Shown: in pieces, positions 1-64,000 of the stretch | How positions within the stretch are numbered: position 1 is the first letter of the stretch | How the letters are laid out: each line of letters opens with the position of its first letter | Origin: a virus | IMG/VR virus record: IMGVR_UViG_3300014208_001418 | Direction: 5' to 3' (one strand) | Length of the DNA: 64,000 nucleotides | Made by a program: the position numbers and the translations under genes | Notes under the pieces: model-generated | What the model was told of the DNA's origin: nothing | The model's database searches: none | What the model saw: only the letters and a program-made list of their open reading frames with translations

Positions 1-76
1 AGAATAGCATACTACTCATACTACTCTTACTTTCATACCAAACCCTTATATACCCTCCCACGAATCTCTCTCTATC

Positions 77-625
77 ATGCCTCCCAAATCCTCTCGATCC
101 TCCAAATCCCAAGAAAAATACAACTTTTACCTGACCATAATCCTAGTCCTTCTCGCCTTCTTCGGCACCCGCCTTCACGAATTCCTTCACCAAATAGTCG
201 CCTTCCTCTTCGGGTGGTCCTCCTCCGTAACCACAACCCTTCTAACAGGATCCACATCAGTTGAAGTCCTTTCCTCAACTCCCCCATCCCTTTTACAACT
301 CTGGATCTTTTATCTTTTTCCCAGTACTTTTCTTTTCATCTCTATCCTTCTCCTCACAATAACTCACCCCAATCGTTTCATTCAAGCTATGGGAATAGTA
401 ATTATCGGTTTAAATATTTCTTCTTTTTCAATTGAAATACCCTCCTCCGATGCATCATTATCTCTCCAATCTCTCATCAATTCAGGAGCAGTTTCTCCCT
501 TTATCGCAACATTGCTCCACTGGGTAATCTTCGCTTTAGCTCTTCTTATCTATATCCTATACATCTACATAGTAAACGATAACAACAGCAATGATGTCAA
601 GAAAAGACTCACTCAATTTTTTTAA
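77..625 (+). CDS. Multi-pass membrane protein with HExxH motif (M50/zincin-like metalloprotease candidate)
   Basis: RLHEFLHQ within the first hydrophobic segments, several TM helices; TATA (CCCTTATATA) about 30 nt upstream. Confidence 0.55.
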   Translation: MPPKSSRSSKSQEKYNFYLTIILVLLAFFGTRLHEFLHQIVAFLFGWSSSVTTTLLTGSTSVEVLSSTPPSLLQLWIFYLFPSTFLFISILLLTITHPNRFIQAMGIVIIGLNISSFSIEIPSSDASLSLQSLINSGAVSPFIATLLHWVIFALALLIYILYIYIVNDNNSNDVKKRLTQFF

Positions 626-628
626 AAT

Positions 629-1324
629 CTATGCAAATATATCAGCATCCATTTCATAATACTTTCCCTCTTCTTTTCTTTCATAAACGAACTCATCACT
701 CACTATCTGTTTAATCTCAGGTTTATGTGGGCAATAATCATTGTGTCCTAATGATTCATTGCAATTATAGCACAAAACCCTAAAACCATCGGGATAATAA
801 TTTTTCATAATCCATTTATATAAATTCCCCCCAATTCCAGCTTTTTTCATATGTTTACCACCATTCCCATGAATATGATCAATCCCCAAAAAAGCATAAA
901 CATCATTACCACAGCATTCGCATCTCAGCTCAGGAGAGTAATGAGAAAGAACTTTATATCTGTTGTTTATATTCCATTTAGTTTTACCTTTTATCTCAGG
1001 ATTCTTATGAAAGCATTCTCCATAATAACCTTTGCACATATTGCAGTTGTAACATAAGACTTGAAATCCTTCAGGATAGTTGTTATTTATTAACCAAAAA
1101 TATAATACGTGTCCTACTTCTTTCCTATGTTCAGCTCCGTCATTATTAATATGATCTATAGTAAGGAATTCAATATGAGACTCTCTACAACAAGCACATT
1201 TCAATTCAGGAGAGTAATGAGACATTACTTGAAGACGAATCTTTGACCAATATTTTTTTACTTGTTCTTTTATTTCTTCCTTATGTTCTTCTTGGTATTT
1301 TCTCCTTTTCTCTTTATCCCACAT
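629..1324 (-). CDS. Tandem double-HNH endonuclease-like protein (copy 1)
   Basis: Two repeats of CxCC-LxIDHI-G-YP-G-VLCYNCN; ends YYEMDADIFA. Confidence 0.8.
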   Translation of the reverse strand: MWDKEKRRKYQEEHKEEIKEQVKKYWSKIRLQVMSHYSPELKCACCRESHIEFLTIDHINNDGAEHRKEVGHVLYFWLINNNYPEGFQVLCYNCNMCKGYYGECFHKNPEIKGKTKWNINNRYKVLSHYSPELRCECCGNDVYAFLGIDHIHGNGGKHMKKAGIGGNLYKWIMKNYYPDGFRVLCYNCNESLGHNDYCPHKPEIKQIVSDEFVYERKEEGKYYEMDADIFA

Positions 1325-1451
1325 TGATAATCCTCTCCCCTATCATAACATGACCACAATCTTTACATTTTCTTCTCTGAAATTTTCCTTTTACCTGTAT
1401 CTCTATTCCAGCTTTTACATTATTTTCACTTTGGCATTTATTACATTTCAT
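1314..1451 (-). CDS. 45-aa zinc-ribbon protein coupled to HNH copy 1 (not in ORF track)
   Basis: MKCNKCQSENNVKAGIEIQVKGKFQRRKCKDCGHVMIGERIINVG; overlaps the HNH start; paralog at 62816-62953. Confidence 0.75.
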   Translation of the reverse strand: MKCNKCQSENNVKAGIEIQVKGKFQRRKCKDCGHVMIGERIINVG

Positions 1452-1697
1452 ACTTTACTTATGTATGCACTTATTGATATATTTTACGCATCAGAATATT
1501 TAAACATTAATTATATATAGAATATCAATCAATTTCTTTAAAAAACTATGCCCAAAAACGTCACCCTCTCTGACATCCTCTTGTCAATCATAGTCTTAAT
1601 CTTAGCAATCGACCTTCACAAATATCCTCCTTAAATACCTCCTACTTTTTTCATAATCTTATTTATATAAATATCTTTAACTATATAACTAGAAATC

Positions 1698-1733
1698 TTT
1701 ATATACTATTCTCTCTTATTAGTAGTAGTAGCA
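1698..1733 (+). promoter_or_regulatory. TATA + AGTAGTAGTAGCA promoter
   Basis: TTTATATACT 1698-1707, exact 13-mer 1721-1733, ORF at 1771. Confidence 0.8.
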
Positions 1734-1770
1734 AAACATAAAACTATAAATAACACAAAGGAATAGAAAT

Positions 1771-2334
1771 ATGAATACAACAAACCTAAAACACGCTCAA
1801 ACGGTGATATCATATCCTCTGATCGACAAATTCAATAAACCCCTAAGCAAAATAGTCTTATACTTAGGTGAAACATGTCCATCATGTCTAATTAAACCCT
1901 CAGCAGTTCCGCGATTAAAAATAAAACGTCCTGACGGAACTCTCGTCATTAACAAAGCAACAAAAACTGCAAATAAATACAAAGGCTCTTTTAGAGGAAA
2001 CCTTGAAGCAGAAATAAAAGAACTCTTGATCCTCTGTAAATGCACAATAGAAGCAGAATCTTATCTCTCTACTGCCTACGTCAGCAGTATTCGCAACGTT
2101 GCAGTATCCGTGAAAAACTCCAGTAAAAACTGGAAAGGTTCTTTCTCTTTAATTATCACTGGTAACATTAAAACTATCCGTGAAGATACTAAAAAAGTAA
2201 TCGACTTCCTTGATAATCACGGAGTAACAATAATCCAAACCTGTGATAATCATTGCTTGCCAATTGAAACATCCCAAGACCTCAACAAAGTAAAGAACTA
2301 CAAGACAAAGAACTCAAAGAACTCCTCAAAATAG
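1771..2334 (+). CDS. Hypothetical protein
   Basis: 187-aa ORF after a motif promoter. Confidence 0.7.
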   Translation: MNTTNLKHAQTVISYPLIDKFNKPLSKIVLYLGETCPSCLIKPSAVPRLKIKRPDGTLVINKATKTANKYKGSFRGNLEAEIKELLILCKCTIEAESYLSTAYVSSIRNVAVSVKNSSKNWKGSFSLIITGNIKTIREDTKKVIDFLDNHGVTIIQTCDNHCLPIETSQDLNKVKNYKTKNSKNSSK

Positions 2335-2343
2335 TGATCCGCT

Positions 2344-3168
2344 ATGTTCGAAATAGATGAAAATGCAATCATAAATGTAAAATGTAACGGCTTCTCTGAC
2401 AATGACAAAAAAAATATTGCAATGGAGCTTCCAGACATAACCTCTTATGATGAAACAGGAAACCTAATCCTCCACCTTCCCGCAACTACAAACCTAGAAG
2501 AGCTAACAAACAAAGTAATTCAAGCTTACGTTTCAGTTCTTAAAGACTTTTCGAAAAATGCCCTCTCCTCTCCTTCTTCATTAAAGCCATCTAATTATGT
2601 ACTCCCTGTTAGCACATTTGCTCAGAAAACCGAAACTCTAAAGTCAGAAACTTTTTTAAAAGACATAACACTAAAGATGGTAATGGATAGAATCCTCGAA
2701 GAGAAACGTCAAAATTTTCATGCACATGAATATATAGAAATTTTTAAAAGCGAAATTGATCCAAATCATACATCAACAAGACGTAAAATAGCAGGACGAG
2801 TCTATAGTTCCATAACTCAATTATTAAAAGCAAAAAAAATATTTGTTTCCGATCATCCCTCAAAGAGGGGAGGAAAAGGAGGGGGAAGATTCTATTCAGT
2901 AGATTTAAACTATATAAATACTTCAACTTCATCTACAACATCTTCCTTAATAACAAAATCAAATCCGATCAAAGATCGAATCTTAACAGATAATCTACCT
3001 TCCTTTCGATTAGAACATTACTGTTCCGAATCCTTTTGTACAGAATTCAATCTACCAAAAGAAAAAATATTTCAACAAGTAAGTTCCACTGTAAAAGCTA
3101 TGATCGATGAAAATCTTGTAGATAGATTTGGCAAGGAACTATATACAGTAAAGCTATATACTCAATAA
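2344..3168 (+). CDS. Hypothetical protein, possible winged-helix segment
   Basis: 274-aa ORF; basic helix plus GGKGGGRFY wing-like segment. Confidence 0.55.
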   Translation: MFEIDENAIINVKCNGFSDNDKKNIAMELPDITSYDETGNLILHLPATTNLEELTNKVIQAYVSVLKDFSKNALSSPSSLKPSNYVLPVSTFAQKTETLKSETFLKDITLKMVMDRILEEKRQNFHAHEYIEIFKSEIDPNHTSTRRKIAGRVYSSITQLLKAKKIFVSDHPSKRGGKGGGRFYSVDLNYINTSTSSTTSSLITKSNPIKDRILTDNLPSFRLEHYCSESFCTEFNLPKEKIFQQVSSTVKAMIDENLVDRFGKELYTVKLYTQ

Positions 3169-3227
3169 AACAACATATTCATCCTTTAGCGTTTTTCTTT
3201 TTTTTCTTATTTTTTCTAATCACAATC

Positions 3228-3254
3228 TTTATATACATTGTAGTAGTAGTAGCA
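3228..3254 (+). promoter_or_regulatory. TATA + AGTAGTAGTAGCA promoter
   Basis: TTTATATACA 3228-3237, exact 13-mer 3242-3254. Confidence 0.8.
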
Positions 3255-3335
3255 ATTAATGAATGCGATAATACACACATCAGACAACAACTTCAACATC
3301 CTCAAATACAAAAAAGAAGGCGACCCTGACTAACC

Positions 3336-3779
3336 ATGCGACCCCTCCATGACTCAATTCACAACTGCCTAGACTGCAACACCTATAAACTCTATAAACA
3401 GCCTTGCTCCCTATCTCCTCTCGTTACAGTCAAAGTCTGTAACCTTTGCACCACACGCCCCTGTTGTCTCTCCCCCATAGTTCCTCTCATGCCCTGCGAG
3501 CAAGACACAATACTTGACCAATTCGACCCCGCCACTGAAGAACTCCCACTCAAAGGAGGCATTCCTTTTAACATCATAACCAAATATTGCAAACACCTCG
3601 ATCCCTCCACGCTAAACTGCAAAGTTTATCCGATTCGCCCAATCGCTTGTCGCATAGCCTGTAAATCCTGCACCTCCCCCTTCTGGAAGAAAATGCTTCT
3701 CAAACGCCAATCCCGTTTAAATTCAGAACAAGATCCAAATCATAACCTAAAAACTCAAATACCCGAAGTGAAAACATGA
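3336..3779 (+). CDS. YkgJ/UPF0153-like Cys-cluster (Fe-S/Zn) protein
   Basis: CNLC...PCC and CKHLD...CKVYPIRPIACR pattern. Confidence 0.6.
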   Translation: MRPLHDSIHNCLDCNTYKLYKQPCSLSPLVTVKVCNLCTTRPCCLSPIVPLMPCEQDTILDQFDPATEELPLKGGIPFNIITKYCKHLDPSTLNCKVYPIRPIACRIACKSCTSPFWKKMLLKRQSRLNSEQDPNHNLKTQIPEVKT

Positions 3780-4992
3780 ACGAAAGAAAAGAAATAAGCC
3801 CAAAAATAACAGCCCTAGAGAATCGCCTAACAGACAAACATAAAGACATAATTGACATTCTATACGATTTCGCTCAATCACGAGCAACAATTTGTTCAAT
3901 CATTCACTTTAAAACAGGACGTAACCTACACTTGTCATCAGGATGCACAATTCGTTCCAAAACAGACCTCGACGACATACCATTTGCCTGTGCCTTAGCC
4001 TTCAAGCGAGCTAAAAAGAACTATCTTAGCTTCCTCAGAGAAACTGAACAACAACATAAGGAATAACTATGATAACCTGTTCACATTGTAAAAGAGAATA
4101 TACAAACCTTGACAATCTCCCCCTCAGACGATACGAAACTAACCAAGAAGTGAGAGTATGCATATGTGGATGGGAATTATATCAAGACTTATCCTTTGAC
4201 CGAAAAGCGAATCTCTCAAAAAAAGAAATAACCGATCTCGAAGCTCTCTCCATCCTAAAAAGTGGAATGCCTGACCTAAACGACCTTCAGCAAAAAGCAG
4301 TCAATAAAGCTATATACTATTTCAACTATTTCCATATAGGAGAAAAGCATGAACATAAAAGTAGATGACATCGTAAACATTCAATCATCCGAACCCAACA
4401 CTTTTTGGAAAGGCAAAGTCTATGAGATAGATTCAACGATAATTCCTGAAAAAGCTCTTGCATCTGTAAAAGCCTTATCAGGAAAAGGTCATGCTCTCGT
4501 CTATCAAAAAAACCTCGAATTCAAAGAAGGAGAATGGTGGGAAACAACCTTATGAAGTGCCAAAGCCTCGAATGCGATAACGAAACATCACTTCCAAATT
4601 CTCATTGTGATAAGTGTCTTGACGAACTCGGAGAGCTAATAGAAAAACATCCTATAAGCTTTATAGGTTCCTTTACAAAATCAAACAACATAAAATCTTC
4701 CTCTTCAATAATCGCTCAGCTCCAAACTCCAGCTATATGCTCCTCCTGCAATTCAGAAATTCCCTCAGGCACTACTATCTCTATCTCTCCCATCCTCTGC
4801 CCAAAATGCACCCACTCTCAAAACCTAACAGTCCAAGAAGTCATTTCCCTAACATCCCCCTCCGAACAAGAACGTCTATTTCCCCTCCTCAACTTTGACA
4901 ACATGCTCAACATCCCTGTCTATCTCCTAAACGCCGAAAACCCCTATTGCACCGAAATCGTATCAATCTGGAAAAACGTATGCAAACATTGA
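3776..4992 (+). CDS. Run of four small coupled hypothetical ORFs (3776-4066, 4069-4368, 4349-4555, 4534-4992), two with CxxC pairs
   Basis: Overlapping start/stop codons, operon-like arrangement. Confidence 0.6.
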
Positions 4993-5058
4993 TACTATTC
5001 TAAATACTATTTACTACTAATCACAAGTATTAAATACTAATAATTACTATCAGATACT

Positions 5059-5181
5059 ATGTTAAAAACAATGAAAATTGATGAAAAAACTCATGAACGC
5101 CTAAGTAATTATGGTCGTAAGAATGAAAGCTTCGATCAGATTATCAATAGATTGTTGGATGAAGTTGAAAAGAAGGAATAG
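5059..5181 (+). CDS. 40-aa RHH/VapB-like DNA-binding protein (not in ORF track)
   Basis: MLKTMKIDEKTHERLSNYGRKNESFDQIINRLLDEVEKKE resembles archaeal RHH antitoxin-type proteins. Confidence 0.7.
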   Translation: MLKTMKIDEKTHERLSNYGRKNESFDQIINRLLDEVEKKE

Positions 5182-5193
5182 GACTTATTAAAA

Positions 5194-6642
5194 ATGACAC
5201 GCAAACCTAGAGGATATTGGACTGAAGAGAATATTTTGAAAGAGCTTAACATTATTATAAATAAAATTGGTCATTTTCCTACATCTAACGAATTAAAGAA
5301 AATGGGGAAACAAAATATCACATTAGTAATGTGTAAAAATGGTGGCGCGGCACTTTTCAGAGAACTTACAAGTAACGAAATTATATGTAGAAAAAAAGGA
5401 TATTGGAGTGAAGAAATAACGATATCTGAATTAAAAAAAATAATTATTGAAATTGGTAGATTTCCGTCACGTAAGGACTTAGAAAATCTTAAAAAAGAAG
5501 CGTTAATAGGAGCAATGCAGAAAAATGGAGGAGAAATAAAGCTTAGAAGAGTTTTAAATCAACCTATAATAAAATTAGAAGACAACTATTGGAATAATGA
5601 TATCATAGTAAATCATTTAAATGATATAATACAAAAATTATCGCATTTCCCCTCTGCTAAAGATATTGAAAACACTGGAATTCATGGTTTAAAAAATAGT
5701 ATTAAAAAAACAGGTGGTTTACATTACTATAGAAAATTACTAGGATATAAACATAGCGAAAGAAATATTTATAAGACTGAATTAGAAGTACAAGTCGAAT
5801 TAGATAGATTAATAAAAATTCTAAATCATTACCCTACTGAAAAGGATATTAAAACATTGAGTAACAGTTGTTTAATAAGTTCTATAAGAAAATATGGGGG
5901 GCATAGAAAATTCAAAAAAATATTTAATCTTTATATACGAAATGACAATGGTTTTTGGACAGATGAAAAAATTGTAAAATCATTAGAAGAAATAATTTCT
6001 AAAGTTTCACATTTTCCGACTGAGCGAGAAATCGATGGTTTTGGAATAGCAGGTTTATCAAATGCGATAATGAAACATGGAGGTTATATAAAATTCAGAG
6101 AATTATGTGGAATTTCTGTATCAGATTATCAATATTTTTTTTCAAATCTGATGTCATATACATATAGAAGGGGGAAAAATTCAGAAAAAATAGTATTAGA
6201 TTTAATTAAAGAATGGTGCAAAATAAAAAATAAACCCGAACCGATATGTAATGTAAAAGTTTCAAAAGGTAATGTCATAGAATTTATTTGTGAAAATAAT
6301 AAAACGATAGGAATTGATGTTGTAAATACTTCTTTTAAACAATCTGTTTATCATAAGTGGGAGCGAAAAGAATATTCTAAATATCTAGACAAGCTTTTGA
6401 TTGTAGTCTTTTCAGATTGTTTCGATAATAACGATTATGAAGAATGGAATAATAACAGTCCAGATAATGTAATTATTATGTCTATAAACGACTTTATAAA
6501 AGAATTAGACTATTCTGTTGATAAAGCAACAATTGAAAAGATAGAGTGTTATAAAATTTGTTCTTTTCGTACAAAAGATGAACTCAAGAAAATTCATAAA
6601 AATGAAGAAACAATAATAAACTATGAGGATTATTTCGCATGA
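5194..6642 (+). CDS. Homing-endonuclease-associated repeat protein with C-terminal PD-(D/E)xK-like domain
   Basis: Five ~62-aa repeats (YW-E-I-L-HFP-L-GG-FR); C-terminal EKIV...IGIDV region; AT-rich island; ends YEDYFA. Confidence 0.65.
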   Translation: MTRKPRGYWTEENILKELNIIINKIGHFPTSNELKKMGKQNITLVMCKNGGAALFRELTSNEIICRKKGYWSEEITISELKKIIIEIGRFPSRKDLENLKKEALIGAMQKNGGEIKLRRVLNQPIIKLEDNYWNNDIIVNHLNDIIQKLSHFPSAKDIENTGIHGLKNSIKKTGGLHYYRKLLGYKHSERNIYKTELEVQVELDRLIKILNHYPTEKDIKTLSNSCLISSIRKYGGHRKFKKIFNLYIRNDNGFWTDEKIVKSLEEIISKVSHFPTEREIDGFGIAGLSNAIMKHGGYIKFRELCGISVSDYQYFFSNLMSYTYRRGKNSEKIVLDLIKEWCKIKNKPEPICNVKVSKGNVIEFICENNKTIGIDVVNTSFKQSVYHKWERKEYSKYLDKLLIVVFSDCFDNNDYEEWNNNSPDNVIIMSINDFIKELDYSVDKATIEKIECYKICSFRTKDELKKIHKNEETIINYEDYFA

Positions 6643-8843
6643 CTTTAATTATACCCAATGAATTAAAAAATCTTCCCATTGCAAAAATCCTGCCTTCTAT
6701 TAATCTCAATTCTAGTTTTATTCTAATAGGAGCGACAGGAAGCGGAAAAACAATGTTAATACCCCCTATATTATCAGATATGCAAAAAAAGACAGTTTTG
6801 ATCAGACAACCTACCCGTTCAATAGCTAAACTAACCCATAAAGCTCTTAATGATTTCTTCGGTTCTCAATTAACTATAGGTATAATAACATCTGAAGATA
6901 AAGACACTGATTATAGATATCTTCATAATTATAATATTATAGTAATAACTGATGGTGTATTATCTACTATTATAAAAAAACTCGACCCTATGAGAATTAT
7001 TCTGATTTTTGATGAGGTACATTGGGGAACTCCTCCCCTAGAGGTCGATCTTTCCCTAGCACTTTCCTATAAGCAAACAAATCCTTCTCTCCAAATAGTC
7101 CTTCTATCCGCAACGATTTCCCCTTATACCTTCGTAAAATACTTTGAACAACTCTCCCCCAACCCAACCCCCGATTCCATTCTTCGTGACATCTGTCTAA
7201 TCTCTGAAACTGAAAAAGTCAATTCCTATCCACAACCCCAGCTCCTAAAAGTCTACTATTCAGAAGGTATGACTTATCCCATAACAAAACACGTAATAAA
7301 AGTTCCCGACATCAAAAACGTAGACGCTGAAATCTCAGCTTTCTGCTATCGCATGAAAAACAATAAAACATTCGGTCTAGTTTTTCTTCCCACGAGAGCC
7401 GATATTATACAAGCCGCCTCTAGATATTTTCCCATTTTGCCCACGTTGTACTTCCATGCAGACAGCCCCATCGAAGAGCTTATAGGCACCCAACCCCAAT
7501 CCTCGACCTCATCTCATCGTACTCCTCATTGTCCAAAACCCCTCACCCCCATCGATTCTATCCCATTCACACCCTCTCCCTCTCCAACAGCAACAGTCGT
7601 AAACAATCCTGTTCTAGTCCCAGTTCCCATTCCTACTCCAATTCCTCCTTCTCCCCCAATCCCTAAACTAAAACAAGGCTTCTTCAAAGATAATAAGCCG
7701 TCTGGGGGAGTTTGCTTCGCTACTATATCTTTAAGCACAAGCGTAACTCTACCATTTTCCGAAGTCCTTATAATCGATTCTACAAACGACAGCTCCTACA
7801 TAGAAGAGATCGAACAAAAAGTAGACAAATACGGAATCAACTGCGGAAGCAACGAAATCATTCAAAAAGCAGGTCGTGTAGGGCGTCTTTTCCCTGGAGA
7901 AGCAACCTTATTAACCAATCGTGACATAACCTTTGCAGACATAAAACCCACCAATATCATCCCCCCTCTCAGTAAGGAGATGCCAATCACCGCATCCCTA
8001 ATCTCAGCCTCACACGGAATTAACATCAAAAACGCCAAGCTCCTCACTACCCTAAGCCCAACTCAAATATCCAATTCCCTTGAAACCCTAACCTATTACA
8101 ATTTCATAGATAATACAGGTTCAATAACTCCAAAAGGAAGTCGTGCTTTAACCCTTCCTCTCAACGTACACGATGCAAAACTCCTTCTTTCCACACCTCC
8201 CTCCTTCATCCCAGCTACAGCAGCCTTCCTCTCATTCCCTCAAAGCATGTTCTATCTTATCGATCCCACCCTCTCCAAAACCACGCTCTTTTCCTCATAT
8301 TCCTTCAACTCCATCCCCCTCACTAAAATCCTCCTTCTCCAGGGAGCCATCGCAAACAAATCCACTCTCCATTCCTTCTGCAACTCCCTTTCCCTAAACC
8401 ATAAACGTATGAAATCCTCCCTCTTCAACTTCCATCAGCTAGGTCGTAAATTCTCCTTCTCTCCTTCCGACTTCGAAGATGCCCTTCTCGCCCTAGACTT
8501 CTCCCCAAACTCCCCTCTCTCCACTTCCTACCGAAACCTCCTCTATATGCTCCTCCCTAAATACAACATCCTCTTAGACGGTTCAGGTTTCCCCGTCCCA
8601 TCTCGCAAATCTTCCCATTACTCCTTCTTCTCCGATCCTCAATTCTTTTCCGTCCCTAACACCTTCATGCCCTACAAAGTATCAGGTCGTTTCTCCCTTT
8701 TCCAAGCAAAAGGCAAAATCTTCGGAAGAGTAACAGATGCTACCCTAAAACTCCTCCCAACTCCTCCCATTCCAACTTTATCTTCAACCTCCGTTCCTCT
8801 CTCAGCCTTACCCTCCGATTCTAATTCATTAATAACTCTATAG
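6639..8843 (+). CDS. HrpA-like DEAH-box SF2 helicase
   Basis: GATGSGKT, DEVH, SAT, FLPT, ATISLSTSVTL, QKAGRVGR; HA2-like region follows. Confidence 0.85.
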   Translation: MTLIIPNELKNLPIAKILPSINLNSSFILIGATGSGKTMLIPPILSDMQKKTVLIRQPTRSIAKLTHKALNDFFGSQLTIGIITSEDKDTDYRYLHNYNIIVITDGVLSTIIKKLDPMRIILIFDEVHWGTPPLEVDLSLALSYKQTNPSLQIVLLSATISPYTFVKYFEQLSPNPTPDSILRDICLISETEKVNSYPQPQLLKVYYSEGMTYPITKHVIKVPDIKNVDAEISAFCYRMKNNKTFGLVFLPTRADIIQAASRYFPILPTLYFHADSPIEELIGTQPQSSTSSHRTPHCPKPLTPIDSIPFTPSPSPTATVVNNPVLVPVPIPTPIPPSPPIPKLKQGFFKDNKPSGGVCFATISLSTSVTLPFSEVLIIDSTNDSSYIEEIEQKVDKYGINCGSNEIIQKAGRVGRLFPGEATLLTNRDITFADIKPTNIIPPLSKEMPITASLISASHGINIKNAKLLTTLSPTQISNSLETLTYYNFIDNTGSITPKGSRALTLPLNVHDAKLLLSTPPSFIPATAAFLSFPQSMFYLIDPTLSKTTLFSSYSFNSIPLTKILLLQGAIANKSTLHSFCNSLSLNHKRMKSSLFNFHQLGRKFSFSPSDFEDALLALDFSPNSPLSTSYRNLLYMLLPKYNILLDGSGFPVPSRKSSHYSFFSDPQFFSVPNTFMPYKVSGRFSLFQAKGKIFGRVTDATLKLLPTPPIPTLSSTSVPLSALPSDSNSLITL

Positions 8844-8859
8844 CCTATCCCTTTTAAAA

Positions 8860-9486
8860 ATGTCCCCCGACCCTTTTAAAACCCCCCAAACCTTCAAAAA
8901 ACTCCTCCTCCTCCTCTCTTACCTATCCCTAAATTTCATCGGTTATTTCCTAATACAAACCCTCAATCCTCACGGAACTCAACTCTCCACATCCTTAGAC
9001 TCCAAAATACCCCTAATTCCCATCTTCGTAATACCCTACATGCTATTTATCTTTTATCCCATATTTTCCCTCTCCCTGTTCTGGAACAATTATAAAAATT
9101 ACCTATCTTTATCTCTATCCTTAATTATTATCACATCTATATCCCTACTAATCTATTACATGTTCCAAACTGAAGTAACTCACCCAACAATACTTCCCAC
9201 AACCAATCTAACTTACCTCATTTCCTTAATCTATTACTACGATGCCCCCGTAAACACTTTTCCTTCCCTACACGTAGCAATTCCCACTCTCTGTACTCTT
9301 TTCATTCACGAAAAAAACAAATCACTATTTCCCTACATCCTTCCAATAACAATCTTCATAATTCTATCCACCCTATTCATAAAACAACACGTCATCTTAG
9401 ATGTTATCACTTCTATACTTATCGCTTTAATAATCTTCAAATACAGAACATCCTTCGTATCTCAAACAAACAATTTTATTCACTAA
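8860..9486 (+). CDS. PAP2-superfamily (AUR1/IPC-synthase-like) membrane protein
   Basis: FPSLHV and KQHVILDV motifs among TM helices. Confidence 0.75.
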   Translation: MSPDPFKTPQTFKKLLLLLSYLSLNFIGYFLIQTLNPHGTQLSTSLDSKIPLIPIFVIPYMLFIFYPIFSLSLFWNNYKNYLSLSLSLIIITSISLLIYYMFQTEVTHPTILPTTNLTYLISLIYYYDAPVNTFPSLHVAIPTLCTLFIHEKNKSLFPYILPITIFIILSTLFIKQHVILDVITSILIALIIFKYRTSFVSQTNNFIH

Positions 9487-9492
9487 CAAAGC

Positions 9493-9519
9493 TTTTTATA
9501 CTCTGTAGTAGTAGTAACA
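9493..9519 (+). promoter_or_regulatory. TATA + AGT-motif promoter, leaderless
   Basis: TTTTTATACT then GTAGTAGTAGTAACA; ATG at 9526. Confidence 0.7.
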
Positions 9520-9525
9520 ATCATT

Positions 9526-10026
9526 ATGTCTGAAGAAAAACTAAACCCTCATCCCCCTTCGGAAGAACTTTCTCATGAACCTCAAGACGAATCACTCCCA
9601 GAATACCCTCATCTCTCTGAAGCTATTGCAAAAGGAATCGAAGAAGGTTTTTTCTCCATAGTAAATAAAATAGTTATAGGTATAGCAATATATTTCGCAA
9701 TCGCATTTTTAATTATGGCGGGATTGTCACTTTATGACAAATATACTCACGATAAATGCATAGAACGCGGAGAATGTATTGATTATAGTAATGTAACTAT
9801 AGCATATTCTTCTTCTCCCGACTCATCATCTTCCCCTATCGCAAGAAATCAACCCATCTTATGTATTGTCGCTATCGGAAATTCCTCTTTCACACAAAAT
9901 ATTCTCCAATTTTCTGTACCCTCCTATACCGAAGCTAATGAGAAATACAAAACAATGCAGTACGAAATCAATGAAACCCTAACTGTTTCAGATTGGTATG
10001 ACAAAGGCTTAACATGTTCTGATTAA
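9526..10026 (+). CDS. Single-pass membrane hypothetical protein
   Basis: One TM segment at about aa 50-70. Confidence 0.65.
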   Translation: MSEEKLNPHPPSEELSHEPQDESLPEYPHLSEAIAKGIEEGFFSIVNKIVIGIAIYFAIAFLIMAGLSLYDKYTHDKCIERGECIDYSNVTIAYSSSPDSSSSPIARNQPILCIVAIGNSSFTQNILQFSVPSYTEANEKYKTMQYEINETLTVSDWYDKGLTCSD

Positions 10027-10114
10027 ACTGTTTCTCCTTTTTTCTCCTATTTCTTTTTATTCATATCTAAACCTTTATATATCCTAAACGCATTCAAAAG
10101 CATAAGATAATCAT

Positions 10115-10816
10115 ATGAAAACACTATCAATACTTTTAATTCTATCTCTTATAACATCATCGATCCCAAATGCACTTGCATCTCCTATCCCACTAGAAGA
10201 TTCACAATCTTCCCCTATAGAATCTTTCGTCCAATCAATATCAACCACTATCCAATCTATGCAAACCAATTTCAATTACAATGTCAATCGAATCTTAGTT
10301 TCTCTCTCCCTCTCCTCTCCCTCTCCTGCTTCAATATCCCCCCAATCTCCCGAATCCTCATCCCCCAATTCCCTTTCCTCTTCCCCATCTTCACCCCCTT
10401 CCTCCTCATCTTCAGTATCTTCCTCTGAAAAATCTCGAAAATCAGGAGGTGGAGGGGGTGGAGGATCCAATACAAACTCCAATACAAATATCGATTCTCA
10501 TAATCCGTCTCTCTATCCTGAGATAAAAGAATTTCAAATTCTCCTTGACAACAACAAAGTCTTACTCTCTCAAAAAATGAATTCCTCCAACGTCACAGCT
10601 TTCACGATAAACATCTATTCTTCCCCTTCTAACAAATCCCATCTCATATCCTCCTTCACATTCGTAAAAGACATAGGAGTTCTCTCCATCTATACTGAAC
10701 CAGTATCCTACACTATAAACACCACTCCCCAAAAACTCAAACTCGCCCTTCCAGAAATCTCAGCTACTCTTCCAATTCTCCTCGCCCTGGACGACATCAG
10801 CAACTACTTTACTTAA
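10115..10816 (+). CDS. Secreted Ser/Pro-rich protein with poly-Gly linker
   Basis: Signal peptide, Ser-rich tract, SGGGGGGGS. Confidence 0.6.
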   Translation: MKTLSILLILSLITSSIPNALASPIPLEDSQSSPIESFVQSISTTIQSMQTNFNYNVNRILVSLSLSSPSPASISPQSPESSSPNSLSSSPSSPPSSSSSVSSSEKSRKSGGGGGGGSNTNSNTNIDSHNPSLYPEIKEFQILLDNNKVLLSQKMNSSNVTAFTINIYSSPSNKSHLISSFTFVKDIGVLSIYTEPVSYTINTTPQKLKLALPEISATLPILLALDDISNYFT

Positions 10817-10841
10817 CCTCAATATACAAACCATTGTTCAA

Positions 10842-11072
10842 ATGAATACGTTCACATCAAACGAAAAGCGAATTATCAATCTCCTTTACGTATCCCGTAG
10901 ACCATTAACAACGAAACAAATATCAGAAAAACTCTCTATTTCATGGCAAACTGCAAAAGACACTCTCTTCTCATTACAAGACAAAAACTATTTAAACATA
11001 GACAAAAAAGTCAACAGAACTTATTGGTGGTTAAAAACAACAGATGAACAAAAATCATCACTAAAAACCTAA
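10842..11072 (+). CDS. Winged-helix transcriptional regulator
   Basis: LTTKQISEKLSISWQTAKDTLFSL HTH plus wing. Confidence 0.75.
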   Translation: MNTFTSNEKRIINLLYVSRRPLTTKQISEKLSISWQTAKDTLFSLQDKNYLNIDKKVNRTYWWLKTTDEQKSSLKT

Positions 11073-11082
11073 CAGCACAACG

Positions 11083-11115
11083 TTTTTATACTATCACATC
11101 TTAGTAGTAGTAGCA
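11083..11115 (+). promoter_or_regulatory. TATA + AGTAGTAGTAGCA promoter
   Basis: TTTTTATACT 11083-11092, exact 13-mer 11103-11115. Confidence 0.8.
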
Positions 11116-11156
11116 ATACTTACAAAAACAAAATTCTATAAATAAAAGGAGTCAAT

Positions 11157-11813
11157 ATGCAATCTCTCACAAACAAGTACGAATCTCAACAAATAATCTA
11201 TCCACAATCCTTTATAGACCATTGCAAACGCTTATACCCTGACTGGATTAATCTCTACAAAGCAATCGAAGAAGGTTCTCCTATCGTAGTCAGCTATCTG
11301 GATGATGCAAGCGTAACTCCTATCTCTCCTGAAGAACTTCTCTCTTGCACCACTCTTGAAGAAGTTCATGCAAAAGCCAATCTCCTCCTAGAGAAAATCA
11401 AACTCTATGAGCAATCCCAACTCATCGTTACATCAGAGCGACAACACTTCTCCTCTCCTCATCTCGCACAGGAACACATATCATTCTAAATTATGAACAA
11501 CAAACTTCAAGCAAAGCGAAAAAGAGTTTCCTCTTTTAAAATAATTTATCCTCCTGATTTCATTAAATCCTGCAAAAAACTCTACCCCCATTGGAAAAAT
11601 CTTCACACCGCAATAGCAAAAGGTTCTCCCGCAGTAGAACACCTCTTCAGCGATGTTGTATCATCAGGATTCTTAACTCCTGAAGAAGCTATCGAAATTC
11701 CTACTATCGAAGAAATCCACGACCGAGCTAAAATCTATATGGAAACTCGTAGACTATTCACAGAATCAGCATATATAATCTCCAAACAAATGGAGGAAGA
11801 GTCTAAACTATGA
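11157..11813 (+). CDS. Two tandem paralogous hypothetical proteins (11157-11489, 11493-11813)
   Basis: Shared IIYP-FI-CK-LYP-W-NL-AI-GSP and EE(V/I)H-(K/R)A. Confidence 0.75.
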
Positions 11814-12501
11814 AAAGAGGAAGAAAACCCAATCCAAAACCTATTCATACTCCTACACCTATAAAGCTAATCGACCACATAAAATCCCTCAGACATCTCT
11901 CTCGCCCTTCAATTCCTCCCTCTCTTCCTATCCACACAAAACACAGAAATCAATTAACCAAACGTCAGCAAGCTCAAATCTCTCGAATTCAAAAATCATC
12001 CCACTCATCATGAAAACTAATCTAATCCTTAAAAATGTCTGCGATACATGCCTTTACCGCATAGATGAATGCCATTCTACTAGACTTTCCCTAAATCTCG
12101 ATCCTGAAGTAGAATGCACAGACTACCTCAAAGACCCCAGCACCCCAACTTCCATCCCTCTCCCCGATTACGTCCCTCCTGACGAAAAAACTCTATCTCC
12201 TGAGGAAGAATTTCTTATTTACAAAGAATGCTTTATCAACTATCTTTCATCCTTCCTAACCCAGTTTGCTAACGAAGTCACTAATAAACCCCTAACTCCC
12301 ATTCAAAAACTTCGCCTACGTGGCCTCCTTGAACTCGATTCCCATGCTCTCCTATTCGCTATTCAACACGGCATTCACCCAATAACAGGATGCAAATGGG
12401 ACATAACCAATCTCCGTTCCAAACATAAACTCAACACTCTCATCAAACGAAATAACAACATGATAACATACTTAAAAGATAATCAGGAGCATCATAGATG
12501 A
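11810..12501 (+). CDS. Two coupled hypothetical ORFs (11810-12013 basic; 12010-12501)
   Basis: ATGA overlaps. Confidence 0.55.
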
Positions 12502-13187
12502 ATTCAAATAAAAAAGTATTTTTAGAAATGTACCCTACGATACAGGGGGAAGGAGAAGACATCGGAAAACTAGCACTTCTACTAAGAACTTTCCAATGTA
12601 ATTTAAAATGTGAGTGGTGTGACACTAAGTTCTCATGGAATGAGAAACCAAAATTCTCTTCAGACGAAGCAATTGAATTCATAAAAACCAATCCTGCTTA
12701 TAATCTCATTATATTCAGTGGCGGGGAACCCCTGCTTCACCAAGACGAAATCGTCTACATCCTTAACACCCTAGAATCCCTATATCCAGACAAGTTTCCT
12801 CAATTTCGCTTCATAATCGAAACGAACTGCACTATAGCTCCTTGTATGGAACTCTACGAGATCATGCAATCTCAGGGAACATTTTCAGTCTCTCCCAAAT
12901 TTCACGCCCTCGACACTCTCATGATCAAAGCATTTGATTCTTTCCCAAATTCCTACTTCAAATTCGTAATCTCTGACCTTGAATCCGATATCAGCACCAT
13001 CCAACGCCTTTATTCCCAAAATATAATCACAAAACCCTTAACCATAGTCCAACCCAACGGAAACACACCTGATTACCTCTCTTCCTGTCGTTCCTTATGC
13101 GATTACATCATCTCCAACTCTCTAACCAATCTTCGCCCAATTCCACAATTCCACAAAATCTGCTGGCAAAATGCCCGAGGAAAATAA
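12498..13187 (+). CDS. queE: 7-carboxy-7-deazaguanine synthase (radical SAM)
   Basis: TIQGEG, CNLKCEWCDT, SGGEPLLH, IETN, SVSPK, FKFVI. Confidence 0.85.
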   Translation: MNSNKKVFLEMYPTIQGEGEDIGKLALLLRTFQCNLKCEWCDTKFSWNEKPKFSSDEAIEFIKTNPAYNLIIFSGGEPLLHQDEIVYILNTLESLYPDKFPQFRFIIETNCTIAPCMELYEIMQSQGTFSVSPKFHALDTLMIKAFDSFPNSYFKFVISDLESDISTIQRLYSQNIITKPLTIVQPNGNTPDYLSSCRSLCDYIISNSLTNLRPIPQFHKICWQNARGK

Positions 13188-13354
13188 CATGCCACCCGTC
13201 TATACTCACAATGATCCGATATCCAATGAAAAACACACCTTCATTGACTTCATTACCACACAAGAATTTCATGGAGCAGAAGGCGAAGATTCCTACACTC
13301 GCAAATGCTCAAAATGCGGATTAACAATAAACGACACTCACTAAAGGTCTCATC

Positions 13355-13570
13355 ATGTCCCACTACGAATTCTTAATCTGGAAATATGAAAGAAATAATA
13401 CTTCATTAGGTATATTTTTTTTAATAGCCTTATTTTTTTGTATTGTTTCCTTGTTAATAGAATCTATTTTTCTGCTTATACTCTCCTTTATACTCTTTAT
13501 ACTCATAATCTATGAACAAAATAAAAACTCAAAAAAAGTTTCCTATTACAAATCGCTAAGGAGCAACTAA
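13355..13570 (+). CDS. Small two-TM membrane protein
   Basis: Hydrophobic core; paralog follows. Confidence 0.6.
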   Translation: MSHYEFLIWKYERNNTSLGIFFLIALFFCIVSLLIESIFLLILSFILFILIIYEQNKNSKKVSYYKSLRSN

Positions 13571-13805
13571 ATGGCAACTAAAAACATATCCAAACTCGAT
13601 ACCTTAATTCACAAATATGAAAAGAACAGCACTATAGTAACCACTTCATTCTATGCAACCCTGATCATATTGATGATATCAGCTCTTATGAAATCACCCC
13701 ATATTAATTATCCTAACCATAATAGTATTTGCATTCATAGCAAACAACTTTCCATTGAAACCTAATCGCCTAGAATATTATCAAAACCTAAAAAACTCAA
13801 AATGA
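13571..13805 (+). pseudogene. Frameshifted paralog of the 13355 ORF
   Basis: Extra C at 13697-13700; removing it restores SPILIILTIIVFAF...LEYYQNLKNSK, matching the paralog's YYKSLRSN end. Could be a sequencing error. Confidence 0.55.
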
Positions 13806-13935
13806 ATAAAAAAGACACTCTCTTCAACCTAAAGCTCTGGCTCAAAACACAATCCGACAACACAGACTTTTCAATCTATACTTCCGATTCCATGTTCCAA
13901 ATAACAACACCAAAAGAATACGAAGGAGAATCAAC

Positions 13936-14307
13936 ATGAAAGAACTAAAATTCAGACAACCCATATACGAAAACGGCAAAATAACACGTTGGCACATATG
14001 GGAATTCAGAGACGGTCTTTATCAACTTCTAACCAATCAGCACGAATCAGACCAGTTCATATGCAAACTCGATTCCAACCTTAAAGAAATCTTTGAAAAC
14101 GATATCGTTGAACGTAAATCGGGTGAACGTTACCGAGTCGTCTATAATCCTGAATACGCACAATTCTGGCTAGAACACCTACGTCTTAACTATTATGCTG
14201 ACTTCATGGAATTAACATCCTTCAAAGAGTCTGTCACTATCATCGGAAATTCCCGTGAACACCCTAATCTACTAAAAACTAGAAATAAAACAATAGGAGG
14301 TAAATAA
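13936..14307 (+). CDS. YopX-family protein
   Basis: MKELKFRQ start; QF...DSNLKEIFENDIV...YRVVY. Confidence 0.7.
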   Translation: MKELKFRQPIYENGKITRWHIWEFRDGLYQLLTNQHESDQFICKLDSNLKEIFENDIVERKSGERYRVVYNPEYAQFWLEHLRLNYYADFMELTSFKESVTIIGNSREHPNLLKTRNKTIGGK

Positions 14308-15162
14308 TGAATTCAAGATTTGAAAATAAAGTATATGATCGTGACTTTATTTCATCTGAAAAATGGAAAAAAACAAGTGTCGAACTAAGAGAAACATATT
14401 TAGGTAATAATATTCGATTCTATATAGATACTCGCACACCGATAGATATTCCGTTTTTAATATTTATACTTAATAATTTATTAATTACACCACTATCAAA
14501 CAGAAACGATACTTCCATCATAAAGAAAACTAGTACATATATCGGAAAAAAGGAAGAGATAGAAACGGAAATAAATATATTAAACAAAATCATTTCACAG
14601 AATATCGACAAGAATTATTTATCCCACTCAAAAAAACTATCAGAGTTTAGCGAAAAAATATTAAATGAAATATTGGAAAAGTATATTCCTAATGAAAAAT
14701 AAAAGAGAACCCAAAATGACAAAAGAACTAGATATAATCATTGAAGAAGACCTTCCTCTTTTTTTAAGCAGAGACCAGTCTTTTCACGGAGTAAAATTGC
14801 ATAATTCCAAACTCGATATTAACATCAACTTATTTAACTTCAAACCTGATTCTATAGACTCACCAGATATCATATATCATCATTCCAACAATATTTTTAT
14901 ATACATGTCTAAAAATGAAACGAAACTAACAAACCTCTTGAACTCTCTTCACCCAAAAGCAGAAGTCAGAATAGATTTAGGAGAAATAATTCATCAATCT
15001 ACCCAATCTTTTTCCTCTTCCTCTAAATCTCAAGGTCTCCTAATAATCGATAGCCATTTCATAACCCCAAATCCCTCTCCTAATCTCTTTAATCTCAACA
15101 ATACCCTTAATCTTAACAATCTAAACAATCCTCTCAACATCGAAATCGTTAAAACCCCATAA
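14307..15162 (+). CDS. Two hypothetical ORFs (14307-14702 AT-rich; 14665-15162)
   Basis: Coupled ORFs. Confidence 0.55.
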
Positions 15163-15369
15163 TACTACGAACCTAATCACCATAAACACAATCGATATAA
15201 ACCTACTAAACCTTCTATGCTCTCCTCTCATAGCATATTTCTTCTCTTTATCTCATGGAATAAACACATTCATCCCAATGTTAATAATTCTCTTCATAAC
15301 AGGTCTATTTTCGCAACTCGTAGCCTTCATATCATGTAAAATCACAAACGACCTAACATAACCGTAATC

Positions 15370-15406
15370 TATATATACTATCCTCACATACTTAGTAGTA
15401 GTAGCA
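15370..15406 (+). promoter_or_regulatory. TATA + AGTAGTAGTAGCA promoter
   Basis: TATATATACT 15370-15379, exact 13-mer 15394-15406, GGTGAT RBS. Confidence 0.8.
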
Positions 15407-15437
15407 ATATAACTACAAAGCTACAAGGTGATAATAT

Positions 15438-15680
15438 ATGAACACGAAGATAAAATCAGATAACAGCGGTCTATTTATTGAAATAGAGAGCGGTGATAGA
15501 TATCATCTAGCTCAACGTCCTTACGTAGGGGCAAGAGGTTCTGTTGAAGAAGTGCGCTCAGGCAACGGAATTACTGAATTTAAAGAGGGAGATATAGTAA
15601 GATGGACTCGTCCCATCGGCACTATAGCATACCTTAGAGTCGGAAAGCAAAAAACTCCTGAGTACTACATGAAAGCATGA
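15438..15680 (+). CDS. Hypothetical protein
   Basis: Motif promoter and GGTGAT RBS. Confidence 0.65.
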   Translation: MNTKIKSDNSGLFIEIESGDRYHLAQRPYVGARGSVEEVRSGNGITEFKEGDIVRWTRPIGTIAYLRVGKQKTPEYYMKA

Positions 15681-15706
15681 GAACGATATCAAGAAGGTAC
15701 TGAGAA

Positions 15707-16273
15707 ATGAAAATATTGAGATATTTTAAAATAAAAAATATATTGAGTAGTATAAAATTCTCCAGCATAAGTAGCTTAGATGTGGTTGGAAAATCACCAT
15801 TGATCCATGGAAAAGGTAAAATAATCGCAGGTAAGAATTTATCATTAAGAAGCGTTTCAACTCCGATTGAACTATATGCAGATAAGGAAGCTAGAATAAT
15901 CATAGGTGATAATGTTCGTATCAACAATGGGGCTATTGTTAGCGCACAGAAAGAGATAGTTATTGGAAATAATACGCTAATCGCGGATCAAACAATTATA
16001 TATGATACGGATTGGCATGGGTTTGATGGAAAAAAAACAAAGATATCCCCAATCAGAATTGGGAATAATGTTTGGATAGGTACAAGATCAATAATTTTAA
16101 AGGGCGTTCAAATCGGGGATAATTCTATTATAGGTGCAGGTTCATTGATTACTAAAAATATCCCAGAAAACTCCTTATTTGCTGGCAATCCTGCAAAATT
16201 TATAAGAAATACAAATGGATATTGCAATCTCACATCAATCAGAACTCACTTTGAATCAAATAAGCTATTATAA
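15707..16273 (+). CDS. Left-handed beta-helix acyltransferase (maltose O-acetyltransferase-like)
   Basis: Hexapeptide repeats IGDNVRIN/IGNNVWIG, DTDWH, GNPAKFIR. Confidence 0.85.
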   Translation: MKILRYFKIKNILSSIKFSSISSLDVVGKSPLIHGKGKIIAGKNLSLRSVSTPIELYADKEARIIIGDNVRINNGAIVSAQKEIVIGNNTLIADQTIIYDTDWHGFDGKKTKISPIRIGNNVWIGTRSIILKGVQIGDNSIIGAGSLITKNIPENSLFAGNPAKFIRNTNGYCNLTSIRTHFESNKLL

Positions 16274-16435
16274 AATAGAATTATATAAAAATAAGCTCAA
16301 GATCATTAATAGCAGAGGCGGAAGTATAAGCCTCCATAACATCAGTTTTAAATGTGCAGACAGATGCAAAATAGTTATAATGATTACCAGCAATAGCTTT
16401 CAACTATTTTCCCTAAAAATGAACCTTCAAAAACC

Positions 16436-16472
16436 TTTATATACAATAAGCTACTATTAAGTAGTAGTAGCA
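16436..16472 (+). promoter_or_regulatory. TATA + AGTAGTAGTAGCA promoter
   Basis: TTTATATACA 16436-16445, exact 13-mer 16460-16472. Confidence 0.8.
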
Positions 16473-16502
16473 AAATACTACAAAAATCTAAAGTGATAAA
16501 AT

Positions 16503-17282
16503 ATGGCTAAACAACAAGACAAAACCCCAAGACCGCGAATAACATCATACATTCGCAATACATACGGAGAAGAAATCTTACAAGAAATTATCTCTGGCAA
16601 ACGCAAAATAACCCTGAACGACACCCAGCTCGATGCCTCAGCAAAAAACTTCCGGGACAAACGAGTAACCCCCTTCTCTCAAATCTCAATCACGCCTGAG
16701 CCCACAGCAGTAAAGCAATCCTCCAAAACTCCCTCAAAACCTGCTCCCAAATCCTCAGAAAAAAGAATCGAATCGAAAACTCTTGGTGCCACCTTCGTTA
16801 AAGAGAAAAAAGGCTTCCACATTGAACCTCTCGATGAAAAACCTGAGCAAAAAACAGTAAAAGAGTTCCCTCCGACATTCCCCAAGCTCAAAACAATCGA
16901 AGACGAACCTTCCTCCAAAGATTCCGAAGACTATACAGGAGTCGAAGAAGAGGAAAACGAAGACGAACCCGAAGAAGTAATGAAAGAAATCGAAAAGCGC
17001 GGAACATTTACAGACAAAACCTCTCAAATGTCAGGAGGACCTCTTTCAACTCAAGACGATCATACTCATGAAGACTTAGAGTTAGATCCTTCACAAAAAG
17101 CCCTCGTCAGCGATTTCCTGAGCGAAAAAGACATAGCCTCTGTCCAAAACCAAAGAGCAAACGTCTTTATCGATGGCTCCAGAACCACCCTAGATACCTC
17201 AATCGAAACAGATGACTCTTCTCCAATCAAGAACGGAAAGCCTGTAAAAATAACAGTCCTCCCCAAATTCTCAGGAGGATAA
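16503..17282 (+). CDS. Hypothetical protein, largely disordered/acidic
   Basis: 259-aa ORF, P/S/E/K-rich. Confidence 0.7.
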   Translation: MAKQQDKTPRPRITSYIRNTYGEEILQEIISGKRKITLNDTQLDASAKNFRDKRVTPFSQISITPEPTAVKQSSKTPSKPAPKSSEKRIESKTLGATFVKEKKGFHIEPLDEKPEQKTVKEFPPTFPKLKTIEDEPSSKDSEDYTGVEEEENEDEPEEVMKEIEKRGTFTDKTSQMSGGPLSTQDDHTHEDLELDPSQKALVSDFLSEKDIASVQNQRANVFIDGSRTTLDTSIETDDSSPIKNGKPVKITVLPKFSGG

Positions 17283-17330
17283 ATTTTTTTCTTTCTAACA
17301 AAACAATAACACAAAGAGATAATATATACT

Positions 17331-19717
17331 ATGTCAACTACACTCCAAGCAATAATCTTCTCTGAAACTCAGATTCCGAAAGGCTTTACAGGTTCAATCC
17401 TTAAAAATCATACAGTAATAAACCTCCTAGAATTCAAATCAATCCTCGTAATCCCTCAAATAAAAATCCCACTCCCACCTCACTTTGACTATCTCCGTCT
17501 CTCATTCAAAGCCGAAAACGGGACAAGCAGAGGAAAAAACAGATCAGGATTTGCAAAAATAGCCTGCGACTTAAACGGTCTACCCCTCAAATCCTTCTCT
17601 CCCATCATCATCGGAGATGAAGCCAACAGAGCTGGATACACAAACGTATCCTCACCCTTCGTTTACATAACAATAGACCGCCTAAAGTCTGATTATCGAA
17701 TCTGCATGTACGAAGTCTCTTTCCGTCCCCTCCTATCCATAAAAACCCTCATATCCTATAGTGGAACTATACCCTTCCCTCTCCCAATCCATCTCTCTCA
17801 ATACCAAACAGCCTTAAATGCAGGTATCTCAAAATCTCACTGTTATAAATGCAACTGTTTTCACTTCTACGAGCAAAATCATAATCCTCAGGAGGATAAC
17901 TCATGAGCGAATTAGAAGATGCTTTAGCTCTTAGCAATATAAGTAATGATCCGAATGACATGATAAAAGAAGCTTCACAATATCTTGATCAAATCGAAGA
18001 TCGAATAAAAATAGCAAGATTCAACATAAAACGTTTTCCTAAAGCATATAGAGTGATAAGATTATCCTGTCAGAATATTGTATATGAAACAGTTAGTCTA
18101 CAAGACGTAATTAAAAGAATCGAGGAGATTGATTAAAATGGAAAACATTGAGTTCAATTACTGGATTACAATGCAACAAGTAGCAGATACACTCCTCGAA
18201 GCAGCGCAAGAAGAACGAAAGTATTGGCAAGCAAAGAACACAGAGGCTGAAAAATGAACATTCAATACTCCATAACTGAACGTTCCGCTTTCATAATCGA
18301 TAAAGATTCTCGTTCCTCCATTACTATACTCTCCTCCGATCCTGCCTACACCCTATCCAAATATTTTGTTCAGCATAATCGCATACATGACCTAGCCTTC
18401 TTCGTCTCTACAGGTTATCGACTCACCCTAAAAGACCTCCAGATCGAGTCTACGCAAACTCATTGCTTTAATATCCATACACCCACCTCCTCCTACAGCA
18501 CCTTCCCAAGCCAATACGAACTCATGCTAAATAAAATCCTCTCCTACGTAATCGATAACGTCCTATCCCTAGACGCAATCTTCAATAGAATCCGCTCTGA
18601 AACCATAAACGAAAACAAATTCCTCTTCCTCCAGAACAAAATCGAATTCACTGAAGAAGGCCTTATTGCACACGGAAAATTTCACGACTATTCTATAAAC
18701 TTCGATAAAAACAGCGTTCACTGTGATGAAAAATTCGTCTGCATCAGCGTCTACCATAACTACCGTAACCCCTCTCTCACCGAAAAAGAACAAATAATCC
18801 TCACTAAAACCTTAGCCTGCCTCAATGACGATATCTTTTTCCCAACCGATTCCGTTCTCTCAGAATTCGTCCCGCAAGAGGCTCAACATGCATCTTAATC
18901 CTTCGATCATCAAGCAAATAAACGACCTAAAAGCTCAAGCCACCTCTCGAAATCTCATCCATAAATGTGAAGCTATCGCACAGAGACTAGGAAAGTCAGT
19001 CCCAAAAAAGCACGGTGACACAATAATCTATGACCTTCCTGACTTGAATCTCGCTATAACATACGACACCTACGTACTAAATATGCGTGTAGTCTTCAAT
19101 AAAACAGATGTATTTAAAGTTCATTCAGGAGAAATCGTAACCTATCGCCCAGATATCAATAGCTGGGAAAACTACATCGATACCCTATATATCGAACTAA
19201 TATCTCCCATCGAAGCTAAAGAAATCCTCACACAACAGAAATCGCTTGAACTATCTATAAAAGAACATTGGGGAATATCAACTCCCGCTTAGAGGTATAA
19301 ATATGCAAGAAATCATAGGCATGACAAAACCCTATAAAATAGAGTTCGGTGCTAAAGCCTTCCAGAATCGAGAAACAATCGAGAAAAACATCATGCGCTT
19401 AACTCTTACTATTGGAATAAGAAAAGAAGCAATTAAATCCTATCTTTCATCTATCCACAATGAAGAAAAATGGATTAGCGCCACTGAAGACGCAATAATC
19501 GAATGCTAGAAAAAGCTAGAGGAACTAAAATAAAATGTCTATAACAGACGAAGACAAAAAAGAACTCCTTTACCAATTAGATTTTTTCTTGTCAAAATTC
19601 AAAAACAAAGAGATACATACACAATATTGGAATAGGGATGAATTTATCATAAAATTAAACCCAAAAGAAATACCCGAAGAGGAAGCTAAATTTATGATCA
19701 GTAAGCTTAATAAATAA
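17331..19717 (+). CDS. Run of hypothetical ORFs (17331-17906, 17903-18136, 18254-18898, 18825-19292, 19303-19509, 19535-19717)
   Basis: Co-oriented, closely spaced, RBS-like GGAG/GAGG before several. Confidence 0.6.
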
Positions 19718-20290
19718 ATGCATGTAAATCTTAACTATATCGAAGACATATCCACAGTAGATTACCATAACAAATCCTCCTGCGTAGTCTTCTTTAACGA
19801 ATGCCCCTTCAAATGTCCTACCTGCCACAACAAAATCACATGGAATAACATCAACCTTATCGACACATCAATCATAAAAACCCGAATCCGTTCTTGTCTT
19901 CCTTTCATCTCCGCCGTTGTTTTTTCGGGTGGTGAGCCCACAAAGCAAATCGGTCCCCTTCTCGAACTCTGTCAATTCTCAAAATCCCTTTCCCTATCCG
20001 TCGCTATCGAATCAAACGGTTTTTACCCCGAAAATCTTAACCGTCTCAAACCTTTCGTAGACATCTTCTACATCGATGTCAAAGCACCCATAAACTCCCC
20101 TAGCGCCTACTTCAACGCAACTAAGAACAAACATGCCTATTCTCGCATTAATTACACTCTCTCTCTTAATCTCCCCATAAAGATCCGCATTGTAGATATC
20201 AACAAATCCCTCACTACTCAAATCATTGACAGTCTCCCCAAAAAATTCGAAATCACTACCTTACCCTATATAATCCCCCCTAAACCATAA
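19718..20290 (+). CDS. nrdG: Anaerobic ribonucleotide reductase activating protein-like radical SAM enzyme
   Basis: STVDY...CVVFF-CPFKCPTCHN, VVFSGGEPT, IESNG, YIDVKAP. Confidence 0.7.
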   Translation: MHVNLNYIEDISTVDYHNKSSCVVFFNECPFKCPTCHNKITWNNINLIDTSIIKTRIRSCLPFISAVVFSGGEPTKQIGPLLELCQFSKSLSLSVAIESNGFYPENLNRLKPFVDIFYIDVKAPINSPSAYFNATKNKHAYSRINYTLSLNLPIKIRIVDINKSLTTQIIDSLPKKFEITTLPYIIPPKP

Positions 20291-20292
20291 CA

Positions 20293-20335
20293 TTTATATA
20301 CTATCATTGTGTATGTAGTAGTAGCAGTAGTAGCA
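20293..20335 (+). promoter_or_regulatory. TATA + doubled AGT-motif promoter
   Basis: TTTATATACT then GTAGTAGTAGCAGTAGTAGCA. Confidence 0.8.
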
Positions 20336-20368
20336 ATTCATTAATGCTATATTACAAGGTGATAAGAT

Positions 20369-20554
20369 ATGACAACAAACGCAAAAAAGAAATCAAGACA
20401 AAAAAATAACAGAATCAGAACAAGATTAATTCACAAGCAAAGACGCCTATTCCCACTTAAAACAGGCGTACACGAATTAACAGCACAAGAAATAAATAAG
20501 CGCCCTTACAAACAACTTACATATATAATTCCCACTCCCGCTAACTTCTTATAA
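20369..20554 (+). CDS. Small basic hypothetical protein
   Basis: GGTGAT RBS, motif promoter. Confidence 0.55.
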   Translation: MTTNAKKKSRQKNNRIRTRLIHKQRRLFPLKTGVHELTAQEINKRPYKQLTYIIPTPANFL

Positions 20555-20574
20555 ACTCAAAGGAGATAACACAA

Positions 20575-22677
20575 ATGGCAATTAGTGACATAAAACAAGG
20601 CGAAGTTCAGTTTCAATCGCCTGAAATAATATCAACAAACACTGACCTAAAATCAGTGACTGGAATCGAACTATCAAACATAACTCCTGACCCCTCATCC
20701 ACAATTAAACTCGGAGTCGACTTATCCGTTATGATGCGAGTCGTTACAGATTCCATGTACAAAGACAAGCTCATTCCTATCCAAGAACTCACCGCAAATG
20801 GTTGGGACGCTATCAAACGCCGTATCGAACTCGGTGACACTGATTTCCTTCCCGAAATAATCATCAATCTCGATTCCAACACTCACGAAATAACCTTCAC
20901 TGATAATGGTTGTGGAATGACAAGAGAACAAGTCGAAACCATATACAGTGTTTTCGGTGGCTCCGATAAACGCAATATAGCAAACGAAGTTGGCATGTTC
21001 GGACTAGGTGCAAAATGTTTCCTAGCCCTAACCGATACCGCAACTGTCAGAACCGTTTCCATGAAAACTCACAAGCTCCTCGAATTCATTTTTAACAAGC
21101 GCATAATCGAAGTTCTCCAAGACGAAGTACCCACAGACCTTCCCGTCGGAACCACTATAAAATTCACCATCCCCAACAACTATTATAACTACTATAACAT
21201 CGAAGCTCGTCTTACTCGAACAGTCTCCTCGTGGAGATGCCCAGTCTTCTTAACTGAAGACAACAAGAACAAAAAACTCCTTTCCTCCCCAAAAAATAAA
21301 ATCGTTCTTTCTGATATGAGCGAAGGATATTATCCAGAACTCGGATCAGACACTATTCTAAAATACTCCTGCCCTGACTTCAGCTTCATACTAAGTAATC
21401 GCCATTCCTCACTTGTCTATATCGGGCATATCCCCTATGACCTAAAACTCCTCTCTAATAACGAATCCGATTTCCCAATCCCCATCAAAGTTATCCTTCA
21501 TAACCCAAACCTCCTAACTCTCGTAGCAACACGAGAAGGAATAGAGGCAGACTCTAAGTTCAAAGACCTTGTAAAAACAATTCGTTTCAAAATCCTAGAA
21601 ATCCTAACCCCCTACTTCGAAAAATACTTCAAACATCTCCCCCAAAACCTATCCACTATTTCCGAAGTCAGAAACTTCAATATGAAAACTAGCAAAAACC
21701 TCCTTGACATATTCGAATCCCTTTCCAATTCAAACATTATAGACAAAAATAAATATCCCTTCTTTAACCTGCTGAACACCCGATATGACTACTATGATAA
21801 TTACTCTCAAGGTCTTTCCACTGACAAGTTAAACGAAATACTTTCTAAATACAAACAAGTTTATTATACTCCAAAAAAACTCTCCCCTGCAAAATCAGTA
21901 GGAAGAGGAACAATAATCCTCTCTCACGATACTTGCGAAAAATTCTGTCTCTTTTGCCTCTCCTTCAATAACACTGAAGGCTATTGTTCTGATTCAAAAA
22001 TACACAACCCATTCATAACCACTATCATAGGATTAGTCCCCCCTCTCCCAGCAACTCCTCGCATAAAACACCTAAAAACCCCAAACCCCTCCCCCCTCAC
22101 AAAAACAGGGATCAACGCAAAACTTCTCCATAATCATAAAGGAATCCGAATCTCCTCTGATTCTCTCCCCGATTACATCTATACTTCAAACTCCTTCGAA
22201 ACATCTTATCGAAACATTGTTCTCGTCACAGAAAAACAGCTCAAACGCCTGAAATCCGAACATTACAAAACTGTATCCTCTCCTGAAGAATATCAGCACC
22301 TAAAAGTTTCAGAAATCTATTTAACAGACGTAGAAGGAGTTGAAATTTCAGCCGAACTCCTGAAAAACTATGATCTTATCATCACTTCAGTCTCACAATC
22401 TTATCAGACAGAAATCATAAAATTAATCTACCCCAAGAAAAATTTGCTTCTCTTAAAAAACTCTATCCCGCAAGCAGTAGAAGATTATTATCCAAAAGAA
22501 AAGTTCATGACATATAATGACTTCGTATCCTCTATCTTACAAAAACAAACAGGTTCAGTAAAAATAACACTCGAACTCCCAATCAGCAGGCTTGACACTT
22601 TCTATCGCAACAAAGACTATTATGCAAAATTAAAACAAATAAAAAAGCTTCCTCCAATCCCTGAAAAGTCGGTTTAA
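20575..22677 (+). CDS. GHKL (Hsp90-like) ATPase-domain protein, phage rIIA-like
   Basis: IQELTANGWDA, DNGCGM, GSDKRN, GMFGLGAK, GTTIKF. Confidence 0.75.
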   Translation: MAISDIKQGEVQFQSPEIISTNTDLKSVTGIELSNITPDPSSTIKLGVDLSVMMRVVTDSMYKDKLIPIQELTANGWDAIKRRIELGDTDFLPEIIINLDSNTHEITFTDNGCGMTREQVETIYSVFGGSDKRNIANEVGMFGLGAKCFLALTDTATVRTVSMKTHKLLEFIFNKRIIEVLQDEVPTDLPVGTTIKFTIPNNYYNYYNIEARLTRTVSSWRCPVFLTEDNKNKKLLSSPKNKIVLSDMSEGYYPELGSDTILKYSCPDFSFILSNRHSSLVYIGHIPYDLKLLSNNESDFPIPIKVILHNPNLLTLVATREGIEADSKFKDLVKTIRFKILEILTPYFEKYFKHLPQNLSTISEVRNFNMKTSKNLLDIFESLSNSNIIDKNKYPFFNLLNTRYDYYDNYSQGLSTDKLNEILSKYKQVYYTPKKLSPAKSVGRGTIILSHDTCEKFCLFCLSFNNTEGYCSDSKIHNPFITTIIGLVPPLPATPRIKHLKTPNPSPLTKTGINAKLLHNHKGIRISSDSLPDYIYTSNSFETSYRNIVLVTEKQLKRLKSEHYKTVSSPEEYQHLKVSEIYLTDVEGVEISAELLKNYDLIITSVSQSYQTEIIKLIYPKKNLLLLKNSIPQAVEDYYPKEKFMTYNDFVSSILQKQTGSVKITLELPISRLDTFYRNKDYYAKLKQIKKLPPIPEKSV

Positions 22678-22744
22678 CCTTTATCCAACTTTTTCACAAA
22701 AAGTATATATTCTCCAAAGACATAATACATTTTGGTGATAAATC

Positions 22745-23128
22745 ATGGGATTTAAAATCAAATTAGCCTCAGGAAAATATTACGCAAACAGATCAGGCAG
22801 AGTCCAGTACTACGAGACAACTGCTGACGCAAGAAATAAGATCAACAGAAAACACTTGAAAGGTGCCCGTATCGTTCATGTCGTGAAGTCAAACCGTATC
22901 CCGAACAAAAAACTAAAAGTTGTTCGCAAGAACAAAACTAAGAGATCAGGCAACGGCAGAAAAGGTAAGAAAGGCAAGAAAGGCAAGAAAGTAAAAAAAG
23001 TAAAGCGCGGTAAAAAAGGAAATGGCAAGAAAGGCAGAAAAGGTAAGAAGGGAAAGAAAACTCATCGAGTCAAACGCCACATTCATAATCACATGCCAAC
23101 AAGCGCCTGGGATTTCACAAACTTCTAA
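22745..23128 (+). CDS. Extremely Lys-rich basic protein
   Basis: KGKKGKKGKKVKKVKRGKK tract; GGTGAT RBS. Confidence 0.7.
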   Translation: MGFKIKLASGKYYANRSGRVQYYETTADARNKINRKHLKGARIVHVVKSNRIPNKKLKVVRKNKTKRSGNGRKGKKGKKGKKVKKVKRGKKGNGKKGRKGKKGKKTHRVKRHIHNHMPTSAWDFTNF

Positions 23129-23148
23129 CTCCTAACTAAGAGGTTCAC

Positions 23149-23457
23149 ATGGTCGGACTTTTACTTTTTATAGGAGGGCTTTACGGCTATTTCAAAAAAG
23201 ATAGCAAAAACCTCTATAAAAATATTTTCAAAAGCGCAACCTTTCTTGGATTAATAATCGCTATTGTAGGAATAATCGTTTCATTTGGAATACTATCAAC
23301 TGAATTCTCAAATGCGTTATCTCAGTACGGACAATACATAAGTACATTCGGAATAATGTTAATACTCTTAATATTGTACGTAATTATTGTGATTGAATTC
23401 ATCGTGGGCGTATTAATCGGGAATCTTCTCAAACAAGAACTCAAAAAACACACATAA
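23149..23457 (+). CDS. Small three-TM membrane protein
   Basis: Hydrophobic; GGLYGYFK start. Confidence 0.7.
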   Translation: MVGLLLFIGGLYGYFKKDSKNLYKNIFKSATFLGLIIAIVGIIVSFGILSTEFSNALSQYGQYISTFGIMLILLILYVIIVIEFIVGVLIGNLLKQELKKHT

Positions 23458-23509
23458 CCTTCAAGTTATTTCTTTACCTTTTTTCTACCTTTCCTCACTC
23501 ATCATAACC

Positions 23510-23536
23510 CTTAAATACTATCAAGTAGTAGTAGCA
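23510..23536 (+). promoter_or_regulatory. TATA + AGTAGTAGTAGCA promoter
   Basis: CTTAAATACT, exact 13-mer 23524-23536. Confidence 0.8.
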
Positions 23537-23570
23537 GTACTCAACATTTCCCAATATCGGAGTACAAAAT

Positions 23571-24065
23571 ATGTATGAACCAACACCCGAAGACGAAATC
23601 CCATCCGTTTACCCATTACTTTCATGCAATAACGATGAATACAAACATACTACCTGCTTCCTCACAAACAAACCTTGTGATGAAGATGAAGAATGTCGAA
23701 CCTGCGAAATAGCTCGCAAAGAGAAACTCGCCGAAGCTGAAGAGCTTAAAAATCAAGAACGAGATACGCACACGATATTCAACAAAAGTCGTTTAATCGA
23801 CGGAGAACATCTACAATCAAATTCAGAAAATGTCATAGCTCTCGGTTCTCCTGTCACTATGAAACGCCTCCAGGACAAAAGTATATTCTCTTCTACCCCA
23901 AGACCGTATGATCCATTTTACCTGAAACAATATGCTAAAGAACTTCGAAAACTTCGAAAATATAACAACTTCCCAATTCCAGATGAAATCTATTCTGATA
24001 AAGACAAGCCTGCTGTCTTTGTATGGGGATCACTTCATTTCGTAATAGCTCCATACATAGAATAA
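23571..24065 (+). CDS. Hypothetical protein with N-terminal Cys cluster
   Basis: C...C...C...CxxC. Confidence 0.65.
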   Translation: MYEPTPEDEIPSVYPLLSCNNDEYKHTTCFLTNKPCDEDEECRTCEIARKEKLAEAEELKNQERDTHTIFNKSRLIDGEHLQSNSENVIALGSPVTMKRLQDKSIFSSTPRPYDPFYLKQYAKELRKLRKYNNFPIPDEIYSDKDKPAVFVWGSLHFVIAPYIE

Positions 24066-24202
24066 AAATTCAAAACCTTGCTATAATATCTTTACATATA
24101 TAGATTAAAAAACATAAATTTTAAATTAAATCTATATTTTAAATATATTTATAATTTTTCATTAAACTTAAATACTAATCAAACCTATCTTATTATACAG
24201 CT

Positions 24203-24655
24203 ATGAAACAGTCAGAAATACCATATTTAAAAAAGTCAACATTAAGCATGTTGCCGATAGCACAAGCAGAACTTCAAAAACGACTTAATATATCATCTCA
24301 AGATACCTCAGTATTTGTAAAAATTCTCCTGACAGAGAATATAGCAATTCGTGAGAAATCAAAAAAGGGAAGGGGTTTCTTATTAATATTAAATCCATCC
24401 CTAAATATAAACGAAGAACTCAGAAAAATAAACCTCAAAGAACTCGAACCAAACCTCAAACTATACCCGAAAACCACGAAGTTAAAAAAAGTGAAAAAGC
24501 TCAACCCTCCTAAATCCAAAACTCCCGAAGTACCAAAAGAGCCTCTTCGATATGCGCTCCTCAATTCCCTACATGCTTTTTCACCATGCACAGCCTGTAT
24601 CGAAACCTGCGATCCAAAATCATGCGTCACTCTTGACTCATGGGTAAGAGCATAG
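24203..24655 (+). CDS. TFEbeta/RPC34-like protein (wHTH plus C-terminal Fe-S cysteine motif)
   Basis: AQAELQKRLNISSQDTSVFVKIL HTH; FSPCTACIETCDPKSCVTLDSW. Confidence 0.7.
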   Translation: MKQSEIPYLKKSTLSMLPIAQAELQKRLNISSQDTSVFVKILLTENIAIREKSKKGRGFLLILNPSLNINEELRKINLKELEPNLKLYPKTTKLKKVKKLNPPKSKTPEVPKEPLRYALLNSLHAFSPCTACIETCDPKSCVTLDSWVRA

Positions 24656-24660
24656 AAATC

Positions 24661-24696
24661 TTTAAATACTTTCGAGTATTAGTAGCAGTTGTAGCA
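24661..24696 (+). promoter_or_regulatory. TATA + variant AGT-motif promoter with no downstream ORF
   Basis: TTTAAATACT, AGTATTAGTAGCA at 24675-24687. Confidence 0.65.
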
Positions 24697-24905
24697 AAAG
24701 GATAAAAGCGTATTTGCTATGTTGTGACCTAAATTTGTAACAGAAAAAAATGTTGATGTCGTTGCTGACGTTGCTGACAAATCTATAGCCTCAAAAGTCG
24801 AACCGCGACCAGCAACGACAATCACCCACTATCCACAATGGGGACAAGTACGAAAAGTTTGATTCACTTCATCATATTAACAGGTTTTAAATCCCTGTGT
24901 CCCCT
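24697..24905 (+). ncRNA. Candidate structured ncRNA
   Basis: 11-bp stem 24757-24767/24810-24820 and 7-bp stem 24840-24846/24898-24904 with nested hairpins; own promoter. Confidence 0.4.
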
Positions 24906-24940
24906 ATCACCTACTCATTTTCTCATCCTCAAACACAACC

Positions 24941-24967
24941 CTTAAATACTTTGAAGTAGTAGTAGCA
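24941..24967 (+). promoter_or_regulatory. TATA + AGTAGTAGTAGCA promoter
   Basis: CTTAAATACT, exact 13-mer 24955-24967. Confidence 0.8.
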
Positions 24968-24998
24968 ATGTGCAAAAACACAAAGAGATAAGATAAAT

Positions 24999-26420
24999 AT
25001 GATATCACTACCAATTGTAAATCAATTTCTCATATGCGATAATGAGAAATTAGAACAAATTATAGATAAAAGAGACCTTACATCAATAACAATCTATTAT
25101 TCGCTCATAGGAAATGATGATAAAGCAAAAATATCAATAAACCGACCTGAACAAATGATAGATGGCTTTTACAATAGCAATCATATTAACGCAGTAAGAC
25201 AATTTCTATCATATCTCAAAATGGATTTCGCTTGTGATACTATTGCTAATAGTAAAAGCTATCCACTCATAATAAGAACAGGTAGAGACTTAAATTTTAT
25301 CATTCCTAATAGAAAACTTCAAACGCTAGAGACTATTCGCATAAAAGAGGCAACATAAAAAGGTAGCTAAAATGGAATTTCAAAAGAAGATTATTACCAA
25401 TATATTCCTGTAAAGAATGCAACTATAACGGAAGAGAAGTCATAAACAGAGATGACAGCATAGGGGAGAAAGGTCGATATACAACATATTGTACCCATCT
25501 TGCAGGAGAAACAATGACAATCAAACATGGAGAGACAGAAACCTCAGAACATTATATCTTCCCAAAATGGTGTTTACTAAAAGAGGACACACAGTAATAT
25601 GTCAACAAAAATTTATAACGGCTATTACCTAGACAAATGCTCCCTAGATGAGCTACAGTCCTTCACAATGTCTCTACGTTCTAACATATGCGAACTCCAA
25701 AAAAAGCTCTATGCGACTCAATTTCTAGCCGACTTAACTTCAATAATAGATAGCAAAGCTCTCTTTGACGCAAAGCTATATAGAAAAGAGAATCTTCCTA
25801 AAAACTTCTCAAAAATATGCGAAGATCCATACTTTCATGTCTATTACGACATCATGGAAAAATCATCTGAAATCGAAAAAACCAATAAACGTAATCCCGA
25901 TTACGACTTCACTTGCAACATGTCTATAATACCAACTCCCTCAAAAATCCTAGTTATGTTTTTCTCCGAGCAATCCGAATACACTTCTCTTTTCGAATCC
26001 TATCCCAACGTTCATCCCTATCCATATTTCAACAACACTGACAAACCTAAAGACACCTCTGAAGAAGAATGGCAACAGCGGGAAATAGACTGGAACCCCA
26101 TCCATATTCCCTCTATGTCAGGATTCACAGCACAGCTATCATATCCATATCTTCCCTTTATGAACATCTTCGAAATGCTATCCTTATCCTCTCCTCCATC
26201 CTTTAATAAACGTGTAAATCATCACCTGTCGAACATCATATTTCAGCAATATTTCTATCAAAACAAGATAAAACCCGACATGTACCACATCTATACCCAA
26301 CTCGAAACCGCAAAAGAATGGGCATCAAAAAACCTAATCAAACACAACATTCATAGAGATGTTTCCGCAACACTAAAACTAAAGCTAATAGCTTCAGACT
26401 TAGAGAAGCGTAACATTTAA
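24999..26420 (+). CDS. Hypothetical ORFs (24999-25358; 25599-26420)
   Basis: Long open frames with RBS-like sites. Confidence 0.65.
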
Positions 26421-26460
26421 ATACTATCAGGTAATAGTACAAACTACTCGAATAGTAAGC

Positions 26461-26508
26461 TAAAAAACGCATAAAAAGTAAAAAACGCATAAAAAGTAAA
26501 AACGCATA
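26461..26508. repeat. 18-bp tandem direct repeat, 2 perfect copies plus a partial third
   Basis: TAAAAAACGCATAAAAAG x2 then TAAAAACGCATA. Confidence 0.9.
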
Positions 26509-26828
26509 GCTAAAACCTTTCGAGCAAAAATGAACAAAACTAAACAAACCCTAAAAACAAAGGAGGCAAATGTTTAAGTCAATTCATAGAAGGTATGCAA
26601 TAATTAATTAATGCAGGCGATCAAAAACAAGGCTCATGAACAAAAGGGCGTTTCGGCGCCAATTCAGTAAACAAAGGAGGATAAATGCGTAGACCCTGCT
26701 GAGATAAGTTCACCAGAAAATACCTTTTAGCGAATAGAAAACCTTCTACACCCTGCGAGAGTTACCAAATCTTTCGCTCAATCAACAGATAGGTCTGGTG
26801 CGCCTATCGATCATCTCCTCAATTTCTG

Positions 26829-27212
26829 ATGCAAATCTTTATATATCCAAAAAACATCTTATCTTCTATGTCTCTCTATCTCGAAAAATCAATAAAGCCT
26901 TTTTATCTCGACTTAATGATAATAGGTATTCTATCATCTATGATGGTGCTTTTTGCTAACCAACTATTCCCTTCTTTAGTAAATTCCCTAACTCCTGCCT
27001 CCTTTCTCTCTCCTTCAGGGGGCAAAGCCCTCATCTTCGGCATCCATCTTAAACACTGGATCACAGGACTCCTCTTAGTAATAACCAGCCTAATCCTCTT
27101 CAAAAACAAAAAATATCCCCGTTTCTATTCATTTCTCCTCGGCTTCGGCTCCTTCCTAGTAATCGATGAAATCGATGATATCATCGGCTTTATAATGACA
27201 GGATCATTATAA
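26829..27212 (+). CDS. Membrane protein
   Basis: Three TM segments; HLKHWITG, GFGSFLVIDE. Confidence 0.65.
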   Translation: MQIFIYPKNILSSMSLYLEKSIKPFYLDLMIIGILSSMMVLFANQLFPSLVNSLTPASFLSPSGGKALIFGIHLKHWITGLLLVITSLILFKNKKYPRFYSFLLGFGSFLVIDEIDDIIGFIMTGSL

Positions 27213-27239
27213 ACCTCTTTCCTTTTCAATACCGTAACC

Positions 27240-27276
27240 TTTATATACTATCCCCACGTATGTAGCAGTAGTAGCA
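27240..27276 (+). promoter_or_regulatory. TATA + AGT-motif promoter
   Basis: TTTATATACT then GTAGCAGTAGTAGCA. Confidence 0.75.
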
Positions 27277-27298
27277 ACACGCTACAGAGTGATAATAT

Positions 27299-27607
27299 AT
27301 GATAACACAAGATCAATACAATAAACGCTATAACGATAACAAGACGTTCATGGATTCCCATCGTTTAATATGGTCTACTGATCCTGAACTCTACGAACTT
27401 GAACTATTTCGCTACGAACAAGAGACAGAAAGCGAACCCGACACATCAGATCATGCACATCTATTACACGTCTTCAAGACTATTGATAATAACTGTAAGC
27501 AATGCAATCACAAAAGCTCTAAATGTGCAGTCCTTTTTGCAGAACTCCAGTTTTTACTCACTAAAGAACTCGTATGCAACGATTTCACAGGTATCAGGAG
27601 TGATTAA
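27299..27607 (+). CDS. Hypothetical protein
   Basis: Motif promoter, GTGAT RBS. Confidence 0.65.
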   Translation: MITQDQYNKRYNDNKTFMDSHRLIWSTDPELYELELFRYEQETESEPDTSDHAHLLHVFKTIDNNCKQCNHKSSKCAVLFAELQFLLTKELVCNDFTGIRSD

Positions 27608-28065
27608 AAATGAGCGAAACAACATTAAAATGCAAAAATTGCGGATGCCCTATCGACTTATTCATAGGTCGTGACACAAAAGCAAAAACATATCTCCACG
27701 TAATAAAGCTCACAAAAGAAGACAGCACAGGCCACATATGGGGATGGAACGCTGAAAGTAAAAAATTCTGTAGAAATCCTGAGACGTAAGGAGGTGAATA
27801 AATTGAGAAAATTTAGCAACATGGACTATAACTTAATAGTTGGATGGATAATAGTATCACTATATTTCGGACTTAAATGGAGTGTTTAAATGTTAGAAAC
27901 AATAGGCATCAGAATAGTCGATTCCTCAGGAGAACACGTCTTCGAAAAGCCCAATTTTCCGACTGAAGAAGACTATAACAGCGCATGGGTACAATATACA
28001 AGAAATCTCTCAAAAGATAAAAAATGGTTCACAGCCGATCCTATACTCGAAGAGGTGACTAATAC

Positions 28066-28605
28066 ATGAAATACAGTAAATTCAGCGACATCCCGAAATT
28101 CACACAGCGCCCAGCATATCACGTAAACTATTATTTAGATGCCATCGAATCCGCCATACTTCGTGATATCAACGAACTCGGACTCCAACTAAATCCTGAT
28201 TTTCAGCGTGGGCATGTCTGGACTCGTGAACAGCAAATCGCCTACATTGAATACCTCTTACGTGGAGGACAATCTGGCAGAGACTTCTACTTCAATCGTA
28301 TCGGGGAGATGCACGATTTTTGCAACCTAAAAGCCGACTTCGTATGCGTAGATGGACTTCAGCGCATAACAGCCATTCTCGCCTTCCTTCGTAACGAAAT
28401 CCCAGTCTTCAATTCCTACCTAAGAGACTTCCAACAGCCTCTCCGCTTAGCTGACGTAATGTTTTCCTTTAACGTCAACGATCTCAAAACCCGCAAAGAC
28501 GTTCTCATATGGTACCTTGAAATGAACTCAGGCGGAACCCCTCACACTCAAGACGAACTCTTACGAGTCAAAAAATTATTATTACAGGAGGAAGAGAAAT
28601 GTTAA
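28066..28605 (+). CDS. Stand-alone DUF262 (ParB/Srx-fold, GmrSD N-terminal-like) protein
   Basis: PDFQRGHVWT and VDGLQRITAI. Confidence 0.8.
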   Translation: MKYSKFSDIPKFTQRPAYHVNYYLDAIESAILRDINELGLQLNPDFQRGHVWTREQQIAYIEYLLRGGQSGRDFYFNRIGEMHDFCNLKADFVCVDGLQRITAILAFLRNEIPVFNSYLRDFQQPLRLADVMFSFNVNDLKTRKDVLIWYLEMNSGGTPHTQDELLRVKKLLLQEEEKC

Positions 28606-30177
28606 ACGAATGTGGAAGATACATAGACGATATAATTAGTGAATTGAAGTTAAACACTAACAAGTCCTTGTACAATAGAAAAGACATAGAAAAATTTCAC
28701 TCTCTTTCAATTGAACTGAAAGAAAAATGTGATAGGCTACTCAATCTCAACAGTCCTGAACATGAAGAAAAACGAATGATGGGCAATTTCAAGTGTACAG
28801 AATGTGAATTCGAAATGAAAGGAACATTGCCAAATATAAATAACGTTGTCCAAGCACACTACGAATCGTTTGAACACGCATCTTACACAATAAAAGTGGA
28901 GGAAAATAAATGTTTATAGTTTCAAGTTTCTCTTTTGAAGAGCTAATAGACTTGCAAGACAAAGAAAGGATGTCTTTCACAGGATTACGACCACAAAATA
29001 ATTCAGATAGCCCATGTAGTCCTTGTCTTTATGGGGGATTCTGCGAGTGTTTCGCACCTCATGGAATCCTAAAATACTGTGAACCATTAAAAATTAAATA
29101 TTGTTCAATCGTCAATTCAAAAGAGGTACTGAAATGTCGAAAACACGATTAGCACAATTATCATTATTATCTAATGATAAAAATTATGACCTAGATTTCT
29201 TATGCCCAACAGGATTCAAGTTTTTGACAAATTACAGTTGGGGAGATAGGAAAACAATTTTCCATCCAAATAAAGGTAAAGATGCTATCCAATATATCGA
29301 AGACTTAAAATCACTAGGATACATAGTTCAAATAACCGATCCCATTGATATTCATGGGGCATACTATTCAGAGCCTGACTTCCAAGCTATAGCAATCTAT
29401 ATCAAAAAAGCAAATGGAACATCAATTAATTGGGAGGAATTATGAAAACTCAAATCAGTTGCGAAAGACACGAAAAAGAAGGAATATCCTGTGCTGAATG
29501 CATACAGATACTCCACTGCGAGACCTACGAAAAGCAACGCCTGATCGAAAATCAGCACAGAATAACAACTTATCGAATGCAAGTCTGTACAGTATGCAAA
29601 GCAAACCAATATAACGAAGATTGTTATGGAACAACTGAAGACATCGAAACATGTATAGACTTAACATATGAATCTATTCACCAGTACGAACATATTCCAA
29701 GATGAGAACATGGAAGCCTACATAATTGCATTACTAAGTTTTCTTTTCCTTTTTATTGCCATAATAGTACACGTAACAATCCACGATCTATTATGGATAG
29801 GAATATCTTTAACTGGTTCCCTTCTCTGTTCAACAGTTACATGGCACAATGCAAAACCAGAAACTAAAACTAACTAAAGAGAATAATAAATGGATAACAA
29901 AGAAAAGACAAAAAAACATTATCTACAATCCCATTACCGATACGAAATAAACAGAAAAGCAGAAAGGCTCATATCTAAGTTACAATCGCAAAAGGTTAAA
30001 TCTCTTGCTATAATAATCACCAACTTAAACTCTGAATATGTGATAAACCACAAAGACAGTACTAATCTTGATACTCAAAAGAAAATTGAGCAAATACTTT
30101 CAATAGGATTCGAAAAAAGCACAGCAGGATTACTTATAATTCTTGATCGTAACCTATCAAAAAAGGATTTGTCATGA
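28599..30177 (+). CDS. Run of small hypothetical ORFs, several Cys-rich (28599-28919, 28910-29152, 29101-29445, 29430-29705, 29668-29877, 29890-30177)
   Basis: Overlapping, co-oriented. Confidence 0.55.
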
Positions 30178-30275
30178 GTAGAAACAAAATCTCTTCCAGT
30201 GTGATATCCTATACCATTTTAAACCTATATTCAATAATAAAAACAAAAGCTTTAAAATAAACAGAGGAATAAACA

Positions 30276-30710
30276 ATGAATAAGATAACATTAATAGCAG
30301 TGATAGTATTTATAATAGCAGTAGCAGCGTTTATTGCTATAATCTCAACGAAAGAAGAGTCAAATCCATTTTCAGATATAGAAGACCTACTCCAAAACAA
30401 AACCACATCTGAAATCCCAATCGCCAACGAGAATAAAACCAGCACCGAAGCCAATACTAATGTCAAACCTAATATGCCTGACATAAACGCAAACAAAACA
30501 AGTCCTGAAATAACGAATTGTGCTTTGCCTCAAAACTATAACTTGCCTAGCTGTTCTGCATCAGTTTCAAGCATATCCTCAACACCAAACCCCACAACTC
30601 CCGCTATTCGCAAGCAAGAGATCCCCGAATTTCCTTCAATAATCTTTCCTCTTATAGGAATCTTTGCTTTTCTATTCTATTTTAGGAGCAAAAAAGGAGA
30701 GGAGAAATAA
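30276..30710 (+). CDS. Exported protein with PEF-CTERM sorting signal
   Basis: N-terminal TM/signal; C-terminus EIPEFPSIIFPLIGIFAFLFYFRSKK. Confidence 0.85.
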   Translation: MNKITLIAVIVFIIAVAAFIAIISTKEESNPFSDIEDLLQNKTTSEIPIANENKTSTEANTNVKPNMPDINANKTSPEITNCALPQNYNLPSCSASVSSISSTPNPTTPAIRKQEIPEFPSIIFPLIGIFAFLFYFRSKKGEEK

Positions 30711-31264
30711 TGCTTATAACATTCGATATTCCTGATGATAAGCTTGAAGTCTTAAAAGATATAGAAGGAGAGGACGATCCAGTAAAAGCTGTAATGTGTG
30801 CGATTCAATTTTCAATAGACAATTTCTAAACTTATGAGACATATTTGGTTAGATGAATATCAAATTTTAGACGATAAGGTAAAAATTAATCGAATGCGCC
30901 TCAATGAGTTATTAACTAATTCTATCTTGAGGAGGACTAAAAACTTTGTCATAATCGCCGAGACAAACACAATAAGCTGATCTTTAAATTCTTCTTTTTT
31001 ACTTCCCTCTTCTTCTCTCATACGAGTCCCAAATTCCGTTTATAGGGAGTTTTCTCTGAACGACTATACATTGATGAAGTACTCGATTCAAAGCTCTTTT
31101 CTGAGCTTTTTTAGAGATGATATGGTAAGCTAATTGTCTGCTCTCGATATGAAAACGGACATTTTTTCAAGCAATTCAACTCTTAAACAATACATTCTTA
31201 TACTTAGATGTCGTTTTTATATTGCATTTCTCGACATTTACGAATTAAAAGATGTGATTGAACT

Positions 31265-31837
31265 ATGGATGTTCCTTATTTAGTGGACAAAGAAGTTACG
31301 AATCTATTAACCTCTATAACAAACATTGAGCATAAAACAGCAATTCAGCTAGGAATCGATTTAGGTTGTCGTGTAGGTGAAATTATAACAATTCCGAACC
31401 TACCTGAATTCACTTCGAATATTCAAATCCTTGATAGCAAATCAGAGAACGAAGTAAAGAAAAGATCAAAAACAAGCAGAACCCCATATCGTCAATGTAT
31501 TATTACAAAAAGTACTTTAAATCAGGTAAGAACATTTCAAGAATATCTAAAAAAGATTAAAGACAATCGCAAGTTCTTATTTCCCTACGACGAGAAAACT
31601 CTAAATAGGTGGATTAAACATTGGTGTGATGTAGCGGGAATCAAACGTAACAATCCACGCCTTATTAGGTGGCACATGGTAAGACACACTTATATTCAAA
31701 ACTGTATCGATAAGCGTGTTGAATTAAAAAAAATATCACTTCAAACTGGAGATAGTACACATACCTTACTTCGATATTATAACAATTATACTCTAGAACA
31801 ACGTCTACAAACAGCAGAGGAGACAAGTTTAGTGTGA
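31265..31837 (+). CDS. Tyrosine recombinase, catalytic domain only
   Basis: LGCRVGEI, RWHMVRHTY, QTGD, LLRYY. Confidence 0.8.
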   Translation: MDVPYLVDKEVTNLLTSITNIEHKTAIQLGIDLGCRVGEIITIPNLPEFTSNIQILDSKSENEVKKRSKTSRTPYRQCIITKSTLNQVRTFQEYLKKIKDNRKFLFPYDEKTLNRWIKHWCDVAGIKRNNPRLIRWHMVRHTYIQNCIDKRVELKKISLQTGDSTHTLLRYYNNYTLEQRLQTAEETSLV

Positions 31838-32062
31838 ACAAAATTAGTAAGAACAAAAAATATATGAACGAAACAGAAAAAATAGCGTATAAGTATTTAT
31901 TATCATTAGGATATGCAGATTCAGATATTAGATATCATACTAATATTAGTCCTGATTTTGTAACAAGAGATGGGAAACGATGGGAAGTTAAAAAGGGAAG
32001 CGATAAAAGAAGATCAATTGCAATTTTTACAAATGCCCAACTATTAACTATGAATTTTAACT
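31834..32062 (+). pseudogene. Small PD-(D/E)xK nuclease-like gene, apparently interrupted by an IS end
   Basis: SPDFVTRDGKRWEVKK; frame runs into the IS hairpin at about 32063. Confidence 0.5.
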
Positions 32063-32330
32063 TGTGGGGTCAAGGGGTAGAGAATTCCCCTTCCGTGAGG
32101 TGGGGGATGAATCGTACCCCTTGAACATGAGTCACAGACACCGAAACAACTATATTGTTTCAGATACGTTGAAAATCAGAGTGAGAAATAGTATGTAGCT
32201 AACAAAGAAAATTAGAATTTTTTTCCACACCGGATCAAGAAGAGGTATTATGCTATCTCTCCGAGCGGTGCAGGCTACTCTATAACTTTGCTTTAGCAGA
32301 ACGAAGAAAATATTGTGAAGATCATAAAGA
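32063..32330 (+). mobile_element. IS200/IS605-family remnant (subterminal hairpin plus truncated tnpB)
   Basis: 10-bp inverted repeat TCAAGGGGTA 32070-32079 / TACCCCTTGA 32115-32124 enclosing TCCCC...GGGGA. Confidence 0.7.
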
Positions 32331-32457
32331 AGAAATAAGAATTCGCCAGCTAATTATATATACTACAGCCTCAGAATACATCGAAAAGAATGACCTAAGA
32401 CCAAAAATAGGAAGAAAAGCAAGATTGAAAGACGTAAAATCTGATGAACAACTTTAA
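32193..32457 (+). pseudogene. tnpB: TnpB N-terminal fragment
   Basis: M*LTKKIRIF-(+1 T)-STPDQEEVLCYLSERCRLLYNFALAERR, typical OrfB HTH; stop at codon 2, frameshift, no RuvC domain. Confidence 0.75.
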
Positions 32458-32483
32458 ATACTAATCCAACATCTCTCAACACA

Positions 32484-34151
32484 ATGTCATACCCCGAATC
32501 CCCTGATCCCTTAACAGGAAAAGCACCTGTACATCAAGCAACAGCTTTAGAGAACGCTAAGCTCGCTTTAGTTCAAATGGGAAAAACAACTATACGCCCA
32601 TCCTCCACAAAGCTCGCAGATAAATACGAGATCATCGTCACAAAACTAGCATCTCCAATAACCTTCGAATATCTTCGCAAATCCTATACAGTTTCAGACG
32701 GATATCTTATCTCTCACACATCTCCCAAGCACTTCCATAAGATCCTAAAAGACATAAAATCAATTCCACAAGCTAAATATGTTTCCAACCTAAAAAATTG
32801 GTATATCCCCACCTCCTCTCTTCCCGAACTCTTATCCTTCATGTCAAAATACGCAATCGAATCTCTAGAAATAACTGAAATACCCCCACTCTCATCGGGT
32901 CTAGGAGAATTAACTATAGAAAATATCAATATCTCTAATGTTAGAAATGCTATACGTGACTTAGGATATGATGCATTTGATCATTCAAAAACAAAAACGA
33001 TTCCCGACTATTTAAAAACAATAGAACAAGTAATTAGGAACAAAATCTCATCAGGATATACAATACCTAGTTCTACTTCTGAACATACTATTGTTGCAGA
33101 TCACATTAAAACATTATACGCTGAAATATTGCAAGAAAAAAACCATAATACTTCCTTTCATTTATTTCGTGTAGGCGATAAAGTAGAAGCTTATTTCGAT
33201 GCTACACATCACATCCCCGCAGTTATAAACTTCGTGGGTAGTGATGAAATAAAAGTAACTCTTAGCGAAGGCTTAGTACATCCTAATGGAAGAAATTTTG
33301 AGCCTAAAGAACGAATTTCTTTCGATTATCCTTTTGTAAATGACGAAAAGATAGTTCTCATAGATTCATCTTCATCTTCTCAAAATTCTCAATCATATGC
33401 TTCTCCCGAAGTTCTTTCACGACCTCTGAGCGAGAGAATCTATGAAAATCTAACAGATACTTCCTCTGACGACAAAGAACTTACAGACGAAGAATTAACG
33501 ACCTACACAACGAAAATGTTTTCAAGTCCCAACCTCAAAAACTCAATACTCAACACTATCAAGAGCTTAGGAACACAATGGGAAGATACATTCAGACCTT
33601 CTATAGCAGGAACAGTAGGAAGAATACCATCGTCAACGACCCACCCATCTAAAAAACTCAGCAATCGAAATCTCCAGAATTTCATAAAAGAAATCGAAGA
33701 CAAGTACATAGCTGAATCAAAAGCAAAGGGTGAAAAACAAGTAGATCAAAACGAGATCGTAAAAATGATCAAGCAAATTCTAAAACTTGTTTATCCTGAC
33801 ACCAAGTTCTCTGTTCGAGGCTCTCGATATTCAATGGGGCACTCAATAGATGTCCGTTACGATTTAGGCCCAACATCAAAAGAGGTTAATGCCTTAGTCG
33901 GAAAATATCATGACAAGTCGTTTGACGGGATGAATGATAGTACTTCTTATTTAAACACTCCATGGAACACTGATAGCGTCAGCGTCAGTAGAAATATTCC
34001 TGATGACAAAAGATTTCAAGTGGCAAATAAAATTTTATTAGAGAACGAGTTATCAAAAACTGTTTCGACATGGTCAGAAATGAATGTAAAAGTAAACGAC
34101 AAATGGTTACAAGATATAGTAAATGAATACTTTAGTGAAACGAGCTTTTAA
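32484..34151 (+). CDS. Polyvalent-type protein with C-terminal LPD29-like domain
   Basis: IKQILKLVYPDTKFSVRGSRYSMGHSIDVRY...FDGMND; N-terminal KYVSNLKNWYIP (HARP-like). Confidence 0.65.
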   Translation: MSYPESPDPLTGKAPVHQATALENAKLALVQMGKTTIRPSSTKLADKYEIIVTKLASPITFEYLRKSYTVSDGYLISHTSPKHFHKILKDIKSIPQAKYVSNLKNWYIPTSSLPELLSFMSKYAIESLEITEIPPLSSGLGELTIENINISNVRNAIRDLGYDAFDHSKTKTIPDYLKTIEQVIRNKISSGYTIPSSTSEHTIVADHIKTLYAEILQEKNHNTSFHLFRVGDKVEAYFDATHHIPAVINFVGSDEIKVTLSEGLVHPNGRNFEPKERISFDYPFVNDEKIVLIDSSSSSQNSQSYASPEVLSRPLSERIYENLTDTSSDDKELTDEELTTYTTKMFSSPNLKNSILNTIKSLGTQWEDTFRPSIAGTVGRIPSSTTHPSKKLSNRNLQNFIKEIEDKYIAESKAKGEKQVDQNEIVKMIKQILKLVYPDTKFSVRGSRYSMGHSIDVRYDLGPTSKEVNALVGKYHDKSFDGMNDSTSYLNTPWNTDSVSVSRNIPDDKRFQVANKILLENELSKTVSTWSEMNVKVNDKWLQDIVNEYFSETSF

Positions 34152-34874
34152 ATGGTTAGGAATGAATTATTTTTTAATGAAATTGATAATGAATTCAAAG
34201 CTTACTGGCTAGGATTTATTTATGGAGATGGATGTATTTACCAAATTTACGATAAAGTTTATGGTAAATTAAATACAGGATCTCTTAATATAATGTTAAG
34301 TAAAAAAGATGAAAATCATCTTAAAAAATTTTCTGACATTTTCAGTACAACTCTATATTCTAATGAAAAAAGGAATGAATGCAGAGTTAGTATATGTAAT
34401 AAAAATATTTTTTATGACTTAAAAGATTTGGGAATGCCAGAAAGAGATATGAAAGTAATAATAAAAAAAGTGCCAGAAAAATTAATGAATCATTTTATCA
34501 GAGGATTATTTGACGCAGACGGGAGCGTTTATCTTAGAAAACGAATAAAAGGAACATCATTGGGAATAGGGATAGACATAGTATTCTCTAATATGGAGAT
34601 AGCTATTGATATTCAAAACATTTTATGTAAAAATACCTCTTTAAGTAAAACAAAGATATATGAATATAAAAAACAAAACTGTTTTAGACTCACGTATGGC
34701 GGAAGTGAAATGCCTTTATTTTTTGCTAATTAGATATACAAAGATTCTCATATTGTTCTTGAAAGAAAATATAACATCTTCAAAGATTATTACCTTAATC
34801 TATTAAATGAACCTACAACAGGAATAGCATATGAGGACTATATTGGTTTTCCAGATTTAGATTTGTTTGCGTAG
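34152..34874 (+). pseudogene. Double-motif LAGLIDADG homing endonuclease with one in-frame TAG (34731-34733)
   Basis: KAYWLGFIYGDGCI, FIRGLFDADGSV; same frame continues IYKDSHIVLERKY...DLDLFA. Confidence 0.8.
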
Positions 34875-34878
34875 CATA

Positions 34879-34941
34879 AAAATCCAAGATAAATGGTTGC
34901 AAGATTTGTTAAATGAATACTTTGAAGTCACATCTTTGTAA
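34879..34941 (+). repeat. Displaced duplicate of the LPD29-gene 3' end
   Basis: KIQDKWLQDLLNEYFEVTSL* versus KVNDKWLQDIVNEYFSETSF* at 34089-34151. Confidence 0.85.
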
Positions 34942-34990
34942 TCTTTTTATCTCCTTTTTCCTTACTTAAATCCAACTTCATAACATTACT

Positions 34991-35019
34991 TTTATATACT
35001 TAGTCGTAGTAGTAGCAGT
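34991..35019 (+). promoter_or_regulatory. TATA + AGT-motif promoter, leaderless
   Basis: TTTATATACT, GTAGTAGTAGCA 35006-35017, ATG 35020. Confidence 0.8.
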
Positions 35020-35592
35020 ATGTTTGAAAACCTAAAAAACACAACGATCATAACTATTGAAGGGAAAGACGGAAGCGGGAAGACAACCGTGGCAAAAATC
35101 CTAGCAGAAAAACTAAACGCCGAACTTATCAGCTTTCCAAAATATAATTCCCTAGCAGGTTCACGAATAAAACAAATTCTCACAAAGCAAATCCCTTTCC
35201 CGGGAGAACTTGAATTTCAATCACTTCAGCTTGCAGACAAAATAGAAGCATATAGAATACTAAATAACTATACTAAAATTCCTGAAACCATTGTCAATTG
35301 CCGATATTACGAGTCATCTTACGTTTATGCTAAAGCAAATGAAGGAGTTCCTCTTCAGTACCTTGTGAACATAAATTCAGTCCTACCTCAAAGCACACTC
35401 TCATTCGTTCTTAGCGGAAAGAACTACGGTAAAAACTCTGATTTCTACGAAACTGATCCAATGCAGAAAAAAGTATCATACCTCTATTTATCCTACGCTA
35501 AAAAATTCAAGTGGAACATCATAAACAATGAACAGCCTATCGAATCAGTAGTAAACGAGATCATAAGTAAAATTCATGCATACAACAACTAA
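35020..35592 (+). CDS. tmk: Thymidylate kinase
   Basis: IEGKDGSGKTT, ISFPKY, CRYYESSYVY. Confidence 0.8.
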   Translation: MFENLKNTTIITIEGKDGSGKTTVAKILAEKLNAELISFPKYNSLAGSRIKQILTKQIPFPGELEFQSLQLADKIEAYRILNNYTKIPETIVNCRYYESSYVYAKANEGVPLQYLVNINSVLPQSTLSFVLSGKNYGKNSDFYETDPMQKKVSYLYLSYAKKFKWNIINNEQPIESVVNEIISKIHAYNN

Positions 35593-36088
35593 GTCAGGAA
35601 TGATAATGTCATTAAAATTAAGACTAGGAATAGATATTGATAACACCCTTACCAACGAAAATCCATTTAAAGATATTCAACCATTTCAACTTGAAGAACG
35701 ACAAGAATCTATAGAAGCTTCTATTTTATCCTGTACTCCAAAACCCGGAATAGAAGTTCTTAGAACTACTCCACATCTCATTCACTTAGTAACAGGTAGA
35801 CAAGAAATGTTTCGTTCAGCTACAATAGAATGGCTTAATAACAACAATATTCCCTTCCATTCTATTACTACGTGTCCTATAGGTCTTTATATTCATAATT
35901 TCGATCCTATCCTTTATCATAACTATAAAATAAATGCCTACCAGTCCCGAAACGTTGATTATATTTTTGAAGATGACCTAAAATTAATTTCTCTCCTCTC
36001 ATCATTAGGTCTTAAAGCCTATCACGTAGATAAAAGCTTCAAAACAGCTTACGATAGAGTATTTTCTCCTATAAAATCAATGAGGTAA
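35576..36088 (+). CDS. HAD-superfamily nucleotidase-like protein
   Basis: LGIDIDNTL, LVTGR, TIEWL, FEDD. Confidence 0.75.
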   Translation: MHTTTKSGMIMSLKLRLGIDIDNTLTNENPFKDIQPFQLEERQESIEASILSCTPKPGIEVLRTTPHLIHLVTGRQEMFRSATIEWLNNNNIPFHSITTCPIGLYIHNFDPILYHNYKINAYQSRNVDYIFEDDLKLISLLSSLGLKAYHVDKSFKTAYDRVFSPIKSMR

Positions 36089-36091
36089 ATC

Positions 36092-36562
36092 ATGTTAATC
36101 AATAACACTGAAATCAAAAAAATATCCACAATATCATGCAATCACTTACAAGACGAAATCGAAGCAGTCGAAGCATTACTTAAATCTCTTCAATCAGAGA
36201 TGATTCGCAGGGACCAGTTAGTGACAGGAAAACCTTCAAATTTCTCAATGACAAACCACTTCGATTACTTCGATAAAACAGTTCAGGAATGCAAGCGCAA
36301 AGTCTATCAACGAGAACCCAAATACGCTCATAGTCCAAAGTATTCCACACCCGAAGCACTCAGGATTCATCTCATCGAAGAAATATTCGAATTCTTCAAA
36401 GTCGATCCCACAATAAAAGTCCTATTCTATGACTCACTACCCGATGACCTTACTGATGAATCATTTGACATCCCTGAACTCATAGACATCATTAACCTTT
36501 GTTGGATGTATAAATGGTCAGTAGAAAATAAAAATCCTATAAATACTAGAGTTCCTCTATGA
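36092..36562 (+). CDS. All-alpha NTP pyrophosphatase (MazG-like)
   Basis: HLIEEIFEF ... ELIDIINLC. Confidence 0.55.
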   Translation: MLINNTEIKKISTISCNHLQDEIEAVEALLKSLQSEMIRRDQLVTGKPSNFSMTNHFDYFDKTVQECKRKVYQREPKYAHSPKYSTPEALRIHLIEEIFEFFKVDPTIKVLFYDSLPDDLTDESFDIPELIDIINLCWMYKWSVENKNPINTRVPL

Positions 36563-36741
36563 CACAAACCCCCTATGAAAAACAACAGATAATCGAACAA
36601 ATCCGTCTTCAAGATCAAGAAAATAGTGGCTACCTATCCAAAAGAAAAATCAAAAACATGACCTCTGATGAACTAATCTTAAACCAAAAGCTCGTTGAGG
36701 TAGAAATAGAATCAAGAGGACTAGGAATGCTATTCGATTAA
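36559..36741 (+). CDS. Small hypothetical protein
   Basis: Coupled ORF. Confidence 0.5.
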   Translation: MTQTPYEKQQIIEQIRLQDQENSGYLSKRKIKNMTSDELILNQKLVEVEIESRGLGMLFD

Positions 36742-36752
36742 GGAGAAAACTT

Positions 36753-37550
36753 ATGACTAAAATAAAACCCAAATCAGTCGATGTAATTGATGAGAAAAAC
36801 TCATTCGGAGAAGCATGGAGAAGAGGTTTACGTCATATAAAAATGTTCGGTAAACCCATAGAATTCGGAACAGAAAAAGAACTTAAATATGCAACAGATG
36901 TTTGCCTAATCGTATCTCTCACCGAAAACGCCTTATCTGAAGCAATCTCAGGAAAGTTTCATCCCCAATTTCCAACCCGTCAAAAAATGCGTGACGGTTA
37001 CATAAGAGAATGGGATAGAGATTACGACTGGAAATCCCAAGGCTTTACCTACTGTTACGAAGACAGAGCTGAAGCATATCAAGGATTTAAAAAAGAAGAA
37101 ATAAGATTGCAACACGCTGATTTTCCAAACAACGAAGAAATGGGTTTCGATTCTTCTATCTTTAAAAATCGCACAATAGATCAATGGAAGCTCGCAAAAG
37201 AAGACCTATCTTCCCAAATATCGACAGGTATCTCCTCCAATCGCAACGTCATAGTTATAGGTAATCCTTCCATAGACAGATTTGAAATCCCCGATTCTCC
37301 TCCCTGTCTTCGTGAACTCTTTATCAGACTCGAAGGCTTCGAAGACGGAACTCCAATATGTTCTGCTCATTGGGTTTTCCGCTCACGAGATTTCGGAATA
37401 GCGTGGCCCACTAACATTACTGGAATATTATCAGCAATACATCGTGAAGTCCTCATTCCAAACAAAGCAAAGTTAAACCAAGTAATAGATATCAGTCATT
37501 CAGCTCACGTTTATAGAGGCGATTATGACCTTTTCGACACAGTAAAATAA
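36753..37550 (+). CDS. thyA: Archaeal-type thymidylate synthase-like protein
   Basis: FTYCYEDR, SPPCL, FRSRD, WPTN, SAHVY. Confidence 0.8.
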   Translation: MTKIKPKSVDVIDEKNSFGEAWRRGLRHIKMFGKPIEFGTEKELKYATDVCLIVSLTENALSEAISGKFHPQFPTRQKMRDGYIREWDRDYDWKSQGFTYCYEDRAEAYQGFKKEEIRLQHADFPNNEEMGFDSSIFKNRTIDQWKLAKEDLSSQISTGISSNRNVIVIGNPSIDRFEIPDSPPCLRELFIRLEGFEDGTPICSAHWVFRSRDFGIAWPTNITGILSAIHREVLIPNKAKLNQVIDISHSAHVYRGDYDLFDTVK

Positions 37551-37693
37551 CCCTATCAAAAGAGATAAACCTATGCCAATATCAAACGCAACTAAAAGAA
37601 CTATAAAATCAGAAATCGCCTCTATAATGCAAAAGCATATTAAAGGCGATTCAGAATCACATATGACTTCCCTATCCTACAGCGAAATAGAAC

Positions 37694-38248
37694 TTGATGA
37701 ATTCATCGAATCCTACGAAAAAAATCTTCCAGAGTGAAAACATGCTCAAACAAATCAACAAATTTTTACAGAATCCAAGACGTGAAGTAAAAAAATTCTT
37801 TTGCACGTCATTCGGTGTGTACAAAGACGGAAAGACAGCAGTAAGCAACATTTATATTCTTTTTTTCGGAAGCCTTTATCTTTTCTTTTTAGGAATGATA
37901 GCGTATGCGACATATATAGTTATAATCCTTATATCACAGCTTCCAGCATTTCTGCTTTCCCTGACTAAAGCTGACCTGATATTTTTAATCAAAGAATTCT
38001 TAATTGCAACTCTTATATGGATAATACTTATAGGAATGGAAAGAACAGGTATATTTTCCTTATTAAACAACCTATTCATAAGAAAAGGTATAACCTGCGA
38101 GTACATGTCAATAACTCCAGAAGTTAAAGACATATTCGCAAAAATAGACTCTCTTCCCATTCCCCAAAAGAAAGAATTCTTACGTGCATCAACTGCCATC
38201 GAATGCAAACTCATAAATGATATTCAAGCACTCAAGGAGACTCAATAA
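37694..38248 (+). CDS. Membrane protein
   Basis: Two to three TM segments. Confidence 0.6.
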   Translation: MMNSSNPTKKIFQSENMLKQINKFLQNPRREVKKFFCTSFGVYKDGKTAVSNIYILFFGSLYLFFLGMIAYATYIVIILISQLPAFLLSLTKADLIFLIKEFLIATLIWIILIGMERTGIFSLLNNLFIRKGITCEYMSITPEVKDIFAKIDSLPIPQKKEFLRASTAIECKLINDIQALKETQ

Positions 38249-39223
38249 ATGGAAATTAACGAACTAATAGGCCTAAAAACGGGCTCACGCAATTTGGCGT
38301 GGACAACATCAGAAGGAACAAAAACAGTTCCCTCTTGTATAGGTGAAGAACTCGATATCCACAACAAAGTAATAAACTATATCTTCAATAAACCTGAAAA
38401 CAAACTCAGCAAATACCCCCTCAACAGAGGCATAGTAACAAATGCCTCCTCTCAAAATCTCCTGATAAAACTTCTTGAGCATACTCAAATCCCACGATTC
38501 TCTAACTTAGTCGTGGCTGCTCCTGAAACTGAGCTAACAGAAGGTCAGAATATGCTCAAAGATGCGATCATAAAAGCTTTAAGCCCCAACAAAGACTTTA
38601 TCCTCTATCCAGAATCCTTCTGCGGAGCCGTTTACAAGATGGGAGTCGATACAGCCCTGAACAATTTTTTCACAGCTTTAAACTTAGGTTCAACATCAAC
38701 AGGTATAGGAGTTTTCACCCCCATAGGCGAAAAGCGAAAACTCGTTTTAACAGCTACCAACGATGTTTCAGGCTCCTCTGTAGACGAAAAAATCCTTCAA
38801 CGCCTGAAAAATACATATGGCTCCGTAGTCGTGAACATCAGCAAAATCCAAGACCTCAAAGAGAAATCCTCTCTCAAACTTGAATCCAATGCCTTCACTC
38901 CCATAGACATTATTGAAGGCACTCACCAAAAAACGAAAGACTGCACCTCAGAGTTCCAAACAGAACTTGACCTATATGCCCAAGACGTATCCAATCTCTT
39001 CGTAAAAATATTCTCCCTGCCCAGTTCAACCTTCCGATACGACATGATCAATTCACCAGTAATTTTAACCGGTGGAATGGTAAATATCCCCGGAATGTCC
39101 CAACGCATAAAAAAATACATCGATGAAAAAACCAACGCCAACATCGATCTTCAGACAGTCGAAGACGGGCATCTCGCACCCGCAAAAGGTGGATTTTTGC
39201 TGGCAGGAGAACAATATTCATGA
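38249..39223 (+). CDS. Actin-fold (MreB/MamK-like) protein with degenerate phosphate motifs
   Basis: IGLKTGSRN, PLNRGIV, YPESFCGA, LNLGSTST, GSSVDEKI, VILTGGMVNIPGM. Confidence 0.75.
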   Translation: MEINELIGLKTGSRNLAWTTSEGTKTVPSCIGEELDIHNKVINYIFNKPENKLSKYPLNRGIVTNASSQNLLIKLLEHTQIPRFSNLVVAAPETELTEGQNMLKDAIIKALSPNKDFILYPESFCGAVYKMGVDTALNNFFTALNLGSTSTGIGVFTPIGEKRKLVLTATNDVSGSSVDEKILQRLKNTYGSVVVNISKIQDLKEKSSLKLESNAFTPIDIIEGTHQKTKDCTSEFQTELDLYAQDVSNLFVKIFSLPSSTFRYDMINSPVILTGGMVNIPGMSQRIKKYIDEKTNANIDLQTVEDGHLAPAKGGFLLAGEQYS

Positions 39224-39254
39224 AATACAGTAAAAAGTTTAAAAAGGAGTAATT

Positions 39255-40558
39255 ATGGCATCAGTATTACAATTATGGACGGATAAAATATCATTAAAAG
39301 CACAAGCAGTTTTAATTAGTGCAATCAGAAGACCTGATGGTGTAAATGCTAAATATTCATCTGATATTGTTAGATGGATAAGAGCAAATACACTCAACGA
39401 CGGAAATGCTGGGAAAGGAGACTTTCTAAAAACAAACGATCTTCCTTCAGTTGAAGACAAAGAATTTCAAAAAGAATTTGTAACACTTTCATTGCACGCT
39501 GTTTTACATATTATTCATGCAGTAGAAGTCATAGGATATTGTCATCCAGATGAAGATATTCAAACAGCGGGCACAAACTTCTATACTGACATTTGCGATA
39601 TGTTTCATATGAATCATGAAGGTATAAACATTATGAAACTCAGACTTTCAGATGGAAATGTAGCAAATTGTTGGAAATAGTTAAGGAGCAATATTTATGG
39701 AAGAAGAAACTCAAATATCTCAAAACACCTTTGATAAGCTTGCAAGAAACAGCCTGCTTCCTGAAGAGATATGTGACAATGAAAGCAACAAAACCATTGA
39801 AGTCATAGTCTGCACTTCAATTTCAGGAGGAGCCCGTTATATCGATAATATGCCTGAAACTCTTGAACTTGAAAGAACTCTCGCAGATGGCAGGAAATTC
39901 AAAAAAAGATATATACAGGTGACGTTATGAACAACGAAAAAGAAGTTCCTATTTTTGTATCTTCATCTCCCAATCCTATAGATTCAAAAGACATAAACTA
40001 TATCATCATAGTCAATGACAGCCCCAATTTCGAAGTAGTCATAAAAATGAAAGAGTCAGTAGCTAAAGACCTCCTGCATAAGCTAATGCTCGAAATCGGA
40101 AAGAACAAAATCAACGTGGAGAATAAAGAATGATAGATAACCTAATTAAAGTCGTCCTAAGAGAGAACTATGATGTTCGCCACGAAGCCTTTTCCACAAG
40201 AGATTCATCAAAAGTCGATAAGAATGCTAAACAAAAAATAGTCGTTAAAAGCGCCTATACAAAGACAGGCCTATACATTGGAGATGAAAAAGATGCGATC
40301 AGATTGTTCAAATTAGGAATCGTTCCTGAATATGTCTCCAAATCCTCCAACGTATGCTCAATAGGATTTTGTGCTAAAGAACAGAAATGGTATGGATGGT
40401 CTAACAGAGCTATCGCAGGATTCGCTATCGGGGACATGATCTATGATCCTTTCTTTGGAAACGAAAACACTCCTTTCAATCAACATGGCTTACTAACAAT
40501 AAGGAATCTATCTGAAGCAAAACAATCAGCTATTAACTTCGCTGAGGATGTAAGTTAA
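39255..40558 (+). CDS. Four hypothetical ORFs (39255-39680, 39697-39930, 39927-40133, 40130-40558)
   Basis: GGAG RBSs, coupled. Confidence 0.6.
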
Positions 40559-40567
40559 GAGGTAACT

Positions 40568-41110
40568 ATGCAAATTTTAAGATCAAAAACACTCAAAGAC
40601 TTGTTCTTAGAAACAGGGATCATAAAAATAAATGGAGCTGAAAGCAGAAATAGAATTCTTGTCGACACTAAAGAAACAGTCACAAATCCTGACATCCTAA
40701 ACGAGATAGTCAACACCATAACAGATATAGGAACCACTAAAGACTGGTGCTTTGATAAAATAGCTTCTTTTTCTTTGGGGGGATTTCCGATTGCAACTGC
40801 CTTATCGTTAGCATGGAATGAAAATCAAATAATTATCTCCCCAAAATCCTATATTGAAACTCAAATAAGCAATCTCCCCCCACGAATTATCGGAGACTGC
40901 CTGTTTCAAACATGCTTATTAGTCGAGGATCATGCTTTTTCAGGAGAAAGAATCGTATTTACTACCAATGAGATACGTGAATCAGGTGGAAGCGTTACAG
41001 ATGCCATAGTCCTCATAGACTTAGAAACAGGTGCAGAAGAGCTTTGTGCCAAACATGGGATAACACTTCATTCCTGCATCAAAAAATCAGATTACAACAA
41101 CTTATTATAG
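40568..41110 (+). CDS. pyrE: Orotate phosphoribosyltransferase-like PRTase
   Basis: LGGFPIATALS, LLVEDHAFSG, GGSV-AIVLID-GAEE. Confidence 0.65.
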   Translation: MQILRSKTLKDLFLETGIIKINGAESRNRILVDTKETVTNPDILNEIVNTITDIGTTKDWCFDKIASFSLGGFPIATALSLAWNENQIIISPKSYIETQISNLPPRIIGDCLFQTCLLVEDHAFSGERIVFTTNEIRESGGSVTDAIVLIDLETGAEELCAKHGITLHSCIKKSDYNNLL

Positions 41111-42260
41111 AGGTAAAAAATATGACAACTAAAAATAGAGAAAAAACTGAAAACGAAAAGCCTAGTGATATGGGATTACATCCTTTCTTCAATGATATGA
41201 AACCAAAAGCCAATGAACCCAATTGGGATGGAGTTCATGTCTGCCTAGATTGTGAAGGAGGAATTTCAAAACTCACCGCAGAATCTTTTGAAGGCAGATG
41301 CGTTACCTGCTTTGATGAAATCTATAGAGCAAGACAACAAAAGGATATTCCGATGATACAGGAGTCAGAATTCTCTATCCCCGCTCTTATGCGAAAGTCA
41401 GTAATCAGATCAACCTTCAAGCACTTGCAACCCGTTTACGGCGAGGCAATTCGTAACATATTGAGAGGAAGATATGATCTAATCATAAAAATCTACGATA
41501 AATTCACTATAGCTGAACTCGTAGTGCCTTTCGATAACTATCAACATCATTACTTCGGTCTCAGCGTCAAAAATCCGAAGGACGACATAAACCTTTTCAA
41601 AGCCACAGGTTTAGCTTTCAGAGAAGCTTTGACATCGTTATGCATGAATATTTCAATAAGAGAAATGAAAAGCTACGGAAAAGAAATTAAAGGAGAAAAT
41701 AAAAGTTCCCATAAAATTCCGACGTTTGTAAACTTTAGTCCAAAAGAGCTTTTTCGTGAAATATTTGAAAACTAAGAATGCCCTTTAAACCAAAAACAGT
41801 AACTAATGACCTTTCTGTAGAACTAGCAACTCTACGGAAAGAGCTTGAAGCTACAGGATTAGTTAGTGAGATAGAAACTTCAACTCTTCTTGTCTATTCA
41901 GCTCTCAAAAGTGGCATAACAGATACAAAAACAATCTCCGAAGCATTTTGCTTAAATATAAAAACAGTTCAAACTCAATTACAAAAACTCCTTCCAGTCA
42001 AATGTCAAATACTTAAAATATACAAAAAGCGTTCTACTAAACTCAGAATCCCCATTATAAACATAACCATTCAGATGCTCCCGAATTTCCTGCAAGAACA
42101 AATAATTGAAATTCCTGAAGAAGCTCCACGAATTGAACCTACTCTTACTGTTCCAATACCTATCCCTGTTCCAATACTTAATCCAAAACCTACAATAATT
42201 CCTGCAAAACCAATAGCTCCTATCTCTAAAAAAGAAAAGCTGAAAGGATTTCAGATGTAA
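41044..42260 (+). CDS. Hypothetical ORF (41044-41775) and HTH protein (41778-42260)
   Basis: TKTISEAFCLNIKTVQTQLQKL HTH in the second ORF. Confidence 0.6.
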
Positions 42261-42262
42261 CA

Positions 42263-42289
42263 TTTAAATACTATCAAGTAGTAGTAGCA
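42263..42289 (+). promoter_or_regulatory. TATA + AGTAGTAGTAGCA promoter, leaderless
   Basis: TTTAAATACT, exact 13-mer 42277-42289, ATG 42293. Confidence 0.8.
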
Positions 42290-42292
42290 TTC

Positions 42293-43176
42293 ATGCTAAC
42301 CGACGAAACTCAAGTTGCAATAAACCTACTTCACGCTAACTCTCATATCTCACATGCAAAAGCTTTCATAAAAGAAGTCGAGAAATCTAACATATCCATA
42401 ACACACGAAGTAAATCTTGATGCTATGCAAAAGCTAACAGACAATCTTAATGAGATAAGCAAATATCTCGAAAATATCACCAACCTAAGTCTTAAAACAT
42501 TAAAGGAGTCAAAAAAATGAAATGCCCCAATTCAGAATGTGATGCAAACAAGGAAAACATTGATTGGGAGAACACATTAAAAACATGTCCTCTCTGCAAA
42601 ACTGAACTCGTAGAAAAAGCTCCTCCTCCCACTCTTTCAGAATACTCTAACTTGAAGCTGGAAGATTACGTAAACTTATATGATATTGTTCAACAATCAA
42701 AAAAGGAGGAACATGTTCAGGTTCCTATATCCATATCTTCTAATACTGATAAAAATCAATTTGAATCTGCTCCCATCGTTTCAGAAATTACTCCCGTGGA
42801 GCATATAAGACCTGAGGAACGATCAAGAATAATAATTACTCCTCCAGAGACTCCCGCATCTATGCTAAGTCACTCTCCCAATCCTATTCACACCCCTATT
42901 CCTGCATCTATTCGTACTCCAGAGGTAGTAGTTAATAATGAGTCTGAACCCGAACCTGAGAAAAACAGAGATTTTAAAGTGGCAATAGAAATACCCGAAA
43001 CCCTAATTGATAAGCTGAAAAAGCCTATCAAAAGGTCAAAAACTACATCTACCTATCCAAAAACACAATCAAAACCAGAACGCCCATGGTATTCCTTAAC
43101 TAAACTTGACGTTTTAGTTCTATTGACTGTAGTAATAACAGTATCAGCAATGAGATATTATTACATTGTGCATTAA
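42293..43176 (+). CDS. Small helical ORF (42293-42520) and Zn-ribbon/C-terminal TM protein (42517-43176)
   Basis: CPNSEC...CPLC; hydrophobic C-terminus. Confidence 0.6.
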
Positions 43177-43327
43177 ATTATTTTGTGATGCTAAAAATCT
43201 AAACAGCGAAGTTTCAAAAAATGATTCACAAAACACATTTTGCTTCGATTATCTCAGTCAAGTCAATGTGTTTGTACCAAGAAAAAACACTCCAACTTCT
43301 ATCCCATTTAAAACATCATAAGACTGG

Positions 43328-43960
43328 TTGATTAACATGACGAATGAAAATCTATGTCCAGCTTGTGGAACAGCAAAAGATGAAGCTGGTAAAGATAAAT
43401 ACTTATGTTTCTATTGTTATCATCGTGGCAATCACGGTACTGTAAAACTACTAATCCTTGACATATTCTCAAATACATCCCAAGATCGTCTTAGCATCCA
43501 AGATGTAGTCGATCATCTCAATGCTATCGTAAAATCCAGTACCCCTGACTCCCTAGAAAAAATAGATATAGGAAAACCTTTCACATTCAATGACATAAAA
43601 AAACTCCTGATTCGTTATACTAAACGAGAACGAACTTACAAAGGAAAAACTCGCACATTAGGATTAGGTCTATTAACAGCTGCCAAATCCACTTCTCCTC
43701 GCCCTGACTCAGGAGGAAGAAAGCAACTTCTTTATAAAATCACAAAAAAAGGTCTAAAAAAGCTAAAAGCTTATAAGAAGACATGGCTTCAAGGTCGTCC
43801 TCTCTCAGTTCCAAAACGTTTTAACAAATTCACTAAGCACAGAGCCAAATTTCAAATGATAGAAAAATACCTAGCCAAAGCCTCCATGATAAGAGGTTTA
43901 CTCATCAACAACAAATATCCAACATATGCTTTTATACTTCCAAGAAGAAGAGGTCTTTAA
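43328..43960 (+). CDS. Zn-finger plus winged-helix protein
   Basis: CPACG...CFYC; YKITKKGLKKL. Confidence 0.55.
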   Translation: MINMTNENLCPACGTAKDEAGKDKYLCFYCYHRGNHGTVKLLILDIFSNTSQDRLSIQDVVDHLNAIVKSSTPDSLEKIDIGKPFTFNDIKKLLIRYTKRERTYKGKTRTLGLGLLTAAKSTSPRPDSGGRKQLLYKITKKGLKKLKAYKKTWLQGRPLSVPKRFNKFTKHRAKFQMIEKYLAKASMIRGLLINNKYPTYAFILPRRRGL

Positions 43961-43977
43961 ATAAGATAGGAATTTTT

Positions 43978-44694
43978 ATGCAAATACAAGAAAATTCAAC
44001 TCATACTTTAATAATATCAGAACATCCTGTTAAAATATGCGATTTATGCGGTGAGGTTGCAGATACAAAACTACAACCTAAAAAAGATAAGGAGATTTGT
44101 TTTAATTGCGGAACCCGGAGCAACGAACTCAAAACAGAGTTCCAAAAAAGTTACAAATTCGAAAACCTCAGAACAACTCCGCAATCAATATTTAATGTAA
44201 GCTCCATCATCGAAATAAACCACAATTGCCGTAATTATTGCAAAGCTCCGTATCGTGATCATCCTCACGGATGCCCTAATTTTGGAGTTCATGAAGAATG
44301 TCCTCCCAAAGTTGATATAGTCGAAAATATATTCGACATGGGTAAAGACCTTTTCTTTGTAGTAGAAGAATTTGATTTAAAATCCCACGTTGAAAAAATG
44401 CGTCTCAAACATCCGAAATGGAGTGAATTCCAGTTACGAAATCTCCTATACTGGCAAGGTGGAGTACGCAAACGCCTTACCTTCAAAACCTTACGATTCA
44501 TCTCCACCTTTTCCGATACAACCAATATTATCTATACTCTGCTTCCAGAAGCAATGGGAGTTATGGTCATTAATACTGCTTTAAAGGCAAGAATCCCAAT
44601 ACAAAAATCTCCAACTGATAAAATATTCAAAATCGCATTAGTAGGATATAGAAAAGATCCGATAATCGAAACAAGGAACGATTATTTTGCTTAA
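43978..44694 (+). CDS. DUF2284-like metal-binding protein
   Basis: CPNFG...CPP, PEAMGVMV; ends RNDYFA. Confidence 0.7.
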   Translation: MQIQENSTHTLIISEHPVKICDLCGEVADTKLQPKKDKEICFNCGTRSNELKTEFQKSYKFENLRTTPQSIFNVSSIIEINHNCRNYCKAPYRDHPHGCPNFGVHEECPPKVDIVENIFDMGKDLFFVVEEFDLKSHVEKMRLKHPKWSEFQLRNLLYWQGGVRKRLTFKTLRFISTFSDTTNIIYTLLPEAMGVMVINTALKARIPIQKSPTDKIFKIALVGYRKDPIIETRNDYFA

Positions 44695-44889
44695 GGAGAT
44701 AATTATAATGTTCCCAATCAAATTTTATAAACGGAGATGTTATTTTATCGGGCATAGCAAATGCTTAGTTAATGGAAATTACTTTCAATGCAAAATGATG
44801 ACTCATAAAGGAAAAATTAACGAAATCGATATGTTCTATGTCTCAGATGATAGACCTATATACGATGAACAAGAATGCAAGTTTTTTAA

Positions 44890-45390
44890 ATGGACAGGAA
44901 GATGATTAAAATGTTTGGAGGACTAAGGACATTTTTAATAGGTTATCATAATCCTATTGTACATTCATATTATGTTATAAAAGCATGGCACATAATATTT
45001 AATAAGTATCCCAATAGCAGGGAATTTATATGCATTCTTTTTCATGACATAGGGTATATCGAACAACGCAAATCTAATGTAAATCCTGAAGTAGATATTC
45101 ATCCGATACTCGGAGCTAAAATATGTGGTTCACTATTCGGTAAGGAATACTATAATCTTTGTATTGCTCATTCAAGGGATTATGCAAAAAAATTAAATAT
45201 TCCCATCTCTAAATTATGCTATGCAGATAAGTATGGAGCAGTATTAATTCCCTTTAAAAATCATAAAATAATTCATTTTTTTGACTCTCCTGAAGTTACT
45301 ATCGATACAGTACGAGAATTTCGAAAATCATGTAAAATATGGTGTGATAAAAATATAAAAAATATAAACCGGGAGATCCATAATGCCTAA
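44890..45390 (+). CDS. HD-domain protein
   Basis: HSYYV...LFHDIGY...H...GA...H...ADK. Confidence 0.65.
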   Translation: MDRKMIKMFGGLRTFLIGYHNPIVHSYYVIKAWHIIFNKYPNSREFICILFHDIGYIEQRKSNVNPEVDIHPILGAKICGSLFGKEYYNLCIAHSRDYAKKLNIPISKLCYADKYGAVLIPFKNHKIIHFFDSPEVTIDTVREFRKSCKIWCDKNIKNINREIHNA

Positions 45391-45509
45391 ATGTAAAGAA
45401 TGCAAAAACTTCGAAAAGATTGACATAGGAAAAAAGGAAAAAGTCTCCAACTGTTCAATAGGGCTGATAGCAACGAGATATTTTCTTCATTATTGCGGTG
45501 GGTTTAAAC

Positions 45510-45935
45510 GTGCCTAACTTCAAAACTCACTACTATTTCAATCTGTTTGTGGGATTATCCGCAGGCATATATGCTATATATTATGATTATCTACCGTTTT
45601 TGGATTATAGTTTATTCTTCCTAGCGTTTATTATTGGCACAGACTATATCACTCCTGACGTTGATGTACGGTCTACCCCATATTATAAATTCCCCTTCAT
45701 ATGGTACCCCTATAGAAAAGCGTCTTCCCATCGTGGACTCTCTCATACGATAATAGGCATTTTCATACGAATTCTATGGATCCTCGCAATAATCCTATTA
45801 GCTTCGTATTTGCTCAATCAGCTCGATTCAGTGATAGATTTCCTCATGAACACAACGATCTATCACTATATGCTATTCTTGGGAGGTATAATAATAGCTA
45901 ATCTGTTGCATCTGATTTTAGATGACTTATTTTAA
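45510..45935 (+). CDS. DUF2227-like membrane metal-binding protein
   Basis: GTG start MPNFKTH; TPDVDVRS, HRGLSH, HLILD. Confidence 0.75.
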   Translation: MPNFKTHYYFNLFVGLSAGIYAIYYDYLPFLDYSLFFLAFIIGTDYITPDVDVRSTPYYKFPFIWYPYRKASSHRGLSHTIIGIFIRILWILAIILLASYLLNQLDSVIDFLMNTTIYHYMLFLGGIIIANLLHLILDDLF

Positions 45936-46118
45936 AAAAAAATTAAGTATTGAGAGGCTGACTTCTAGCCTCTGAATACTCCAAAGCTTGGTCATACAAT
46001 ACTTTGCTTACAGCGAGTTCTCTATACACTCTATTTGGAAACTTTACTCCCATAAACATTAACATATCAGTCTCCATAAAACTGTTTTTCGATGTGTTTT
46101 TGATACCATTTCTATTTT

Positions 46119-46673
46119 TCATGCAAACAAATCCTCTATGTTTTCTTCTGTTTTTTCATCACTATTTTTTTCAAAAATCGATTCAATTCCGATATTCAAG
46201 TCAGGATTCGCAATCATCTTATTTAATCGTTCATCATCCTTTCTTAATAATTTATTCCATCTATCCACGAATTTTTTGCTCAGACCATAATCCCTTATTA
46301 TCTGCCTCTTTAATATCACTGATGATTCAATGACTACTACCTCGTTTTTAACGTCAGGAACTTCAACGATTTTTTCCTCATCGAAGCTCTCCACACGCTC
46401 AACTGAAACTTTAAAAATTCTACCAAATTCCTCCAGCTTTTCTACAAGTTCTTCTTCAACATCGACTAAGAACTTTACAGGCTGACCTGTTTCCATCTTT
46501 TTCGTGGCTTTGACAAACTCAGTTTTATCTTTGCTATACCAGCCCTGTTTATTATCCCACTTCAGCTTTTTTGAAAATATGGCCTTAAACTTATCCTTAA
46601 CCTTAATATTCTTCGCTTCGTCAAATACTCGACCATATTGACCAGCCTCGATAAAATTAATAATCAATTTCAT
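46119..46673 (-). CDS. Hypothetical protein
   Basis: 184-aa ORF; ends NIEDLFA. Confidence 0.7.
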   Translation of the reverse strand: MKLIINFIEAGQYGRVFDEAKNIKVKDKFKAIFSKKLKWDNKQGWYSKDKTEFVKATKKMETGQPVKFLVDVEEELVEKLEEFGRIFKVSVERVESFDEEKIVEVPDVKNEVVVIESSVILKRQIIRDYGLSKKFVDRWNKLLRKDDERLNKMIANPDLNIGIESIFEKNSDEKTEENIEDLFA

Positions 46674-47028
46674 AATATTACTCTACTACGCTAGGATCTT
46701 CCATACGATGTCTTCTTGCATTATTAGTCACATGTATCAAAGTGGCAAACATAATAAATGCAATTGCTATTTTCTCTGATATTAATACTGTGATTATACT
46801 CACAATTGCAAACATTAAGAACTCTTTAGTAGATACCATTTTATCACTCTACCACGTTTGGTAGTATCTCAATATCTCTAAGAGCTTTCAGTCTATTTTC
46901 CCAAAATCTGCATCTCTCCAACCAGTTGGACGAGCTATTTGGATAATTAGCCATACATGCTCTAGCTCTTAATAAAGCTTGCGTATAAGTTATTTTCAAA
47001 AATTTTCTTGTAAAATTAGTATCAAAAC

Positions 47029-47646
47029 TCATAGTCTACTCTCTTGTTTCTTATAACATGTTCCACATTCCCAATTTTCAGGAATATTTACTTTAGCATT
47101 AACATTTCCAAACGACGGAGCATTTTCGCATCCACAAGCTCTGATAGTTCCATCAGGTCTGACTATTAAATCCTCGCAGATACAACCATCTCTTCCATCT
47201 TTACATCTTCCTACTTTTATTTCTTTGTCTGTTACATCTCTGATTTCTCTTCCATCAGGACTATCGTCACAAAATTGATGTTGAGGTTTTGTAAAAGCAT
47301 CTATAACACTTATATCTATAGGACCATGATATCTATCTTGACTTAGCGCAACTCCCAGCACTCCTTTTTTTGCCATTTTTGCCAGAGTCAAAGCTATTTC
47401 GGTCTGACTTCCGTTTGTTGCCATCCACACATAATCGCTATTTCCTATAGCTTCAAAAAGCATCTGAGTGAACAATGGATGAATTGTGGGTTCTCCTCCG
47501 CCAATTGTAACTGATTCGTTATTATATTTAAGAGCATTTCTAAAAGTCTCAATTGTCATGTCTTCGCCCTTATCAGTACAGTTCATACCACAATGTGAAC
47601 AATGCATATTACAACGATCTGTTATTTGAATGTACATAATTAGCAC
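47029..47646 (-). CDS. Radical SAM protein
   Basis: ITDRCNMHCSHC, GGGEPT, ATNG, C-terminal VRPDG-CGC. Confidence 0.8.
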   Translation of the reverse strand: MLIMYIQITDRCNMHCSHCGMNCTDKGEDMTIETFRNALKYNNESVTIGGGEPTIHPLFTQMLFEAIGNSDYVWMATNGSQTEIALTLAKMAKKGVLGVALSQDRYHGPIDISVIDAFTKPQHQFCDDSPDGREIRDVTDKEIKVGRCKDGRDGCICEDLIVRPDGTIRACGCENAPSFGNVNAKVNIPENWECGTCYKKQESRL

Positions 47647-47927
47647 CTTGCCTGAGCATACTGGCGCCAGTACTTCGGGAGCATCTTCTTTAGGCTTTCC
47701 GCCTGTTTAAATGACAAATGCTTACCTGCTTGAATTTGCTTAAAAACAGATGTCACGAACGTAGCATCAACGCCATTGAGCCCAATTCCGTTATATTCTT
47801 CAGTTCTCTCGTCTCGAACCTCATCATGCGTTTGATTACGCATAATTTTAGGAATCCAGACCAACTCTAACTCAAAATGGCTTGCCTTATTGATCATCGT
47901 TGTTATATTGTCTTTGTTTAATGTCAT
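47640..47927 (-). CDS. Hypothetical protein
   Basis: GGTGAT RBS and motif promoter; NGIGLNGVDA...LSFKQ...KYWRQ. Confidence 0.65.
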   Translation of the reverse strand: MTLNKDNITTMINKASHFELELVWIPKIMRNQTHDEVRDERTEEYNGIGLNGVDATFVTSVFKQIQAGKHLSFKQAESLKKMLPKYWRQYAQARC

Positions 47928-47955
47928 ATCTTATCACCCAAGCATATTTCTATGC

Positions 47956-47990
47956 TTACTACTACTACTACCTACTACTATATAAGAATA
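47956..47990 (-). promoter_or_regulatory. Minus-strand promoter with expanded AGT repeats
   Basis: Reverse reads TTCTTATATAGTAGTAGGTAGTAGTAGTAGTAAGCA. Confidence 0.7.
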
Positions 47991-48044
47991 TTGATTCGAT
48001 TCTGACAAAAGCTTTAAATACTAACAGCACTATCTTATTCTTGT

Positions 48045-48150
48045 TGTAGGTAGTAGATTTGCTACGCTTTGCTTTCGTAGCGGAATGTCTGAAACAATAT
48101 CGTAGATTTGTTTAAACGCCTGTTTGCGATATTGTTCTCAACTTCTAAAA
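48045..48150 (+). ncRNA. Candidate small structured RNA
   Basis: Stems GCTACG 48061-66/CGTAGC 48076-81 and AACAATATCG 48093-102/CGATATTGTT 48127-136; TTTAAATACT at 48013. Confidence 0.35.
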
Positions 48151-48161
48151 AAAATAATAGC

Positions 48162-48661
48162 TCAACAATAAGCTTCTCTTTTCTCTCGAACTTCTTTTAA
48201 GTACAATATCGTTTTTTGTCTCATTATAATCTTTAGCTTCTTACCCCTTTCCCTCATGCTTACGTCTCCTGAATCTACGTATTTTTCGAACTCGAAAGTC
48301 TCGCTTGTAGCCTTACCGCTATCAAAACACTTGATAACACCTTCTATGATCTCACTATCGATCTCTCTATCTGAAAAAAGGAGATTTGACACGCTATACA
48401 TATCTGCAAAAAGTACCATTTTAATCACCCTCCTATGGGAAATAATCTACCTTTAAAAATCCTCATAAACTGCTGTTTTATGAATACGGGTTTCAAAGCT
48501 ATCTCTTTTTGAGGTATCCATGTTGGGCGTAATTGTTCTTTATTATTTAGAAATACATACCCGCTTTCCTCTTCAATTCTCCTCATCTCATCACGATATG
48601 AAAAAGATGACTCAAATTTGATGGGTTTATAATCTGATCTGTAATTATTAGTTGAAGACAT
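48162..48661 (-). CDS. Two small hypothetical ORFs (48162-48428, 48425-48661)
   Basis: GGAGGGTGAT RBS, coupled. Confidence 0.6.
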
Positions 48662-48834
48662 AATATCGTTCCTTACTTCATATTTCTAGGATTGAATTTC
48701 TCGAAAGAGGTTGCATCTAATCCTTTTGTTATGCATTTCAGCACGTAACGATTCCATTTCTCCAATTTTGTTAAATTTTTATCATTCTTTTCTTTTAAAT
48801 ATTGCATGTCTTATCACCTTAGCTTATTTCTAAG

Positions 48835-48870
48835 CACTACTACTACTACTACCTCAACATATATATAGTT
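48835..48870 (-). promoter_or_regulatory. Minus-strand promoter with five GTA repeats
   Basis: Reverse reads TATATATATGTTGAGGTAGTAGTAGTAGTAGTGC. Confidence 0.7.
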
Positions 48871-49066
48871 TGTGCCACATGAGGTTTGCACTATTATATA
48901 GTACGTTAAAATCAATGAGATTTTTGCCGCACACAAACAACTCTACGCATATTTGTTTTAGTGTCTCAATATAATTATAATCAGCAAGCAAAGACTTAAT
49001 GTTAGTGTCCTGAGGTCCTAAGTAGTAACCTATATATGTAAGCGTGGCATAGTAGTGTTGTAATCA

Positions 49067-49879
49067 ATGCAACAGAAAAGCATTGCAGGAGAAATAAAAA
49101 CTATGACATCATTTACAGTCTATGAGAGAAAAGGTAAGGGATTCATTCCCAATGGTCAAATAATGCATTCAAAGTCTGGCACAGGTGGACATATAAGTGC
49201 TGCCAAAAAAGCAGGCAATGAACAGATGAAAGCTAAGAACGTTGAGGAGCTTGATATTTTCCTCAGAAAGTCAGGAGTTTTTGACAGAGTGAGAAAATAT
49301 CATGCAACTCGCATCCCATATCTCGTGATCGAGCCAACAGGCAAAATGCGGGATTCAGCAATCGGCTTCAGAAAAGAACAGAATTTTACAGGTGACGAGC
49401 CAGCTTTCGTAAAGCGCAATAAGTTTTATGCAACTAACCCCAACAACCCCAAGACTAACAAGCCTTGGAGCGATGAGGAGCTTGCTGACAGAAATGCTGA
49501 ATGGATAAAAGAGGGCGATAAGATCGTAGGCATGAGATTGCTCCCAGGAAATCACGTAGTTATGTCGGGCATGACTGCGGCAGCCAAATACATCGAAACT
49601 ATCTCACTTCCTGAGGGAACACCTATGAGCGTAAGATCAATGGAAGAAAAAGAGGAGAGTGCTGAAAAAACTGCAAAACCCGAAAAAACAGCTAAACCTG
49701 AAAAAGCGGCAAAAGGCAAAAAAGCTCCAAAAACAAAAGCAGCAGCTCAGGTAGTCGCTTCCGAAGTTAACGCTCCAGTTGAAGTCAATGTTCCAGTAGT
49801 TGCAACCCCAACTGTAACCCCAGTCGAAGTTGCAGTCGAAACACAGACCAGCGACCTCGTTGAATTAACAGAAAACTAA
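49067..49879 (+). CDS. Hypothetical protein with AKPEK-type basic and V/P/A-rich tail
   Basis: Probable start 49102 after GGAG; composition differs from the flanks. Confidence 0.7.
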   Translation: MQQKSIAGEIKTMTSFTVYERKGKGFIPNGQIMHSKSGTGGHISAAKKAGNEQMKAKNVEELDIFLRKSGVFDRVRKYHATRIPYLVIEPTGKMRDSAIGFRKEQNFTGDEPAFVKRNKFYATNPNNPKTNKPWSDEELADRNAEWIKEGDKIVGMRLLPGNHVVMSGMTAAAKYIETISLPEGTPMSVRSMEEKEESAEKTAKPEKTAKPEKAAKGKKAPKTKAAAQVVASEVNAPVEVNVPVVATPTVTPVEVAVETQTSDLVELTEN

Positions 49880-49956
49880 CCTTCTGTCAATAATATCTTT
49901 TTCTTTTTTAATCTTTTTTCCCTATCGTTTTAATCTACTCCTTAACGAGCACAACC

Positions 49957-49983
49957 CTTATATACTTTTAAGTAGTAGTAGTA
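49957..49983 (+). promoter_or_regulatory. TATA + AGT-motif promoter
   Basis: CTTATATACT, AGTAGTAGTAGTA 49971-49983. Confidence 0.75.
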
Positions 49984-49984
49984 A

Positions 49985-51971
49985 TTGCTCAGGAATGAGC
50001 ATAACAAGAGTGACAATATGAATACAGAAATAGACGGACTCAAAGAAGTCTGCAAAACTGTGCAGACGGTAAAGAATGGCGAACAAGAAATAACCGTAAT
50101 CGAAAAGCAAATCGCTGATAAGATACGGGAGATCACCGCAAAGATTTTTGACGGCACGACAAAGTACCGAATGCCAAAACAAAATCTTGAAACTGGAATG
50201 AATGAAACAACCTCCCCTCCCTTCTGGGGATTTGGTATTGTCCTTCAAGACAATATTCAATTTGATGGGAATTTCTACGGAAATGCACAGACGATGAGAA
50301 TTGACATGAAAGGCCGTATCATGACGATATGGCAATATGTAGCAAGAAGTTCAGCTTATGACCTCATGACGGGAACACACACCCACATTGATCCACAAAG
50401 CCCGGATCCACGTCCATCAAACGATCATGAAATCGTTACACATGCACAGGAATTGGCTGGGGAGCTACTCGAAGCCCTGAAAACAAGAATCGATACGATG
50501 AAGAATGAAAAGGCAATATTACAGAAGATGGCGCAAGCTATCCTATAATTTCTGGGGCACTATAACATGAAACAAACAAGATATTGTAAAGAATGTGGGG
50601 AACCGCTTCTTGATAACGGCAGGGTGTTAGAATGTGATAATTATGATTCTAGCACTTATGAGGGAAAAGAACATGCGTATATTTCATATAACGTCCCTAG
50701 CATGTCGGATGATGAAAAAGCAGAAGCAATCGAAAGAATACGAACTGAAACAAGTGAAACAAACAGTTAATTTTTGAGGTGTCAAAATGAGCGAAATAAG
50801 AAAACTAAGCAGTAGGGACGCAAGCGATATTCTCACAAGAACAACCTACGATGAAGTCCCGGAAGGGTATAGAGGGGAAGTTTATATTGAAGAAGAAAAC
50901 GGCGAAGTGTTGGATAATTGGTTTGTTGGCTCTGGGGGTGCAGTATCCTATTCAGGCACGACACTGACTCTGGAGGACTGGAATAAGAAAGCAGAAGAAT
51001 AAAAATAGAGGTGTCAAATCAAAATATGATAAAAATATACGAGAATGGAAAAGTAAAAGAAGAAATCGAAGCGAATCAAGTCGATTGGTTACCTGATTCT
51101 AATTACGGCGGCGCATGAATCGGAAGCGAAAGGCTTTTGGGATGGGTTACAACTTCCGAAAACATCAGAGCGCCTATATGCACAGACGGAAGCGAAGCAT
51201 ACGGGAGTTATGATAACCCGTCTAGATTTGTGGAAGAGGAATAATTATTTTTGGAGGTGTCAAACAATGAAATACAAATGCGATAATTGCGGAAAGATAT
51301 ATAAAACCGTATCGGGAATAACAAAACACTGTAATGACTGCATACCAACTCCTGTATATTATGGTAGTGTCGGGTCTATGGGATGTACTACTGTTGATGG
51401 GGAATTTGCGCTGATTTTTGGATGGAGATAAGCAGTTTTAATTTTTTGAAGGTTAAAGATCGTGGAAACTACACCAAGAGAGAACAAAGAGGTAATTGGT
51501 AGGAATATTAGGTACTGATTCCGTAACACTCAAAGATGCGATTGAAATTATAAGGAAAACAAAGGAGAAATCATGCAACTAATACCTATACTGAAAAAGT
51601 ACCTTAAATCCCTTGAAAATGAAACTATCCCTGCGATAAATATTTCTTTTCGAAAAAGAGATCCTGAGCTGAGAGAGCTATTCGAAGACTTCTTACTATA
51701 TTTTCCTCAAAAGATTGGAATAGTTTATTCGAAGGATAATCAGCAGGTTCAGAATCAGAAAATATCAGCTAAATTGGGATTTTCTCCACAGTATTATGCA
51801 AATCGTGGCTCAGAGAATTATCGAAATGGAATATGGGGCTTTGAGTTACAAGATGAGGATTGCAAAAGCTACTTCATAATCTATAATTCCAAAAAGGGTA
51901 TGCAACTTGATTGTCGTTACGATGTAGACATAATATGCCTGAAGAAGTTACTAAGAGCTTTAAACGAATAA
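49985..51971 (+). CDS. Run of hypothetical ORFs (49985/50018-50548, 50567-50770, 50787-51002, 51573-51971)
   Basis: Co-oriented, GAGGTG RBSs. Confidence 0.55.
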
Positions 51972-52003
51972 TCAACAACGTGCAATAAAGTCTTTGCACA
52001 ACC

Positions 52004-52032
52004 TTTTTATAGTATAAAGTAGTAGTAGCAGT
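52004..52032 (+). promoter_or_regulatory. TATA + AGTAGTAGTAGCA promoter, leaderless
   Basis: TTTTTATAGT, exact 13-mer 52018-52030, ATG 52033. Confidence 0.8.
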
Positions 52033-52737
52033 ATGAAAAGAAAATCTAATCGTATAGTGTCAATTTTATCGGGAGGGATGGACAGCACTACGCTAACTTA
52101 TGATTTAGCATTGTCTGGAAATGAAGTTTTTGCTATCAGCTTTAATTACCAGCAAAAACATGTTCGAGAACTTGAATGTGCTAAGGCAACATGTAAAAAA
52201 CTTAATATTCCTCATAAGATAGTAGATATAAGCTCTATCAGCTCCATTCTCCAGGGAAGCTCATTGACATCTCCTGATATTCCAACTCCTCATGGAAAAT
52301 ACGATGAAGAGAACATGAAACAAACAGTCGTTCCTAATCGTAATATGATTATGATCAGCTTAGCTACTGCTTATGCTATCAGCATAGGAGCAACTGAAGT
52401 TTATTATGGAGCCCATGCTGGAGACCACGCTGTGTACATGGATTGTCGACCTGAATTCGTAAGCAAACTCCAAGAAGTAATCAAAATATGTGACTGGAAT
52501 AAAGTAGAACTCAAAGCTCCATATCTTAATCTTGACAAAGGAGATATCGCAATTATAGGTAAGATGCTTCACGTAGACTATGAAAACACGACTAGCTGTT
52601 ATGAAGGCAAAGAAACCCCTTGTTTAAAGTGTGGAAGTTGTGATGAACGTATAGGAGCATTTATAAAAGCAGATATGAGAGATCCTATAATAGATGAATA
52701 TAATTGGAGCAGAATATTAAAAGAGAAAGTACTATGA
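52033..52737 (+). CDS. queC: 7-cyano-7-deazaguanine synthase
   Basis: LSGGMDST, VPNRNMI, DCRPEF, SCY...CLKCGSC. Confidence 0.92.
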   Translation: MKRKSNRIVSILSGGMDSTTLTYDLALSGNEVFAISFNYQQKHVRELECAKATCKKLNIPHKIVDISSISSILQGSSLTSPDIPTPHGKYDEENMKQTVVPNRNMIMISLATAYAISIGATEVYYGAHAGDHAVYMDCRPEFVSKLQEVIKICDWNKVELKAPYLNLDKGDIAIIGKMLHVDYENTTSCYEGKETPCLKCGSCDERIGAFIKADMRDPIIDEYNWSRILKEKVL

Positions 52738-53393
52738 ATTGTATTCATTGCAATAAACCATTAAACCGCGGCAGTAAATTTTGTAGTCAAAAATGTTATC
52801 AAGATTTTAAAAAAGCAATTTTTGATTTGAAGTACACAAAGCGATGCACAATTTGTGGAAAAGATTTTAGATGTCCCTCAACTGCGCCAAGAAAAAAAAC
52901 ATGTAGCATTGAATGTAAAAGAATTTTAAACACACAAAAAACATGGAAGGAAGAAACAAATAAAAAACGTGCTGAAACTTTGATAGCCTTTTATAGCACT
53001 CATGAAAAGAAGGGATATAAGCTCAGTGAAAAAAGCAAGTTAAAAATAAGAGAATCTTGTAAAGGTATAAATAAAGGCAGTAAAAACGGGAATTGGAGAG
53101 ATGGAGCATCTAAGAATATATTTAGAGGAGACGATTAGAAATATATCAGAAAAGAAATTTATAAACGGGATAATTACACATGTCAAATATGCGGAAAACG
53201 AAATTGTTTAATTTATGCCCATCATAAAGTTCCATGGAGAATTGAAAAGAATAATAATAGTGATAATCTTATTACATTGTGTAGAAGTTGTCATACTAAG
53301 GAAGATAATAAAATTATAAATGCCGAAAAGACTGAGGCTTTTAAAAAAGCAGAGATGAATGATTCATTGATAAGTCATAAGGAGATTCTATGA
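52704..53393 (+). pseudogene. HNH homing endonuclease (zinc-finger/NUMOD-like N-terminus) with one in-frame TAG (53136-53138)
   Basis: Same frame continues KYIRKEIYKRDNYTCQICG...HHKVPW...NLITLCRSCH. Confidence 0.8.
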
Positions 53394-53587
53394 CGCAAAC
53401 AAAATGGGAATACAAAATAATTGACGGTACATTTAATACTCGTGTAAGTCCTGAAACAGTCTCTATTTCTGACATAGAGAAAAATCTCAATGACCTGGGG
53501 AAAGAAGGATGGGAAGCTTATGCCACAACATCAACAGACACGGGTTACAGCAATGAAATATACTTAAAGAGGAAGATTAGTGCTTAA
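53390..53587 (+). CDS. DUF4177-like small protein
   Basis: KWEYKII...LNDLGKEGWE. Confidence 0.75.
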   Translation: MTQTKWEYKIIDGTFNTRVSPETVSISDIEKNLNDLGKEGWEAYATTSTDTGYSNEIYLKRKISA

Positions 53588-53725
53588 TGTCATGCAATGA
53601 AACTCTATCTTTCGCAAATGCATCTATTGGCAGATGTCATAGACCTCTAGGACATAGAGGAGTGCATAAGATAAGGTTGCTAGGTACTAATATAATAATG
53701 AAAATAGCTAATAGGAGATGATAAA

Positions 53726-54217
53726 ATGATTGACTGGCAAGAAACAATAAAAAAATATAGTATCGAATATCTTAAGGATTTTCCTCAAAAACAACCTGAG
53801 AACGCTTTGTATGTTACTCGCTGCTGTAAAATTAAGACAACCGATCCTGAGGCAATACCGAAAGAATTCTATAAGAGCGATATCGTGCAAAGGTTTATAA
53901 GGTTCTGTGAGACAAACGACTTGAACTATGCAATCCTATCAGACTTGTATGGGATTCACGTCAAAGACGAAAAGATGCAGACATATGATATTCATCCTTC
54001 ATCCTTATCTGAAGCTCAAATAACGCATTTAGGGAGCCTGATAAGAAGTAAATGCGATTATATTAAAGTCGATACGATCTATTACTACAATCCATCTCCG
54101 TTGATGTCAATACCTTATTTTAGGATGCTTGCAAAATCGCAACTGAAAGTATATTATTTGTCTCAACTCAAAAAAGAAGAAAAATACTTTGAAGCTAATG
54201 AGGATATGTTCGCATAG
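53726..54217 (+). CDS. DUF6884-like protein
   Basis: CCKIK...EFYKS...YAILSDLYGI; ends NEDMFA. Confidence 0.55.
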   Translation: MIDWQETIKKYSIEYLKDFPQKQPENALYVTRCCKIKTTDPEAIPKEFYKSDIVQRFIRFCETNDLNYAILSDLYGIHVKDEKMQTYDIHPSSLSEAQITHLGSLIRSKCDYIKVDTIYYYNPSPLMSIPYFRMLAKSQLKVYYLSQLKKEEKYFEANEDMFA

Positions 54218-54337
54218 CCTTTTAGAAATGCCTTATATAGATACTATAGTCTACAGTCGAAATTCCCCTAACCCCACGATTCGGGAGAAATGCAATACAT
54301 GTAGGATAAGGTACTGTATATTAAGGTACAAATATAA

Positions 54338-54619
54338 ATGCATAAAAGGTTCGTGGATAAAATAACGAACTTTAAAAAACAAGAGGGAAAAATGGCAATA
54401 AATAAAGACGAAAAGAAAAGAATATATAATTGGATATTAAAACGAATCACTCCCGAAGAGCGAAAAGCAATAGAAGAAATTCATCCAAAAGTTTTTATAG
54501 TGAAAGGAAATGAATTGGGTAATGATTATACAATAAGGCTTAAAAAACTATCTGAAGCTTTTGAAAAAATAGAAAGCAAGAATAAGGCTACGAGTTTTGG
54601 AGGAATGATTCGTTCATAG
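54338..54619 (+). CDS. Hypothetical protein
   Basis: Open frame, probable internal start MAINK. Confidence 0.5.
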   Translation: MHKRFVDKITNFKKQEGKMAINKDEKKRIYNWILKRITPEERKAIEEIHPKVFIVKGNELGNDYTIRLKKLSEAFEKIESKNKATSFGGMIRS

Positions 54620-55354
54620 ATCAGTAACAGGAGATAACAATGTTAAAATCAAAAGAAAAAATAGATCCTGAACATCTGAGCATTAATCAGATAATAGCTT
54701 TCGACAAGTTACCTGATGATAGGTTGAAAAGCGAATACGAATTCTCTGATTCGACGATATCAGACATTCATAGAATGACGAAATCAATAATGGGATAAAT
54801 ACTTAGGTGCTATGACAAAAATCGATCCGATTGATATAAAGGTATCAATACTAGTAATAATTATGTTGATCGCGGTTTTGAAAATTGCATTATGATAAAA
54901 GAGAGAGGAGATGATAAGCAATTGAAGAATAGGTTGCTCATCATCTCATATATGACATCATATTGTATTTGAACTAATATGTATTAAGTCTTTTTGTGAT
55001 AGTTCAGGTTGCTTGATATTGTAATAAGTCTTTCCTCAACTTATTTTTAATTTAATTATAACTCTTTCCATTACATTTTTTTAATGTATAAGGGTATATT
55101 GAGTAGAAAAGTGAAGTCTTTGTAGACTCATCAGAGTAGGTTTTCGTCTTTGACGAGAACAGGAACGGTGAGGGCTCTTGCAGAGCTTGGGTATCGAAAA
55201 ATGCAAGCACAAGATACCACACGTTATTCTTAAATGTTTATATTGCCGTAAGATTGCACCTGAATATTTTTTTGAAAAAAAGTTAAACGAATATTGCATG
55301 TATAACTTATTGCCTGATACTATCTATTTATTCTTTACAGATTCACATTTGCTA

Positions 55355-56629
55355 CTAGCTTATTATTTTGCACCTGGGAGGGAGAACACGAATAATATGA
55401 TTATCTGAAGGCATAAAAATCATATCTTTTATTGTTACCTTAGCAAATCCCGCTCCAAATAATGGTTGTCCATTTCCCAACGTAAAATTATTAACCGTTT
55501 CAATAACTAATGGCGTTCCCTTATCATCTTCTATTCCTAACGGCACCTGTTCTTTTTTCTGATAAACATATATCCTGAAAATCCCCTCACTCCTACCGAC
55601 CACATAATGCATTTGACTCAAAGCACTCAGCATATTCTTAGCACTATCCTTACCGAAGAAACTGCTAGCCTCCTCTATCCCTATAACAGGCTGTACATGC
55701 AAATTCGTAATCAACCTATGACAGATAGCATTGATCATATTAATTAATATCCCTTTCGTTTGAATATCATCGGGACCTGCTCCGCTCAAATTAAATACAA
55801 AGAAATCTCCACCTATTCCCGGTCTTCTTGGAGGATGCATAAGCGTAAGAACATCATTGCCTACATCAGCTAGTACCCCTAGCTTCACTAAGCTATCAAT
55901 CATCATTAAAAGTGCATCTCCACTTCTCTTAGCCCCTGATAGCTCATCTTGGTTAGCCTCTATCTCCGCCTTCAAACTCCCAATCGTTATCTTTCCGTCT
56001 CTCTTCCTGATAACTGCCATGATAGCATCAAGCATATTTACATAACCCCTATTTTCTGTCTCCTTCTGCCCAAGCATTAGCAATCCCGAAGGATCGACAT
56101 CGTTTATTCCCATTTTCCAAGTATCCGTATAATTATAATTCGCCATACAGTAATCTTCTCCCCATCTATCTACAATGTGACTTGGCAAAAAACATTGCAC
56201 TTTAGGAACTCCTCTCGGAACTTCTCCATACCTATTCAAAATCTCAATATGCTTCGGGTTATCATTTGGCATATACGCCAACTTATACTGATTCTTAAAA
56301 TCAAAAATAGTCTGACTCCTGCTATACTGGAAACTCAATTCACTATGTATCCTTGCTAAGCAGGTCGATTTCCCGCTCCCTGATCCACCAAAAATCAGCA
56401 TAGCAGGTTCATGTTCCCTACTATCAAATGGTAAATAAAAAGGACCTAATTCCTCCCCCGTAATGGGATCCAAATCAATACCCAGCTTAATAAATCTTGG
56501 TGGGTCAATCATTAATTTATTATTCTCTCTCACCTCAGTCATATTTTTTACAAAACTAGGTCTCTTTACTAACCTTCCCGAAAGAGGACTTCTTGCTCCA
56601 CCTAATCTAGCCCTAAATAATTGTGTCAT
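55355..56629 (-). CDS. HerA/FtsK/VirB4-superfamily P-loop ATPase
   Basis: GGSGSGKST, IFDFK, Walker B IGIEEA. Confidence 0.7.
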   Translation of the reverse strand: MTQLFRARLGGARSPLSGRLVKRPSFVKNMTEVRENNKLMIDPPRFIKLGIDLDPITGEELGPFYLPFDSREHEPAMLIFGGSGSGKSTCLARIHSELSFQYSRSQTIFDFKNQYKLAYMPNDNPKHIEILNRYGEVPRGVPKVQCFLPSHIVDRWGEDYCMANYNYTDTWKMGINDVDPSGLLMLGQKETENRGYVNMLDAIMAVIRKRDGKITIGSLKAEIEANQDELSGAKRSGDALLMMIDSLVKLGVLADVGNDVLTLMHPPRRPGIGGDFFVFNLSGAGPDDIQTKGILINMINAICHRLITNLHVQPVIGIEEASSFFGKDSAKNMLSALSQMHYVVGRSEGIFRIYVYQKKEQVPLGIEDDKGTPLVIETVNNFTLGNGQPLFGAGFAKVTIKDMIFMPSDNHIIRVLPPRCKIIS

Positions 56630-57429
56630 TTAGTGTTCACGTCTCCAAATTCTCTCATTGTCGGTTTCATCCTAGTTCCTCTTCCTATAAACCTATTGTT
56701 ATTATTCTGTTTCCACCAATTAGTTCCATTTGCATATGGAATATTATCCTGAAAACTATCATCTCCCCCCATCGTACCCACTCCTCCCATATCTCCAGCT
56801 CCCATATCTGCTCCTCCATCAAAATCTCCGCCCCCCATTCCTCCTATATCATGAGGATTTTCCCTAGCGGGAGGAACAATTACTAAATAATTTCCAGCAG
56901 ACGTTAGCGTTCCTATAATCCTGCTTATCCAAATATGAATAGGCTTCAAGTAATAATCAATCACAGGCTTCGTAATATAATATTCATCATTCCTTGCATG
57001 TACTATGGCAAATCTTCTATTCTGTTCCTCATTCAAACTCTCTTGAAACTTCACGATCAAATTTTTTATATAATCAAAATTAGGAGTTTGATCTCTACCA
57101 AAATCAATATAATTCTTCAAAAAGATACTCGATTCCGATATTAGCTCATTCAACTCTCTCATCTCGCTCATATCATCTAATACTTCTTTCGGTACCTTGA
57201 TCCTATATTTACCAGCCACTAATTCAGGTCTCAGCTTCAACAACTTCGAAAATTTATCCTGCACTTCCCTTAATTCATCACCGACATCCCCAAACATCTC
57301 CTGAATCTCTGCTCTAGCCTCTTCTTCCTTCTTGTCATATGCAGATTGATCTTTTCCTGTTTCTTCCTCAGATTCACTCTCTTCCTCTGTTTCTTCTTCA
57401 AGTTCAAATTCTTCTTCTTTTTCTGTCAT
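56626..57429 (-). CDS. Acidic hypothetical protein coupled to the ATPase
   Basis: Probable leaderless start 57429 (MTEKEEE); Glu-rich N-terminus, Gly/Met/Asp-rich C-terminus. Confidence 0.7.
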   Translation of the reverse strand: MTEKEEEFELEEETEEESESEEETGKDQSAYDKKEEEARAEIQEMFGDVGDELREVQDKFSKLLKLRPELVAGKYRIKVPKEVLDDMSEMRELNELISESSIFLKNYIDFGRDQTPNFDYIKNLIVKFQESLNEEQNRRFAIVHARNDEYYITKPVIDYYLKPIHIWISRIIGTLTSAGNYLVIVPPARENPHDIGGMGGGDFDGGADMGAGDMGGVGTMGGDDSFQDNIPYANGTNWWKQNNNNRFIGRGTRMKPTMREFGDVNTK

Positions 57430-57433
57430 AAAT

Positions 57434-57459
57434 GATACTACTACTTCCAAATATATAAA
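57434..57459 (-). promoter_or_regulatory. TATA + AGT-motif promoter, leaderless
   Basis: Reverse reads TTTATATATT-TGGA-AGTAGTAGTATCA-TTT-ATG. Confidence 0.7.
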
Positions 57460-57570
57460 TTCAATTGGCGAAGTAATGCTTTAGGATGAAAAACTTAGAT
57501 ATCGTTCACAATTTTCAAAGCACAAACCTATACATTACTCTTAAATACATACCCTTTCATCTACAAAGTT

Positions 57571-57828
57571 ATGATTGAAATAGCCTTAAAAAGAAAAGGA
57601 ATTGCAGGAGAAAACTACAAAAAAGCAGTAGTCTACTGTAAAGTAATCTCCAATATATACCACTCCAAATTTCCTCGTGAAGGGGCGACTAGAAAAGAAA
57701 TATACACAATCTTACGAAAACAATATAAGAATATCTCCGTAGATGAAATATCGAGATTTCTTCAATACCTAAAAGATAACAAACTAATCCTAAATTTTGA
57801 TAATGAACATTGGGTAGTTATAATATAA
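57571..57828 (+). CDS. Small winged-helix-like protein
   Basis: ATRKEIY...VDEISRFLQYLKDNKLI. Confidence 0.55.
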   Translation: MIEIALKRKGIAGENYKKAVVYCKVISNIYHSKFPREGATRKEIYTILRKQYKNISVDEISRFLQYLKDNKLILNFDNEHWVVII

Positions 57829-58013
57829 CTATTTCTTATTTTATATCTTCCAAAATTAACTAAATATTTTATCCTTATTCTCTGATCTATATTACACCAT
57901 CCATCAAATTTAGCTGATAAACATCTTTATATACTAAATCAGTGTTTATAGTTTATGAAAAAAATTTTCAATAACAGTAACACAAAAATTAAACCAAAAC
58001 TAAACTTAAAAAG

Positions 58014-58718
58014 GTGATAAATATGTCGAAAAATACTATTGTGAACAAAATAAGTAATAACAGAGCAACGTTAATAATATCTGCTCTGATTATTATAGTA
58101 ATGGGAATGTTGTTATTCACTGGTCCAGGGACTTCAGCTTGCCCCACTGAACAAAAATGGGATGGGACAAAATGTGTTCCCATCATAATTACCCCAACTC
58201 CAGAACCTACCGTTACTTCTACAGCTACTCCAATAGCTACCCCCATAGTTACCCCCATAACCACCGTAGTACCCACCACTACTCCAACAACTCAGATAAA
58301 CCTGATTAAGAATCCAGGTTTTGATACTAACACATATTCTTGGAACTTATTCACAAATGGCACAGGAACCTTTAAATCTCTCAATGGGAAAGGCGTAATA
58401 TCAATAGTAAATAAGGGAACAAACACGCAAGTCTATCAGTACAACTTTGCATTAAAGGCGAACACAAAATATAGACTAACCTTTGACGCATATTCTAATA
58501 CTGGACATGATATGCAAGTTCGAATCATCAAACACATATCTCCATTTACACAGTACGTATCTCTATTTCCGAATCTGGGAACAACCTCAACAACATTTAC
58601 TAAGGAGTTCACAACTACAGTGGCAGAACCTAATGCAAGAGTAATGTTCTGGATATCTTATCTTGGATATCCCGGCGACATCTATACTATCGATAACGTG
58701 AAGTTGGTGGTGGTATAG
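58014..58718 (+). CDS. Exported protein with PT-rich linker and CBM4/9-like domain
   Basis: TM/signal, TPTP linker, LIKNPGFD...W...YRLTFDA...IDNVKL. Confidence 0.75.
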   Translation: MINMSKNTIVNKISNNRATLIISALIIIVMGMLLFTGPGTSACPTEQKWDGTKCVPIIITPTPEPTVTSTATPIATPIVTPITTVVPTTTPTTQINLIKNPGFDTNTYSWNLFTNGTGTFKSLNGKGVISIVNKGTNTQVYQYNFALKANTKYRLTFDAYSNTGHDMQVRIIKHISPFTQYVSLFPNLGTTSTTFTKEFTTTVAEPNARVMFWISYLGYPGDIYTIDNVKLVVV

Positions 58719-59821
58719 TGAAAGAAAAAATATTATTAATATTATTTTTATTTTTTGCTGGGATAACTTTCATCCCATCAGCATCAGCCACAGCATACAA
58801 TGAATTAGCAGCATTTCCATTCGCATATGACCCAAATACATGGAACACTTATATCGATGAATCAGTTAAGATGAATGTGCAATGGGTACATTTACTTGGA
58901 AATCCCCCTTCAAAATTCTTGATAACTGATGCACGATTAAGTAAACCCGATTTACTAAAACCTCGTATTAACTATGCACGTTCAAAAGGATTAAAAGTAT
59001 CCTTATTAGTTGTGGATTATAAGTATGGTAAGGATAATTATAACAGGTGGTATAATAATGCAAATACTAAAAAACAGATTTTAGATGACATCCAATATGC
59101 AATAAAAAATTATGATATTGATGCTTTAGAATTGGAGGAACCCTTTACACCTGGAGTTATGGCACAATCACCCACAAAAGTGGTAGCTTATTTGAGAGAA
59201 ATAAGAGGATTGATTGATACAGGAATTAGCAATGGTGATATCCCCGTAGATTTCCAGTTTGGAGCTACTATGAGTTCCAATAACGTCAACAATTATCTCT
59301 TTTTGAGGGATGCTATAGTTCAAGGAAAGATATTTACGTATCTACGACCTGAGATGGTGTATCAAGACGTTGGGACAGGAAGTGGATTTGAGAAGAATTA
59401 TAATAATTGGAAGACAGCTTTCCCTGCAACAATATTAGATATACGACCAGTTATATACATCCAATGGTCTGCATTGAAAACTGCATGTATCGCAAAGGGA
59501 TATAGTGGCTACAACCATTATTCGTGCTATAACCAAGGATGGTTTAAGCAAATCGACTGGGCGCATAAGAATAACATAGGTATGTATATTTATACTGTAT
59601 GGGTGCCTTCTGCAAATTCAGGTTATTTCCCTCAAGATAAATTCCCTGGGACTAATGCAACTCAAAAAATATCAGGTATTTTAAGCTATCTACAAACATC
59701 TATAACCCCAACTCCCATTGTAACGGGAACACTAACTCCGAGTATTACACCAACTACAGATAATTCATCAATAACATTCTGGAGTATACTTATGAATTGT
59801 TTCGGATCCTTGTTAAGATAA
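58718..59821 (+). CDS. Secreted glycoside-hydrolase-like (beta/alpha barrel) protein
   Basis: Signal peptide; DIDALELEEP; Trp/Tyr-rich; family not determined. Confidence 0.5.
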   Translation: MKEKILLILFLFFAGITFIPSASATAYNELAAFPFAYDPNTWNTYIDESVKMNVQWVHLLGNPPSKFLITDARLSKPDLLKPRINYARSKGLKVSLLVVDYKYGKDNYNRWYNNANTKKQILDDIQYAIKNYDIDALELEEPFTPGVMAQSPTKVVAYLREIRGLIDTGISNGDIPVDFQFGATMSSNNVNNYLFLRDAIVQGKIFTYLRPEMVYQDVGTGSGFEKNYNNWKTAFPATILDIRPVIYIQWSALKTACIAKGYSGYNHYSCYNQGWFKQIDWAHKNNIGMYIYTVWVPSANSGYFPQDKFPGTNATQKISGILSYLQTSITPTPIVTGTLTPSITPTTDNSSITFWSILMNCFGSLLR

Positions 59822-59863
59822 GAAAGGAATAAACTTAAATACCATTAAAGAGTTGATCAAAAA

Positions 59864-61987
59864 ATGAAATCTAAGCCAATACTAATTATACTATTTTTAG
59901 TATCAATTAGTATTATTTTTACTAACCTTGCCAACGCTTCAACCCTAACTAATGGTAATTTTGAAAACTCAACGACTGGATGGACTTTTAATCAAGGGAC
60001 TGGAACTGCATCACATTCTATAGTTAATGTGAGTGGGAATAACATGTCACGAGTTATTTTAACTACAAAAGGAGATAATGTTCAATTATTTCAAAATGGA
60101 TTTACTCTTTTGTCTGATACAAGGTATAGATTGAAATTTAATATAAATTCTACTGCGACTTCTGTTTTTTCTGTTTATTTGAAAAAGTATAATTCACCAT
60201 ATACTAGCTATGGATTGTCTGAATATAATACTATAATAAATAGCACTACACAATCGTTAGTATATAATTTCATAACATCCGGATTTACCGGAAGTACAAC
60301 TGATGTTAGATTACAATTTCTGTTTGATGAGGGTGTAAATGGGAGCTTATATTATATCGACAATGTAACACTTGAAACGGTATATATATCACCTTCTCCA
60401 ACGAACCTAACTGCAACTCAAGGAAATTTCTGGATTAACTATACATGGTCAGCAGGAACGGGTAATGTTACAGATTCATTCAATGTCTCACAAAATGGAA
60501 CATGGACAAACGGAAGCTCAGCACCATTTCTAAATACAACTATTTCTCCTCATAATTGGAGCAATATTACGGTTTATGCATATAACAATAGCGGAGAGGG
60601 GGAATTAAACTTAACTGCAATATCAGACAACACTCAATTAACTAATAATCTAATAACATTGAGCAACATAAGCAGTACCTACATCGGTTCTATTGGCTCT
60701 CAAATAGCCATTTATCCTACCTATAATGATTCAGACTCAGATACTCCTACTTTCGCAAGTTCAACAACAAAAGGAAATTTTACTTCATCAAACGGAACAT
60801 TCTTATGGACTCCGCAAGCAGGAGATAACGGTACTTACAACTGGTACATTAATGTGAGTGACGGATATAGTTCTGTAGATACAATTAATTTCTCCGTATC
60901 AGTTAATAGCAATACACCAGGAACCCCCATCGATATAACATCAACTACAGGTAATTTCTGGGTAAATACAACATGGAGTAGCTCAGTAAACACAGATTCG
61001 TATAACATTAGCTTCAATAACGGATCATATCTAAACGGAAGTGCATCAAATTACATAAACCTAACATTATCTCCTCATGCATGGAGCAATATAACTGTTT
61101 GGGGATACAACTTATCAGCAGATGAACTCGGAAATTCCTCATCTCTCAGTACCCAAATCCCGAATAACGCCCCTACAATCGAATCTTCAAGCATCTCAAC
61201 ATCATCCATCACTACTGTTCAGTCGCTCACTATAACAGCTACAAACGTTTCAGACCTTGATAATGACACTATCTCTAGTGTTAATGTATCAGTTCTATTT
61301 AATATAGGCGGTACAACGAATTACAGCATGTCTAACACTGAAGGTAATAGCTGGACATATTCATATTCAAGCGCAACTGCTGGCTCTTATACAGTAACAG
61401 CAATCACTATAACTGACAATCAAAACGAAGTCACAATCAACACTACATCAATTGCTTTTACTGTTACAACTCCTCCAGCAACAGTAGTCGCTCCATCAGG
61501 AAGTGGTAGCAGTCCTCAAACTGTAATTACTCTGAATCAGACCTCAAACAATACCAACTTAGAGAACCTAGTTTTTAAACTCAAAGAACTTGCTCCAGCT
61601 CTTCCAGAAGGAATGCAACAACTGATAGCAGAATGTTTTGTTAATGGTACCTTACTCAATAACAAATGCTCTACAACCTTTATTTCCAACCCAATAAACT
61701 ACTGGCCTTCGATGGTAGGAGCGTTGACAGGGGCATTTATTTCCATATTCAGCATCATGTTGATTTATAGGGTGTACAGGAATCTGTTGATAGACACATT
61801 ACTTTATGGGGTAATAAGCATAATTACAATACAGGTCATAATATTAGTGGGGTTCAATATGTTTTTCTTGAATTATATTTTTCAGACTGACCAACCATCA
61901 TATATGTTTATCTCATCATTATTGGAAACTATGATAATTAGTTTTGGACTTGATAAAATATTCAATAAGAAAACTAGAAGAGTATAA
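59864..61987 (+). CDS. Large surface glycoprotein: CBM4/9-like domain, two GNFW Ig/FnIII-like repeats, C-terminal TM helices
   Basis: LTNGNFEN; GNFWINYTW...NITVYAYN and GNFWVNTTW...NITVWGYN; many N-x-S/T sequons. Confidence 0.75.
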   Translation: MKSKPILIILFLVSISIIFTNLANASTLTNGNFENSTTGWTFNQGTGTASHSIVNVSGNNMSRVILTTKGDNVQLFQNGFTLLSDTRYRLKFNINSTATSVFSVYLKKYNSPYTSYGLSEYNTIINSTTQSLVYNFITSGFTGSTTDVRLQFLFDEGVNGSLYYIDNVTLETVYISPSPTNLTATQGNFWINYTWSAGTGNVTDSFNVSQNGTWTNGSSAPFLNTTISPHNWSNITVYAYNNSGEGELNLTAISDNTQLTNNLITLSNISSTYIGSIGSQIAIYPTYNDSDSDTPTFASSTTKGNFTSSNGTFLWTPQAGDNGTYNWYINVSDGYSSVDTINFSVSVNSNTPGTPIDITSTTGNFWVNTTWSSSVNTDSYNISFNNGSYLNGSASNYINLTLSPHAWSNITVWGYNLSADELGNSSSLSTQIPNNAPTIESSSISTSSITTVQSLTITATNVSDLDNDTISSVNVSVLFNIGGTTNYSMSNTEGNSWTYSYSSATAGSYTVTAITITDNQNEVTINTTSIAFTVTTPPATVVAPSGSGSSPQTVITLNQTSNNTNLENLVFKLKELAPALPEGMQQLIAECFVNGTLLNNKCSTTFISNPINYWPSMVGALTGAFISIFSIMLIYRVYRNLLIDTLLYGVISIITIQVIILVGFNMFFLNYIFQTDQPSYMFISSLLETMIISFGLDKIFNKKTRRV

Positions 61988-62037
61988 TGAACCTAAAAAA
62001 AAAGGATTAAAACAAAAAGAGTATGATCTAATTTTTA

Positions 62038-62826
62038 TTAAGCAAAAACACTTTCATCCATTTCATAATATTTCCCCTCTTCTTTTCTTTCATAAACGAA
62101 CTCATCATTTACTTTTTGTTTAACTTCAGGATGATGTGGACAGTAACTATAATTTCCCAAAGAACAGTTACAGTTATTACATAGAACTCTAAAGCCTTCA
62201 GGATAACAATTGTTTATTATCCATCGATTTAAACCACTTCTACCCACTTCATTTCTATGTTTATTTCCGTTCCCATGTGCATGATCCAAACTTAAAAAAG
62301 CATAAACATCATTACCACAACAAGCGCATTTTAAATCTGGAGAATAGTGAGATAGTACTTTATATCGATAGTTTATATTATATTTATCTTTCCCTCTTAT
62401 CTCAGGGTTCTTATGATAACACTCTTCATAGAATCCTTTGCATAGATTACAGTTATAACATAGGACTTGAAATCCTTCAGGATAGTTATTTTTTATAAGC
62501 CAGTTCATTAAGTACGGATCTCCTCCAATCTCTCGTTTATGTTCTGCTCCATCGTTATTAATATGATCTATAGTCAAAAACTCAACATGGGATTCACCAC
62601 AGCATTGACATTTTAATTCTGGAGAGTAGTGAGATAGTACTTGAAGGCGAAGTTTGTCACGATATTCTTTATTCCACTCTTTCATCTCCTTTCCATGCTC
62701 TCTGTAATATTCTCTATTATATTCTTTTTTTTCTTCCTTATGCTCTTTACGATATAATTGCAATTCTTCTTTATTCTCCTCCTGCCATTTTTTCATATAC
62801 TCAGCTCGTTTTACTTTATCCCACAT
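62038..62826 (-). CDS. Tandem double-HNH endonuclease-like protein (copy 2)
   Basis: Paralog of 629-1324; MWDK start at 62826; ends YYEMDESVFA. Confidence 0.8.
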   Translation of the reverse strand: MWDKVKRAEYMKKWQEENKEELQLYRKEHKEEKKEYNREYYREHGKEMKEWNKEYRDKLRLQVLSHYSPELKCQCCGESHVEFLTIDHINNDGAEHKREIGGDPYLMNWLIKNNYPEGFQVLCYNCNLCKGFYEECYHKNPEIRGKDKYNINYRYKVLSHYSPDLKCACCGNDVYAFLSLDHAHGNGNKHRNEVGRSGLNRWIINNCYPEGFRVLCNNCNCSLGNYSYCPHHPEVKQKVNDEFVYERKEEGKYYEMDESVFA

Positions 62827-62953
62827 TAACAATCCTAGCCCCTTTCATCACATGCCCACAATCTTGACATTTAATTCTCTGATATTTTCCTGTTACCCGT
62901 ACTTCAATTCCAGCTTTTATAGTGTTTGCGCTTTCGCATCTTTTACAATTCAT
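62816..62953 (-). CDS. 45-aa zinc-ribbon protein coupled to HNH copy 2 (not in ORF track)
   Basis: MNCKRCESANTIKAGIEVRVTGKYQRIKCQDCGHVMKGARIVNVG. Confidence 0.75.
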   Translation of the reverse strand: MNCKRCESANTIKAGIEVRVTGKYQRIKCQDCGHVMKGARIVNVG

Positions 62954-63333
62954 GTACTTATGTAAGTACTTATTTACTTAAGTACTTTATCGCTGATATC
63001 GAGGAAGAACCTATTGATTTTATGGTTTATTTTTGATAAACGAATATCTTTTAACCTATAATTTTATCATCAAAAATTCAAGTCTTAACATCTATCATTA
63101 AAACATCAAGAAAATATCTTATAATCAATATGTTAAGCTAGTTTTTTCTGATAATAAACTTTATATATCTGAATTGGGTGTATTAAAACATGAAATTGAA
63201 AGAAGTATTTTTAGGAAAGTATGACTTTAATTTGAAAACATTGGAGAAACTATAGTTATTCATACAACCTAGACAAAGTATTTAACATAAAAGGTATAAG
63301 AAGAAATAAAAGAAAATAAAAAGGAGATATAAA

Positions 63334-63939
63334 ATGAATTGTACACAATGCCCATATTCGGGAACAGGAGATCCAGAAGACATCTTTCGACACATGATTC
63401 AAGTACATGGAATGACACGACAGAACACCCCATACCCATTAAGGCAATTTTGGGACAACCACTCTCAATCAGGTTACTACGAAGCCCCTCATCCCATTTC
63501 AGGATTGGCTCCACACCACCAACAAACTGCTTTGGCTAATCAGACTATTCGCATGTTCAACCCAAATCCCAACCATCGAATAACAATCTCTCCCACAATA
63601 GTTCCAGAACCTTGGGTTAAAAAAGAAGAAAATTTCTACACAGTCGAAGTACCCATTGAAGACCAAGCCCTCAAAAGCGTAATCATAAAAGGCTCCCTAA
63701 CTCCTGGTCACGGTAAAGTAACTATAACAAAAAAAGAAGAACACGAAAACACAGGTTTGATTAATAAAATATTTGGAGGTTCTCCCACCTCAACACTTAT
63801 AGACGGTCAAATCATATCAGAAGAATTTAGGACATTTACTCGTTCTCTCGAATACAAACAATGGGAACAAAAGTTCATGGAAAACACAGCAACTCAAATA
63901 AACCTAATCAGGAGTAAACTGTTAGGTTCAAATTACTAA
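63334..63939 (+). CDS. Hypothetical protein with N-terminal C2H2-type finger
   Basis: CTQC...FRHMIQVH; GGAG RBS. Confidence 0.6.
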   Translation: MNCTQCPYSGTGDPEDIFRHMIQVHGMTRQNTPYPLRQFWDNHSQSGYYEAPHPISGLAPHHQQTALANQTIRMFNPNPNHRITISPTIVPEPWVKKEENFYTVEVPIEDQALKSVIIKGSLTPGHGKVTITKKEEHENTGLINKIFGGSPTSTLIDGQIISEEFRTFTRSLEYKQWEQKFMENTATQINLIRSKLLGSNY

Positions 63940-64000
63940 ACTTGTCCATTTTTTTCATCACTCTACATCCCGTTTTCCCAAAATCGCTCCTTATACCTCG

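What the first reader, a model, noticed from the sequence alone, without database searches (positions are those of the whole stretch)
629..62826. Shared acidic-hydrophobic-Phe-Ala C-terminal tail on seven proteins from six unrelated families
Seen: C-termini YYEMDADIFA (629), NYEDYFA (5194), PDLDLFA (34152 read through its TAG), RNDYFA (43978), NIEDLFA (46119), YFEANEDMFA (53726) and YYEMDESVFA (62038). The codons differ (TTT/TTC, GCA/GCT/GCG, and all three stop codons), which points to selection on the peptide rather than a DNA repeat. Four of the seven are endonucleases. Established analogies are the T4 gp45 clamp-binding LDF-hydrophobic C-terminal motif, the bacterial QL(D/S)LF clamp motif and the SSB acidic tail. 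Inference: an undescribed docking peptide for an element-encoded hub such as a clamp, or a C-terminal degron limiting toxic nucleases.
Basis: partly seen in the sequence, partly recalled or inferred. Interest (0 to 1): 0.8.

Follow-up and report, generated by a model that had tools for sequence, protein, structure and literature searches.

The report
Clamp-docking-type tail on mobile-element DNA enzymes
A 148-kb circular archaeal-type mobile element from groundwater ends its DNA polymerase, clamp-loader subunit, DNA-modifying enzymes and several selfish homing endonucleases with the same four-residue peptide (acidic, hydrophobic, Phe, Ala). The peptide sits where archaeal polymerases carry their sliding-clamp hook, so it most likely tethers all these enzymes to the replication fork.

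Summary
Six window ORFs end in [DENS]-[LMIVY]-F-A-stop, and a seventh, a LAGLIDADG gene, does so past an in-frame TAG.

The window is 43% of a circular ~148-kb groundwater element. Over the whole circle, 10 of 199 ORFs end in FA (0.15-0.39 expected, P ~1e-11; none of 1,317 control ORFs fit the pattern). Codons and stop codons differ, so the peptide is selected, not a DNA repeat.

The four tails outside the window decide the reading:
- family-B DNA polymerase
- RFC-large-like clamp-loader subunit
- TGT/DpdA-like transglycosylase
- a 125-aa protein

In a related 184-kb element, orthologues of the polymerase, RFC-large-like protein, TGT and HNH endonuclease keep the tail, and a DNA methylase carries it too. 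Distant polymerase and TGT homologues carry canonical PIP-type ends at the same position. HNH homologues in unrelated viruses have no tail.

Best reading: a non-canonical, lineage-specific clamp-docking (PIP-like) peptide. The degron idea is not supported.

The hub itself is not identified. Two RFC-like genes are present but no recognisable clamp, and binding is untested.

This scan reported similar clamp-tail findings on other archaeal-virus DNA. New here are the motif variant, the homing endonucleases as clients, and the missing clamp.

The parts
629..1324 (-). Double-HNH endonuclease (231 aa). A ~27-residue charged linker follows the last CPHK motif and ends in ..YYEMDADIFA, then TAG.
   Evidence: (phrog_2255 HNH, E 1e-14). 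75 HNH homologues in unrelated IMG/VR contigs mostly end at or shortly after the CPHK-type motif, and none ends in the tail.
62038..62832 (-). Paralogue of the 629 gene (264 aa, 70% identical). Ends ..YYEMDESVFA, then TAA.
   Evidence: Its homologue in the related element (L101:16143-17165) ends ..VDENIFA.
5194..6642 (+). 482-aa protein with homing-endonuclease-associated helical repeats. Ends ..NYEDYFA, then TGA.
   Evidence: PF18780 HNH_repeat, E 5.5e-6.
34152..34874 (+). LAGLIDADG endonuclease with an in-frame TAG at 34731-34733. The frame continues for 46 codons to ..PDLDLFA, then TAG.
   Evidence: The phrog_4645 match (E 9.5e-35) spans residues 4-212, running across the TAG at codon 194.
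43978..44694 (+). 238-aa Cys-rich DUF2284-like protein. Ends ..TRNDYFA, then TAA.
   Evidence: Its 60%-identical homologues in two complete 66-68-kb viral genomes end ..ESMFEF, the tail type that the PolB of those genomes carries.
46119..46673 (-). 184-aa ORFan. Ends ..ENIEDLFA, then TGA.
   Evidence: One search found no homologue among 5.8 billion proteins other than the protein itself.
53726..54217 (+). 163-aa DUF6884 protein (DNA-binding 'cantaloupe' fold family). Ends ..EANEDMFA, then TAG.
   Evidence: The nearest homologue ends ..SDDIFA, and many distant ones end in K-x-L-F. The family description is from PMC11701544.
77..625 (+). 182-aa protein ending ..KKRLTQFF. This is a canonical-type PIP core (L-x-x-F-F) and a possible further clamp client of the other motif type.
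   Evidence: Not followed further; Pfam gives nothing.

Best explanation
The tail is a short linear docking motif, consensus [D/E]-[L/M/I/V/Y]-F-[A/L]-COOH, placed at the end of a charged, variable linker. It is a lineage-specific, non-canonical variant of the C-terminal clamp-binding (PIP-like) peptide of archaeal replication proteins.

Shown:
- The same tail ends the element's family-B DNA polymerase and its RFC-large-like clamp-loader subunit.
- It also ends DNA-modifying or DNA-binding enzymes (TGT/DpdA-like and DUF6884; a DNA methylase in a relative) and three kinds of homing endonuclease.
- It is kept by orthologues in related elements.
- In more distant homologues of PolB and TGT, canonical PIP-type ends sit at the same position.

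Inferred:
- The terminal Phe and the preceding hydrophobic residue insert into the hydrophobic pocket of a ring clamp. That clamp is either host PCNA or an unrecognised element-encoded clamp loaded by the element's two RFC-like proteins.
- Replication, DNA hypermodification and endonuclease cleavage would then be concentrated on newly replicated element DNA.
- For homing endonucleases this would couple cleavage to replication forks, where a repair template is at hand.
For: 1. Enrichment far above chance, with selection at the peptide level rather than the DNA level.

2. The whole circle was recovered. It holds four further tails: PolB L089:1896-5777 ..EEYDLFA, RFC-like AAA+ L089:10171-11466 ..EQEMFA, TGT-like L089:13379-14641 ..AQDLFA, and the 125-aa L089:14646-15023 ..AELFA. 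The AAA+ protein hits RFC subunits in the PDB at E 3e-13.

3. In the related 184-kb element (PolB 64% identical), PolB ends ..EMDLFL, RFC-L ..ELEMFA, the HNH homologue ..DENIFA, a DNA methylase ..EEDLFL and a 131-aa protein ..MELFA. The TGT from a contig of the same length ends ..PEDMFA.

4. PolB homologues at 52-69% identity end in D-[LMI]-F-[LA], DDLLL or DFFA after a 44-70-residue variable linker. More distant ones end in QKSLMDF, QSTLKEFVS or QRSAINKYFDF. Cellular TACK PolBs end in LLDFLG, GQRTLF or GLDAFM.

5. TGT homologues grade from ..[DE][DE][IM]FA to ..SALDFF..SISDYF and ..SVSKYF, which is a PIP core.

6. Tails appear to co-vary within an element. PolB ..DDLLL and TGT ..EDILL are both listed on a 21,470-bp contig. 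G1/G2 PolB, the DUF2284-like protein and a methylase all end in SMF[NE]F.

7. HNH homologues in 75 unrelated viral contigs lack any such tail.

8. From established knowledge: archaeal PolB, RFC-large, Fen1 and others bind PCNA through C-terminal PIP peptides, and T4 gp43, gp33 and gp55 bind gp45 the same way.
Against: - No binding data exist.
- The motif fails the canonical PIP definition: no Gln, no conserved hydrophobic residue at position 4, and only one aromatic residue.
- No sliding clamp was recognised in the element by Pfam, PHROGs or a custom PCNA HMM.
- The host, and so its PCNA, is unknown.
- Several clients have no known function (46119, the 125-aa protein).
- The RFC-large-like proteins of the distant relatives G1 and G2 have no tail.
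Confidence: 0.62

Rival explanations
1. The tail docks onto a common hub that is not a sliding clamp. Candidates would be an element-encoded replisome organiser, a primase or helicase, an SSB/RPA-like protein or a compartment scaffold. It would act as a private address tag for the element's DNA-metabolism proteins.
For: - No clamp gene is detectable although two RFC-like genes are present.
- The motif departs from the canonical PIP pattern that archaeal Fen1 proteins carry (Q-x-x-L-x-x-W-F).
Against: - The tail occupies the PIP position of PolB and RFC-large.
- It grades into canonical PIP cores in distant PolB and TGT homologues.
- The client list (polymerase, loader, methylase, nucleases) is the classic clamp client list.
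Confidence: 0.2
2. The tail is a C-terminal degron, comparable to ssrA ..LAA or the Mollicutes ..YAFA tag. It would be read by an archaeal protease (Lon or proteasome/PAN) and would limit the levels of potentially toxic nucleases.
For: - The hydrophobic-Phe-Ala carboxy end resembles nonpolar C-degrons and an HbYX-like ending (established knowledge).
- Four of the seven window clients are endonuclease-related.
Against: - The same tail sits on the replicative polymerase, a clamp-loader subunit and DNA-modifying enzymes, and is conserved on their orthologues.
- It replaces PIP-type ends in homologues.
- Nothing links it specifically to toxicity.
Confidence: 0.07
3. There is no common function. 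The endings are shared by chance, by compositional bias or by recombinational spread of a 3' DNA cassette among genes.
For: Two clients (629 and 62038) are paralogues, and a third (53726) shares a slightly longer K-E-E-x-K-Y-[YF]-E stretch with them.
Against: - P ~1e-11 against composition, and 0 of 1,317 control ORFs fit the pattern.
- Codons and stops differ, with 51% mean nucleotide identity over the last 24 nt.
- Orthologues in relatives keep only the last four residues while the linkers diverge.
Confidence: 0.02

Closest known systems
Archaeal C-terminal PIP box (Q-x-x-[LIVM]-x-x-[FYW]-[FYW]) of PolB, RFC large subunit, Fen1, RNase HII
   Same: - It lies at the extreme C-terminus, on a flexible charged linker.
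- It is present on PolB and on the RFC-large-like subunit.
- Distant homologues of the same PolB and TGT families carry canonical PIP cores at the same place.
   Different: - There is no Gln.
- The conserved hydrophobic residue is at -3, not -5.
- There is a single aromatic residue, followed by Ala or Leu.
- An acidic residue at -4 is nearly invariant.
Phage T4/RB69 gp45-clamp-binding C-terminal peptides (gp43 polymerase, gp33, gp55)
   Same: - A virus-specific acidic-hydrophobic-aromatic C-terminal peptide is shared by the polymerase and by otherwise unrelated proteins.
- The element also encodes an RFC-like clamp loader.
   Different: - T4 encodes a recognisable clamp (gp45). None was recognised here.
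- The clients here include homing endonucleases and DNA-hypermodification enzymes.
Bacterial beta-clamp-binding motif Q-L-[SD]-L-F, including transposases that bind the clamp (PMC4549789)
   Same: - The core [SD/E]-L-F is the same.
- There is precedent for mobile-element nucleases or transposases riding on the clamp.
   Different: - The replication module here is of the archaeal type (PolB, RFC).
- An extra terminal Ala or Leu is present, and Gln is rare.
ZRANB3, a eukaryotic HNH endonuclease recruited by PCNA through PIP and APIM motifs (PMC5481773)
   Same: An HNH nuclease tethered to the sliding clamp through a short motif.
   Different: ZRANB3 is a cellular fork-remodelling enzyme with canonical motifs. 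The nucleases here are free-standing homing-type endonucleases of a mobile element.
Earlier notes of this scan on other archaeal-virus DNA (e1-5326711, e1-3397360)
   Same: PolB, DNA methylases and DpdA share a C-terminal clamp-type tail.
   Different: - Those tails are L-x-x-W-[IL], closer to the canonical PIP.
- One of those viruses has its own clamp.
- No homing endonucleases were among the clients.

Membership tests
Canonical PIP box | Gln at motif position 1 | tested here: not met
   Of the 17 tails, 1 has Q at -8 and 2 have Q at -5. There is no fixed Gln.
Canonical PIP box | Aliphatic residue at position 4 (-5 from the end) and two aromatic residues at positions 7-8 | tested here: not met
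   Position -5 is mostly E/Q/A. Position -2 is F in 17 of 17 tails, but -1 is A (15) or L (2). The conserved hydrophobic residue is at -3.
Canonical PIP box | Located at the extreme C-terminus of PolB and RFC large subunit, after a flexible linker | tested here: met
   PolB and the RFC-large-like protein both end in the tail. The PolB linker of 44-70 residues is variable while the last 4 residues are kept.
Canonical PIP box | Binds the hydrophobic pocket under the interdomain connecting loop of PCNA | not testable with these tools
   The host PCNA is unknown and no clamp was found in the element. This needs peptide-binding assays or a co-structure.
T4-type viral clamp system | The virus encodes its own ring clamp together with a clamp loader | tested here: inconclusive
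   Loader homologues are present. No clamp was found by Pfam, PHROGs or a PCNA HMM. Structure predictions of two candidates failed, with pLDDT about 30.
Bacterial beta-clamp-binding motif | Q-L-[SD]-L-F consensus on clients of DnaN | tested here: not met
   Only the [DE]-hydrophobic-F core matches. The replication proteins are of the archaeal or eukaryotic type (RFC, PolB).
C-terminal degron (ssrA-like) | Confers protease-dependent instability, and the tagged proteins are ones to be removed | not testable with these tools
   Indirect evidence argues against it: the tail is conserved on PolB, RFC-L and TGT orthologues.
SSB acidic tail | The tail belongs to the single-strand-binding protein itself and recruits partners to it | tested here: not met
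   At least ten different non-SSB proteins carry the tail.

The most novel reading that the evidence does not exclude
The element, and its relatives, run a private replisome code. An unrecognised, highly divergent clamp or clamp-like hub would be loaded by the element's own two RFC-like proteins. It would read [D/E]-hydrophobic-F-[A/L]-COOH rather than the host's Q-x-x-L-x-x-[WF]-F.

The element's polymerase, its 7-deazaguanine DNA-modification enzymes and even its selfish homing endonucleases would then be insulated from host PCNA traffic. Homing endonucleases would have evolved the tail to ride the element's fork.
Probability: 0.25. Interest if true: 0.8.

Novelty: new variant of a known kind. 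Interest (0 to 1): 0.6.

Why it matters
If the tail is a clamp hook, one four-residue signature identifies the replication-fork interactome of an uncultivated 148-kb archaeal-type element directly from sequence. That interactome includes proteins of no known family.

- **Homing endonucleases.** It would be the first case I could find of free-standing homing endonucleases (HNH, LAGLIDADG) carrying a clamp-type tail. This suggests homing is coupled to replication.
- **DNA modification.** It would place 7-deazaguanine DNA modification (TGT/DpdA-like, DUF6884) at the fork.
- **Gene calling.** The tail also marks true C-termini. It shows that TAG is a genuine stop in this element.
- **The missing clamp.** Two RFC-like genes without a detectable clamp go against the pattern reported for dsDNA viruses, where loaders occurred only in genomes with clamps (PMC3201878). 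That points to a hidden clamp or to hijacking of host PCNA.

Tried and rejected
**Search for a clamp in the element**
- Pfam, PHROGs and precomputed Pfam over all called genes found none.
- A five-sequence archaeal PCNA HMM with filters off found nothing below E 0.06.
- hhalign of every 180-420-aa protein against PCNA found nothing.

**Candidate proteins examined and set aside**
- L092:5606-6448 is winged-helix-like.
- L092:7806-8618 is an Ig/DUF11-like fold.
- L091:11103-12206 is primase-like.
- L082:4181-5053 has an HExxH motif and is not clamp-like.
- L090:19091-20098 looked clamp-like by eye only. It has no PDB or Pfam support and its single-sequence AlphaFold model failed at pLDDT 30.
- The 294-aa protein of relatives G1 and G2 has A. 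fulgidus PCNA as its only PDB hit, but at E 0.067. Its hhalign probability is 2%, its model failed at pLDDT 31 and Pfam gives nothing. It remains an unproven lead.

**Complex prediction**
- Swiss-Prot PCNA_NITMS, used as a stand-in, was folded with the last 42 residues of the 629 HNH. The tool returned no answer, so this counts neither for nor against binding.

**Host identification**
- The nearest cellular PolBs are only 22-30% identical.
- The RFC-small homologue is equally distant (about 36-39% identity) from Aenigmatarchaeota and from Thermoproteota.
- Only 'archaeal-type, groundwater' can be said.

**Searches that returned nothing**
- The phage collection has no nucleotide or protein match.
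- IMG/VR has no relatives of the DUF6884 or TGT proteins.
- JGI metagenome contigs have no relatives of L090:19091-20098.
- The 46119 protein has no homologue at all.
Full report
**1. Observation**

A six-frame scan finds exactly six ORFs longer than 160 aa that end in Phe-Ala-stop:
- 629-1324(-)
- 5194-6642(+)
- 43978-44694(+)
- 46119-46673(-)
- 53726-54217(+)
- 62038-62832(-)

The seventh case is also real. The LAGLIDADG ORF 34152-34733 stops at a TAG, and the same frame runs on for 46 codons to ..PDLDLFA at 34874. The PHROG endonuclease profile aligns across that TAG.

By BLASTP, 629 and 62038 are 70%-identical double-HNH paralogues. The other bodies are unrelated.

Phe, Ala and Leu codons and the stop codons all differ. 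The last 24 nt are on average 51% identical between genes. Selection therefore acts on the peptide and not on a DNA repeat.

**2. The element**

Exact-protein look-ups place the window on a 148,445-bp contig assembled independently in ENA and JGI data, and in pieces in a Logan assembly. The window runs off one end of the record and re-enters at the other with a 141-bp k-mer overlap. The element is therefore circular, about 148.3 kb, and the window is 43% of it.

It comes from groundwater metagenomes.

Its replication genes are of the archaeal type:
- an intein-bearing family-B polymerase;
- an RFC-small homologue (E 3e-43 to A. fulgidus RFC-S);
- a second, divergent RFC-like AAA+ protein;
- an XPF/Hef-like nuclease;
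- a primase-like protein.

I walked the whole circle through loci L080, L082 and L085-L092.

**3. The tail over the whole element**

Ten of 199 ORFs of at least 60 aa end in FA, which makes it the commonest C-terminal dipeptide. Expectation is 0.39 from composition, or 0.15 from the internal frequency of the four-residue pattern. The binomial P is about 1e-11. None of 594 ORFs from unrelated viral loci and none of 723 ORFs from cellular loci end in the pattern.

The four tails outside the window:
- PolB (..EEYDLFA)
- the RFC-large-like AAA+ protein (..EQEMFA)
- a TGT/DpdA-like transglycosylase (..AQDLFA)
- a 125-aa protein (..AELFA)

A 102-aa protein ends ..QDLFAS.

Where a function can be assigned, every client acts on DNA: polymerase, clamp-loader subunit, transglycosylase, HNH, LAGLIDADG, a protein with homing-endonuclease repeats, and DUF6884. 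Pfam's curators describe DUF6884 as a DNA-binding, probably base-flipping fold (PMC11701544).

**4. Conservation**

In a related 184-kb element (33% GC, PolB 64% identical), a 24-kb stretch holds five tails:
- PolB ..EMDLFL
- RFC-large-like ..ELEMFA
- an HNH homologue of 629/62038 ..DENIFA
- a DNA methylase ..EEDLFL
- a 131-aa protein ..MELFA

A TGT listed on a contig of the same length ends ..PEDMFA.

Over 17 tails, position -2 is Phe in all. Position -3 is L/M/I/V/Y in all. Position -4 is Asp or Glu in 15. Position -1 is Ala in 15 and Leu in 2.

In PolB homologues at 52-69% identity, a 44-70-residue linker after the last conserved block diverges freely. The end is still D-[LMI]-F-[LA], DDLLL or DFFA. 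This is the signature of a short linear motif on a disordered linker.

The nearest DUF6884 homologue ends ..SDDIFA. TGT homologues at 62-74% identity end ..[DE][DE][IM]FA.

By contrast, HNH homologues in 75 unrelated IMG/VR contigs mostly end at or shortly after the last Cys/His motif, and none carries the tail. The tail is therefore an addition specific to this clade.

**5. Link to the clamp**

The tail occupies the position that archaeal PolB and RFC-large use for the PCNA-interacting peptide (established knowledge).
- More distant PolB homologues of the same search end in QKSLMDF, QSTLKEFVS or QRSAINKYFDF.
- Cellular TACK PolBs end in LLDFLG, GQRTLF or GLDAFM.
- More distant TGT homologues end in SALDFF, SISDYF, SVSKYF or DITKYF, which is the h-x-x-a-a core of a PIP box.
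- Many DUF6884 homologues end in K-x-L-F.

Two independent protein families thus show a graded series from canonical PIP-type ends to the FA tail.

Tails also seem to co-vary within a genome.
- PolB ..DDLLL and TGT ..EDILL are both listed on a 21,470-bp contig. This is the same contig by length only; I had no look-ups left to check.
- In two complete 66-68-kb viral genomes, PolB, the homologue of 43978 and a methylase end in SMFNF, SMFEF and SMFNFE.

**6. What is not shown**

No clamp gene was recognised in the element or in those two complete relatives. [quoted passage not shown]

Two leads remain unproven.
- A 294-aa protein of the relatives has A. fulgidus PCNA as its only PDB hit, at E 0.067.
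- L090:19091-20098, next to the primase gene, looks clamp-like by eye only.

Both AlphaFold runs failed for lack of alignment depth.

The host could not be assigned. Aenigmatarchaeota, which appear among named homologues, use canonical Q-x-x-L-x-x-W-F tails on Fen1.

**7. Verdict**

The tail is best read as a non-canonical, lineage-specific clamp-docking peptide (confidence about 0.6). That it is a docking motif for some common hub is more likely still, at about 0.8 for the clamp and non-clamp readings together.

The degron reading is unlikely, because the tail is conserved on core replication enzymes.

The tail also shows that TAG is a working stop codon here: two tails directly precede TAG. 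The TAG inside the LAGLIDADG gene is therefore a nonsense codon or a read-through site, not a reassigned sense codon.

Earlier notes of this scan reported analogous clamp-type tails on PolB, methylases and DpdA of other archaeal viruses. The principle is recurrent. What is new here is the motif variant, the homing endonucleases among the clients, and the absence of a detectable clamp.

Noticed in passing
whole window; L080, L082, L085-L092: The window is 43% of a circular ~148.3-kb element. The contig is 148,445 bp with a 141-bp k-mer overlap, and it was assembled independently in ENA, JGI and Logan data from groundwater.
   Followed up: yes
L092:3150-4166, L089:10171-11466 (outside the window): RFC-small and RFC-large-like genes are present, but no recognisable sliding clamp is found in the element or in two complete relatives. 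This is unusual for dsDNA viruses (PMC3201878).
   Followed up: partly
window 52033-52737 (QueC); radical-SAM genes at 12498-13187, 19718-20290 and 47029-47646; outside the window: GTP cyclohydrolase I L089:11463-12053, PTPS L090:15908-16357, TGT-like L089:13379-14641: A near-complete 7-deazaguanine (preQ0-type) pathway sits beside a DpdA-like transglycosylase, which suggests G-modified DNA. The + strand has a strongly negative GC skew throughout.
   Followed up: no
P0059 (646 aa): A natural fusion of the TGT/DpdA-like enzyme with a DUF6884 domain (a homologue of window 53726-54217). It links DUF6884 functionally to DNA 7-deazaguanine modification.
   Followed up: no
PolB C-terminal linker, L089:1896-5777 and P0002-P0012: A second conserved acidic-hydrophobic stretch ([DE][DE]-[ILM]-[LF]-S-[TE]) lies about 20 residues after the last polymerase block. 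It may be a second docking motif.
   Followed up: no
window 34731-34733: An in-frame TAG interrupts the LAGLIDADG gene, yet 46 intact codons and an intact tail follow. Two FA tails that directly precede TAG (629, 53726) show TAG is otherwise a stop. This is either a recent nonsense mutation or programmed read-through.
   Followed up: partly
window 77-625 and 45498-45935: The 182-aa protein ends ..KKRLTQFF, a canonical PIP-type core. The DUF2227/YdjM-like 145-aa protein ends ..LILDDLF.
   Followed up: partly
L092:4988-5509 and L092:5606-6448: Two adjacent proteins of 173 and 280 aa share a different C-terminal ending (..AEIKYL and ..ATIKYL). This may be a second shared tail or a shared domain.
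   Followed up: no
L077:1351-2235 / L078:1341-2231 (relatives G1, G2): A 294-296-aa protein 5 kb upstream of PolB has A. fulgidus PCNA as its only PDB sequence hit (E 0.067, residues 161-267). It is a candidate for a very divergent viral clamp.
   Followed up: partly
L082:8077-9907 (just upstream of window position 1): A resolvase gene and an IS605 OrfB/TnpB-like gene, that is, an insertion sequence inside the element.
   Followed up: no
L088:3886-5598; window 38249-39223: The element encodes a fusexin-like protein (PF28161 Fsx1) and a Salactin/MreB-like actin homologue.
   Followed up: no
P0080-P0132 (DUF6884 homologues): Many DUF6884 proteins from unrelated metagenomic sources end in K-x-L-F or x-F-F. 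The family may often be clamp-tethered.
   Followed up: no

Follow-up and report, generated by a model that had tools for sequence, protein, structure and literature searches.

The motif lies on a large, undescribed circular archaeal virus-like element of ~148 kb from groundwater. The stretch of 64,000 nucleotides analyzed here (the window) contains 19 motif sites, near-variants included, with one more upstream. Consistent with the original prediction, the exact 13-mer AGTAGTAGTAGCA starts at 1721, 3242, 11103, 15394, 16460, 23524, 24955, 42277 and 52018, nine copies where 100 shuffles give an expectation of 0; a further exact copy lies 8.6 kb upstream of the window. The predicted near-variants were found on both strands, at 9507, 20314 (a double copy), 24675, 27264, 35005 and 49971 on the plus strand and at 47960–47972, 48835–48853 and 57433–57445 on the minus strand, and to them can be added a degenerate copy, GGTAATAGTACAA, at 26430, whose spacer is identical to that of other sites. 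The core GTAGTAGTA occurs 17 times in 84 kb (~0.3 expected) and, as had been claimed for the motif, never inside a credible CDS. It is the commonest intergenic 9-mer, outnumbering every TATA 9-mer. All motif sites are intergenic, are oriented like the gene downstream and are preceded by an archaeal BRE/TATA box with the consensus ACAAC-CTTTATATA-CT, so that the predicted link to a TATA box holds at every site. The repeat number ranges from 2 to 6 units across sites. The 2-bit scores of the ten core positions NGTWGTAGTA carry no measure because the search pattern fixed those positions; of the columns left free to vary, the final two of the motif reach 1.6 and 1.7 bits, compared to at most 1.1 at any TATA position.

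The sites form two spacing classes, both of which had been foreseen. In the short class (12 sites), the 13-mer begins exactly 6 nt past the TATA octamer, that is, 4 nt past the decamer. The 4-nt gap had been predicted in ten cases; it holds for ten sites started by AGT, and the two GGT-started sites on the minus strand bring the number to 12. In the long class (7 sites), the gap is 12–16 nt after the octamer (10–14 nt after the decamer, again as predicted) and is followed by a common SD-led leader. Overall, the observed gaps are 3, 6, 8 and 12–16. Leaderless start codons are found 22–26 nt past the octamer, at motif and motif-less promoters alike, and the motif therefore sits upstream of or across the start site: its predicted span is about −16 to −4 in the short class and about −8 to +6 in the long class, where it straddles the predicted start.

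Five short-class promoters head leaderless genes: 9493..9519 (variant AGTAGTAGTAACA; gene at 9526), 34991..35017 (CGTAGTAGTAGCA; tmk at 35020), 42263..42289 (75-aa gene at 42293), 52004..52030 (queC at 52033) and, on the minus strand, 57433..57459 (AGTAGTAGTATCA; 267-aa gene with its ATG at 57429, together with the HerA-like ATPase operon). These ATGs had all been predicted, whereas a sixth, at 3259/3260, has to be abandoned, as it opens an ORF of only 24 codons that is not in frame with 3336–3779. The promoter in question, 3228..3254, has a gap of 6, its repeat run begins with TGT at gap 3 and the next gene starts at 3336. Other short-class promoters on the plus strand are 23510..23536 (hairpin at the leader start; gene at 23571), 24661..24687 (variant AGTATTAGTAGCA; no downstream ORF, possible non-coding transcript to ~24940), 24941..24967 (gene at 24999) and 49957..49983 (AGTAGTAGTAGTA; hairpin leader). 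The degenerate GGTAATAGTACAA at 26416..26442 has the short-class layout, with the spacer ctatca as at 23524 and 42277, and is followed by ~380 nt without an ORF. On the minus strand, 47960..47986 (GGTAGTAGTAGTA) has a hairpin leader with a GGTGAT SD and serves an operon running from 47927 downwards that includes a radical-SAM gene, and at 48841..48867 the run is extended to six triplets ahead of a minus-strand gene starting at 48661. Long-class promoters, all on the plus strand, are located at 1698..1733 (octamer, 15-nt gap, AGTAGTAGTAGCA and an SD-led leader to the gene at 1771), 11083..11115 (gap 12; operon 11157–13187 with a radical-SAM gene), 15370..15406 (gap 16; leader CTACAAGGTGATAAtatATG), 16436..16472 (gap 16), 20293..20335 (gap 13; double motif TGTAGTAGTAGCAGTAGTAGCA, heading a 61-aa ORF and a GHKL ATPase gene at 20575) and 27240..27276 (gap 16; variant AGCAGTAGTAGCA, gene at 27299). 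Among the gene names proposed for these operons, Tmk (35020), QueC (52033) and the HerA-like ATPase could be retained, whereas thyA found no Pfam or PDB sequence support and rIIA is supported solely as an Hsp90-like GHKL ATPase domain. The gene row behind the tmk promoter also includes a homologue of the anti-Thoeris protein Tad6.

The motif is missing from at least 14 other TATA promoters, serving genes for surface-type proteins and for four DNA-binding proteins, among others; they include the promoters at 77, 10115, 58014, 22745, 24203, 32484, 57571 and 59864. The first three had been named as motif-less promoters of exported and membrane genes; directly upstream of two further genes named with them, 23149 and 30276, nothing promoter-like was seen. 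A 10-kb stretch outside the window, with large surface- or structural-type genes, was found to have no motif.

The division between the two kinds of promoter is conserved in relatives from other metagenomes, the ATPases of which are 52–72% identical: the motif is retained at orthologous promoters and motif-less promoters stay motif-less, which agrees with the claim that the motif marks a subset. Six element segments contain 42 motif sites (44 with L008 and L184), and in 25 of the 44 the gap is exactly 6 (27 if the sites at 3242 and 9507 of the present element are included). The ATPase-operon promoter reads TATA-N6-motif in our element, L001 and L005, and carries the GTTGTAGTA form in L008 and L184, at gaps of 7 and 10; spacers and flanks differ throughout. 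Several L005 and L189 promoters use the GTTGTAGTA variant, and L008 and L184 have it a single time each; it is never used in our element or L001. The 85-aa gene's promoter, which diverges from that of the ATPase operon, is without the motif in our element, L001 and L005, as is the 22745 promoter in ours and in L189. In L003, the motif is displaced by −3, and in L001 the queC slot holds an inverted copy, AGTGCTACTACTA; the flexible position and the inverted copy fit binding of a protein to double-stranded DNA rather than an element that acts on one strand or in RNA. Collectively, the data support the view that the motif defines a promoter subset (regulon) of an archaeal-type mobile element. The original prediction had an element-encoded factor acting on the initially melted DNA; the location of the short-class motif within the region melted at initiation is supported, but a strand-specific reader is opposed by the long class, which lies across the start, and by the inverted copy.

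Most likely, the motif is an operator-like site of a putative factor. The more specific reading, to which we give an even chance, is that it would act as a cis-regulatory operator in ~20 BRE/TATA promoters under one factor, forming a co-regulated regulon, most likely through repression by polymerase block. We infer that one sequence-specific double-strand DNA-binding factor would occupy all motif sites and co-regulate the nucleotide-metabolism, DNA-modification, anti-defence and ATPase operons. Polymerase would be blocked after TBP and TFB have bound, and the repression might either shut off an early/middle class or keep the genes silent in a carrier state; the factor's origin, the sign of the regulation and any timing are likewise presumptive. 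Repression by RNA polymerase blocking is slightly favored over other modes because the motif sites lie where the enzyme must dock and open DNA. The footprint of TBP and TFB is expected next to the start of the short-class motif. However, the short class keeps its exact 6-bp spacing more strictly than simple occlusion needs; this would suit a positive element that makes a stereospecific contact with the initiation complex.

The factor is probably one of the small winged-helix or ribbon-helix-helix (RHH) proteins of the element, all on motif-less promoters. Candidates, all encoded on the plus strand, are an 85-aa winged-helix protein (57571..57828), a family core gene product with a motif-less promoter divergent from the ATPase-operon promoter; a 150-aa winged-helix protein with a C-terminal four-Cys motif (24203..24655), also on a motif-less promoter; a 76-aa winged-helix protein with weak HTH_11/TrmB-like matches (10842..11072), just upstream of the long-class promoter at 11083; and a 40-aa RHH-type protein, DUF7557/VapB-like (5059..5181). 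The promoters of all four lack the motif, so autoregulation, which is typical of such repressors, is not indicated. Alternatively, the reader may be a host factor, or the motif layout a host promoter style.

A possible, though rather doubtful, explanation is that the basal transcription apparatus of the host (the B-reader/linker of TFB, TFE or the clamp of RNA polymerase) reads the repeat as a proximal promoter or initiator-type element, giving strong or early promoters without a dedicated regulator. The region of about −16 to −4 is where the proximal promoter element is located in Sulfolobus and haloarchaeal promoters. The short-class motif is predicted to cover the same region, and its spacing is exactly 6 bp at all 12 sites of our element and in most relatives; in the long class, the repeat places a T-A/T-G step at every third nucleotide of the predicted start site. 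Furthermore, in HF2, basal promoter activity needs the conserved block around the start site, mutation of which abolishes reporter activity (PMC8707807), a result that also counts against a repressor operator, and SIRV2 early-gene sequences contain a strong core promoter (PMC11065993). However, a basal element would be expected to keep one position and one orientation, whereas the motif is moved by 6–10 bp in the long class, by −3 in L003 and is inverted in L001. Moreover, some motif-less promoters match the motif promoters in BRE/TATA quality and leaderless geometry, the A+T content of the motif, as read from the sequence, is not above that of the same region in motif-less promoters, and among the matches listed in a GTDB pattern scan (first 120) no genome has more than one match per stretch. 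It is unlikely that the repeat is instead read, in the region to be melted, by an element-encoded basal-factor-like protein that activates this promoter class as phage sigma or late factors do. The precise short-class spacing would suit a factor docked in the initiation complex, and the 24203 protein, said to be TFE-beta/Rpc34-like, has a C-terminal CxxCxxxCxxxxxC and a homologue at the same position in L189, with a short-class promoter directly after the gene in both elements. Its language-model features are nearest to archaeal winged-helix clusters with B-block_TFIIIC and RNA_pol_Rpc34 Pfam domains (scores 0.90–0.91, 182–191 shared features), but scores of 0.90 arise by chance in 4–10% of shuffled proteins. 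The protein has no Pfam or PDB sequence match, its Atlas model is poor (pLDDT 0.56) and resembles generic MarR-type domains, and homologues are also present in an element without the motif in 5–7 kb (L186, L187). The long class and the inverted copy oppose a one-strand, fixed-position reading here as well.

Were the triplet run a functionless microsatellite prone to slippage, carried along in a TATA-spacer-(AGT)n promoter cassette spread by duplication, this would account for the varying number of units (2 to 6) and for the leader sequence that long-class promoters have in common, as expected of duplicated cassettes. Yet spacers and flanks have fully diverged while motif and spacing were kept, both in the 19 own sites and in orthologous promoters of elements whose core protein is 52–72% identical; there is no motif copy outside promoters, and the last two motif positions are better conserved (1.6 and 1.7 bits) than any TATA position (≤1.1), making a passenger repeat very unlikely. 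Some RNA-binding proteins bind UAG triplet repeats, and the predicted long-class start site lies inside the motif, the 3′ part of which would therefore be transcribed. It is nevertheless extremely improbable that the repeat acts as a transcript 5′ end in mRNA stability, in translation or through a triplet-reading RNA-binding protein: the short-class motif ends 2–6 nt before leaderless ATGs that lie 22–26 nt from the TATA octamer and is therefore not transcribed from that promoter, and in L001 the motif is inverted.

The polymerase-blocking operator favored above has parallels in cellular archaea. Operators of MDR1, LrpA, Phr and TrmB/TrmBL1 lie either between TATA box and start site or across the latter, and polymerase recruitment is blocked while TBP and TFB still bind. 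The motif likewise lies downstream of the TATA box, before or across the start site, but it is a direct triplet repeat, whereas these operators are mostly palindromes for dimers. Among viruses, there are precedents that make the original claim of an archaeal promoter element without a known counterpart wrong in kind: HF2 (PMC8707807), SIRV2/Aca8 (PMC11065993) and the SIRV GTC motif and F55 (PMC5569661) embody comparable arrangements. Thus, the word (A)NGT-AGT-AGT-AG(C/T)-A and its placement are new, but the underlying principle is not. Operators between the TATA box and the start site are exemplified by F55 and the RHH promoter-occlusion model (PMC5569661). F55, a small SSV1-encoded repressor silencing early transcripts, binds ATAGATAG tandem-repeat operators, 11-bp units in pairs that overlap the start site or BRE of four promoters including its own (PMC5569661). 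Like these, our motif consists of short tandem direct repeats in or adjoining promoters, with binding predicted; unlike them, it has 3-bp units, occurs at ~20 promoters and at none of the candidate regulators. Most promoters of SIRV1 and SIRV2 carry, downstream of the TATA box, a GTC motif that was proposed to be cis-regulatory (Kessler et al. 2004, as cited in PMC5569661). Both are short virus-specific words just past the TATA box with a putative reader, but GTC is, by that account, a single trinucleotide at most promoters, compared to a 3–4-unit tandem repeat with exact spacing at about half of the promoters here. HF2, a haloarchaeal tailed virus, has class I and II intergenic repeats, composite blocks of 58 bp and 29 bp with mapped start sites and tested activity, one class heading early-middle (replication, nucleotide) genes and the other morphogenesis genes (PMC8707807). 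The two systems share a virus-wide BRE/TATA-linked conserved block at the start site, kept in position and sequence in related viruses. By contrast, only a 13-bp triplet repeat with variable spacers and two spacing classes is common to the promoters of the present element, which is unrelated, uncultivated and known from sequence alone. In SIRV2, a virus-specific consensus around a strong BRE/TATA core is found at many transcription units, including early and anti-defence genes, with shut-off proposed to occur via the small virus-encoded winged-helix protein Aca8 (PMC11065993). Virus family, host and sequence are different, no Aca8 homologue was found among the element proteins run through Pfam, and the SIRV2 consensus surrounds the core promoter whereas ours is a discrete repeat between TATA box and start site. 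Nevertheless, as in SIRV2, an anti-defence gene, the Tad6 homologue, lies behind a motif promoter, and the element has winged-helix candidates.

The exact 13-mer AGTAGTAGTAGCA, a repeat of AGT triplets located between the TATA box and the start, occurs at nine plus-strand sites in the window, precisely those listed in the original prediction, and in none of 100 dinucleotide-preserving shuffles. With up to two mismatches, the window holds 19 distinct sites, 16 on the plus strand and three on the minus strand, a count that includes a degenerate copy at 26430. When the window is extended by 10 kb on each side, stitched from the same contig (84 kb in total), one additional exact 13-mer is found 8.6 kb upstream of the window, and the motif is not found in the 10 kb downstream of it. 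The 9-mer core of the motif, GTAGTAGTA, is present in 17 copies in these 84 kb compared with ∼0.3 expected under a second-order Markov model, and is the commonest intergenic 9-mer, above all TATA-box 9-mers. It falls in no credible coding sequence of the 84 kb, consistent with the earlier claim that the motif is absent from genes. Pattern scans of the GTDB species genomes (among the matches listed) and of IMG/VR gave a single match per stretch, mostly bacterial, besides one IMG/VR virus group with a local array. Contigs of this group (L139, L141, L144, L153, L156, L161 and L172) carry at least three copies of ATACTATATAGTAGTAGTA within ∼300 bp, are similar to our element in G+C content and display a TATA-N-(AGT)3 appearance at a single locus only. 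The array is confined to that one place in viral genomes of 55–135 kb and could represent an origin or an array of small RNAs. A homologue of the element's HerA-like ATPase was not found in the group, and we treat these viruses as unrelated to the element.

The box upstream of the motif has the consensus ACAAC-CTTTATATA-CT (19 sites), which corresponds to an archaeal BRE/TATA promoter, namely, an A/T-rich octamer immediately preceded by a purine-rich BRE, and the same box is present at promoters without the motif. Two spacing classes can be defined. In the short class (12 sites), the 13-mer NGTAGTAGTAG(C/T)A begins exactly 6 nt past the TATA octamer, and in the long class (seven sites), the gap is 12–16 nt. 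Leaderless ATGs are located 22–26 nt past the octamer both at tmk (35020) and queC (52033), the Pfam alignments of which start within the first 13 residues, and at the motif-less promoters of the genes at 77, 32484, 57571 and 59864. With transcription starts predicted from ATG positions, this spacing would correspond to the archaeal distance of ∼22–27 bp from the TATA box to the start site. Short-class copies of the motif would accordingly span about −16 to −4 and long-class copies about −8 to +6, overlapping the predicted TATA-to-start region with the geometry that occlusion-type operators such as those of F55 and RHH proteins require. Short-class promoters are either leaderless or followed by a leader that opens with a 6–8-bp hairpin. 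In SD-bearing short-class leaders, the hairpin is found at the predicted 5′ end (z of −2 to −3 in five out of seven), as at 23537–23570, 47930–47958 (minus strand) and 49984–50010 in the window and at L001:8731–8752 and L003:7825–7846 (minus strand) in relatives. The long-class leader is common to the sites and unstructured (CTACAARGTGATAAtatATG). The ATG at 3259, behind the motif at 3242, starts an ORF of 24 codons (3259–3333), possibly a leaderless upstream ORF, which ends 2 nt before the ATG of a 147-aa gene at 3336.

Only a subset of promoters carries the motif: in the 84 kb, there are 20 motif sites versus at least 14 good TATA promoters without it. As in other virus-specific promoter classes, an extra sequence is present at many transcription units and absent from others. 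Motif promoters head nucleotide-metabolism, DNA-modification and ATPase operons, many small unknown genes and, from the promoter at 34991, a row of genes one of which (40130–40558, Pfam E-value 2.6e-34) is clearly homologous to Tad6, a phage inhibitor of Thoeris. Motif-less promoters head surface-type proteins (PEGA/Big_9, CBM, Laminin_G) as well as all four recognizable small DNA-binding proteins, encoded at 5059, 10842, 24203 and 57571. Two stretches devoid of ORFs (24661–24940 and 26416–26828) are also found behind motif promoters, both of the short class. The same ORF-less layout follows the homologue of the 24203 gene in a relative (L189:10337–10540), with the 3′ block GGTT(T)TAAATCCCnTGTnnCCCnATCACC in common. 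These stretches are possible non-coding RNAs; a search of the window against Rfam gave no match. Among the motif-less promoters, those at 24170–24202 and 32450–32483 both contain CTTAAATACTAATCMAAC and possibly represent a second promoter subclass. Upstream of the RHH gene (4990–5020), a TATA-like CTAAATACT is followed by TTACTACTAA, which is a partial, inverted copy of the motif core and may be due to chance.

Starting from QueC, the ATPase and the 24203 protein, homology searches led us to syntenic contigs from other metagenomes, including a 184-kb JGI contig, NCBI MAG contigs and contigs from Logan and ENA; protein searches of IMG/VR, GTDB and JGI returned one JGI contig and no other relative. 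The ATPases of the relatives are 52–72% identical to that of the window. The motif layout is kept, with 42 sites in six element segments, or 44 when loci L008 and L184 are included, and the gap is exactly 6 nt in 25 of these 44 (27 counting the element's own sites at 3242 and 9507). Orthologous promoters were compared in six loci of relatives (L001, L003, L005, L008, L184 and L189), and conservation of position was observed for the ATPase operon, queC, the 85-aa gene and the gene at 22745. The ATPase-operon promoter (57433–57459, minus strand) has the TATA-N6-motif arrangement in the element itself, L001 and L005; in L008 and L184 it carries the GTTGTAGTA form with gaps of 7 and 10, respectively or in either order. 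Its spacer and flanks differ throughout. The divergent promoter, that of the 85-aa winged-helix gene, is without the motif in the element, L001 and L005, and so is the 22745 promoter in the element and L189. The queC promoter belongs to the short class in the window and has a gap of 3 in L003, and in L001 the 13-bp slot is filled by an inverted copy of the motif. One long-class site, with a gap of 13, was found in L189, a region reached through the 24203 homologue; for the GHKL ATPase gene, the orthologues of which were sought as a test of the long class, no direct homologues were found. Several promoters of L005 and L189 carry the GTTGTAGTA variant, as does one in L008 and one in L184; it was never seen in the window or L001.

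The motif persists while its surroundings diverge, and its last two positions, which were left free in the search, contain 1.6–1.7 bits compared with at most 1.1 bits for any TATA position. The sequence evidence is strong, and on this evidence the motif is predicted to be functional in cis. Its restriction to a subset of promoters, its variable position from the TATA box to +6 and the inverted copy point to recognition by a protein on duplex DNA rather than to a basal or RNA element. The predicted position of the motif argues against a bacterial reading, in which TATACT would be a −10 box and transcripts would begin from the AGT. Such a reading, which would imply SD-less leaders of 15–19 nt, is also at odds with the missing −35 box, the conserved BRE-like block, the archaeal ATG distance at motif-less promoters and the archaeal-looking gene content. 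By the same predicted geometry, a role of the motif at the RNA level is rejected for the short class.

This very region is where repressors of archaeal cells and RHH repressors of viruses act, blocking the polymerase after TBP/TFB binding (PMC5569661). By analogy, an operator with a negative effect is favoured, on which the bound factor would block the polymerase once TBP and TFB are in place. What speaks most for a positive, stereospecific role instead is that short-class copies keep a spacing of exactly 6 bp. The motif could exert such a role as a basal element, given that an HF2 block around the start site is required for activity (PMC8707807) and that spacing within the short class is fixed (gap of 6 in 25 of the 44 sites); however, gaps of 12–16, 3 and 8 and the inverted copy show that neither distance nor orientation is constant. 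The positive role could also be mediated by an element-encoded factor. In one version, which we regard as improbable, the element's own specificity factor would be docked within the initiation complex and recognize the triplets at −16 to −4, defining a private promoter class of an archaeal virus comparable to those of a phage sigma or late factor, and would repress long-class sites, resulting in a two-step programme.

For the predicted negative operator, the candidate readers are the RHH protein (5059), the winged-helix protein (10842), the winged-helix protein with a four-Cys tail (24203) and the 85-aa winged-helix protein (57571). The pattern expected from autoregulation was not observed, as the promoters of 24203, 57571, the RHH gene and the 10842 operon are all without the motif. 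Of the candidates, the 85-aa protein is the best conserved: every relative that includes this region encodes it, and the Atlas model (pLDDT 0.83) shows a Fur/BlaI-like fold. The original prediction described the 24203 protein as TFEβ-like. There is some, though weak, evidence that it is an archaeal winged-helix protein of B-block_TFIIIC/Rpc34 type that ends in a four-Cys tail, and its position is conserved in L189. No Pfam or PDB match was obtained, the structural model is of poor quality, and homologues are also encoded by an element that lacks the motif. It is the most interesting candidate for a specificity factor and may be related to TFE-β/Rpc34. In another element (L186:4861–6247), a 111-aa TFIIB-cyclin-like protein is encoded two genes upstream of a 24203 homologue, a hint of basal-factor-like genes on the mobile elements of these archaea. 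A tandem C2H2 zinc-finger reader, with 3 bp per finger, was also considered and rejected, as the proteome contains no such array.

To our knowledge, transcription programmes of archaeal viruses are known only for a few cultivated viruses of Sulfolobales and haloarchaea. The assertion that no such archaeal promoter element is known does not hold in principle. Virus-specific conserved sequences at core promoters mark expression classes both in HF2, as class I/II repeats (PMC8707807), and in SIRV2, as the early-gene sequences with Aca8 (PMC11065993), and the SIRV GTC motif and the tandem-repeat operators of F55 are further virus-specific sequences at core promoters (PMC5569661). What is new here is the word, a direct triplet repeat, together with its position exactly 6 bp past the TATA octamer, the existence of a second spacing class and the family of elements. 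The clean, conserved cis-code, found in an undescribed family of large (148–184 kb) groundwater elements, assigns genes that are mostly unannotated to two promoter classes and thereby provides a first functional map. Analogy with SIRV2 further flags the small motif-driven genes as possible anti-defence genes, the Tad6 homologue being already in the row behind one motif promoter. Furthermore, the 13-bp site with its exact spacing is a ready probe for its reader, and a direct triplet repeat beside the TBP/TFB site is an unusual operator design that could reveal how regulators and the archaeal initiation complex interact.

The window belongs to a groundwater metagenome contig of 148,445 bp, which is circular, since the coordinates of two of its pieces (L010 and L012) wrap round the ends with a 141-nt k-mer assembly overlap; a near-identical JGI contig of 148,431 bp exists. 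Element DNA was detected in two DNA runs from two studies; two more listed runs, from the same study, were without its words, and none of the RNA runs contains element DNA. Recognized genes encode QueC, three radical-SAM proteins, Tmk, a DEAD helicase, a GHKL ATPase, a salactin-like actin, the HerA-like ATPase, YopX, a GmrSD N-domain, a small integrase, LAGLIDADG and HNH endonucleases, an IS607-type unit and the Tad6 (anti-Thoeris) homologue, and the labels thyA and rIIA assigned previously found no support. Neither capsid nor terminase was recognized with PHROGs and Atlas among the large downstream proteins, so ‘virus-like element’ is the safe name, the designation as a virus resting on YopX, Tad6, the integrase and the homing endonucleases. 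Across the window (1–64000), the plus strand is much richer in C than in G, with GC skew down to −0.57. The skew remains negative over minus-strand genes (46–48 and 56–58 kb), is positive only at 50–54 kb and seems to reflect replication or mutation and not coding. The skewed element also has genes of the 7-deazaguanine pathway (QueC and radical-SAM proteins).

Follow-up and report, generated by a model that had tools for sequence, protein, structure and literature searches.

A predicted element-borne member of the archaeal TFEbeta/eukaryotic RPC34 family and its candidate role in promoter choice

Known members of the family

The published euryarchaeal RPC34/TFEbeta is represented by Mbur_0176 of Methanococcoides burtonii (116 aa), the gene for which lies beside the Sm gene Mbur_0177 (Blombach et al., 2009, PMC2770514); the same layout of RPC34 orthologue and Sm gene is found in Methanosarcina, Methanosaeta, and Archaeoglobus (Blombach et al., 2009, PMC2770514, supplementary table). 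The family shares the C-terminal signature CxxC-x(3-5)-C-x(4-10)-C (PMC2770514). In Saccharolobus solfataricus TFEbeta, the four Cys residues hold a [4Fe-4S] cluster (Blombach et al., 2015, PMC4495717), and in Sulfolobus the Fe-S domain is essential for binding to TFEalpha while the winged helix (WH) is dispensable for dimerisation (PMC4495717). The Cys-less protein of Haloferax volcanii has been identified experimentally as a genuine TFEbeta without a cluster (PMC5861453).

Here we describe a TFEbeta/RPC34-like protein (P0001) encoded within a window of 64 kb, i.e., the whole stretch of DNA that was analysed. The initial annotation had called a mobile element with its own TFEbeta unusual, and this judgement holds for the literature that we searched (which covered some but not every journal), in which no TFEbeta encoded by an element or a virus was reported. 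The papers on Borgs and ECEs that we consulted make no mention of TFE, TFIIE, RPC34, or transcription factors, and what the retrieved papers do describe are repressors and small DNA-binding proteins. In P0001 a protein family that is already known takes on a new genomic role, its relatives include novel multi-WH architectures, and its branch of the TFEbeta family is previously undescribed.

The gene and its product

The window has a low GC content (31-40%), with nearly all coding capacity on a single strand. Pfam matches among 66 window ORFs include a helicase, Salactin, a HerA/FtsK-type ATPase, QueC, radical SAM, integrase, and LAGLIDADG proteins. As a separate observation, one window ORF (1 of 46 aligned) matches Pfam Tad6, a Type I Thoeris inhibitor (E 2.6e-34), and others match thymidylate kinase, phage integrase, and YopX. 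A protein identical to P0001 is encoded on a contig of 148,445 bases. The gene and the domains of its product are as follows:

24203..24655, + strand: whole gene for the TFEbeta/RPC34-like protein P0001 (150 codons plus stop)
24203..24400, + strand: winged-helix domain, residues 1-66 (from the AlphaFold2 model, WH structural matches, and alignment to the cellular TFEbeta WH)
24401..24541, + strand: Lys/Pro-rich linker of low model confidence, residues 67-113 (pLDDT 45-62; of variable length within the family)
24542..24652, + strand: C-terminal four-Cys domain, residues 114-150 (from invariant columns, HMM, Cys signature, and Atlas neighbours)

P0001 (150 aa) has an intact reading frame with an ATG start, and this start codon is supported by the MKxxDIPxLK N-terminus that its homologues share. 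The linker is missing from a 111-aa relative (P0002). The C-terminal domain has the family consensus LL-x5-FSPCxxCxxxCxPxxCxxLxxW, which in P0001 takes the form P128-C129-x2-C132-x3-C136-x-P138-x2-C141-x2-L144-x2-W147, with Ala at the near-invariant Gly position of the family (PCTAC). Across 24 relatives with a single WH, Q21, L119, P128, the four Cys residues, and W147 are invariant, and across the 37 relatives found they are invariant or nearly so; because these motif columns are conserved, we regard both the gene and the motif as real and under selection.

AlphaFold2, run on a 24-sequence alignment, modelled residues 3-63 as three helices followed by two strands (pLDDT 88-97), and the C-terminal module at pLDDT 76-85 with a helix at its end. 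The best structural matches to the WH were BldR (Z 9.5), the TFIIIC tauB WH (Z 9.2), and the human RPC39 WH (2dk5; Z 8.1); these are practically tied, and the model therefore points to a generic fold and not to a family. Searches with the full model (Foldseek and VIA-align) likewise returned generic winged helices only. Both sequence features named in the initial annotation are confirmed: the N-terminal wHTH by the AlphaFold2 fold and the WH structural matches, and the PCxxCxxxCxPxxCxxLxxW motif exactly as it was written, with its columns conserved in relatives.

Folded alone, the C-terminal 43 residues (pLDDT 74; a small and metal-free model) gave no structural match in two libraries. In the ESM Atlas, the clusters nearest in feature space are archaeal proteins of ~120 aa with PF04182 or PF05158 (the latter in 29-36% of members), and when structural neighbours are counted as well, PF05158 is present in 29-41% of the members of the neighbour clusters of P0001. 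For residues 106-150, seven of ten structural neighbours are such archaeal ~120-aa proteins or chordate RPC6, and a chordate RPC6 cluster is also among the structural neighbours of residues 120-150. For residues 119-150, the Atlas also returned a cluster of 165 hypothetical Uroviricota proteins of ~213 aa (TM 0.50 by query, over 30 residues), which is a lead only.

Homology to TFEbeta and RPC34

A HMMER search of 1.84 billion cluster representatives identified 37 representatives related to P0001 at E <= 1e-3; among 5.8 billion clustered proteins, just one relative was close. Across 185,579 genomes (one per prokaryote species), a degenerate DNA scan for F-S-P-C-x2-C-x3-C-x-P-x2-C-x5-W gave 111 matches, nearly all in Methanosarcinales and related Halobacteriota, the genera including Methanoperedens, Methanolobus, Methanococcoides, Methanohalophilus, Methanimicrococcus, and others. 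The matches at L086 and L105, in GC-rich bacterial DNA, were rejected as chance; those at L034 and L111 are archaeal-type genes on contigs binned as bacterial MAGs. Most matches encode a protein of ~113 aa that consists of one WH and FSPCxGCxxxCxPxxCxxLxxW, and in both of the two loci examined this Methanosarcinales gene is directly downstream of an LSM/Sm gene. Because this layout matches the Sm-adjacent arrangement described above, we take the ~113-aa gene to be the published RPC34/TFEbeta orthologue.

P0001 itself fits the published C-terminal signature, with C129-x2-C132-x3-C136-x4-C141 at the short end of both ranges. An HMM built from 91 cellular sequences matched P0001 with 46.5 bits (E 2e-10, Z = 1e6), with separate matches to the WH and to the Cys domain, and the four-Cys domain alone scored 31.1 bits; other members of the element family scored up to 94 bits, and P0001 is the most diverged full-length member against this profile. 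Profile-profile comparison (hhalign) of the element family with 20 diverse cellular sequences gave a probability of 99.8% (E 1.5e-29) over 97 columns that span both domains. The cellular profile matches 133 of 151 Halobacteriota genomes, usually with one full-length match each, which fits a core gene. These matches include acidic Cys-less sequences (…LLMAGDMLSPFIGEEE…W…), which look haloarchaeal, the type to which the Haloferax TFEbeta belongs.

Domain libraries were of little help with this branch of the family. Pfam gave only sub-threshold MarR matches to P0001 and none to PF05158, and NCBIfam gave no match. PF05158 also misses the cellular Methanosarcinales gene, and since an accepted orthologue is thereby overlooked, this model is insensitive to the branch. 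The failure of Pfam and NCBIfam extends even to the host TFEbeta of Methanosarcinales, and because these genes are not recognised they are routinely annotated as MarR or 'B-block TFIIIC'. Assignment of P0001 itself to the MarR family (PF01047) was rejected: the match scored 12.9 bits against a cut-off of 24.6, and the model has no C-terminal dimerisation helices. PDB searches with P0001 and with the element-family, cellular, and C-terminal profiles gave MarR-type WH matches or noise, with RPC34/RPC39 not significant; yeast C34 reached only E 0.46, over the WH alone. Because the PDB and Pfam tests gave no significant match, the link to the crenarchaeal and eukaryotic members rests on the literature and on the Atlas leads. 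The homology to TFEbeta/RPC34 proposed in the initial annotation is upheld by the profile comparison with the published euryarchaeal orthologues, the Cys signature, and the Atlas neighbours, which support P0001 as a genuine, though diverged, representative of the archaeal TFEbeta/eukaryotic RPC34 (RPC39, RPC6) family.

A branch separate from cellular TFEbeta

In a maximum-likelihood tree (102 aligned columns; a quick search on few columns, and unrooted), a single branch with SH-aLRT 99 separates 38 element-type sequences from 58 cellular TFEbetas, the latter coming from Methanoperedens and Methanosarcinaceae or resembling the types of Methanomicrobiales, Archaeoglobus, and haloarchaea. P0001 clusters with P0002 and P0006 (support 97) and has a long terminal branch (0.86). 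Since all element-type sequences are split off by the branch with SH-aLRT 99, P0001 is not a recent copy of a host tfeB; recent capture of a host gene was rejected, as neither Methanoperedens nor Methanosarcinaceae encloses the element clade in the tree. We also rejected P0001 as a chromosomal tfeB orthologue, on the grounds that its neighbours are element genes, that there is no LSM gene, and that the tree places it apart from the cellular clade (SH-aLRT 99). By tree position and gene neighbourhood, P0001 is predicted to be an element-borne paralogue and not a host orthologue.

Of 53 Methanoperedenaceae species genomes, 50 contain a single cellular-type gene, and only two contain an element-type gene in addition; in one MAG the cellular and element types are on different contigs (L070, L095). 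The metagenomic loci with element-type genes have 32-40% GC. The window shares no synteny with the other carrier loci beyond the TFEbeta-like gene, and a related-locus search and motif scan of IMG/VR viral contigs gave no match.

The 92-kb metagenome contig L190 resembles in style the Borg-like extrachromosomal elements of Methanoperedens. Its larger ORFs are all on the same strand, and they include tubulin-like, SPFH, and RRXRR proteins, together with several that have no Pfam match. At L190:9362-10582 (+), this contig encodes a 406-aa element-type TFEbeta with three WH domains, the spacers between which are near-perfect tandem repeats (33 nt x 7.3 and 30 nt x 4.8) that encode Lys/Glu/Asp-rich stretches. 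P0005, P0008, and P0019 carry similar repeats, and in some relatives the WH is present in two or three copies. The short contigs L021 and L095 have chromosomal-looking neighbours (RPA-like, Trm1-like, and an IS630-type transposase), and for this reason 'element-associated' is the best reading and not a proven rule. On the same sequence evidence, the best reading of the distribution is that the P0001 branch is carried mainly on low-GC extrachromosomal DNA linked to Methanoperedens-type Methanosarcinales.

Several further loci came to light in these searches. L034 is a 128-kb contig of 31% GC that carries an element-type archaeal TFEbeta and is filed under a 'Candidatus Dojkabacteria' MAG (CPR); it shares its sampling site series with the Methanoperedens MAG L078, and is probably a mis-binned archaeal extrachromosomal element. 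The chromosomal TFEbetas of Methanimicrococcus/Methanolapillus, methanogens of termite and cockroach guts, are 335-545 aa in length (L007, L017, L024, L043, L047, L077, L093, and L106), with a long, partly repetitive Lys/Ala/Thr/Glu-rich extension N-terminal to the WH; in this they resemble thaumarchaeal TFEbeta, for which an N-terminal extension of low complexity has been reported (PMC2770514). A Methanocellales MAG encodes a 133-aa protein (L028:2251-2652, -) with the C-terminus LMM-x5-FSPCxGCxxxCxPxxCxxLxxW and an unrelated N-terminus without a WH match, and this protein scores 48.9 bits against the cellular HMM, over the C-terminal domain only.

Promoters and the AGT motif

The promoter assigned to the P0001 gene is the following:

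24167..24176, + strand: probable TATA element CTTAAATACT of the P0001 gene (a decamer also present at the head of the AGT-motif promoters at 23524 and 24955)

This element lies 26 nt before the P0001 ATG, and as a predicted promoter it would probably drive the gene and yield a leaderless or near-leaderless mRNA. A second TATA-like box, CTTATTATAC, is present at 24190-24198 of the window, 4 nt before the ATG; it is too close to drive the P0001 start, and its transcript would begin within the ORF. A search of window positions 23400-25600 against Rfam gave no match.

The AGT motif of the initial annotation is real: the 13-mer AGTAGTAGTAGCA, with up to 2 mismatches, occurs 34 times in the window against 1.0 expected. 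A conserved TATA element precedes it, with a spacing of either ~4-5 nt or ~11-15 nt; copies of the short-spaced class end 2-4 nt ahead of the ATG, and so fill the interval from TATA to start. These positions would place AGTAGTAGTAGCA in the region of promoter opening. At the P0001 gene, the TATA decamer is followed by AATCAAACCTATC... and the AGT box is absent. The carrier loci L190 and L034 have no comparable AGT motif upstream of their genes, and AGTAGTAG is not enriched in L021, L095, or L034.

Just 3' of the P0001 gene is an ORF-free stretch (window 24690-24910, +) that starts at a variant AGT promoter (TATA at 24661, motif at 24675). It folds more stably than shuffled sequences (-52.5 kcal/mol, z -2.86), and Rfam contains no match to it.

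Proposed function and rival explanations

The best explanation, which we hold with moderate confidence, is that the element TFEbeta acts with host TFEalpha to alter promoter choice. A TATA promoter of its own, free of the AGT motif, would drive expression of P0001; the four-Cys domain of the protein, probably with a [4Fe-4S] cluster, would bind host TFEalpha and displace host TFEbeta. The resulting hybrid TFE would sit on the RNA polymerase clamp and shift which promoters open efficiently, to the benefit of the element. That the four Cys residues of P0001 hold an Fe-S cluster is probable by analogy with the Sulfolobus and human proteins, in which the Cys residues are more widely spaced; in the proteins shown to have Fe-S the spacing is x5/x10, versus x3/x4 in P0001 (PMC4495717). 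The likely hosts encode canonical TFEalpha, and none of TFEalpha, TFB, or TBP was found among the ORFs of the 64-kb window, which makes pairing with host TFEalpha the likeliest arrangement as judged from gene content. Two elements that flank the Cys residues, LL-x5-FSP and L-x2-W, are common to P0001 and cellular TFEbeta; since conservation of these residues exceeds what metal ligation needs, it fits a retained partner surface.

The WH diverges where the cellular proteins do not. Cellular TFEbeta has the basic helix-3 signature IDSRKCSR, in which K33, C34, and R36 are invariant, whereas at this position P0001 has ISSQDTS and the element family has the consensus r-d-x-S. Because the WH differs precisely where the cellular proteins are invariant, P0001 is unlikely to be a mere spare copy; loss of the helix-3 signature suggests altered contacts with DNA or with the non-template strand. 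The replacement of these conserved basic residues in the element family (SSQDTS in P0001) could also be taken as a sign that the WH is crippled, in which case an intact TFEalpha-binding domain would make P0001 a decoy, or anti-TFE, that titrates TFEalpha or occupies the clamp and damps host transcription. Conservation of the C-terminal domain is at least equal to that of the WH (mean identity to cellular proteins 0.39 vs. 0.33), and archaeal viruses are reported to repress host RNA polymerase directly, as with ATV ORF145/RIP (PMC5123050). However, the WH is clearly constrained in the element family, with Q21, P18, L28, and S36 conserved, and its duplication or triplication in some members would be odd for a dead domain; we consider a decoy rather unlikely.

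Contact with TFEalpha would not be needed if P0001 were a plain MarR-like regulator of TFEbeta descent, with the Cys domain serving only as a metal- or redox-sensing or dimerisation module. The joint conservation of LL-x5-FSP and L-x2-W in P0001 and cellular TFEbeta, beyond metal ligation, argues against this, even though family members match the MarR, MarR_2, TrmB, and HTH_Crp_2 models, the fold of P0001 is a generic WH, and the Methanocellales protein of L028 combines this C-terminal domain with a different N-terminus, so that the domain can work in other contexts; a plain regulator is unlikely, if not negligibly so. We give almost no credence to the idea that the ORF is spurious or decaying and its Cys pattern due to chance: the long branch and the single close relative among 5.8 billion clustered proteins would suit it, but 37 representatives with invariant motif columns, a confident fold, an intact frame, and a homologue-supported start do not, and the conserved relatives and the profile match to the cellular family effectively refute it. 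Altered-specificity activation is ranked first, above both the decoy and TFE-independent regulation.

The initial annotation had put P0001 forward as a candidate effector for the AGT motif, a role that the analysis does not so far support: the motif is absent from the promoter of the P0001 gene and from two further carrier loci. In such a scheme, the element TFEbeta would swap into host TFE to form an element-specific factor that prefers promoters with a TATA-(AGT)n box (AGTAGTAGTAGCA), a proposal that we regard as quite improbable. The motif-less promoter of the P0001 gene would fit P0001 as an early switch. If true, an AGT-selective element TFEbeta would be an archaeal counterpart of phage sigma replacement or appropriation, in which a basal-factor subunit reads the initially melted region. 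For altered promoter choice in general, the presence of the element clade on DNA linked to methane-oxidising Methanoperedens and relatives offers a testable handle on whether a TFEbeta swap changes which promoters are used.

Comparison with known systems

Phage T4 AsiA/MotA provides a case of sigma appropriation by virus-encoded modifiers of host transcription initiation, and ATV ORF145/RIP is a modifier of this kind in archaea. Both are mobile-element proteins that act on the host initiation machinery, as is proposed here for P0001; neither is known to be a homologue of a host basal factor subunit.

The TFEbetas of Saccharolobus solfataricus and Haloferax volcanii resemble P0001 in having a WH and a C-terminal domain. 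Unlike P0001, the former has its Cys residues at C92/C95/C101/C112 (spacing x2, x5, x10) and the latter has none (PMC5861453). Methanosarcinales TFEbeta (Mbur_0176; PMC2770514) is closer: like P0001 it has one WH and a C-terminal CxxC-x3-C-x4-C domain, and its core, LL-x5-FSPCxGCxxxCxPxxCxxLxxW, is near-identical to that of the P0001 family. The Methanosarcinales gene is single-copy and Sm-adjacent, and its product has the invariant IDSRKCSR helix 3; P0001 lacks this helix signature, has element genes as neighbours and a 47-residue Lys/Pro linker, and falls on the opposite side of a branch with 99% support.

Eukaryotic RPC34/RPC39/RPC6 (PF05158) shares with P0001 an arrangement in which the WH part precedes a C-terminal domain with four Cys residues. 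Unlike P0001, RPC34 (~316 aa) is stably integrated as a polymerase subunit, and P0001 is not matched by PF05158. The three WHs of RPC34 are echoed by the relatives of P0001 with two or three WHs; unlike RPC34, these multi-WH element relatives arose by internal duplication with tandem repeats. The two- and three-WH forms are an independent natural experiment that parallels the three WHs of eukaryotic RPC34.

Follow-up and report, generated by a model that had tools for sequence, protein, structure and literature searches.

A LAGLIDADG endonuclease gene inside a second, diverged copy of a gene end in a large, probably archaeal, virus

Organization of the locus

The window, a 64,000-nucleotide (nt) stretch of IMG/VR virus record IMGVR_UViG_3300014208_001418, contains an LPD29-domain gene and a thymidylate kinase gene (tmk) with a LAGLIDADG endonuclease gene (HEG) between them. 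The carrier is a virus of ~148 kb that is probably archaeal. Its promoters have a TATA-like geometry and its actin-like protein lies nearest archaeal clusters; the description "archaeal element" in the first-pass annotation is thus plausible, although not proven. The region is identical (100%) in two public assemblies of the same ~148.4-kb contig, including a premature TAG within the endonuclease frame. The features are as follows.

32484..34151, plus strand: LPD29-domain host gene, complete, 555 amino acids (aa), C-terminal LPD29 domain (open reading frame list; Pfam PF18847, 2.3e-15)
34070..34085, plus strand: X1, the 16 nt of the host gene directly 5' of the tail, codons T529 to N534 (repeat D7)
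34087..34151, plus strand: T1, the upstream tail in use, last 20 codons plus TAA (20-codon part, 34089-34151)
34152..34874, plus strand: LAGLIDADG open reading frame, 193 codons to a TAG, 240 with read-through
34152..34167, plus strand: X2, a diverged copy of X1 that gives the ATG and first five codons (MVRNE) of the endonuclease frame
34168..34876, plus strand: insert coding only for the endonuclease, 709 nt between X2 and T2, 26-27% G+C
34731..34733, plus strand: premature in-frame TAG at codon 194, where homologs have W, Y, F, or H
34877..34941, plus strand: T2, the downstream tail out of use, in the +1 frame with its own TAA (20-codon part, 34879-34941)
34990..35019, plus strand: tmk promoter-like element, a TATA-like box plus GTAGTAGTAGCAGT motif running into the ATG, intact 3' of T2
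35020..35592, plus strand: tmk (Pfam), the conserved right neighbor of the LPD29 gene in relatives

The last 82 nt of the LPD29 gene (the 16-nt X and a 66-nt tail, T; the last 27 codons) are present twice. An intact copy, X1-T1, closes the host gene and is followed at once by a diverged copy, X2...T2, which is split by the 709 nt of endonuclease coding sequence. The gene terminates in ...KVNDKWLQDIVNEYFSETSF-TAA, while T2 reads KIQDKWLQDLLNEYFEVTSL-TAA, with the TAA at the same aligned position in both. The tails are identical at 44/63 nt and 13/20 aa. With T1 as the tblastn query against all six frames of the whole window, T2 was retrieved at an E value of 8.4e-8 (next best match, 0.65). The match was also recovered by blastn-short (E value of 2.6e-4) and by an independent repeat search (D1, 34087-34133 and 34877-34923; 47 nt, 81%). 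The recurrence of a diverged gene end behind the endonuclease, proposed from a first reading of the letters, is therefore borne out. T1 corresponds to an ordered terminal alpha-helix in the AF2 model of the C-terminal domain (fragment residues 158 to 170; pLDDT, 86 to 89), and the insertion point falls in the predicted loop preceding this helix. The reading frame of T2 is shut upstream by a TAG (34858-34860) and is without a start codon. Composition was uninformative for telling the tails apart, as both have 27% G+C.

The repeat of the X segment is located exactly at the junctions. X1 and X2 agree at 14/16 nt (empirical P of 4e-4 over 51 offsets or 5.5e-5 over 7 offsets), and both differences are synonymous in the endonuclease frame. 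The endonuclease gene is thus embedded in a second version of the gene end. The split point in this copy was mapped to one nucleotide, between AAT and (G)TAAAA, and X1 makes up the left side of this site in its uninterrupted form. Around this junction, the intact and split copies differ at 6 of ~22 positions. The insert has a foreign composition, with 26.6% G+C relative to 35.8% for the window. As first noted, the endonuclease ATG (34152) abuts the stop of the upstream copy (TAA, 34149-34151), with zero spacer and in the same frame. The accompanying suggestion that the HEG carries a tail was correct in that the tail duplication is real, but it is too simple, because the 16 nt before the tail are also duplicated and open the HEG as its first five codons. 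The duplicated segment thus extends to the left of the insert as well. X2 is unexpected if the HEG simply carries a tail; an extra illegitimate joining step is needed.

Relatives and the empty site

Synteny confirmed by blastp identified two relatives in which no endonuclease intervenes. The LPD29 gene of L003 stops at 7675, ahead of a tmk start at 7809; the corresponding coordinates in L004 are 7106, for the end of a C-terminal LPD29 piece, and 7155. Because the LPD29 gene is directly followed by tmk in both, the HEG is an insertion at the gene end, in agreement with the first-pass annotation. The same promoter-like element precedes tmk in both relatives, and its GTAGTAGTAGCAGT motif occurs 12 times (0.13 expected). 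A scan for sigma-70 promoters and terminators returned sites no commoner than in shuffled sequence. On the contig encoding a further LPD29 protein (P0001), the next gene begins 165 nt after the LPD29 gene. The proteins P0001 and P0122 (the latter from L003) stop at the aligned position that matches both tails, and the WSE residues of X1 are conserved in L003. L004 is without any tail, so the tail may be dispensable.

Empty alleles had been proposed as a check on which tail is ancestral. Such alleles were found, but they are too distant to single out the native tail: the relatives share only 51 to 63% protein identity with the window across tmk and the LPD29 C-terminal regions (for tmk, 63% to L003 and 51% to L004). 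The tail of L003, the only empty allele compared at the DNA level, matches T1 at 40/63 nt and 11/20 aa and T2 at 35/63 nt and 10/20 aa (amino acids counted by hand), values to be read as those of a distant relative. The assignment of the upstream copy as the replacement and the downstream copy as the displaced tail is supported in one respect, as the tails diverged as if one came from another allele, while its direction is unsupported by these counts.

Searches for closer alleles returned few candidates. A word-index protein search covering near and longer lengths gave only P0001 and P0122, and the further matches from an exhaustive HMMER search were all split or partial forms. No relative emerged from single-protein scans of IMG/VR and JGI metagenomes, and alignment-based scans found none in JGI metagenomes or GTDB genomes and only distant LPD29-domain proteins in IMG/VR. 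A degenerate DNA pattern of the tail had 0 matches in IMG/VR. Scans based on tmk retrieved only L013, which has another gene order and lacks an LPD29 gene upstream, and a Nanoarchaeota tmk with 28% identity. Across the protein, profile, and tail-pattern searches of IMG/VR, JGI, and GTDB, no second genome bearing the cassette was found. Within the window, a queC gene followed by an HNH gene was considered as a second case and rejected; its tail similarity had a window-wide E value of 0.31, with a better chance match elsewhere.

Divergence of the two tails

Given 19 nt differences, at least 13/20 residues were retained in only 0.08% of neutral simulations (P of 7.6e-4), and the observed BLOSUM score between T1 and T2 was reached in 0/200,000. 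One serine is encoded by AGC in one tail and TCT in the other, and both the stop and the open frame are retained. By these sequence comparisons, T1 and T2 differ as selected coding sequences do (P of ~8e-4 or less versus neutral decay). Such divergence argues that the tails come from two diverged alleles or paralogs, not from a local duplication. If imprecise repair at the insertion had instead duplicated the 82 nt locally, with the downstream copy drifting neutrally, the copies would be adjacent and collinear, as they are; duplications of this kind are common at sites of break repair. We nevertheless consider this origin very unlikely. With 19/63 nt changed, 13 of the 20 residues still agree, the substitutions are conservative, and 30% drift in the tail would be hard to square with an endonuclease frame that has a single defect.

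Paralogs merit more weight, although we judge them an unlikely source of the second copy. Two LPD29 genes may have stood in tandem, with the HEG entering the 3' end of the second and a later deletion removing the body of that gene up to the ATG in X2. Redundancy would have made the landing tolerable, with no need for a donor allele or a carried tail. Same-genome paralogs would explain the selection-like divergence of the tails as well as the position of X2 to the left of the HEG, and tandem paralogs do exist in L003, where P0125 (531 aa) lies directly upstream of P0122 (981 aa). This truncated paralog, however, sits upstream and has neither the LPD29 domain nor the tail, and nothing lies between the LPD29 gene and tmk in L003 or L004. 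The deletion would also have to end exactly at the stop of the first gene and at the ATG in X2, and no further remnant of a second copy is present in the window.

The endonuclease

The HEG product scores above the cutoffs of Pfam LAGLIDADG_1 and LAGLIDADG_3 and matches PHROG 4645 (3.7e-30); 149 homologs were collected. Its two motifs, LGFIYGDG (D26, G27) and RGLFDADG (D121/D123, G124), occupy columns that are invariant or near-invariant among 42 homologs, and all family-invariant residues are present. The AF2 model (pLDDT of 89.4, pTM of 0.87) consists of two alpha-beta-beta-alpha-beta-beta-alpha domains, the arrangement that makes up the DNA-binding saddle of monomeric, two-motif LAGLIDADG enzymes; the best Foldseek matches were I-AniI, I-OnuI, I-LtrI, PI-PfuI, and I-Tsp061I (E values down to 7e-10). 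No duplication of a gene end was found around the HEG homologs at L009 and L011.

LAGLIDADG genes usually reside in introns or inteins, and enzymes from both are among the top structural matches. We therefore weighed whether the segment between the tails is itself spliced, as a group I or II intron, an archaeal bulge-helix-bulge intron, or an intein, such that the product would end with T2. The arrangement of frames makes this highly improbable, since a TAA precedes the ATG of the HEG, a TAG closes its frame, T2 lies in another frame, and the upstream copy already gives a complete tail and stop. Moreover, no intron family scores in Rfam, no Hint or intein domain is matched in Pfam for the HEG, and no long complementary arms or inverted repeat pair the two junctions.

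The premature TAG and the read-through beyond it are as first described, with the longer frame closing at a TAG at 34872-34874. Conserved sequence continues past codon 194; the stop falls where the last core helix ends, and a conserved C-terminal helix (Y196, L203, R205, K206) is lost, which makes present-day activity of the enzyme doubtful. From its sequence, the HEG is probably inactive or in early decay. Recoding of TAG was rejected as an explanation, as TAG ends 11 ordinary open reading frames in the window and only two endonuclease frames continue beyond one.

Comparison with known gene-end invaders

The first-pass annotation compared the locus with fungal mitochondrial homing endonucleases that invade gene ends, and this likeness holds for the mORF layout (PMC3630166) and extends to WHO elements (PMC7282813). 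The mORFs create gene hybrids at atp6, atp9, cox2, and nad3 of Glomus sp. (Beaudet et al. 2013, PMC3630166) and at atp6 of Allomyces macrogynus (Paquin, Laforest and Lang 1994, as cited in PMC3630166). As at the viral locus, a LAGLIDADG (or GIY-YIG) frame lies directly behind a gene with a doubled C-terminal coding part, the copy in use is upstream and a diverged, unused copy is downstream, and relatives are without the frame. The mORF-associated copies likewise combine low nucleotide with high amino acid identity (63.5% and 91%, respectively, for Glomus atp6; PMC3630166). In contrast, the cassette described here is carried by a prokaryotic (probably archaeal) virus rather than by a mitochondrion, and the duplication spans just 27 codons, a very short stretch. 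The HEG takes its start codon from 16 nt of the second copy on its left side, and a stop separates gene and HEG, whereas some mORFs are in phase with no stop.

At yeast FBA1, allele-specific cleavage by WHO elements was shown by assay (Coughlan et al. 2020, eLife, PMC7282813). These elements similarly join a nuclease gene to a resistance-conferring 3' end upstream and retain the old 3' end downstream, where it acts as a homology arm, and the model proposed for them accounts for immunity of the carrier allele. WHO proteins are intein-like or HO-like enzymes of a nuclear genome that replace several hundred nucleotides and build clusters, whereas the viral locus holds a single cassette that covers 82 nt. 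The position of X2 departs from the mORF and WHO types in detail but leaves the principle intact.

Free-standing homing endonucleases of T4-like phages, which act through intronless homing and marker exclusion (reviewed in PMC2988022), also lie between or beside conserved viral genes. When phages coinfect, double-strand-break repair co-converts the markers on either side, and sequence differences at the target protect the carrier. Unlike the enzyme described here, T4 HEGs are of the GIY-YIG or HNH type. A duplicated gene end flanking a phage HEG is not described in PMC10448857.

Proposed working and origin of the cassette

We favor, at a probability of roughly 60%, a "home-and-rescue" layout, in which a free-standing LAGLIDADG HEG at the 3' end of the LPD29 gene is accompanied by a diverged second end from another allele. 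The cleavage site, the immunity of the carrier, the route of homing, and the succession of steps are inferred, not observed. The X|T junction of susceptible alleles would be the target of an intact enzyme. A genome with the cassette would then serve as repair template, with homology provided on the left by the gene body and X1 and on the right by T2, the intergenic region, and tmk, such that T1, X2, and the HEG would be copied into the recipient. The recipient gene would stay whole, and its new junction, differing at the 6 of ~22 positions, would presumably be uncuttable. Translation of the HEG may proceed by termination-reinitiation at TAAATG, and the two copies of the gene end would derive from two diverged alleles.

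More tentatively, the locus could be a record of how a gene-end-replacing homing element was founded in an archaeal virus, a possibility to which we give well under even odds. In a first stage, which X2-HEG-T2 would represent, microhomology (AATGAAT) may have let the HEG enter coding sequence at the site that it cuts, with a host ATG in another frame serving as its start codon. In a second, a diverged intact gene end (X1-T1) would have been joined directly in front, rescuing the interrupted gene. This one step could have made both the resistant allele and the translational coupling.

Implications

The locus is a well-mapped further example of the layout seen in fungal mitochondria and yeast and involves no new principle; what is new in this analysis is the X1/X2 repeat at the junctions. 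Mapping to one nucleotide gives a candidate target of ~22 bp for an uncharacterized LAGLIDADG enzyme, and the locus offers a natural pair of putatively "sensitive" and "resistant" sequences. For annotation, short orphan "tails" behind endonuclease genes may be footprints of gene-end replacement, and the 3' ends of viral genes beside HEGs may be chimeric.

A strategy in print for fungal mitochondria and yeast is now extended to a large, probably archaeal, virus. With the host gene completed by a spare end of different spelling, a selfish nuclease could enter a coding region with neither intron nor intein. A hint at the origin of such cassettes comes from the 16-nt repeat in which the HEG finds its start codon and, should the founding steps indeed be preserved here, the locus would show the birth of "home-and-rescue" elements.

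Layout of the locus

Coding in the window lies almost entirely on the + strand, at a G+C content of ~36%, and tRNA and Rfam searches of the window retrieved 0 matches. The locus region is 100% identical in the ENA ERZ27249449 and JGI 3300037810 assemblies of a contig of ~148.4 kb. These public contigs begin at different points, consistent with circularity or circular permutation of the viral genome.

Features of the locus
32484-34151, + strand: LPD29 host gene (555 aa; C-terminal LPD29 domain, Pfam 2.3e-15)
From 34152, + strand: LAGLIDADG homing endonuclease gene (HEG), 193 codons up to an in-frame TAG at 34731-34733
Beyond that TAG, + strand: read-through part of the HEG, 46 further codons ending in TAG at 34872-34874
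From 35020, + strand: thymidylate kinase gene, tmk (Pfam)

As the first-pass annotation had claimed, the endonuclease ATG directly abuts the TAA of the LPD29 gene (spacer, 0 nt), and a diverged copy of the LPD29 tail does recur behind the endonuclease. The last 20 codons plus TAA (34089-34151; tail T1) are found again at 34879-34941 (T2) in the +1 frame; 44/63 nt and 13/20 residues are identical, and the two TAA codons align. When the tail was searched against the six frames of the window, the downstream copy was retrieved at an E value of 8.4e-8 and the next best match at 0.65. An independent repeat scan also recovered this repeat (D1; 47 nt, 81%).

The same scan recovered a second repeat (D7). 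Its first copy, X1 (ATGGTCAGAAATGAAT, 16 nt, 34070-34085), ends one base short of the upstream tail repeat; the other, X2 (ATGGTTAGGAATGAAT, 34152-34167), forms the opening 16 nt of the endonuclease ORF and matches X1 at 14/16 positions. In 200000 random trials on the window sequence, such a match arose at a frequency of 4e-4 within 51 nearby offsets and 5.5e-5 within 7 offsets. Both copies read MVRNE in the HEG frame, where both differences are synonymous; in the LPD29 frame, the differences would alter two residues (Ser and Glu) in a WSE motif also present in a related locus (L003). The earlier proposal of a tail-carrying HEG is right that the tail is duplicated but is too simple, as X is duplicated as well, with its second copy to the left of the insert.

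The true layout is X1-T1-stop followed by X2-(709 nt)-T2-stop, that is, an intact gene end and a second, split copy. The intact 82-nt end comes first, and the diverged copy adjoins it directly. An insert (34168-34876) divides this second copy between ...AATGAAT and TAAAA... and is endonuclease coding sequence throughout, with the read-through stop 2 nt 5' of T2. The HEG start codon derives from the host gene. An Asn conserved near the N terminus of the HEG family falls within the AATGAAT common to X and the HEG; a first insertion by microhomology at this site would fit. Reading the segment as an intron or intein fails, being contradicted by the reading frames and stops and finding no support in Rfam or Pfam.

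Related loci

Among ~15 billion proteins, the host protein had only three relatives. In L003 (Logan SRR29054606, a 43.7-kb contig), the 981-aa LPD29 orthologue stops at 7675, and no HEG-like sequence separates it from tmk, which begins at 7809. From there on, gene order runs parallel to the window (tmk, 63% identical; HAD, 56%; actin-like, 62%). In L004 (GCA_041643255.1), the LPD29 gene is split by a serine-recombinase and TnpB insertion, and its C-terminal piece is followed by tmk after 48 nt. The third relative, P0001, is separated from the next gene on its contig by 165 nt. The C-terminal ends of P0001 and the L003 orthologue (P0122) align with the end position of both tails. With the LPD29 gene followed by tmk in L003 and L004, the claimed insertion of the endonuclease gene is borne out. 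The insert is also foreign in composition (G+C, 26.6% versus 35.8%).

In L004 (4501-6771, JBGGGX010001121.1), the orthologue is cut in two, giving an N-terminal piece of 532 aa and an LPD29 piece of 111 aa, and it lacks the C-terminal tail. Besides a 132-aa ORF, the insertion carries genes for a serine recombinase (Resolvase) and OrfB_IS605/TnpB, and it resembles an IS607-type element; in a second virus, the LPD29 gene has thus been struck by another kind of mobile element. L003 (3135-7675) carries tandem paralogues, P0125 (531 aa, without an LPD29 domain) and P0122, with the N-terminal ~125 aa in common. The middle region of the family consists of a variable count of short repeats (F-K/N-V-G-D...A.W), which accounts for protein lengths of 555, 696, and 981 aa. 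Where the window has the HEG, the L003 intergenic space is occupied by a very basic 27-codon ORF (7672-7755; MKKKKFSAVKSH...) that begins in the LPD29 stop codon (ATGA overlap).

Origin of the two tails

The differences between T1 and T2 are grouped in few codons and are conservative (V/I, I/L, V/L, F/L, and N/Q), and one Ser is AGC in one copy and TCT in the other. Neutral decay was simulated by introducing 19 substitutions at random into the upstream tail (200000 trials). At least 13/20 residues were kept in 0.076% of trials, and the observed BLOSUM62 score was reached in 0/200000; the frame stayed open in 38% and the stop was kept in 40%. This selection-like divergence excludes a copy that was duplicated in place and then drifted. 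Each tail must therefore have served as functional coding sequence in its own lineage before the two were joined. An allelic origin, from another virus, would fit the pair; a paralogous origin would fit less simply. The tail of L003, a distant relative, is identical to T1 at 40/63 nt and to T2 at 35/63. In an AF2 model of the LPD29 C-terminal domain (pLDDT, 81.7), the tail is an ordered terminal helix, and the insertion point lies in the loop preceding it.

Proposed homing and history

The enzyme would recognize the X-T junction of susceptible alleles. The carrier probably resists it, since its split copy has no such junction and its intact copy differs from the split one at 2/11 positions on the left and 4/11 on the right. 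After cutting, the left side of the break would pair with the gene body plus X1; on the right, pairing would involve T2, the intergenic region, and tmk. Repair would copy T1-X2-HEG into the recipient, whose LPD29 gene would stay whole. Yeast WHO elements at FBA1 have been shown to follow the same repair logic (PMC7282813), which has also been proposed for mitochondrial mobile endonuclease ORFs (mORFs) (PMC3630166). TAAATG junctions are frequent in the genome (e.g., 38246-38251), making HEG expression through reinitiation plausible.

The presence of X2 implies that the HEG at one time directly broke a gene end, ahead of which a single illegitimate event placed an intact one. Two orders fit: a foreign end rescued a disrupted allele, or a disrupted-allele fragment was captured behind an intact gene. 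X2-HEG-T2 may possibly be a paralogue remnant instead, as L003 carries tandem paralogues.

State of the endonuclease

The HEG matches PHROG 4645 (3.7e-30) and Pfam LAGLIDADG_1 and LAGLIDADG_3 above cutoffs. The best of its 149 homologues are only 37 to 38% identical, leaving it without a close relative. Every invariant column of a 42-sequence alignment is retained, including Y196, L203, R205, and K206 beyond the TAG. At the TAG position itself, the homologues carry W, Y, F, or H. The read-through model (pLDDT, 89.4) has two alpha-beta-beta-alpha-beta-beta-alpha domains, with its last 20 residues poorly predicted; its Foldseek neighbors are monomeric LAGLIDADG enzymes (I-AniI, I-OnuI, I-LtrI, PI-PfuI, and I-Tsp061I). 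The TAG comes where the last core helix ends, so that a well-predicted C-terminal helix is lost.

TAG is an ordinary stop in the window, ending 11 ordinary ORFs, and only two endonuclease genes (34731 and 53136) have frames running at least 40 codons beyond one. Both TAGs lie where homologues often have Trp. The simplest reading is independent TGG-to-TAG inactivation of both genes, in the HEG as a recent mutation marking an early stage of decay of the homing element; G-to-A editing or regulated read-through, acting on both genes as a common cause, is possible. In the queC region (52033-53393), an HNH endonuclease ORF, itself interrupted by the in-frame TAG at 53136-53138, overlaps the stop of queC (Pfam 8e-62). 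The queC tail matches the HNH C terminus at only 8/16 residues (tblastn E 0.31 window-wide); the similarity is suggestive through its position but not significant alone.

Promoter-like element and host

Just 3' of T2, the tmk promoter-like element, a TATA-like box plus the motif GTAGTAGTAGCAGT, is intact; it is conserved 5' of tmk in L003 and L004. The motif, GTAGTAGTAGCA(G/A)T, has 12 sites in the window versus 0.13 expected.

Promoter-like motif sites (motif match), examples
11104
15395
20315
23525
35006
52019

A TATA-like box (TTTATATA or TTAAATA) lies 10 to 12 nt upstream of the motif. At tmk and queC, the motif runs directly into the ATG (leaderless), and the box is centered ~26 nt upstream of leaderless starts. 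A Salactin-family protein with an actin fold (38249-39223; Pfam 1.4e-27; 62% identical to its L003 counterpart) has nearest Atlas clusters that are 92 to 100% archaeal (Methanobacteriota), and a distant tmk match is located in a Nanoarchaeota MAG. From the TATA-like geometry, actin-like protein, and tmk match, the archaeal assignment made earlier is likely but not proven.

Besides queC (52033-52737), the window carries two radical-SAM genes (12498-13187 and 19718-20290). GTP cyclohydrolase (GCHY-1) and TGT-like genes are present on the P0001 contig, and in a related locus, L013, a large ORF (14-1309) adjoins a gene resembling family B polymerases. Taken as a set, they point to 7-deazaguanine modification of the DNA in this virus group.

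Relation to known elements

Arrangements of the same kind are in print for Allomyces atp6 and Glomus mORFs (PMC3630166) and for yeast WHO elements (PMC7282813). The window locus appears to be a clean example of this kind, mapped to the nucleotide, and what is unusual within it is the host-derived HEG start together with the left-hand 16-nt copy.

Follow-up and report, generated by a model that had tools for sequence, protein, structure and literature searches.

In the virus-like element analysed here, the 3' end of queC was found in two versions, one completing the queC gene itself and the other forming the last codons of a downstream gene for an HNH nuclease. On the evidence of its sequence we consider it likely that the locus is an end-replacement homing element, composed of a replacement queC end (called here tail A) and the HNH gene, with the old end of queC (tail B) displaced downstream. 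The window, as we use the word, is the whole stretch of DNA analysed, 64,000 nucleotides of IMG/VR virus record IMGVR_UViG_3300014208_001418.

Organization of the queC locus

The arrangement of the locus is given below.

52019–52035, plus strand: promoter/start signature found across the element, its last triplet being the queC ATG (17-mer recurrence)
52033–52737, plus strand: queC (7-cyano-7-deazaguanine synthase), intact, 234 aa (Pfam PF06508, E 8e-62)
52645–52737, plus strand: tail A, 3' end of the working queC gene, which probably came in along with the HNH gene (QueC-tail profile, GC3)
52734–53135, plus strand: 5' piece of the HNH gene, 134 codons, with two zinc-ribbon modules and a NUMOD3-like motif
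53136–53138, plus strand: in-frame TAG at a conserved Trp codon (homologue alignment)
53139–53330, plus strand: 3' piece of the HNH gene, with the catalytic HNH domain at 53181–53309 (PF01844, E 1e-8)
53331–53393, possibly from 53325, plus strand: tail B, a queC 3' end, putatively displaced, that continues the HNH gene in frame (QueC-tail profile)
53390–53587, plus strand: DUF4177 gene, with its ATG overlapping the stop of tail B (ATGA) (PF13783, E 2e-6)

The host gene is complete and the nuclease gene follows it immediately, as in the yeast WHO elements and the mitochondrial mORF gene hybrids discussed below. The queC product matched PF06508 over its full length (model positions 2–209 of 210) and has the PP-loop motif and the four zinc cysteines of QueC. 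In an alignment of 12 sequences, comprising queC and its 11 closest homologues, all invariant columns were kept, the four cysteines included. The closest QueC homologues are 69–73% identical to the window protein, and some of them are encoded on contigs of 43–184 kb. The ATG of queC closes a 17-mer signature of the element's own, which indicates that the 5' end of the gene is resident DNA: the 17-mer has an exact second copy at 35006–35022, and with up to two mismatches it occurs at seven sites in the window, versus 0.01 expected. The signature, which is (GTA)n-rich, has a TATA-like stretch in front of it and finishes with the ATG of genes that look leaderless. The minus strand encodes, 4.4 kb upstream of queC (47029–47646), a 205-aa radical SAM protein (PF04055, E 3e-10) that may be QueE of the same deazaguanine pathway.

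The HNH frame (52734–53393, plus strand) starts on the stop of queC, with the two genes overlapping in ATGA at 52734–52737, and runs to a TGA at 53391–53393. Its read-through product of 219 residues matched phrog_1271 (HNH endonuclease; E 5e-23) in one stretch, from residue 2 to residue 203, across the internal stop, and the part following the TAG (53139–53390) scored 35.6 bits against PF01844 (cutoff 21.4). The catalytic His, Asn and His and two CxxC zinc pairs are present in the translation, and they align with PDB 5h0m (residues 120–190). For the 5' piece, Pfam gave a hint of a DUF2116 treble clef, and homologues of the protein contain NUMOD3 (PF07460) and zf-FCS domains. The closest homologue (P0003) is 60% identical to the window HNH protein; the best matches in the phage database, obtained by tblastn, were in haloarchaeal viruses, and some of the PHROG matches are HNH proteins annotated with terminase. 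The second ATGA overlap, between the stop of tail B and the DUF4177 gene, is taken to be the original junction between queC and the next gene.

A second QueC end in the HNH frame

We built an HMM of the QueC tail, defined as the region after CxxCxxC, from 119 QueC homologues, with the window's own protein left out, and searched it against the 3,096 six-frame fragments of the window. The real queC tail ranked first (E 8e-6) and the C-terminal fragment of the HNH frame second (E 7e-4, 16.8 bits), the latter being the only non-queC match in the window, with the third-ranked fragment at an E-value of 1.6. As a background we used 51,981 six-frame fragments of 146 other loci (1.19 Mb), in which the highest non-QueC score was 10.3 bits. 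The original prediction, that an HNH gene had been inserted at the 3' end of queC and fused in frame to the displaced queC tail, was thereby supported by the tail profile.

Tail B constitutes the last 21–23 codons of the HNH frame (53325/53331–53393); with 590 nt between them, it and the real queC tail share a strand, and its frame is readable. It was aligned from position 5 of the tail model, and this alignment starts at 53334. The identity of 8 of 16 aligned residues between tails A and B, noted at the outset, was confirmed from the translations together with the quoted peptides and their coordinates; the queC peptide quoted after the third zinc cysteine is correct but is followed by 14 further residues, and the HNH-end peptide quoted for 53325–53393 by six more residues and the TGA. 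In comparison with individual QueC tails, tail B was identical at no more than 11 of 16 residues. It is altered at two (near-)invariant QueC residues, an Arg (present in 116 of 116 sequences) and a Pro (111 of 116), which fits a copy no longer under QueC selection.

At the DNA level the likeness of the tails was not significant: the tail pair is the best local alignment between queC and the HNH gene (19 of 22 nt), yet a score at least as high came from 38 of 500 shuffles of the codons. By a hand count tails A and B are about 69% identical over 48 nt, i.e. they diverge at about 31% of positions, and both end in one common 7-nt stretch containing the ATGA overlap. When the tail peptides alone were scanned against Pfam, no match was obtained even for the true queC tail, such peptides being too short; a word-based database search with the last 40 residues of the HNH frame gave no candidates, and a back-translated tail pattern found no match in IMG/VR.

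Free HNH homologues carrying the same tail would have spoken against a displaced queC end, and none were seen in the three collections searched. None of 20 HNH homologues scored with the tail profile, and none of the 21 IMG/VR HNH loci that formed part of the 51,981-fragment background contained a QueC tail. In 159 phage records compared by tblastn with the HNH protein the tail was likewise absent, most of the matches ending at query residues 187–199, before the tail. By the profile and these comparisons, tail B is a genuine QueC tail without a counterpart in the HNH family, and it provides the host-gene 3' fragment downstream of the nuclease that is seen in WHO- and mORF-type loci.

Position of the join and the candidate target

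It had been proposed that the nearly identical CxSC codons of the two genes reflect a nuclease aimed at the zinc-binding motif of queC. The likeness itself is real, as the 15-nt stretches at 52630–52644 (queC) and 53280–53294 (HNH) match at 13 of 15 positions. It is, however, uninformative on targeting, since the motif in the nuclease is the CxxCH of the HNH fold and is shared by HNH homologues, three of which (P0003, P0010 and P0022) also have in common about 12 residues following this zinc motif. P0010 and P0022 have eight identical residues from the CxxCH motif onward; P0003 and P0022 also have the subsequent helix in common, as far as about 53330, and P0003 ends six residues past this point. 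We therefore rejected microhomology at the CxSC codons as the join, because the homologues keep HNH sequence about 12 codons beyond it.

With HNH-type sequence reaching about 53330 and the QueC profile alignment starting at 53334, the join could be placed at 53325–53333. The equivalent queC codons, 205–208, follow the last zinc cysteine by two to five codons. Considering where the join and the start of tail B lie, the zinc motif of queC may still be part of the nuclease target, and we kept it as a possible target because it is the most conserved DNA near the join.

Origin of the two ends

The block formed by tail A and the HNH gene has a GC content of 29.7%, at the 5th percentile of 700-nt windows, and the queC body and the DUF4177 gene have 37% each. 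The GC3 of tail A, counted from the CxSC codons (52630–52737), is 4/36 versus 0.30 in the body of queC (binomial P 0.008) and is close to that of the HNH gene; the GC3 of tail B is 0.29, like that of the native genes. Identity to the tails of the nearest relatives did not separate native from imported, as neither tail A nor tail B is closer to them. We favour the reading in which tail A arrived with the nuclease and tail B is the old end, a reading that rests on 36 codons.

The presence of an HNH gene at queC is sporadic: among 82 other queC loci, at 41–62% identity, none had an HNH gene directly downstream and none had a second copy of the tail. A close relative or an empty site was looked for in several collections. 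INPHARED, searched with DNA and protein, held nothing above 62% identity, and neither did IMG/VR when searched with queC, two QueC homologues (P0025 and P0026), P0003, the HNH protein and the DUF4177 protein. In the metagenome scan only queC relatives of 41–62% were found among the matches listed, and the genome scan also gave none above 62%. The genes neighbouring the window queC had no homologues in the queC loci examined. As a separate observation, a 329-aa protein of NUMOD3-like repeats is encoded in one metagenome locus (L049:1426–2415), 450 nt downstream of queC. It may be another mobile nuclease near this gene, but lacks an HNH domain and does not adjoin queC.

The QueC homologues themselves pointed towards an exchange of ends. 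In P0026, P0027, P0028 and P0143 the first 176 residues are 97–100% identical and the last 45 only 68–76% (Fisher P 2e-6 and 1e-7), and the end of P0028 resembles that of P0025 (39 of 45 residues) despite different bodies. These protein sequences suggest that queC ends were exchanged between lineages in the group of P0025–P0029 and P0143, and such mosaic 3' ends are what the end-replacement model predicts. P0027 has, in addition, a short swapped patch around residues 125–135.

The most serious alternative is a local duplication, to which we give a small but not negligible probability. Here insertion of the HNH gene would have been accompanied by a tandem duplication of the queC end already present, reaching from codon 205 or so to the overlap of stop and ATG; the copies would then have diverged in place, and only the HNH gene would be foreign. 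Such an origin would agree with the ending of both tails in the common 7-nt ATGA stretch and with the finding that neither is closer to the nearest relatives' tails, and the same alternative was left open for some mitochondrial gene hybrids (PMC3630166). It is harder to reconcile with the composition of the tails, since GC3 is low in tail A as in the HNH gene while tail B is like the native genes. A divergence of 50% in protein and about 31% in DNA would also need a long residence, whereas the HNH gene has a single disabling change, and the mosaic 3' ends of the relatives point to end exchange between lineages. As few codons enter the GC3 test and the relatives' tails do not discriminate, we retain local duplication as a rival of end replacement.

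An in-frame TAG in the nuclease gene

The HNH reading frame is interrupted by a single TAG at 53136–53138, in a column where the homologues P0003, P0004 and P0013 as well as PDB 5h0m have a Trp. The protein P0144, from a second, independent assembly (58.9-kb contig), ends at the position of the TAG too, and this identical truncation shows that the TAG is no assembly slip. We considered recoding of TAG and rejected it, given that TAG terminates 13 of the 70 long ORFs of the window and that dropping it as a stop opens less extra frame than dropping either of the other two. The window uses the standard code, in which TAG is an ordinary stop. The original prediction had treated the HNH protein as read through; with an ordinary stop at a conserved Trp the gene is most simply a pseudogene, and a TGG-to-TAG transition is its simplest history. 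Judging by this one change, the pseudogene is probably recent and the nuclease inactive.

These findings bear on a functional reading of the fusion, in which the HNH protein would be a partner in the deazaguanine pathway or a packaging nuclease and the QueC-like tail would act as a docking peptide. The gene does lie inside the queC operon, with translational coupling on both sides, and some of its PHROG matches are annotated with terminase. We nevertheless hold this reading to be very improbable: the stop at the conserved Trp interrupts the gene, the combination of zinc ribbons, NUMOD3-like motif and HNH is the architecture of a homing nuclease, no other queC locus among the 82 has such a partner, and two (near-)invariant QueC residues are gone from tail B. 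The least credible explanation, that a charged, helical C-terminal extension of the HNH protein looks QueC-like by chance, could draw on the shortness of the peptide, its richness in K, E and A and the lack of significance at the DNA level, but is largely refuted by a score of 16.8 bits against a background maximum of 10.3 in 51,981 fragments, by the position of this sole match of the window right beside queC and by the closest HNH homologue stopping about six residues past the join.

Proposed model of end-replacement homing

In the end-replacement model that we prefer, a free-standing HNH homing gene would have inserted itself at the 3' end of queC and brought a substitute end, tail A; this end would keep the QueC enzyme whole and would presumably escape cutting by the nuclease. 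Tail B, the original end, would have been pushed downstream and joined in frame to the HNH gene, about six codons before the point where the closest homologue ends. The start of the HNH gene would in this way be coupled to the new queC stop, and as tail B is fused in frame, the nuclease would borrow the native stop and leave the ATGA coupling to the DUF4177 gene untouched.

When the element meets an HNH-free relative, in a co-infection or a cross, cleavage of queC by the nuclease would be expected around codons 205–208. The body of queC would then serve as the left repair arm, and tail B with the downstream gene as the right one, and tail A and the HNH gene would be copied across. The first entry probably involved homologous pairing in queC and an illegitimate right-hand join at the break (one-sided repair), which would explain the point at which tail B starts as well as the loss of the nuclease's own last codons. 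That the join is in frame may be due to selection or to an accident with odds of one in three. The later TGG-to-TAG nonsense change would fit the usual decay of a homing gene after its spread. The mobility of the unit, its cut site, the resistance of tail A to cleavage and the foreign origin of this tail are what we infer here.

Comparison with known homing systems

The closest parallel is provided by the WHO elements at the aldolase gene FBA1 of Torulaspora and Lachancea yeasts (Coughlan et al. 2020, PMC7282813). They also consist of a resistant replacement 3' end and an endonuclease gene, with the old 3' fragment downstream as the right homology arm, and the host gene is kept whole without splicing. 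FBA1 alleles under WHO homing are 99% identical upstream and 85% identical downstream of the cut, with discordant trees (PMC7282813); a similar pattern, of near-identical 5' and divergent 3' parts, is seen in the protein sequences of the closest QueC relatives. In contrast to the queC site, the WHO nucleases are intein-like LAGLIDADG/zinc-finger enzymes that work in the eukaryotic nucleus and in meiosis, whereas here an HNH enzyme resides in a virus-like element of prokaryotes. WHO genes are clustered and the queC site holds a single element; furthermore, at queC the reading frame of the nuclease continues into the displaced fragment, and here cleavage is putative. WHO elements have been called a category distinct from introns and inteins, with no prokaryotic case named (preprint 10.64898/2026.08.13.744650).

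The mORF gene hybrids of Allomyces macrogynus (atp6) and Glomus (atp6, atp9, cox2 and nad3) have the same order of an inserted C-terminal, an endonuclease ORF and the native C-terminal (Beaudet et al. 2013, PMC3630166). Their pairs of ends are 64–81% identical at the DNA level (PMC3630166), to be compared with about 69% over 48 nt for the queC tails. They differ in that their nucleases are of the LAGLIDADG or GIY-YIG type and often share the reading phase of the upstream gene, while the HNH gene at queC has its start on the stop of the gene before it and shares the phase of the remnant downstream. The queC-site nuclease, being an HNH enzyme, has no homology to the WHO/HO or to the LAGLIDADG and GIY-YIG enzymes of the mORFs, and we therefore regard the queC element as a functional analogue of these systems and not as a member of either family.

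As regards the nuclease, the nearest counterparts are the free-standing HNH homing endonucleases of phages, such as mobA-E of T4 and mobE of Aeh1 (reviewed in PMC2988022). They share with the queC-site gene the HNH domain and modular DNA-binding parts, a sporadic distribution and a location beside or within a conserved gene. Homing genes of this type spread by double-strand-break repair with co-conversion of the flanks, and one-sided repair opens new sites for them; in phage T4, illegitimate repair of this one-sided kind has been documented at microhomology (PMC2988022). The reviewed cases, however, are intergenic or split the host gene into two proteins, and a duplicated, replaced gene end is not described among them (PMC2988022). 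The principle of end replacement is thus known from the WHO elements and mORFs, and what is new here is the nuclease family, the host gene and the setting.

Implications for queC and for annotation

Should the model hold, a selfish nuclease would have settled inside the operon of an essential pathway at almost no cost, owing to the spare end, the borrowed stop and the preservation of both couplings. A mode of homing described in yeast and mitochondria would be extended to an HNH enzyme and to a virus-like element of prokaryotes, with queC codons of about 200–210 as the candidate target. For annotation, it follows that a homing nuclease can carry a fossil of its target as a short extension at the C-terminus, and that mosaic queC 3' ends in metagenomes may record past homing.

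A LAGLIDADG insertion in the same window

The original prediction had likened the queC site to a LAGLIDADG case, and the same layout with a different nuclease family could indeed be read in the window. The LAGLIDADG insertion is at 34152–34874, with an intact gene end upstream of it and a diverged copy of this end downstream. The last 17–18 codons of the 555-aa upstream gene (34098–34151) recur at about 34887–34940, after the LAGLIDADG gene and in another frame. The two sites share the duplicated-end layout and a single TAG at a Trp position. They differ in that the displaced tail of the LAGLIDADG site stands after the nuclease stop, in another frame and unfused, and in that both the nuclease family and the target gene are different.

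It is possible, although we would not count on it, that end-replacement homing is a general strategy that recurs in virus-like elements of prokaryotes, with several unrelated nuclease families employing it in a single genome. If so, related elements would repeatedly have swapped the 3' end of queC among themselves, and the mosaic QueC relatives would be accounted for.

Only two TAGs of the window lie plausibly inside a real gene, flanked on either side by a long frame: one in the HNH gene (53136–53138) and one in the LAGLIDADG gene (34731–34733). Both fall at Trp positions and in the context ATTAGA. Under random nonsense changes, the joint chance of TGG-to-TAG in both nucleases is about 0.0005–0.005. 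The shared pattern may stem from a mutational hotspot, from a shared editing process or from a suppressible switch. More speculatively, the TAG in place of Trp might, in both nucleases, be a suppressible switch that limits their expression, as opposed to two independent accidents.
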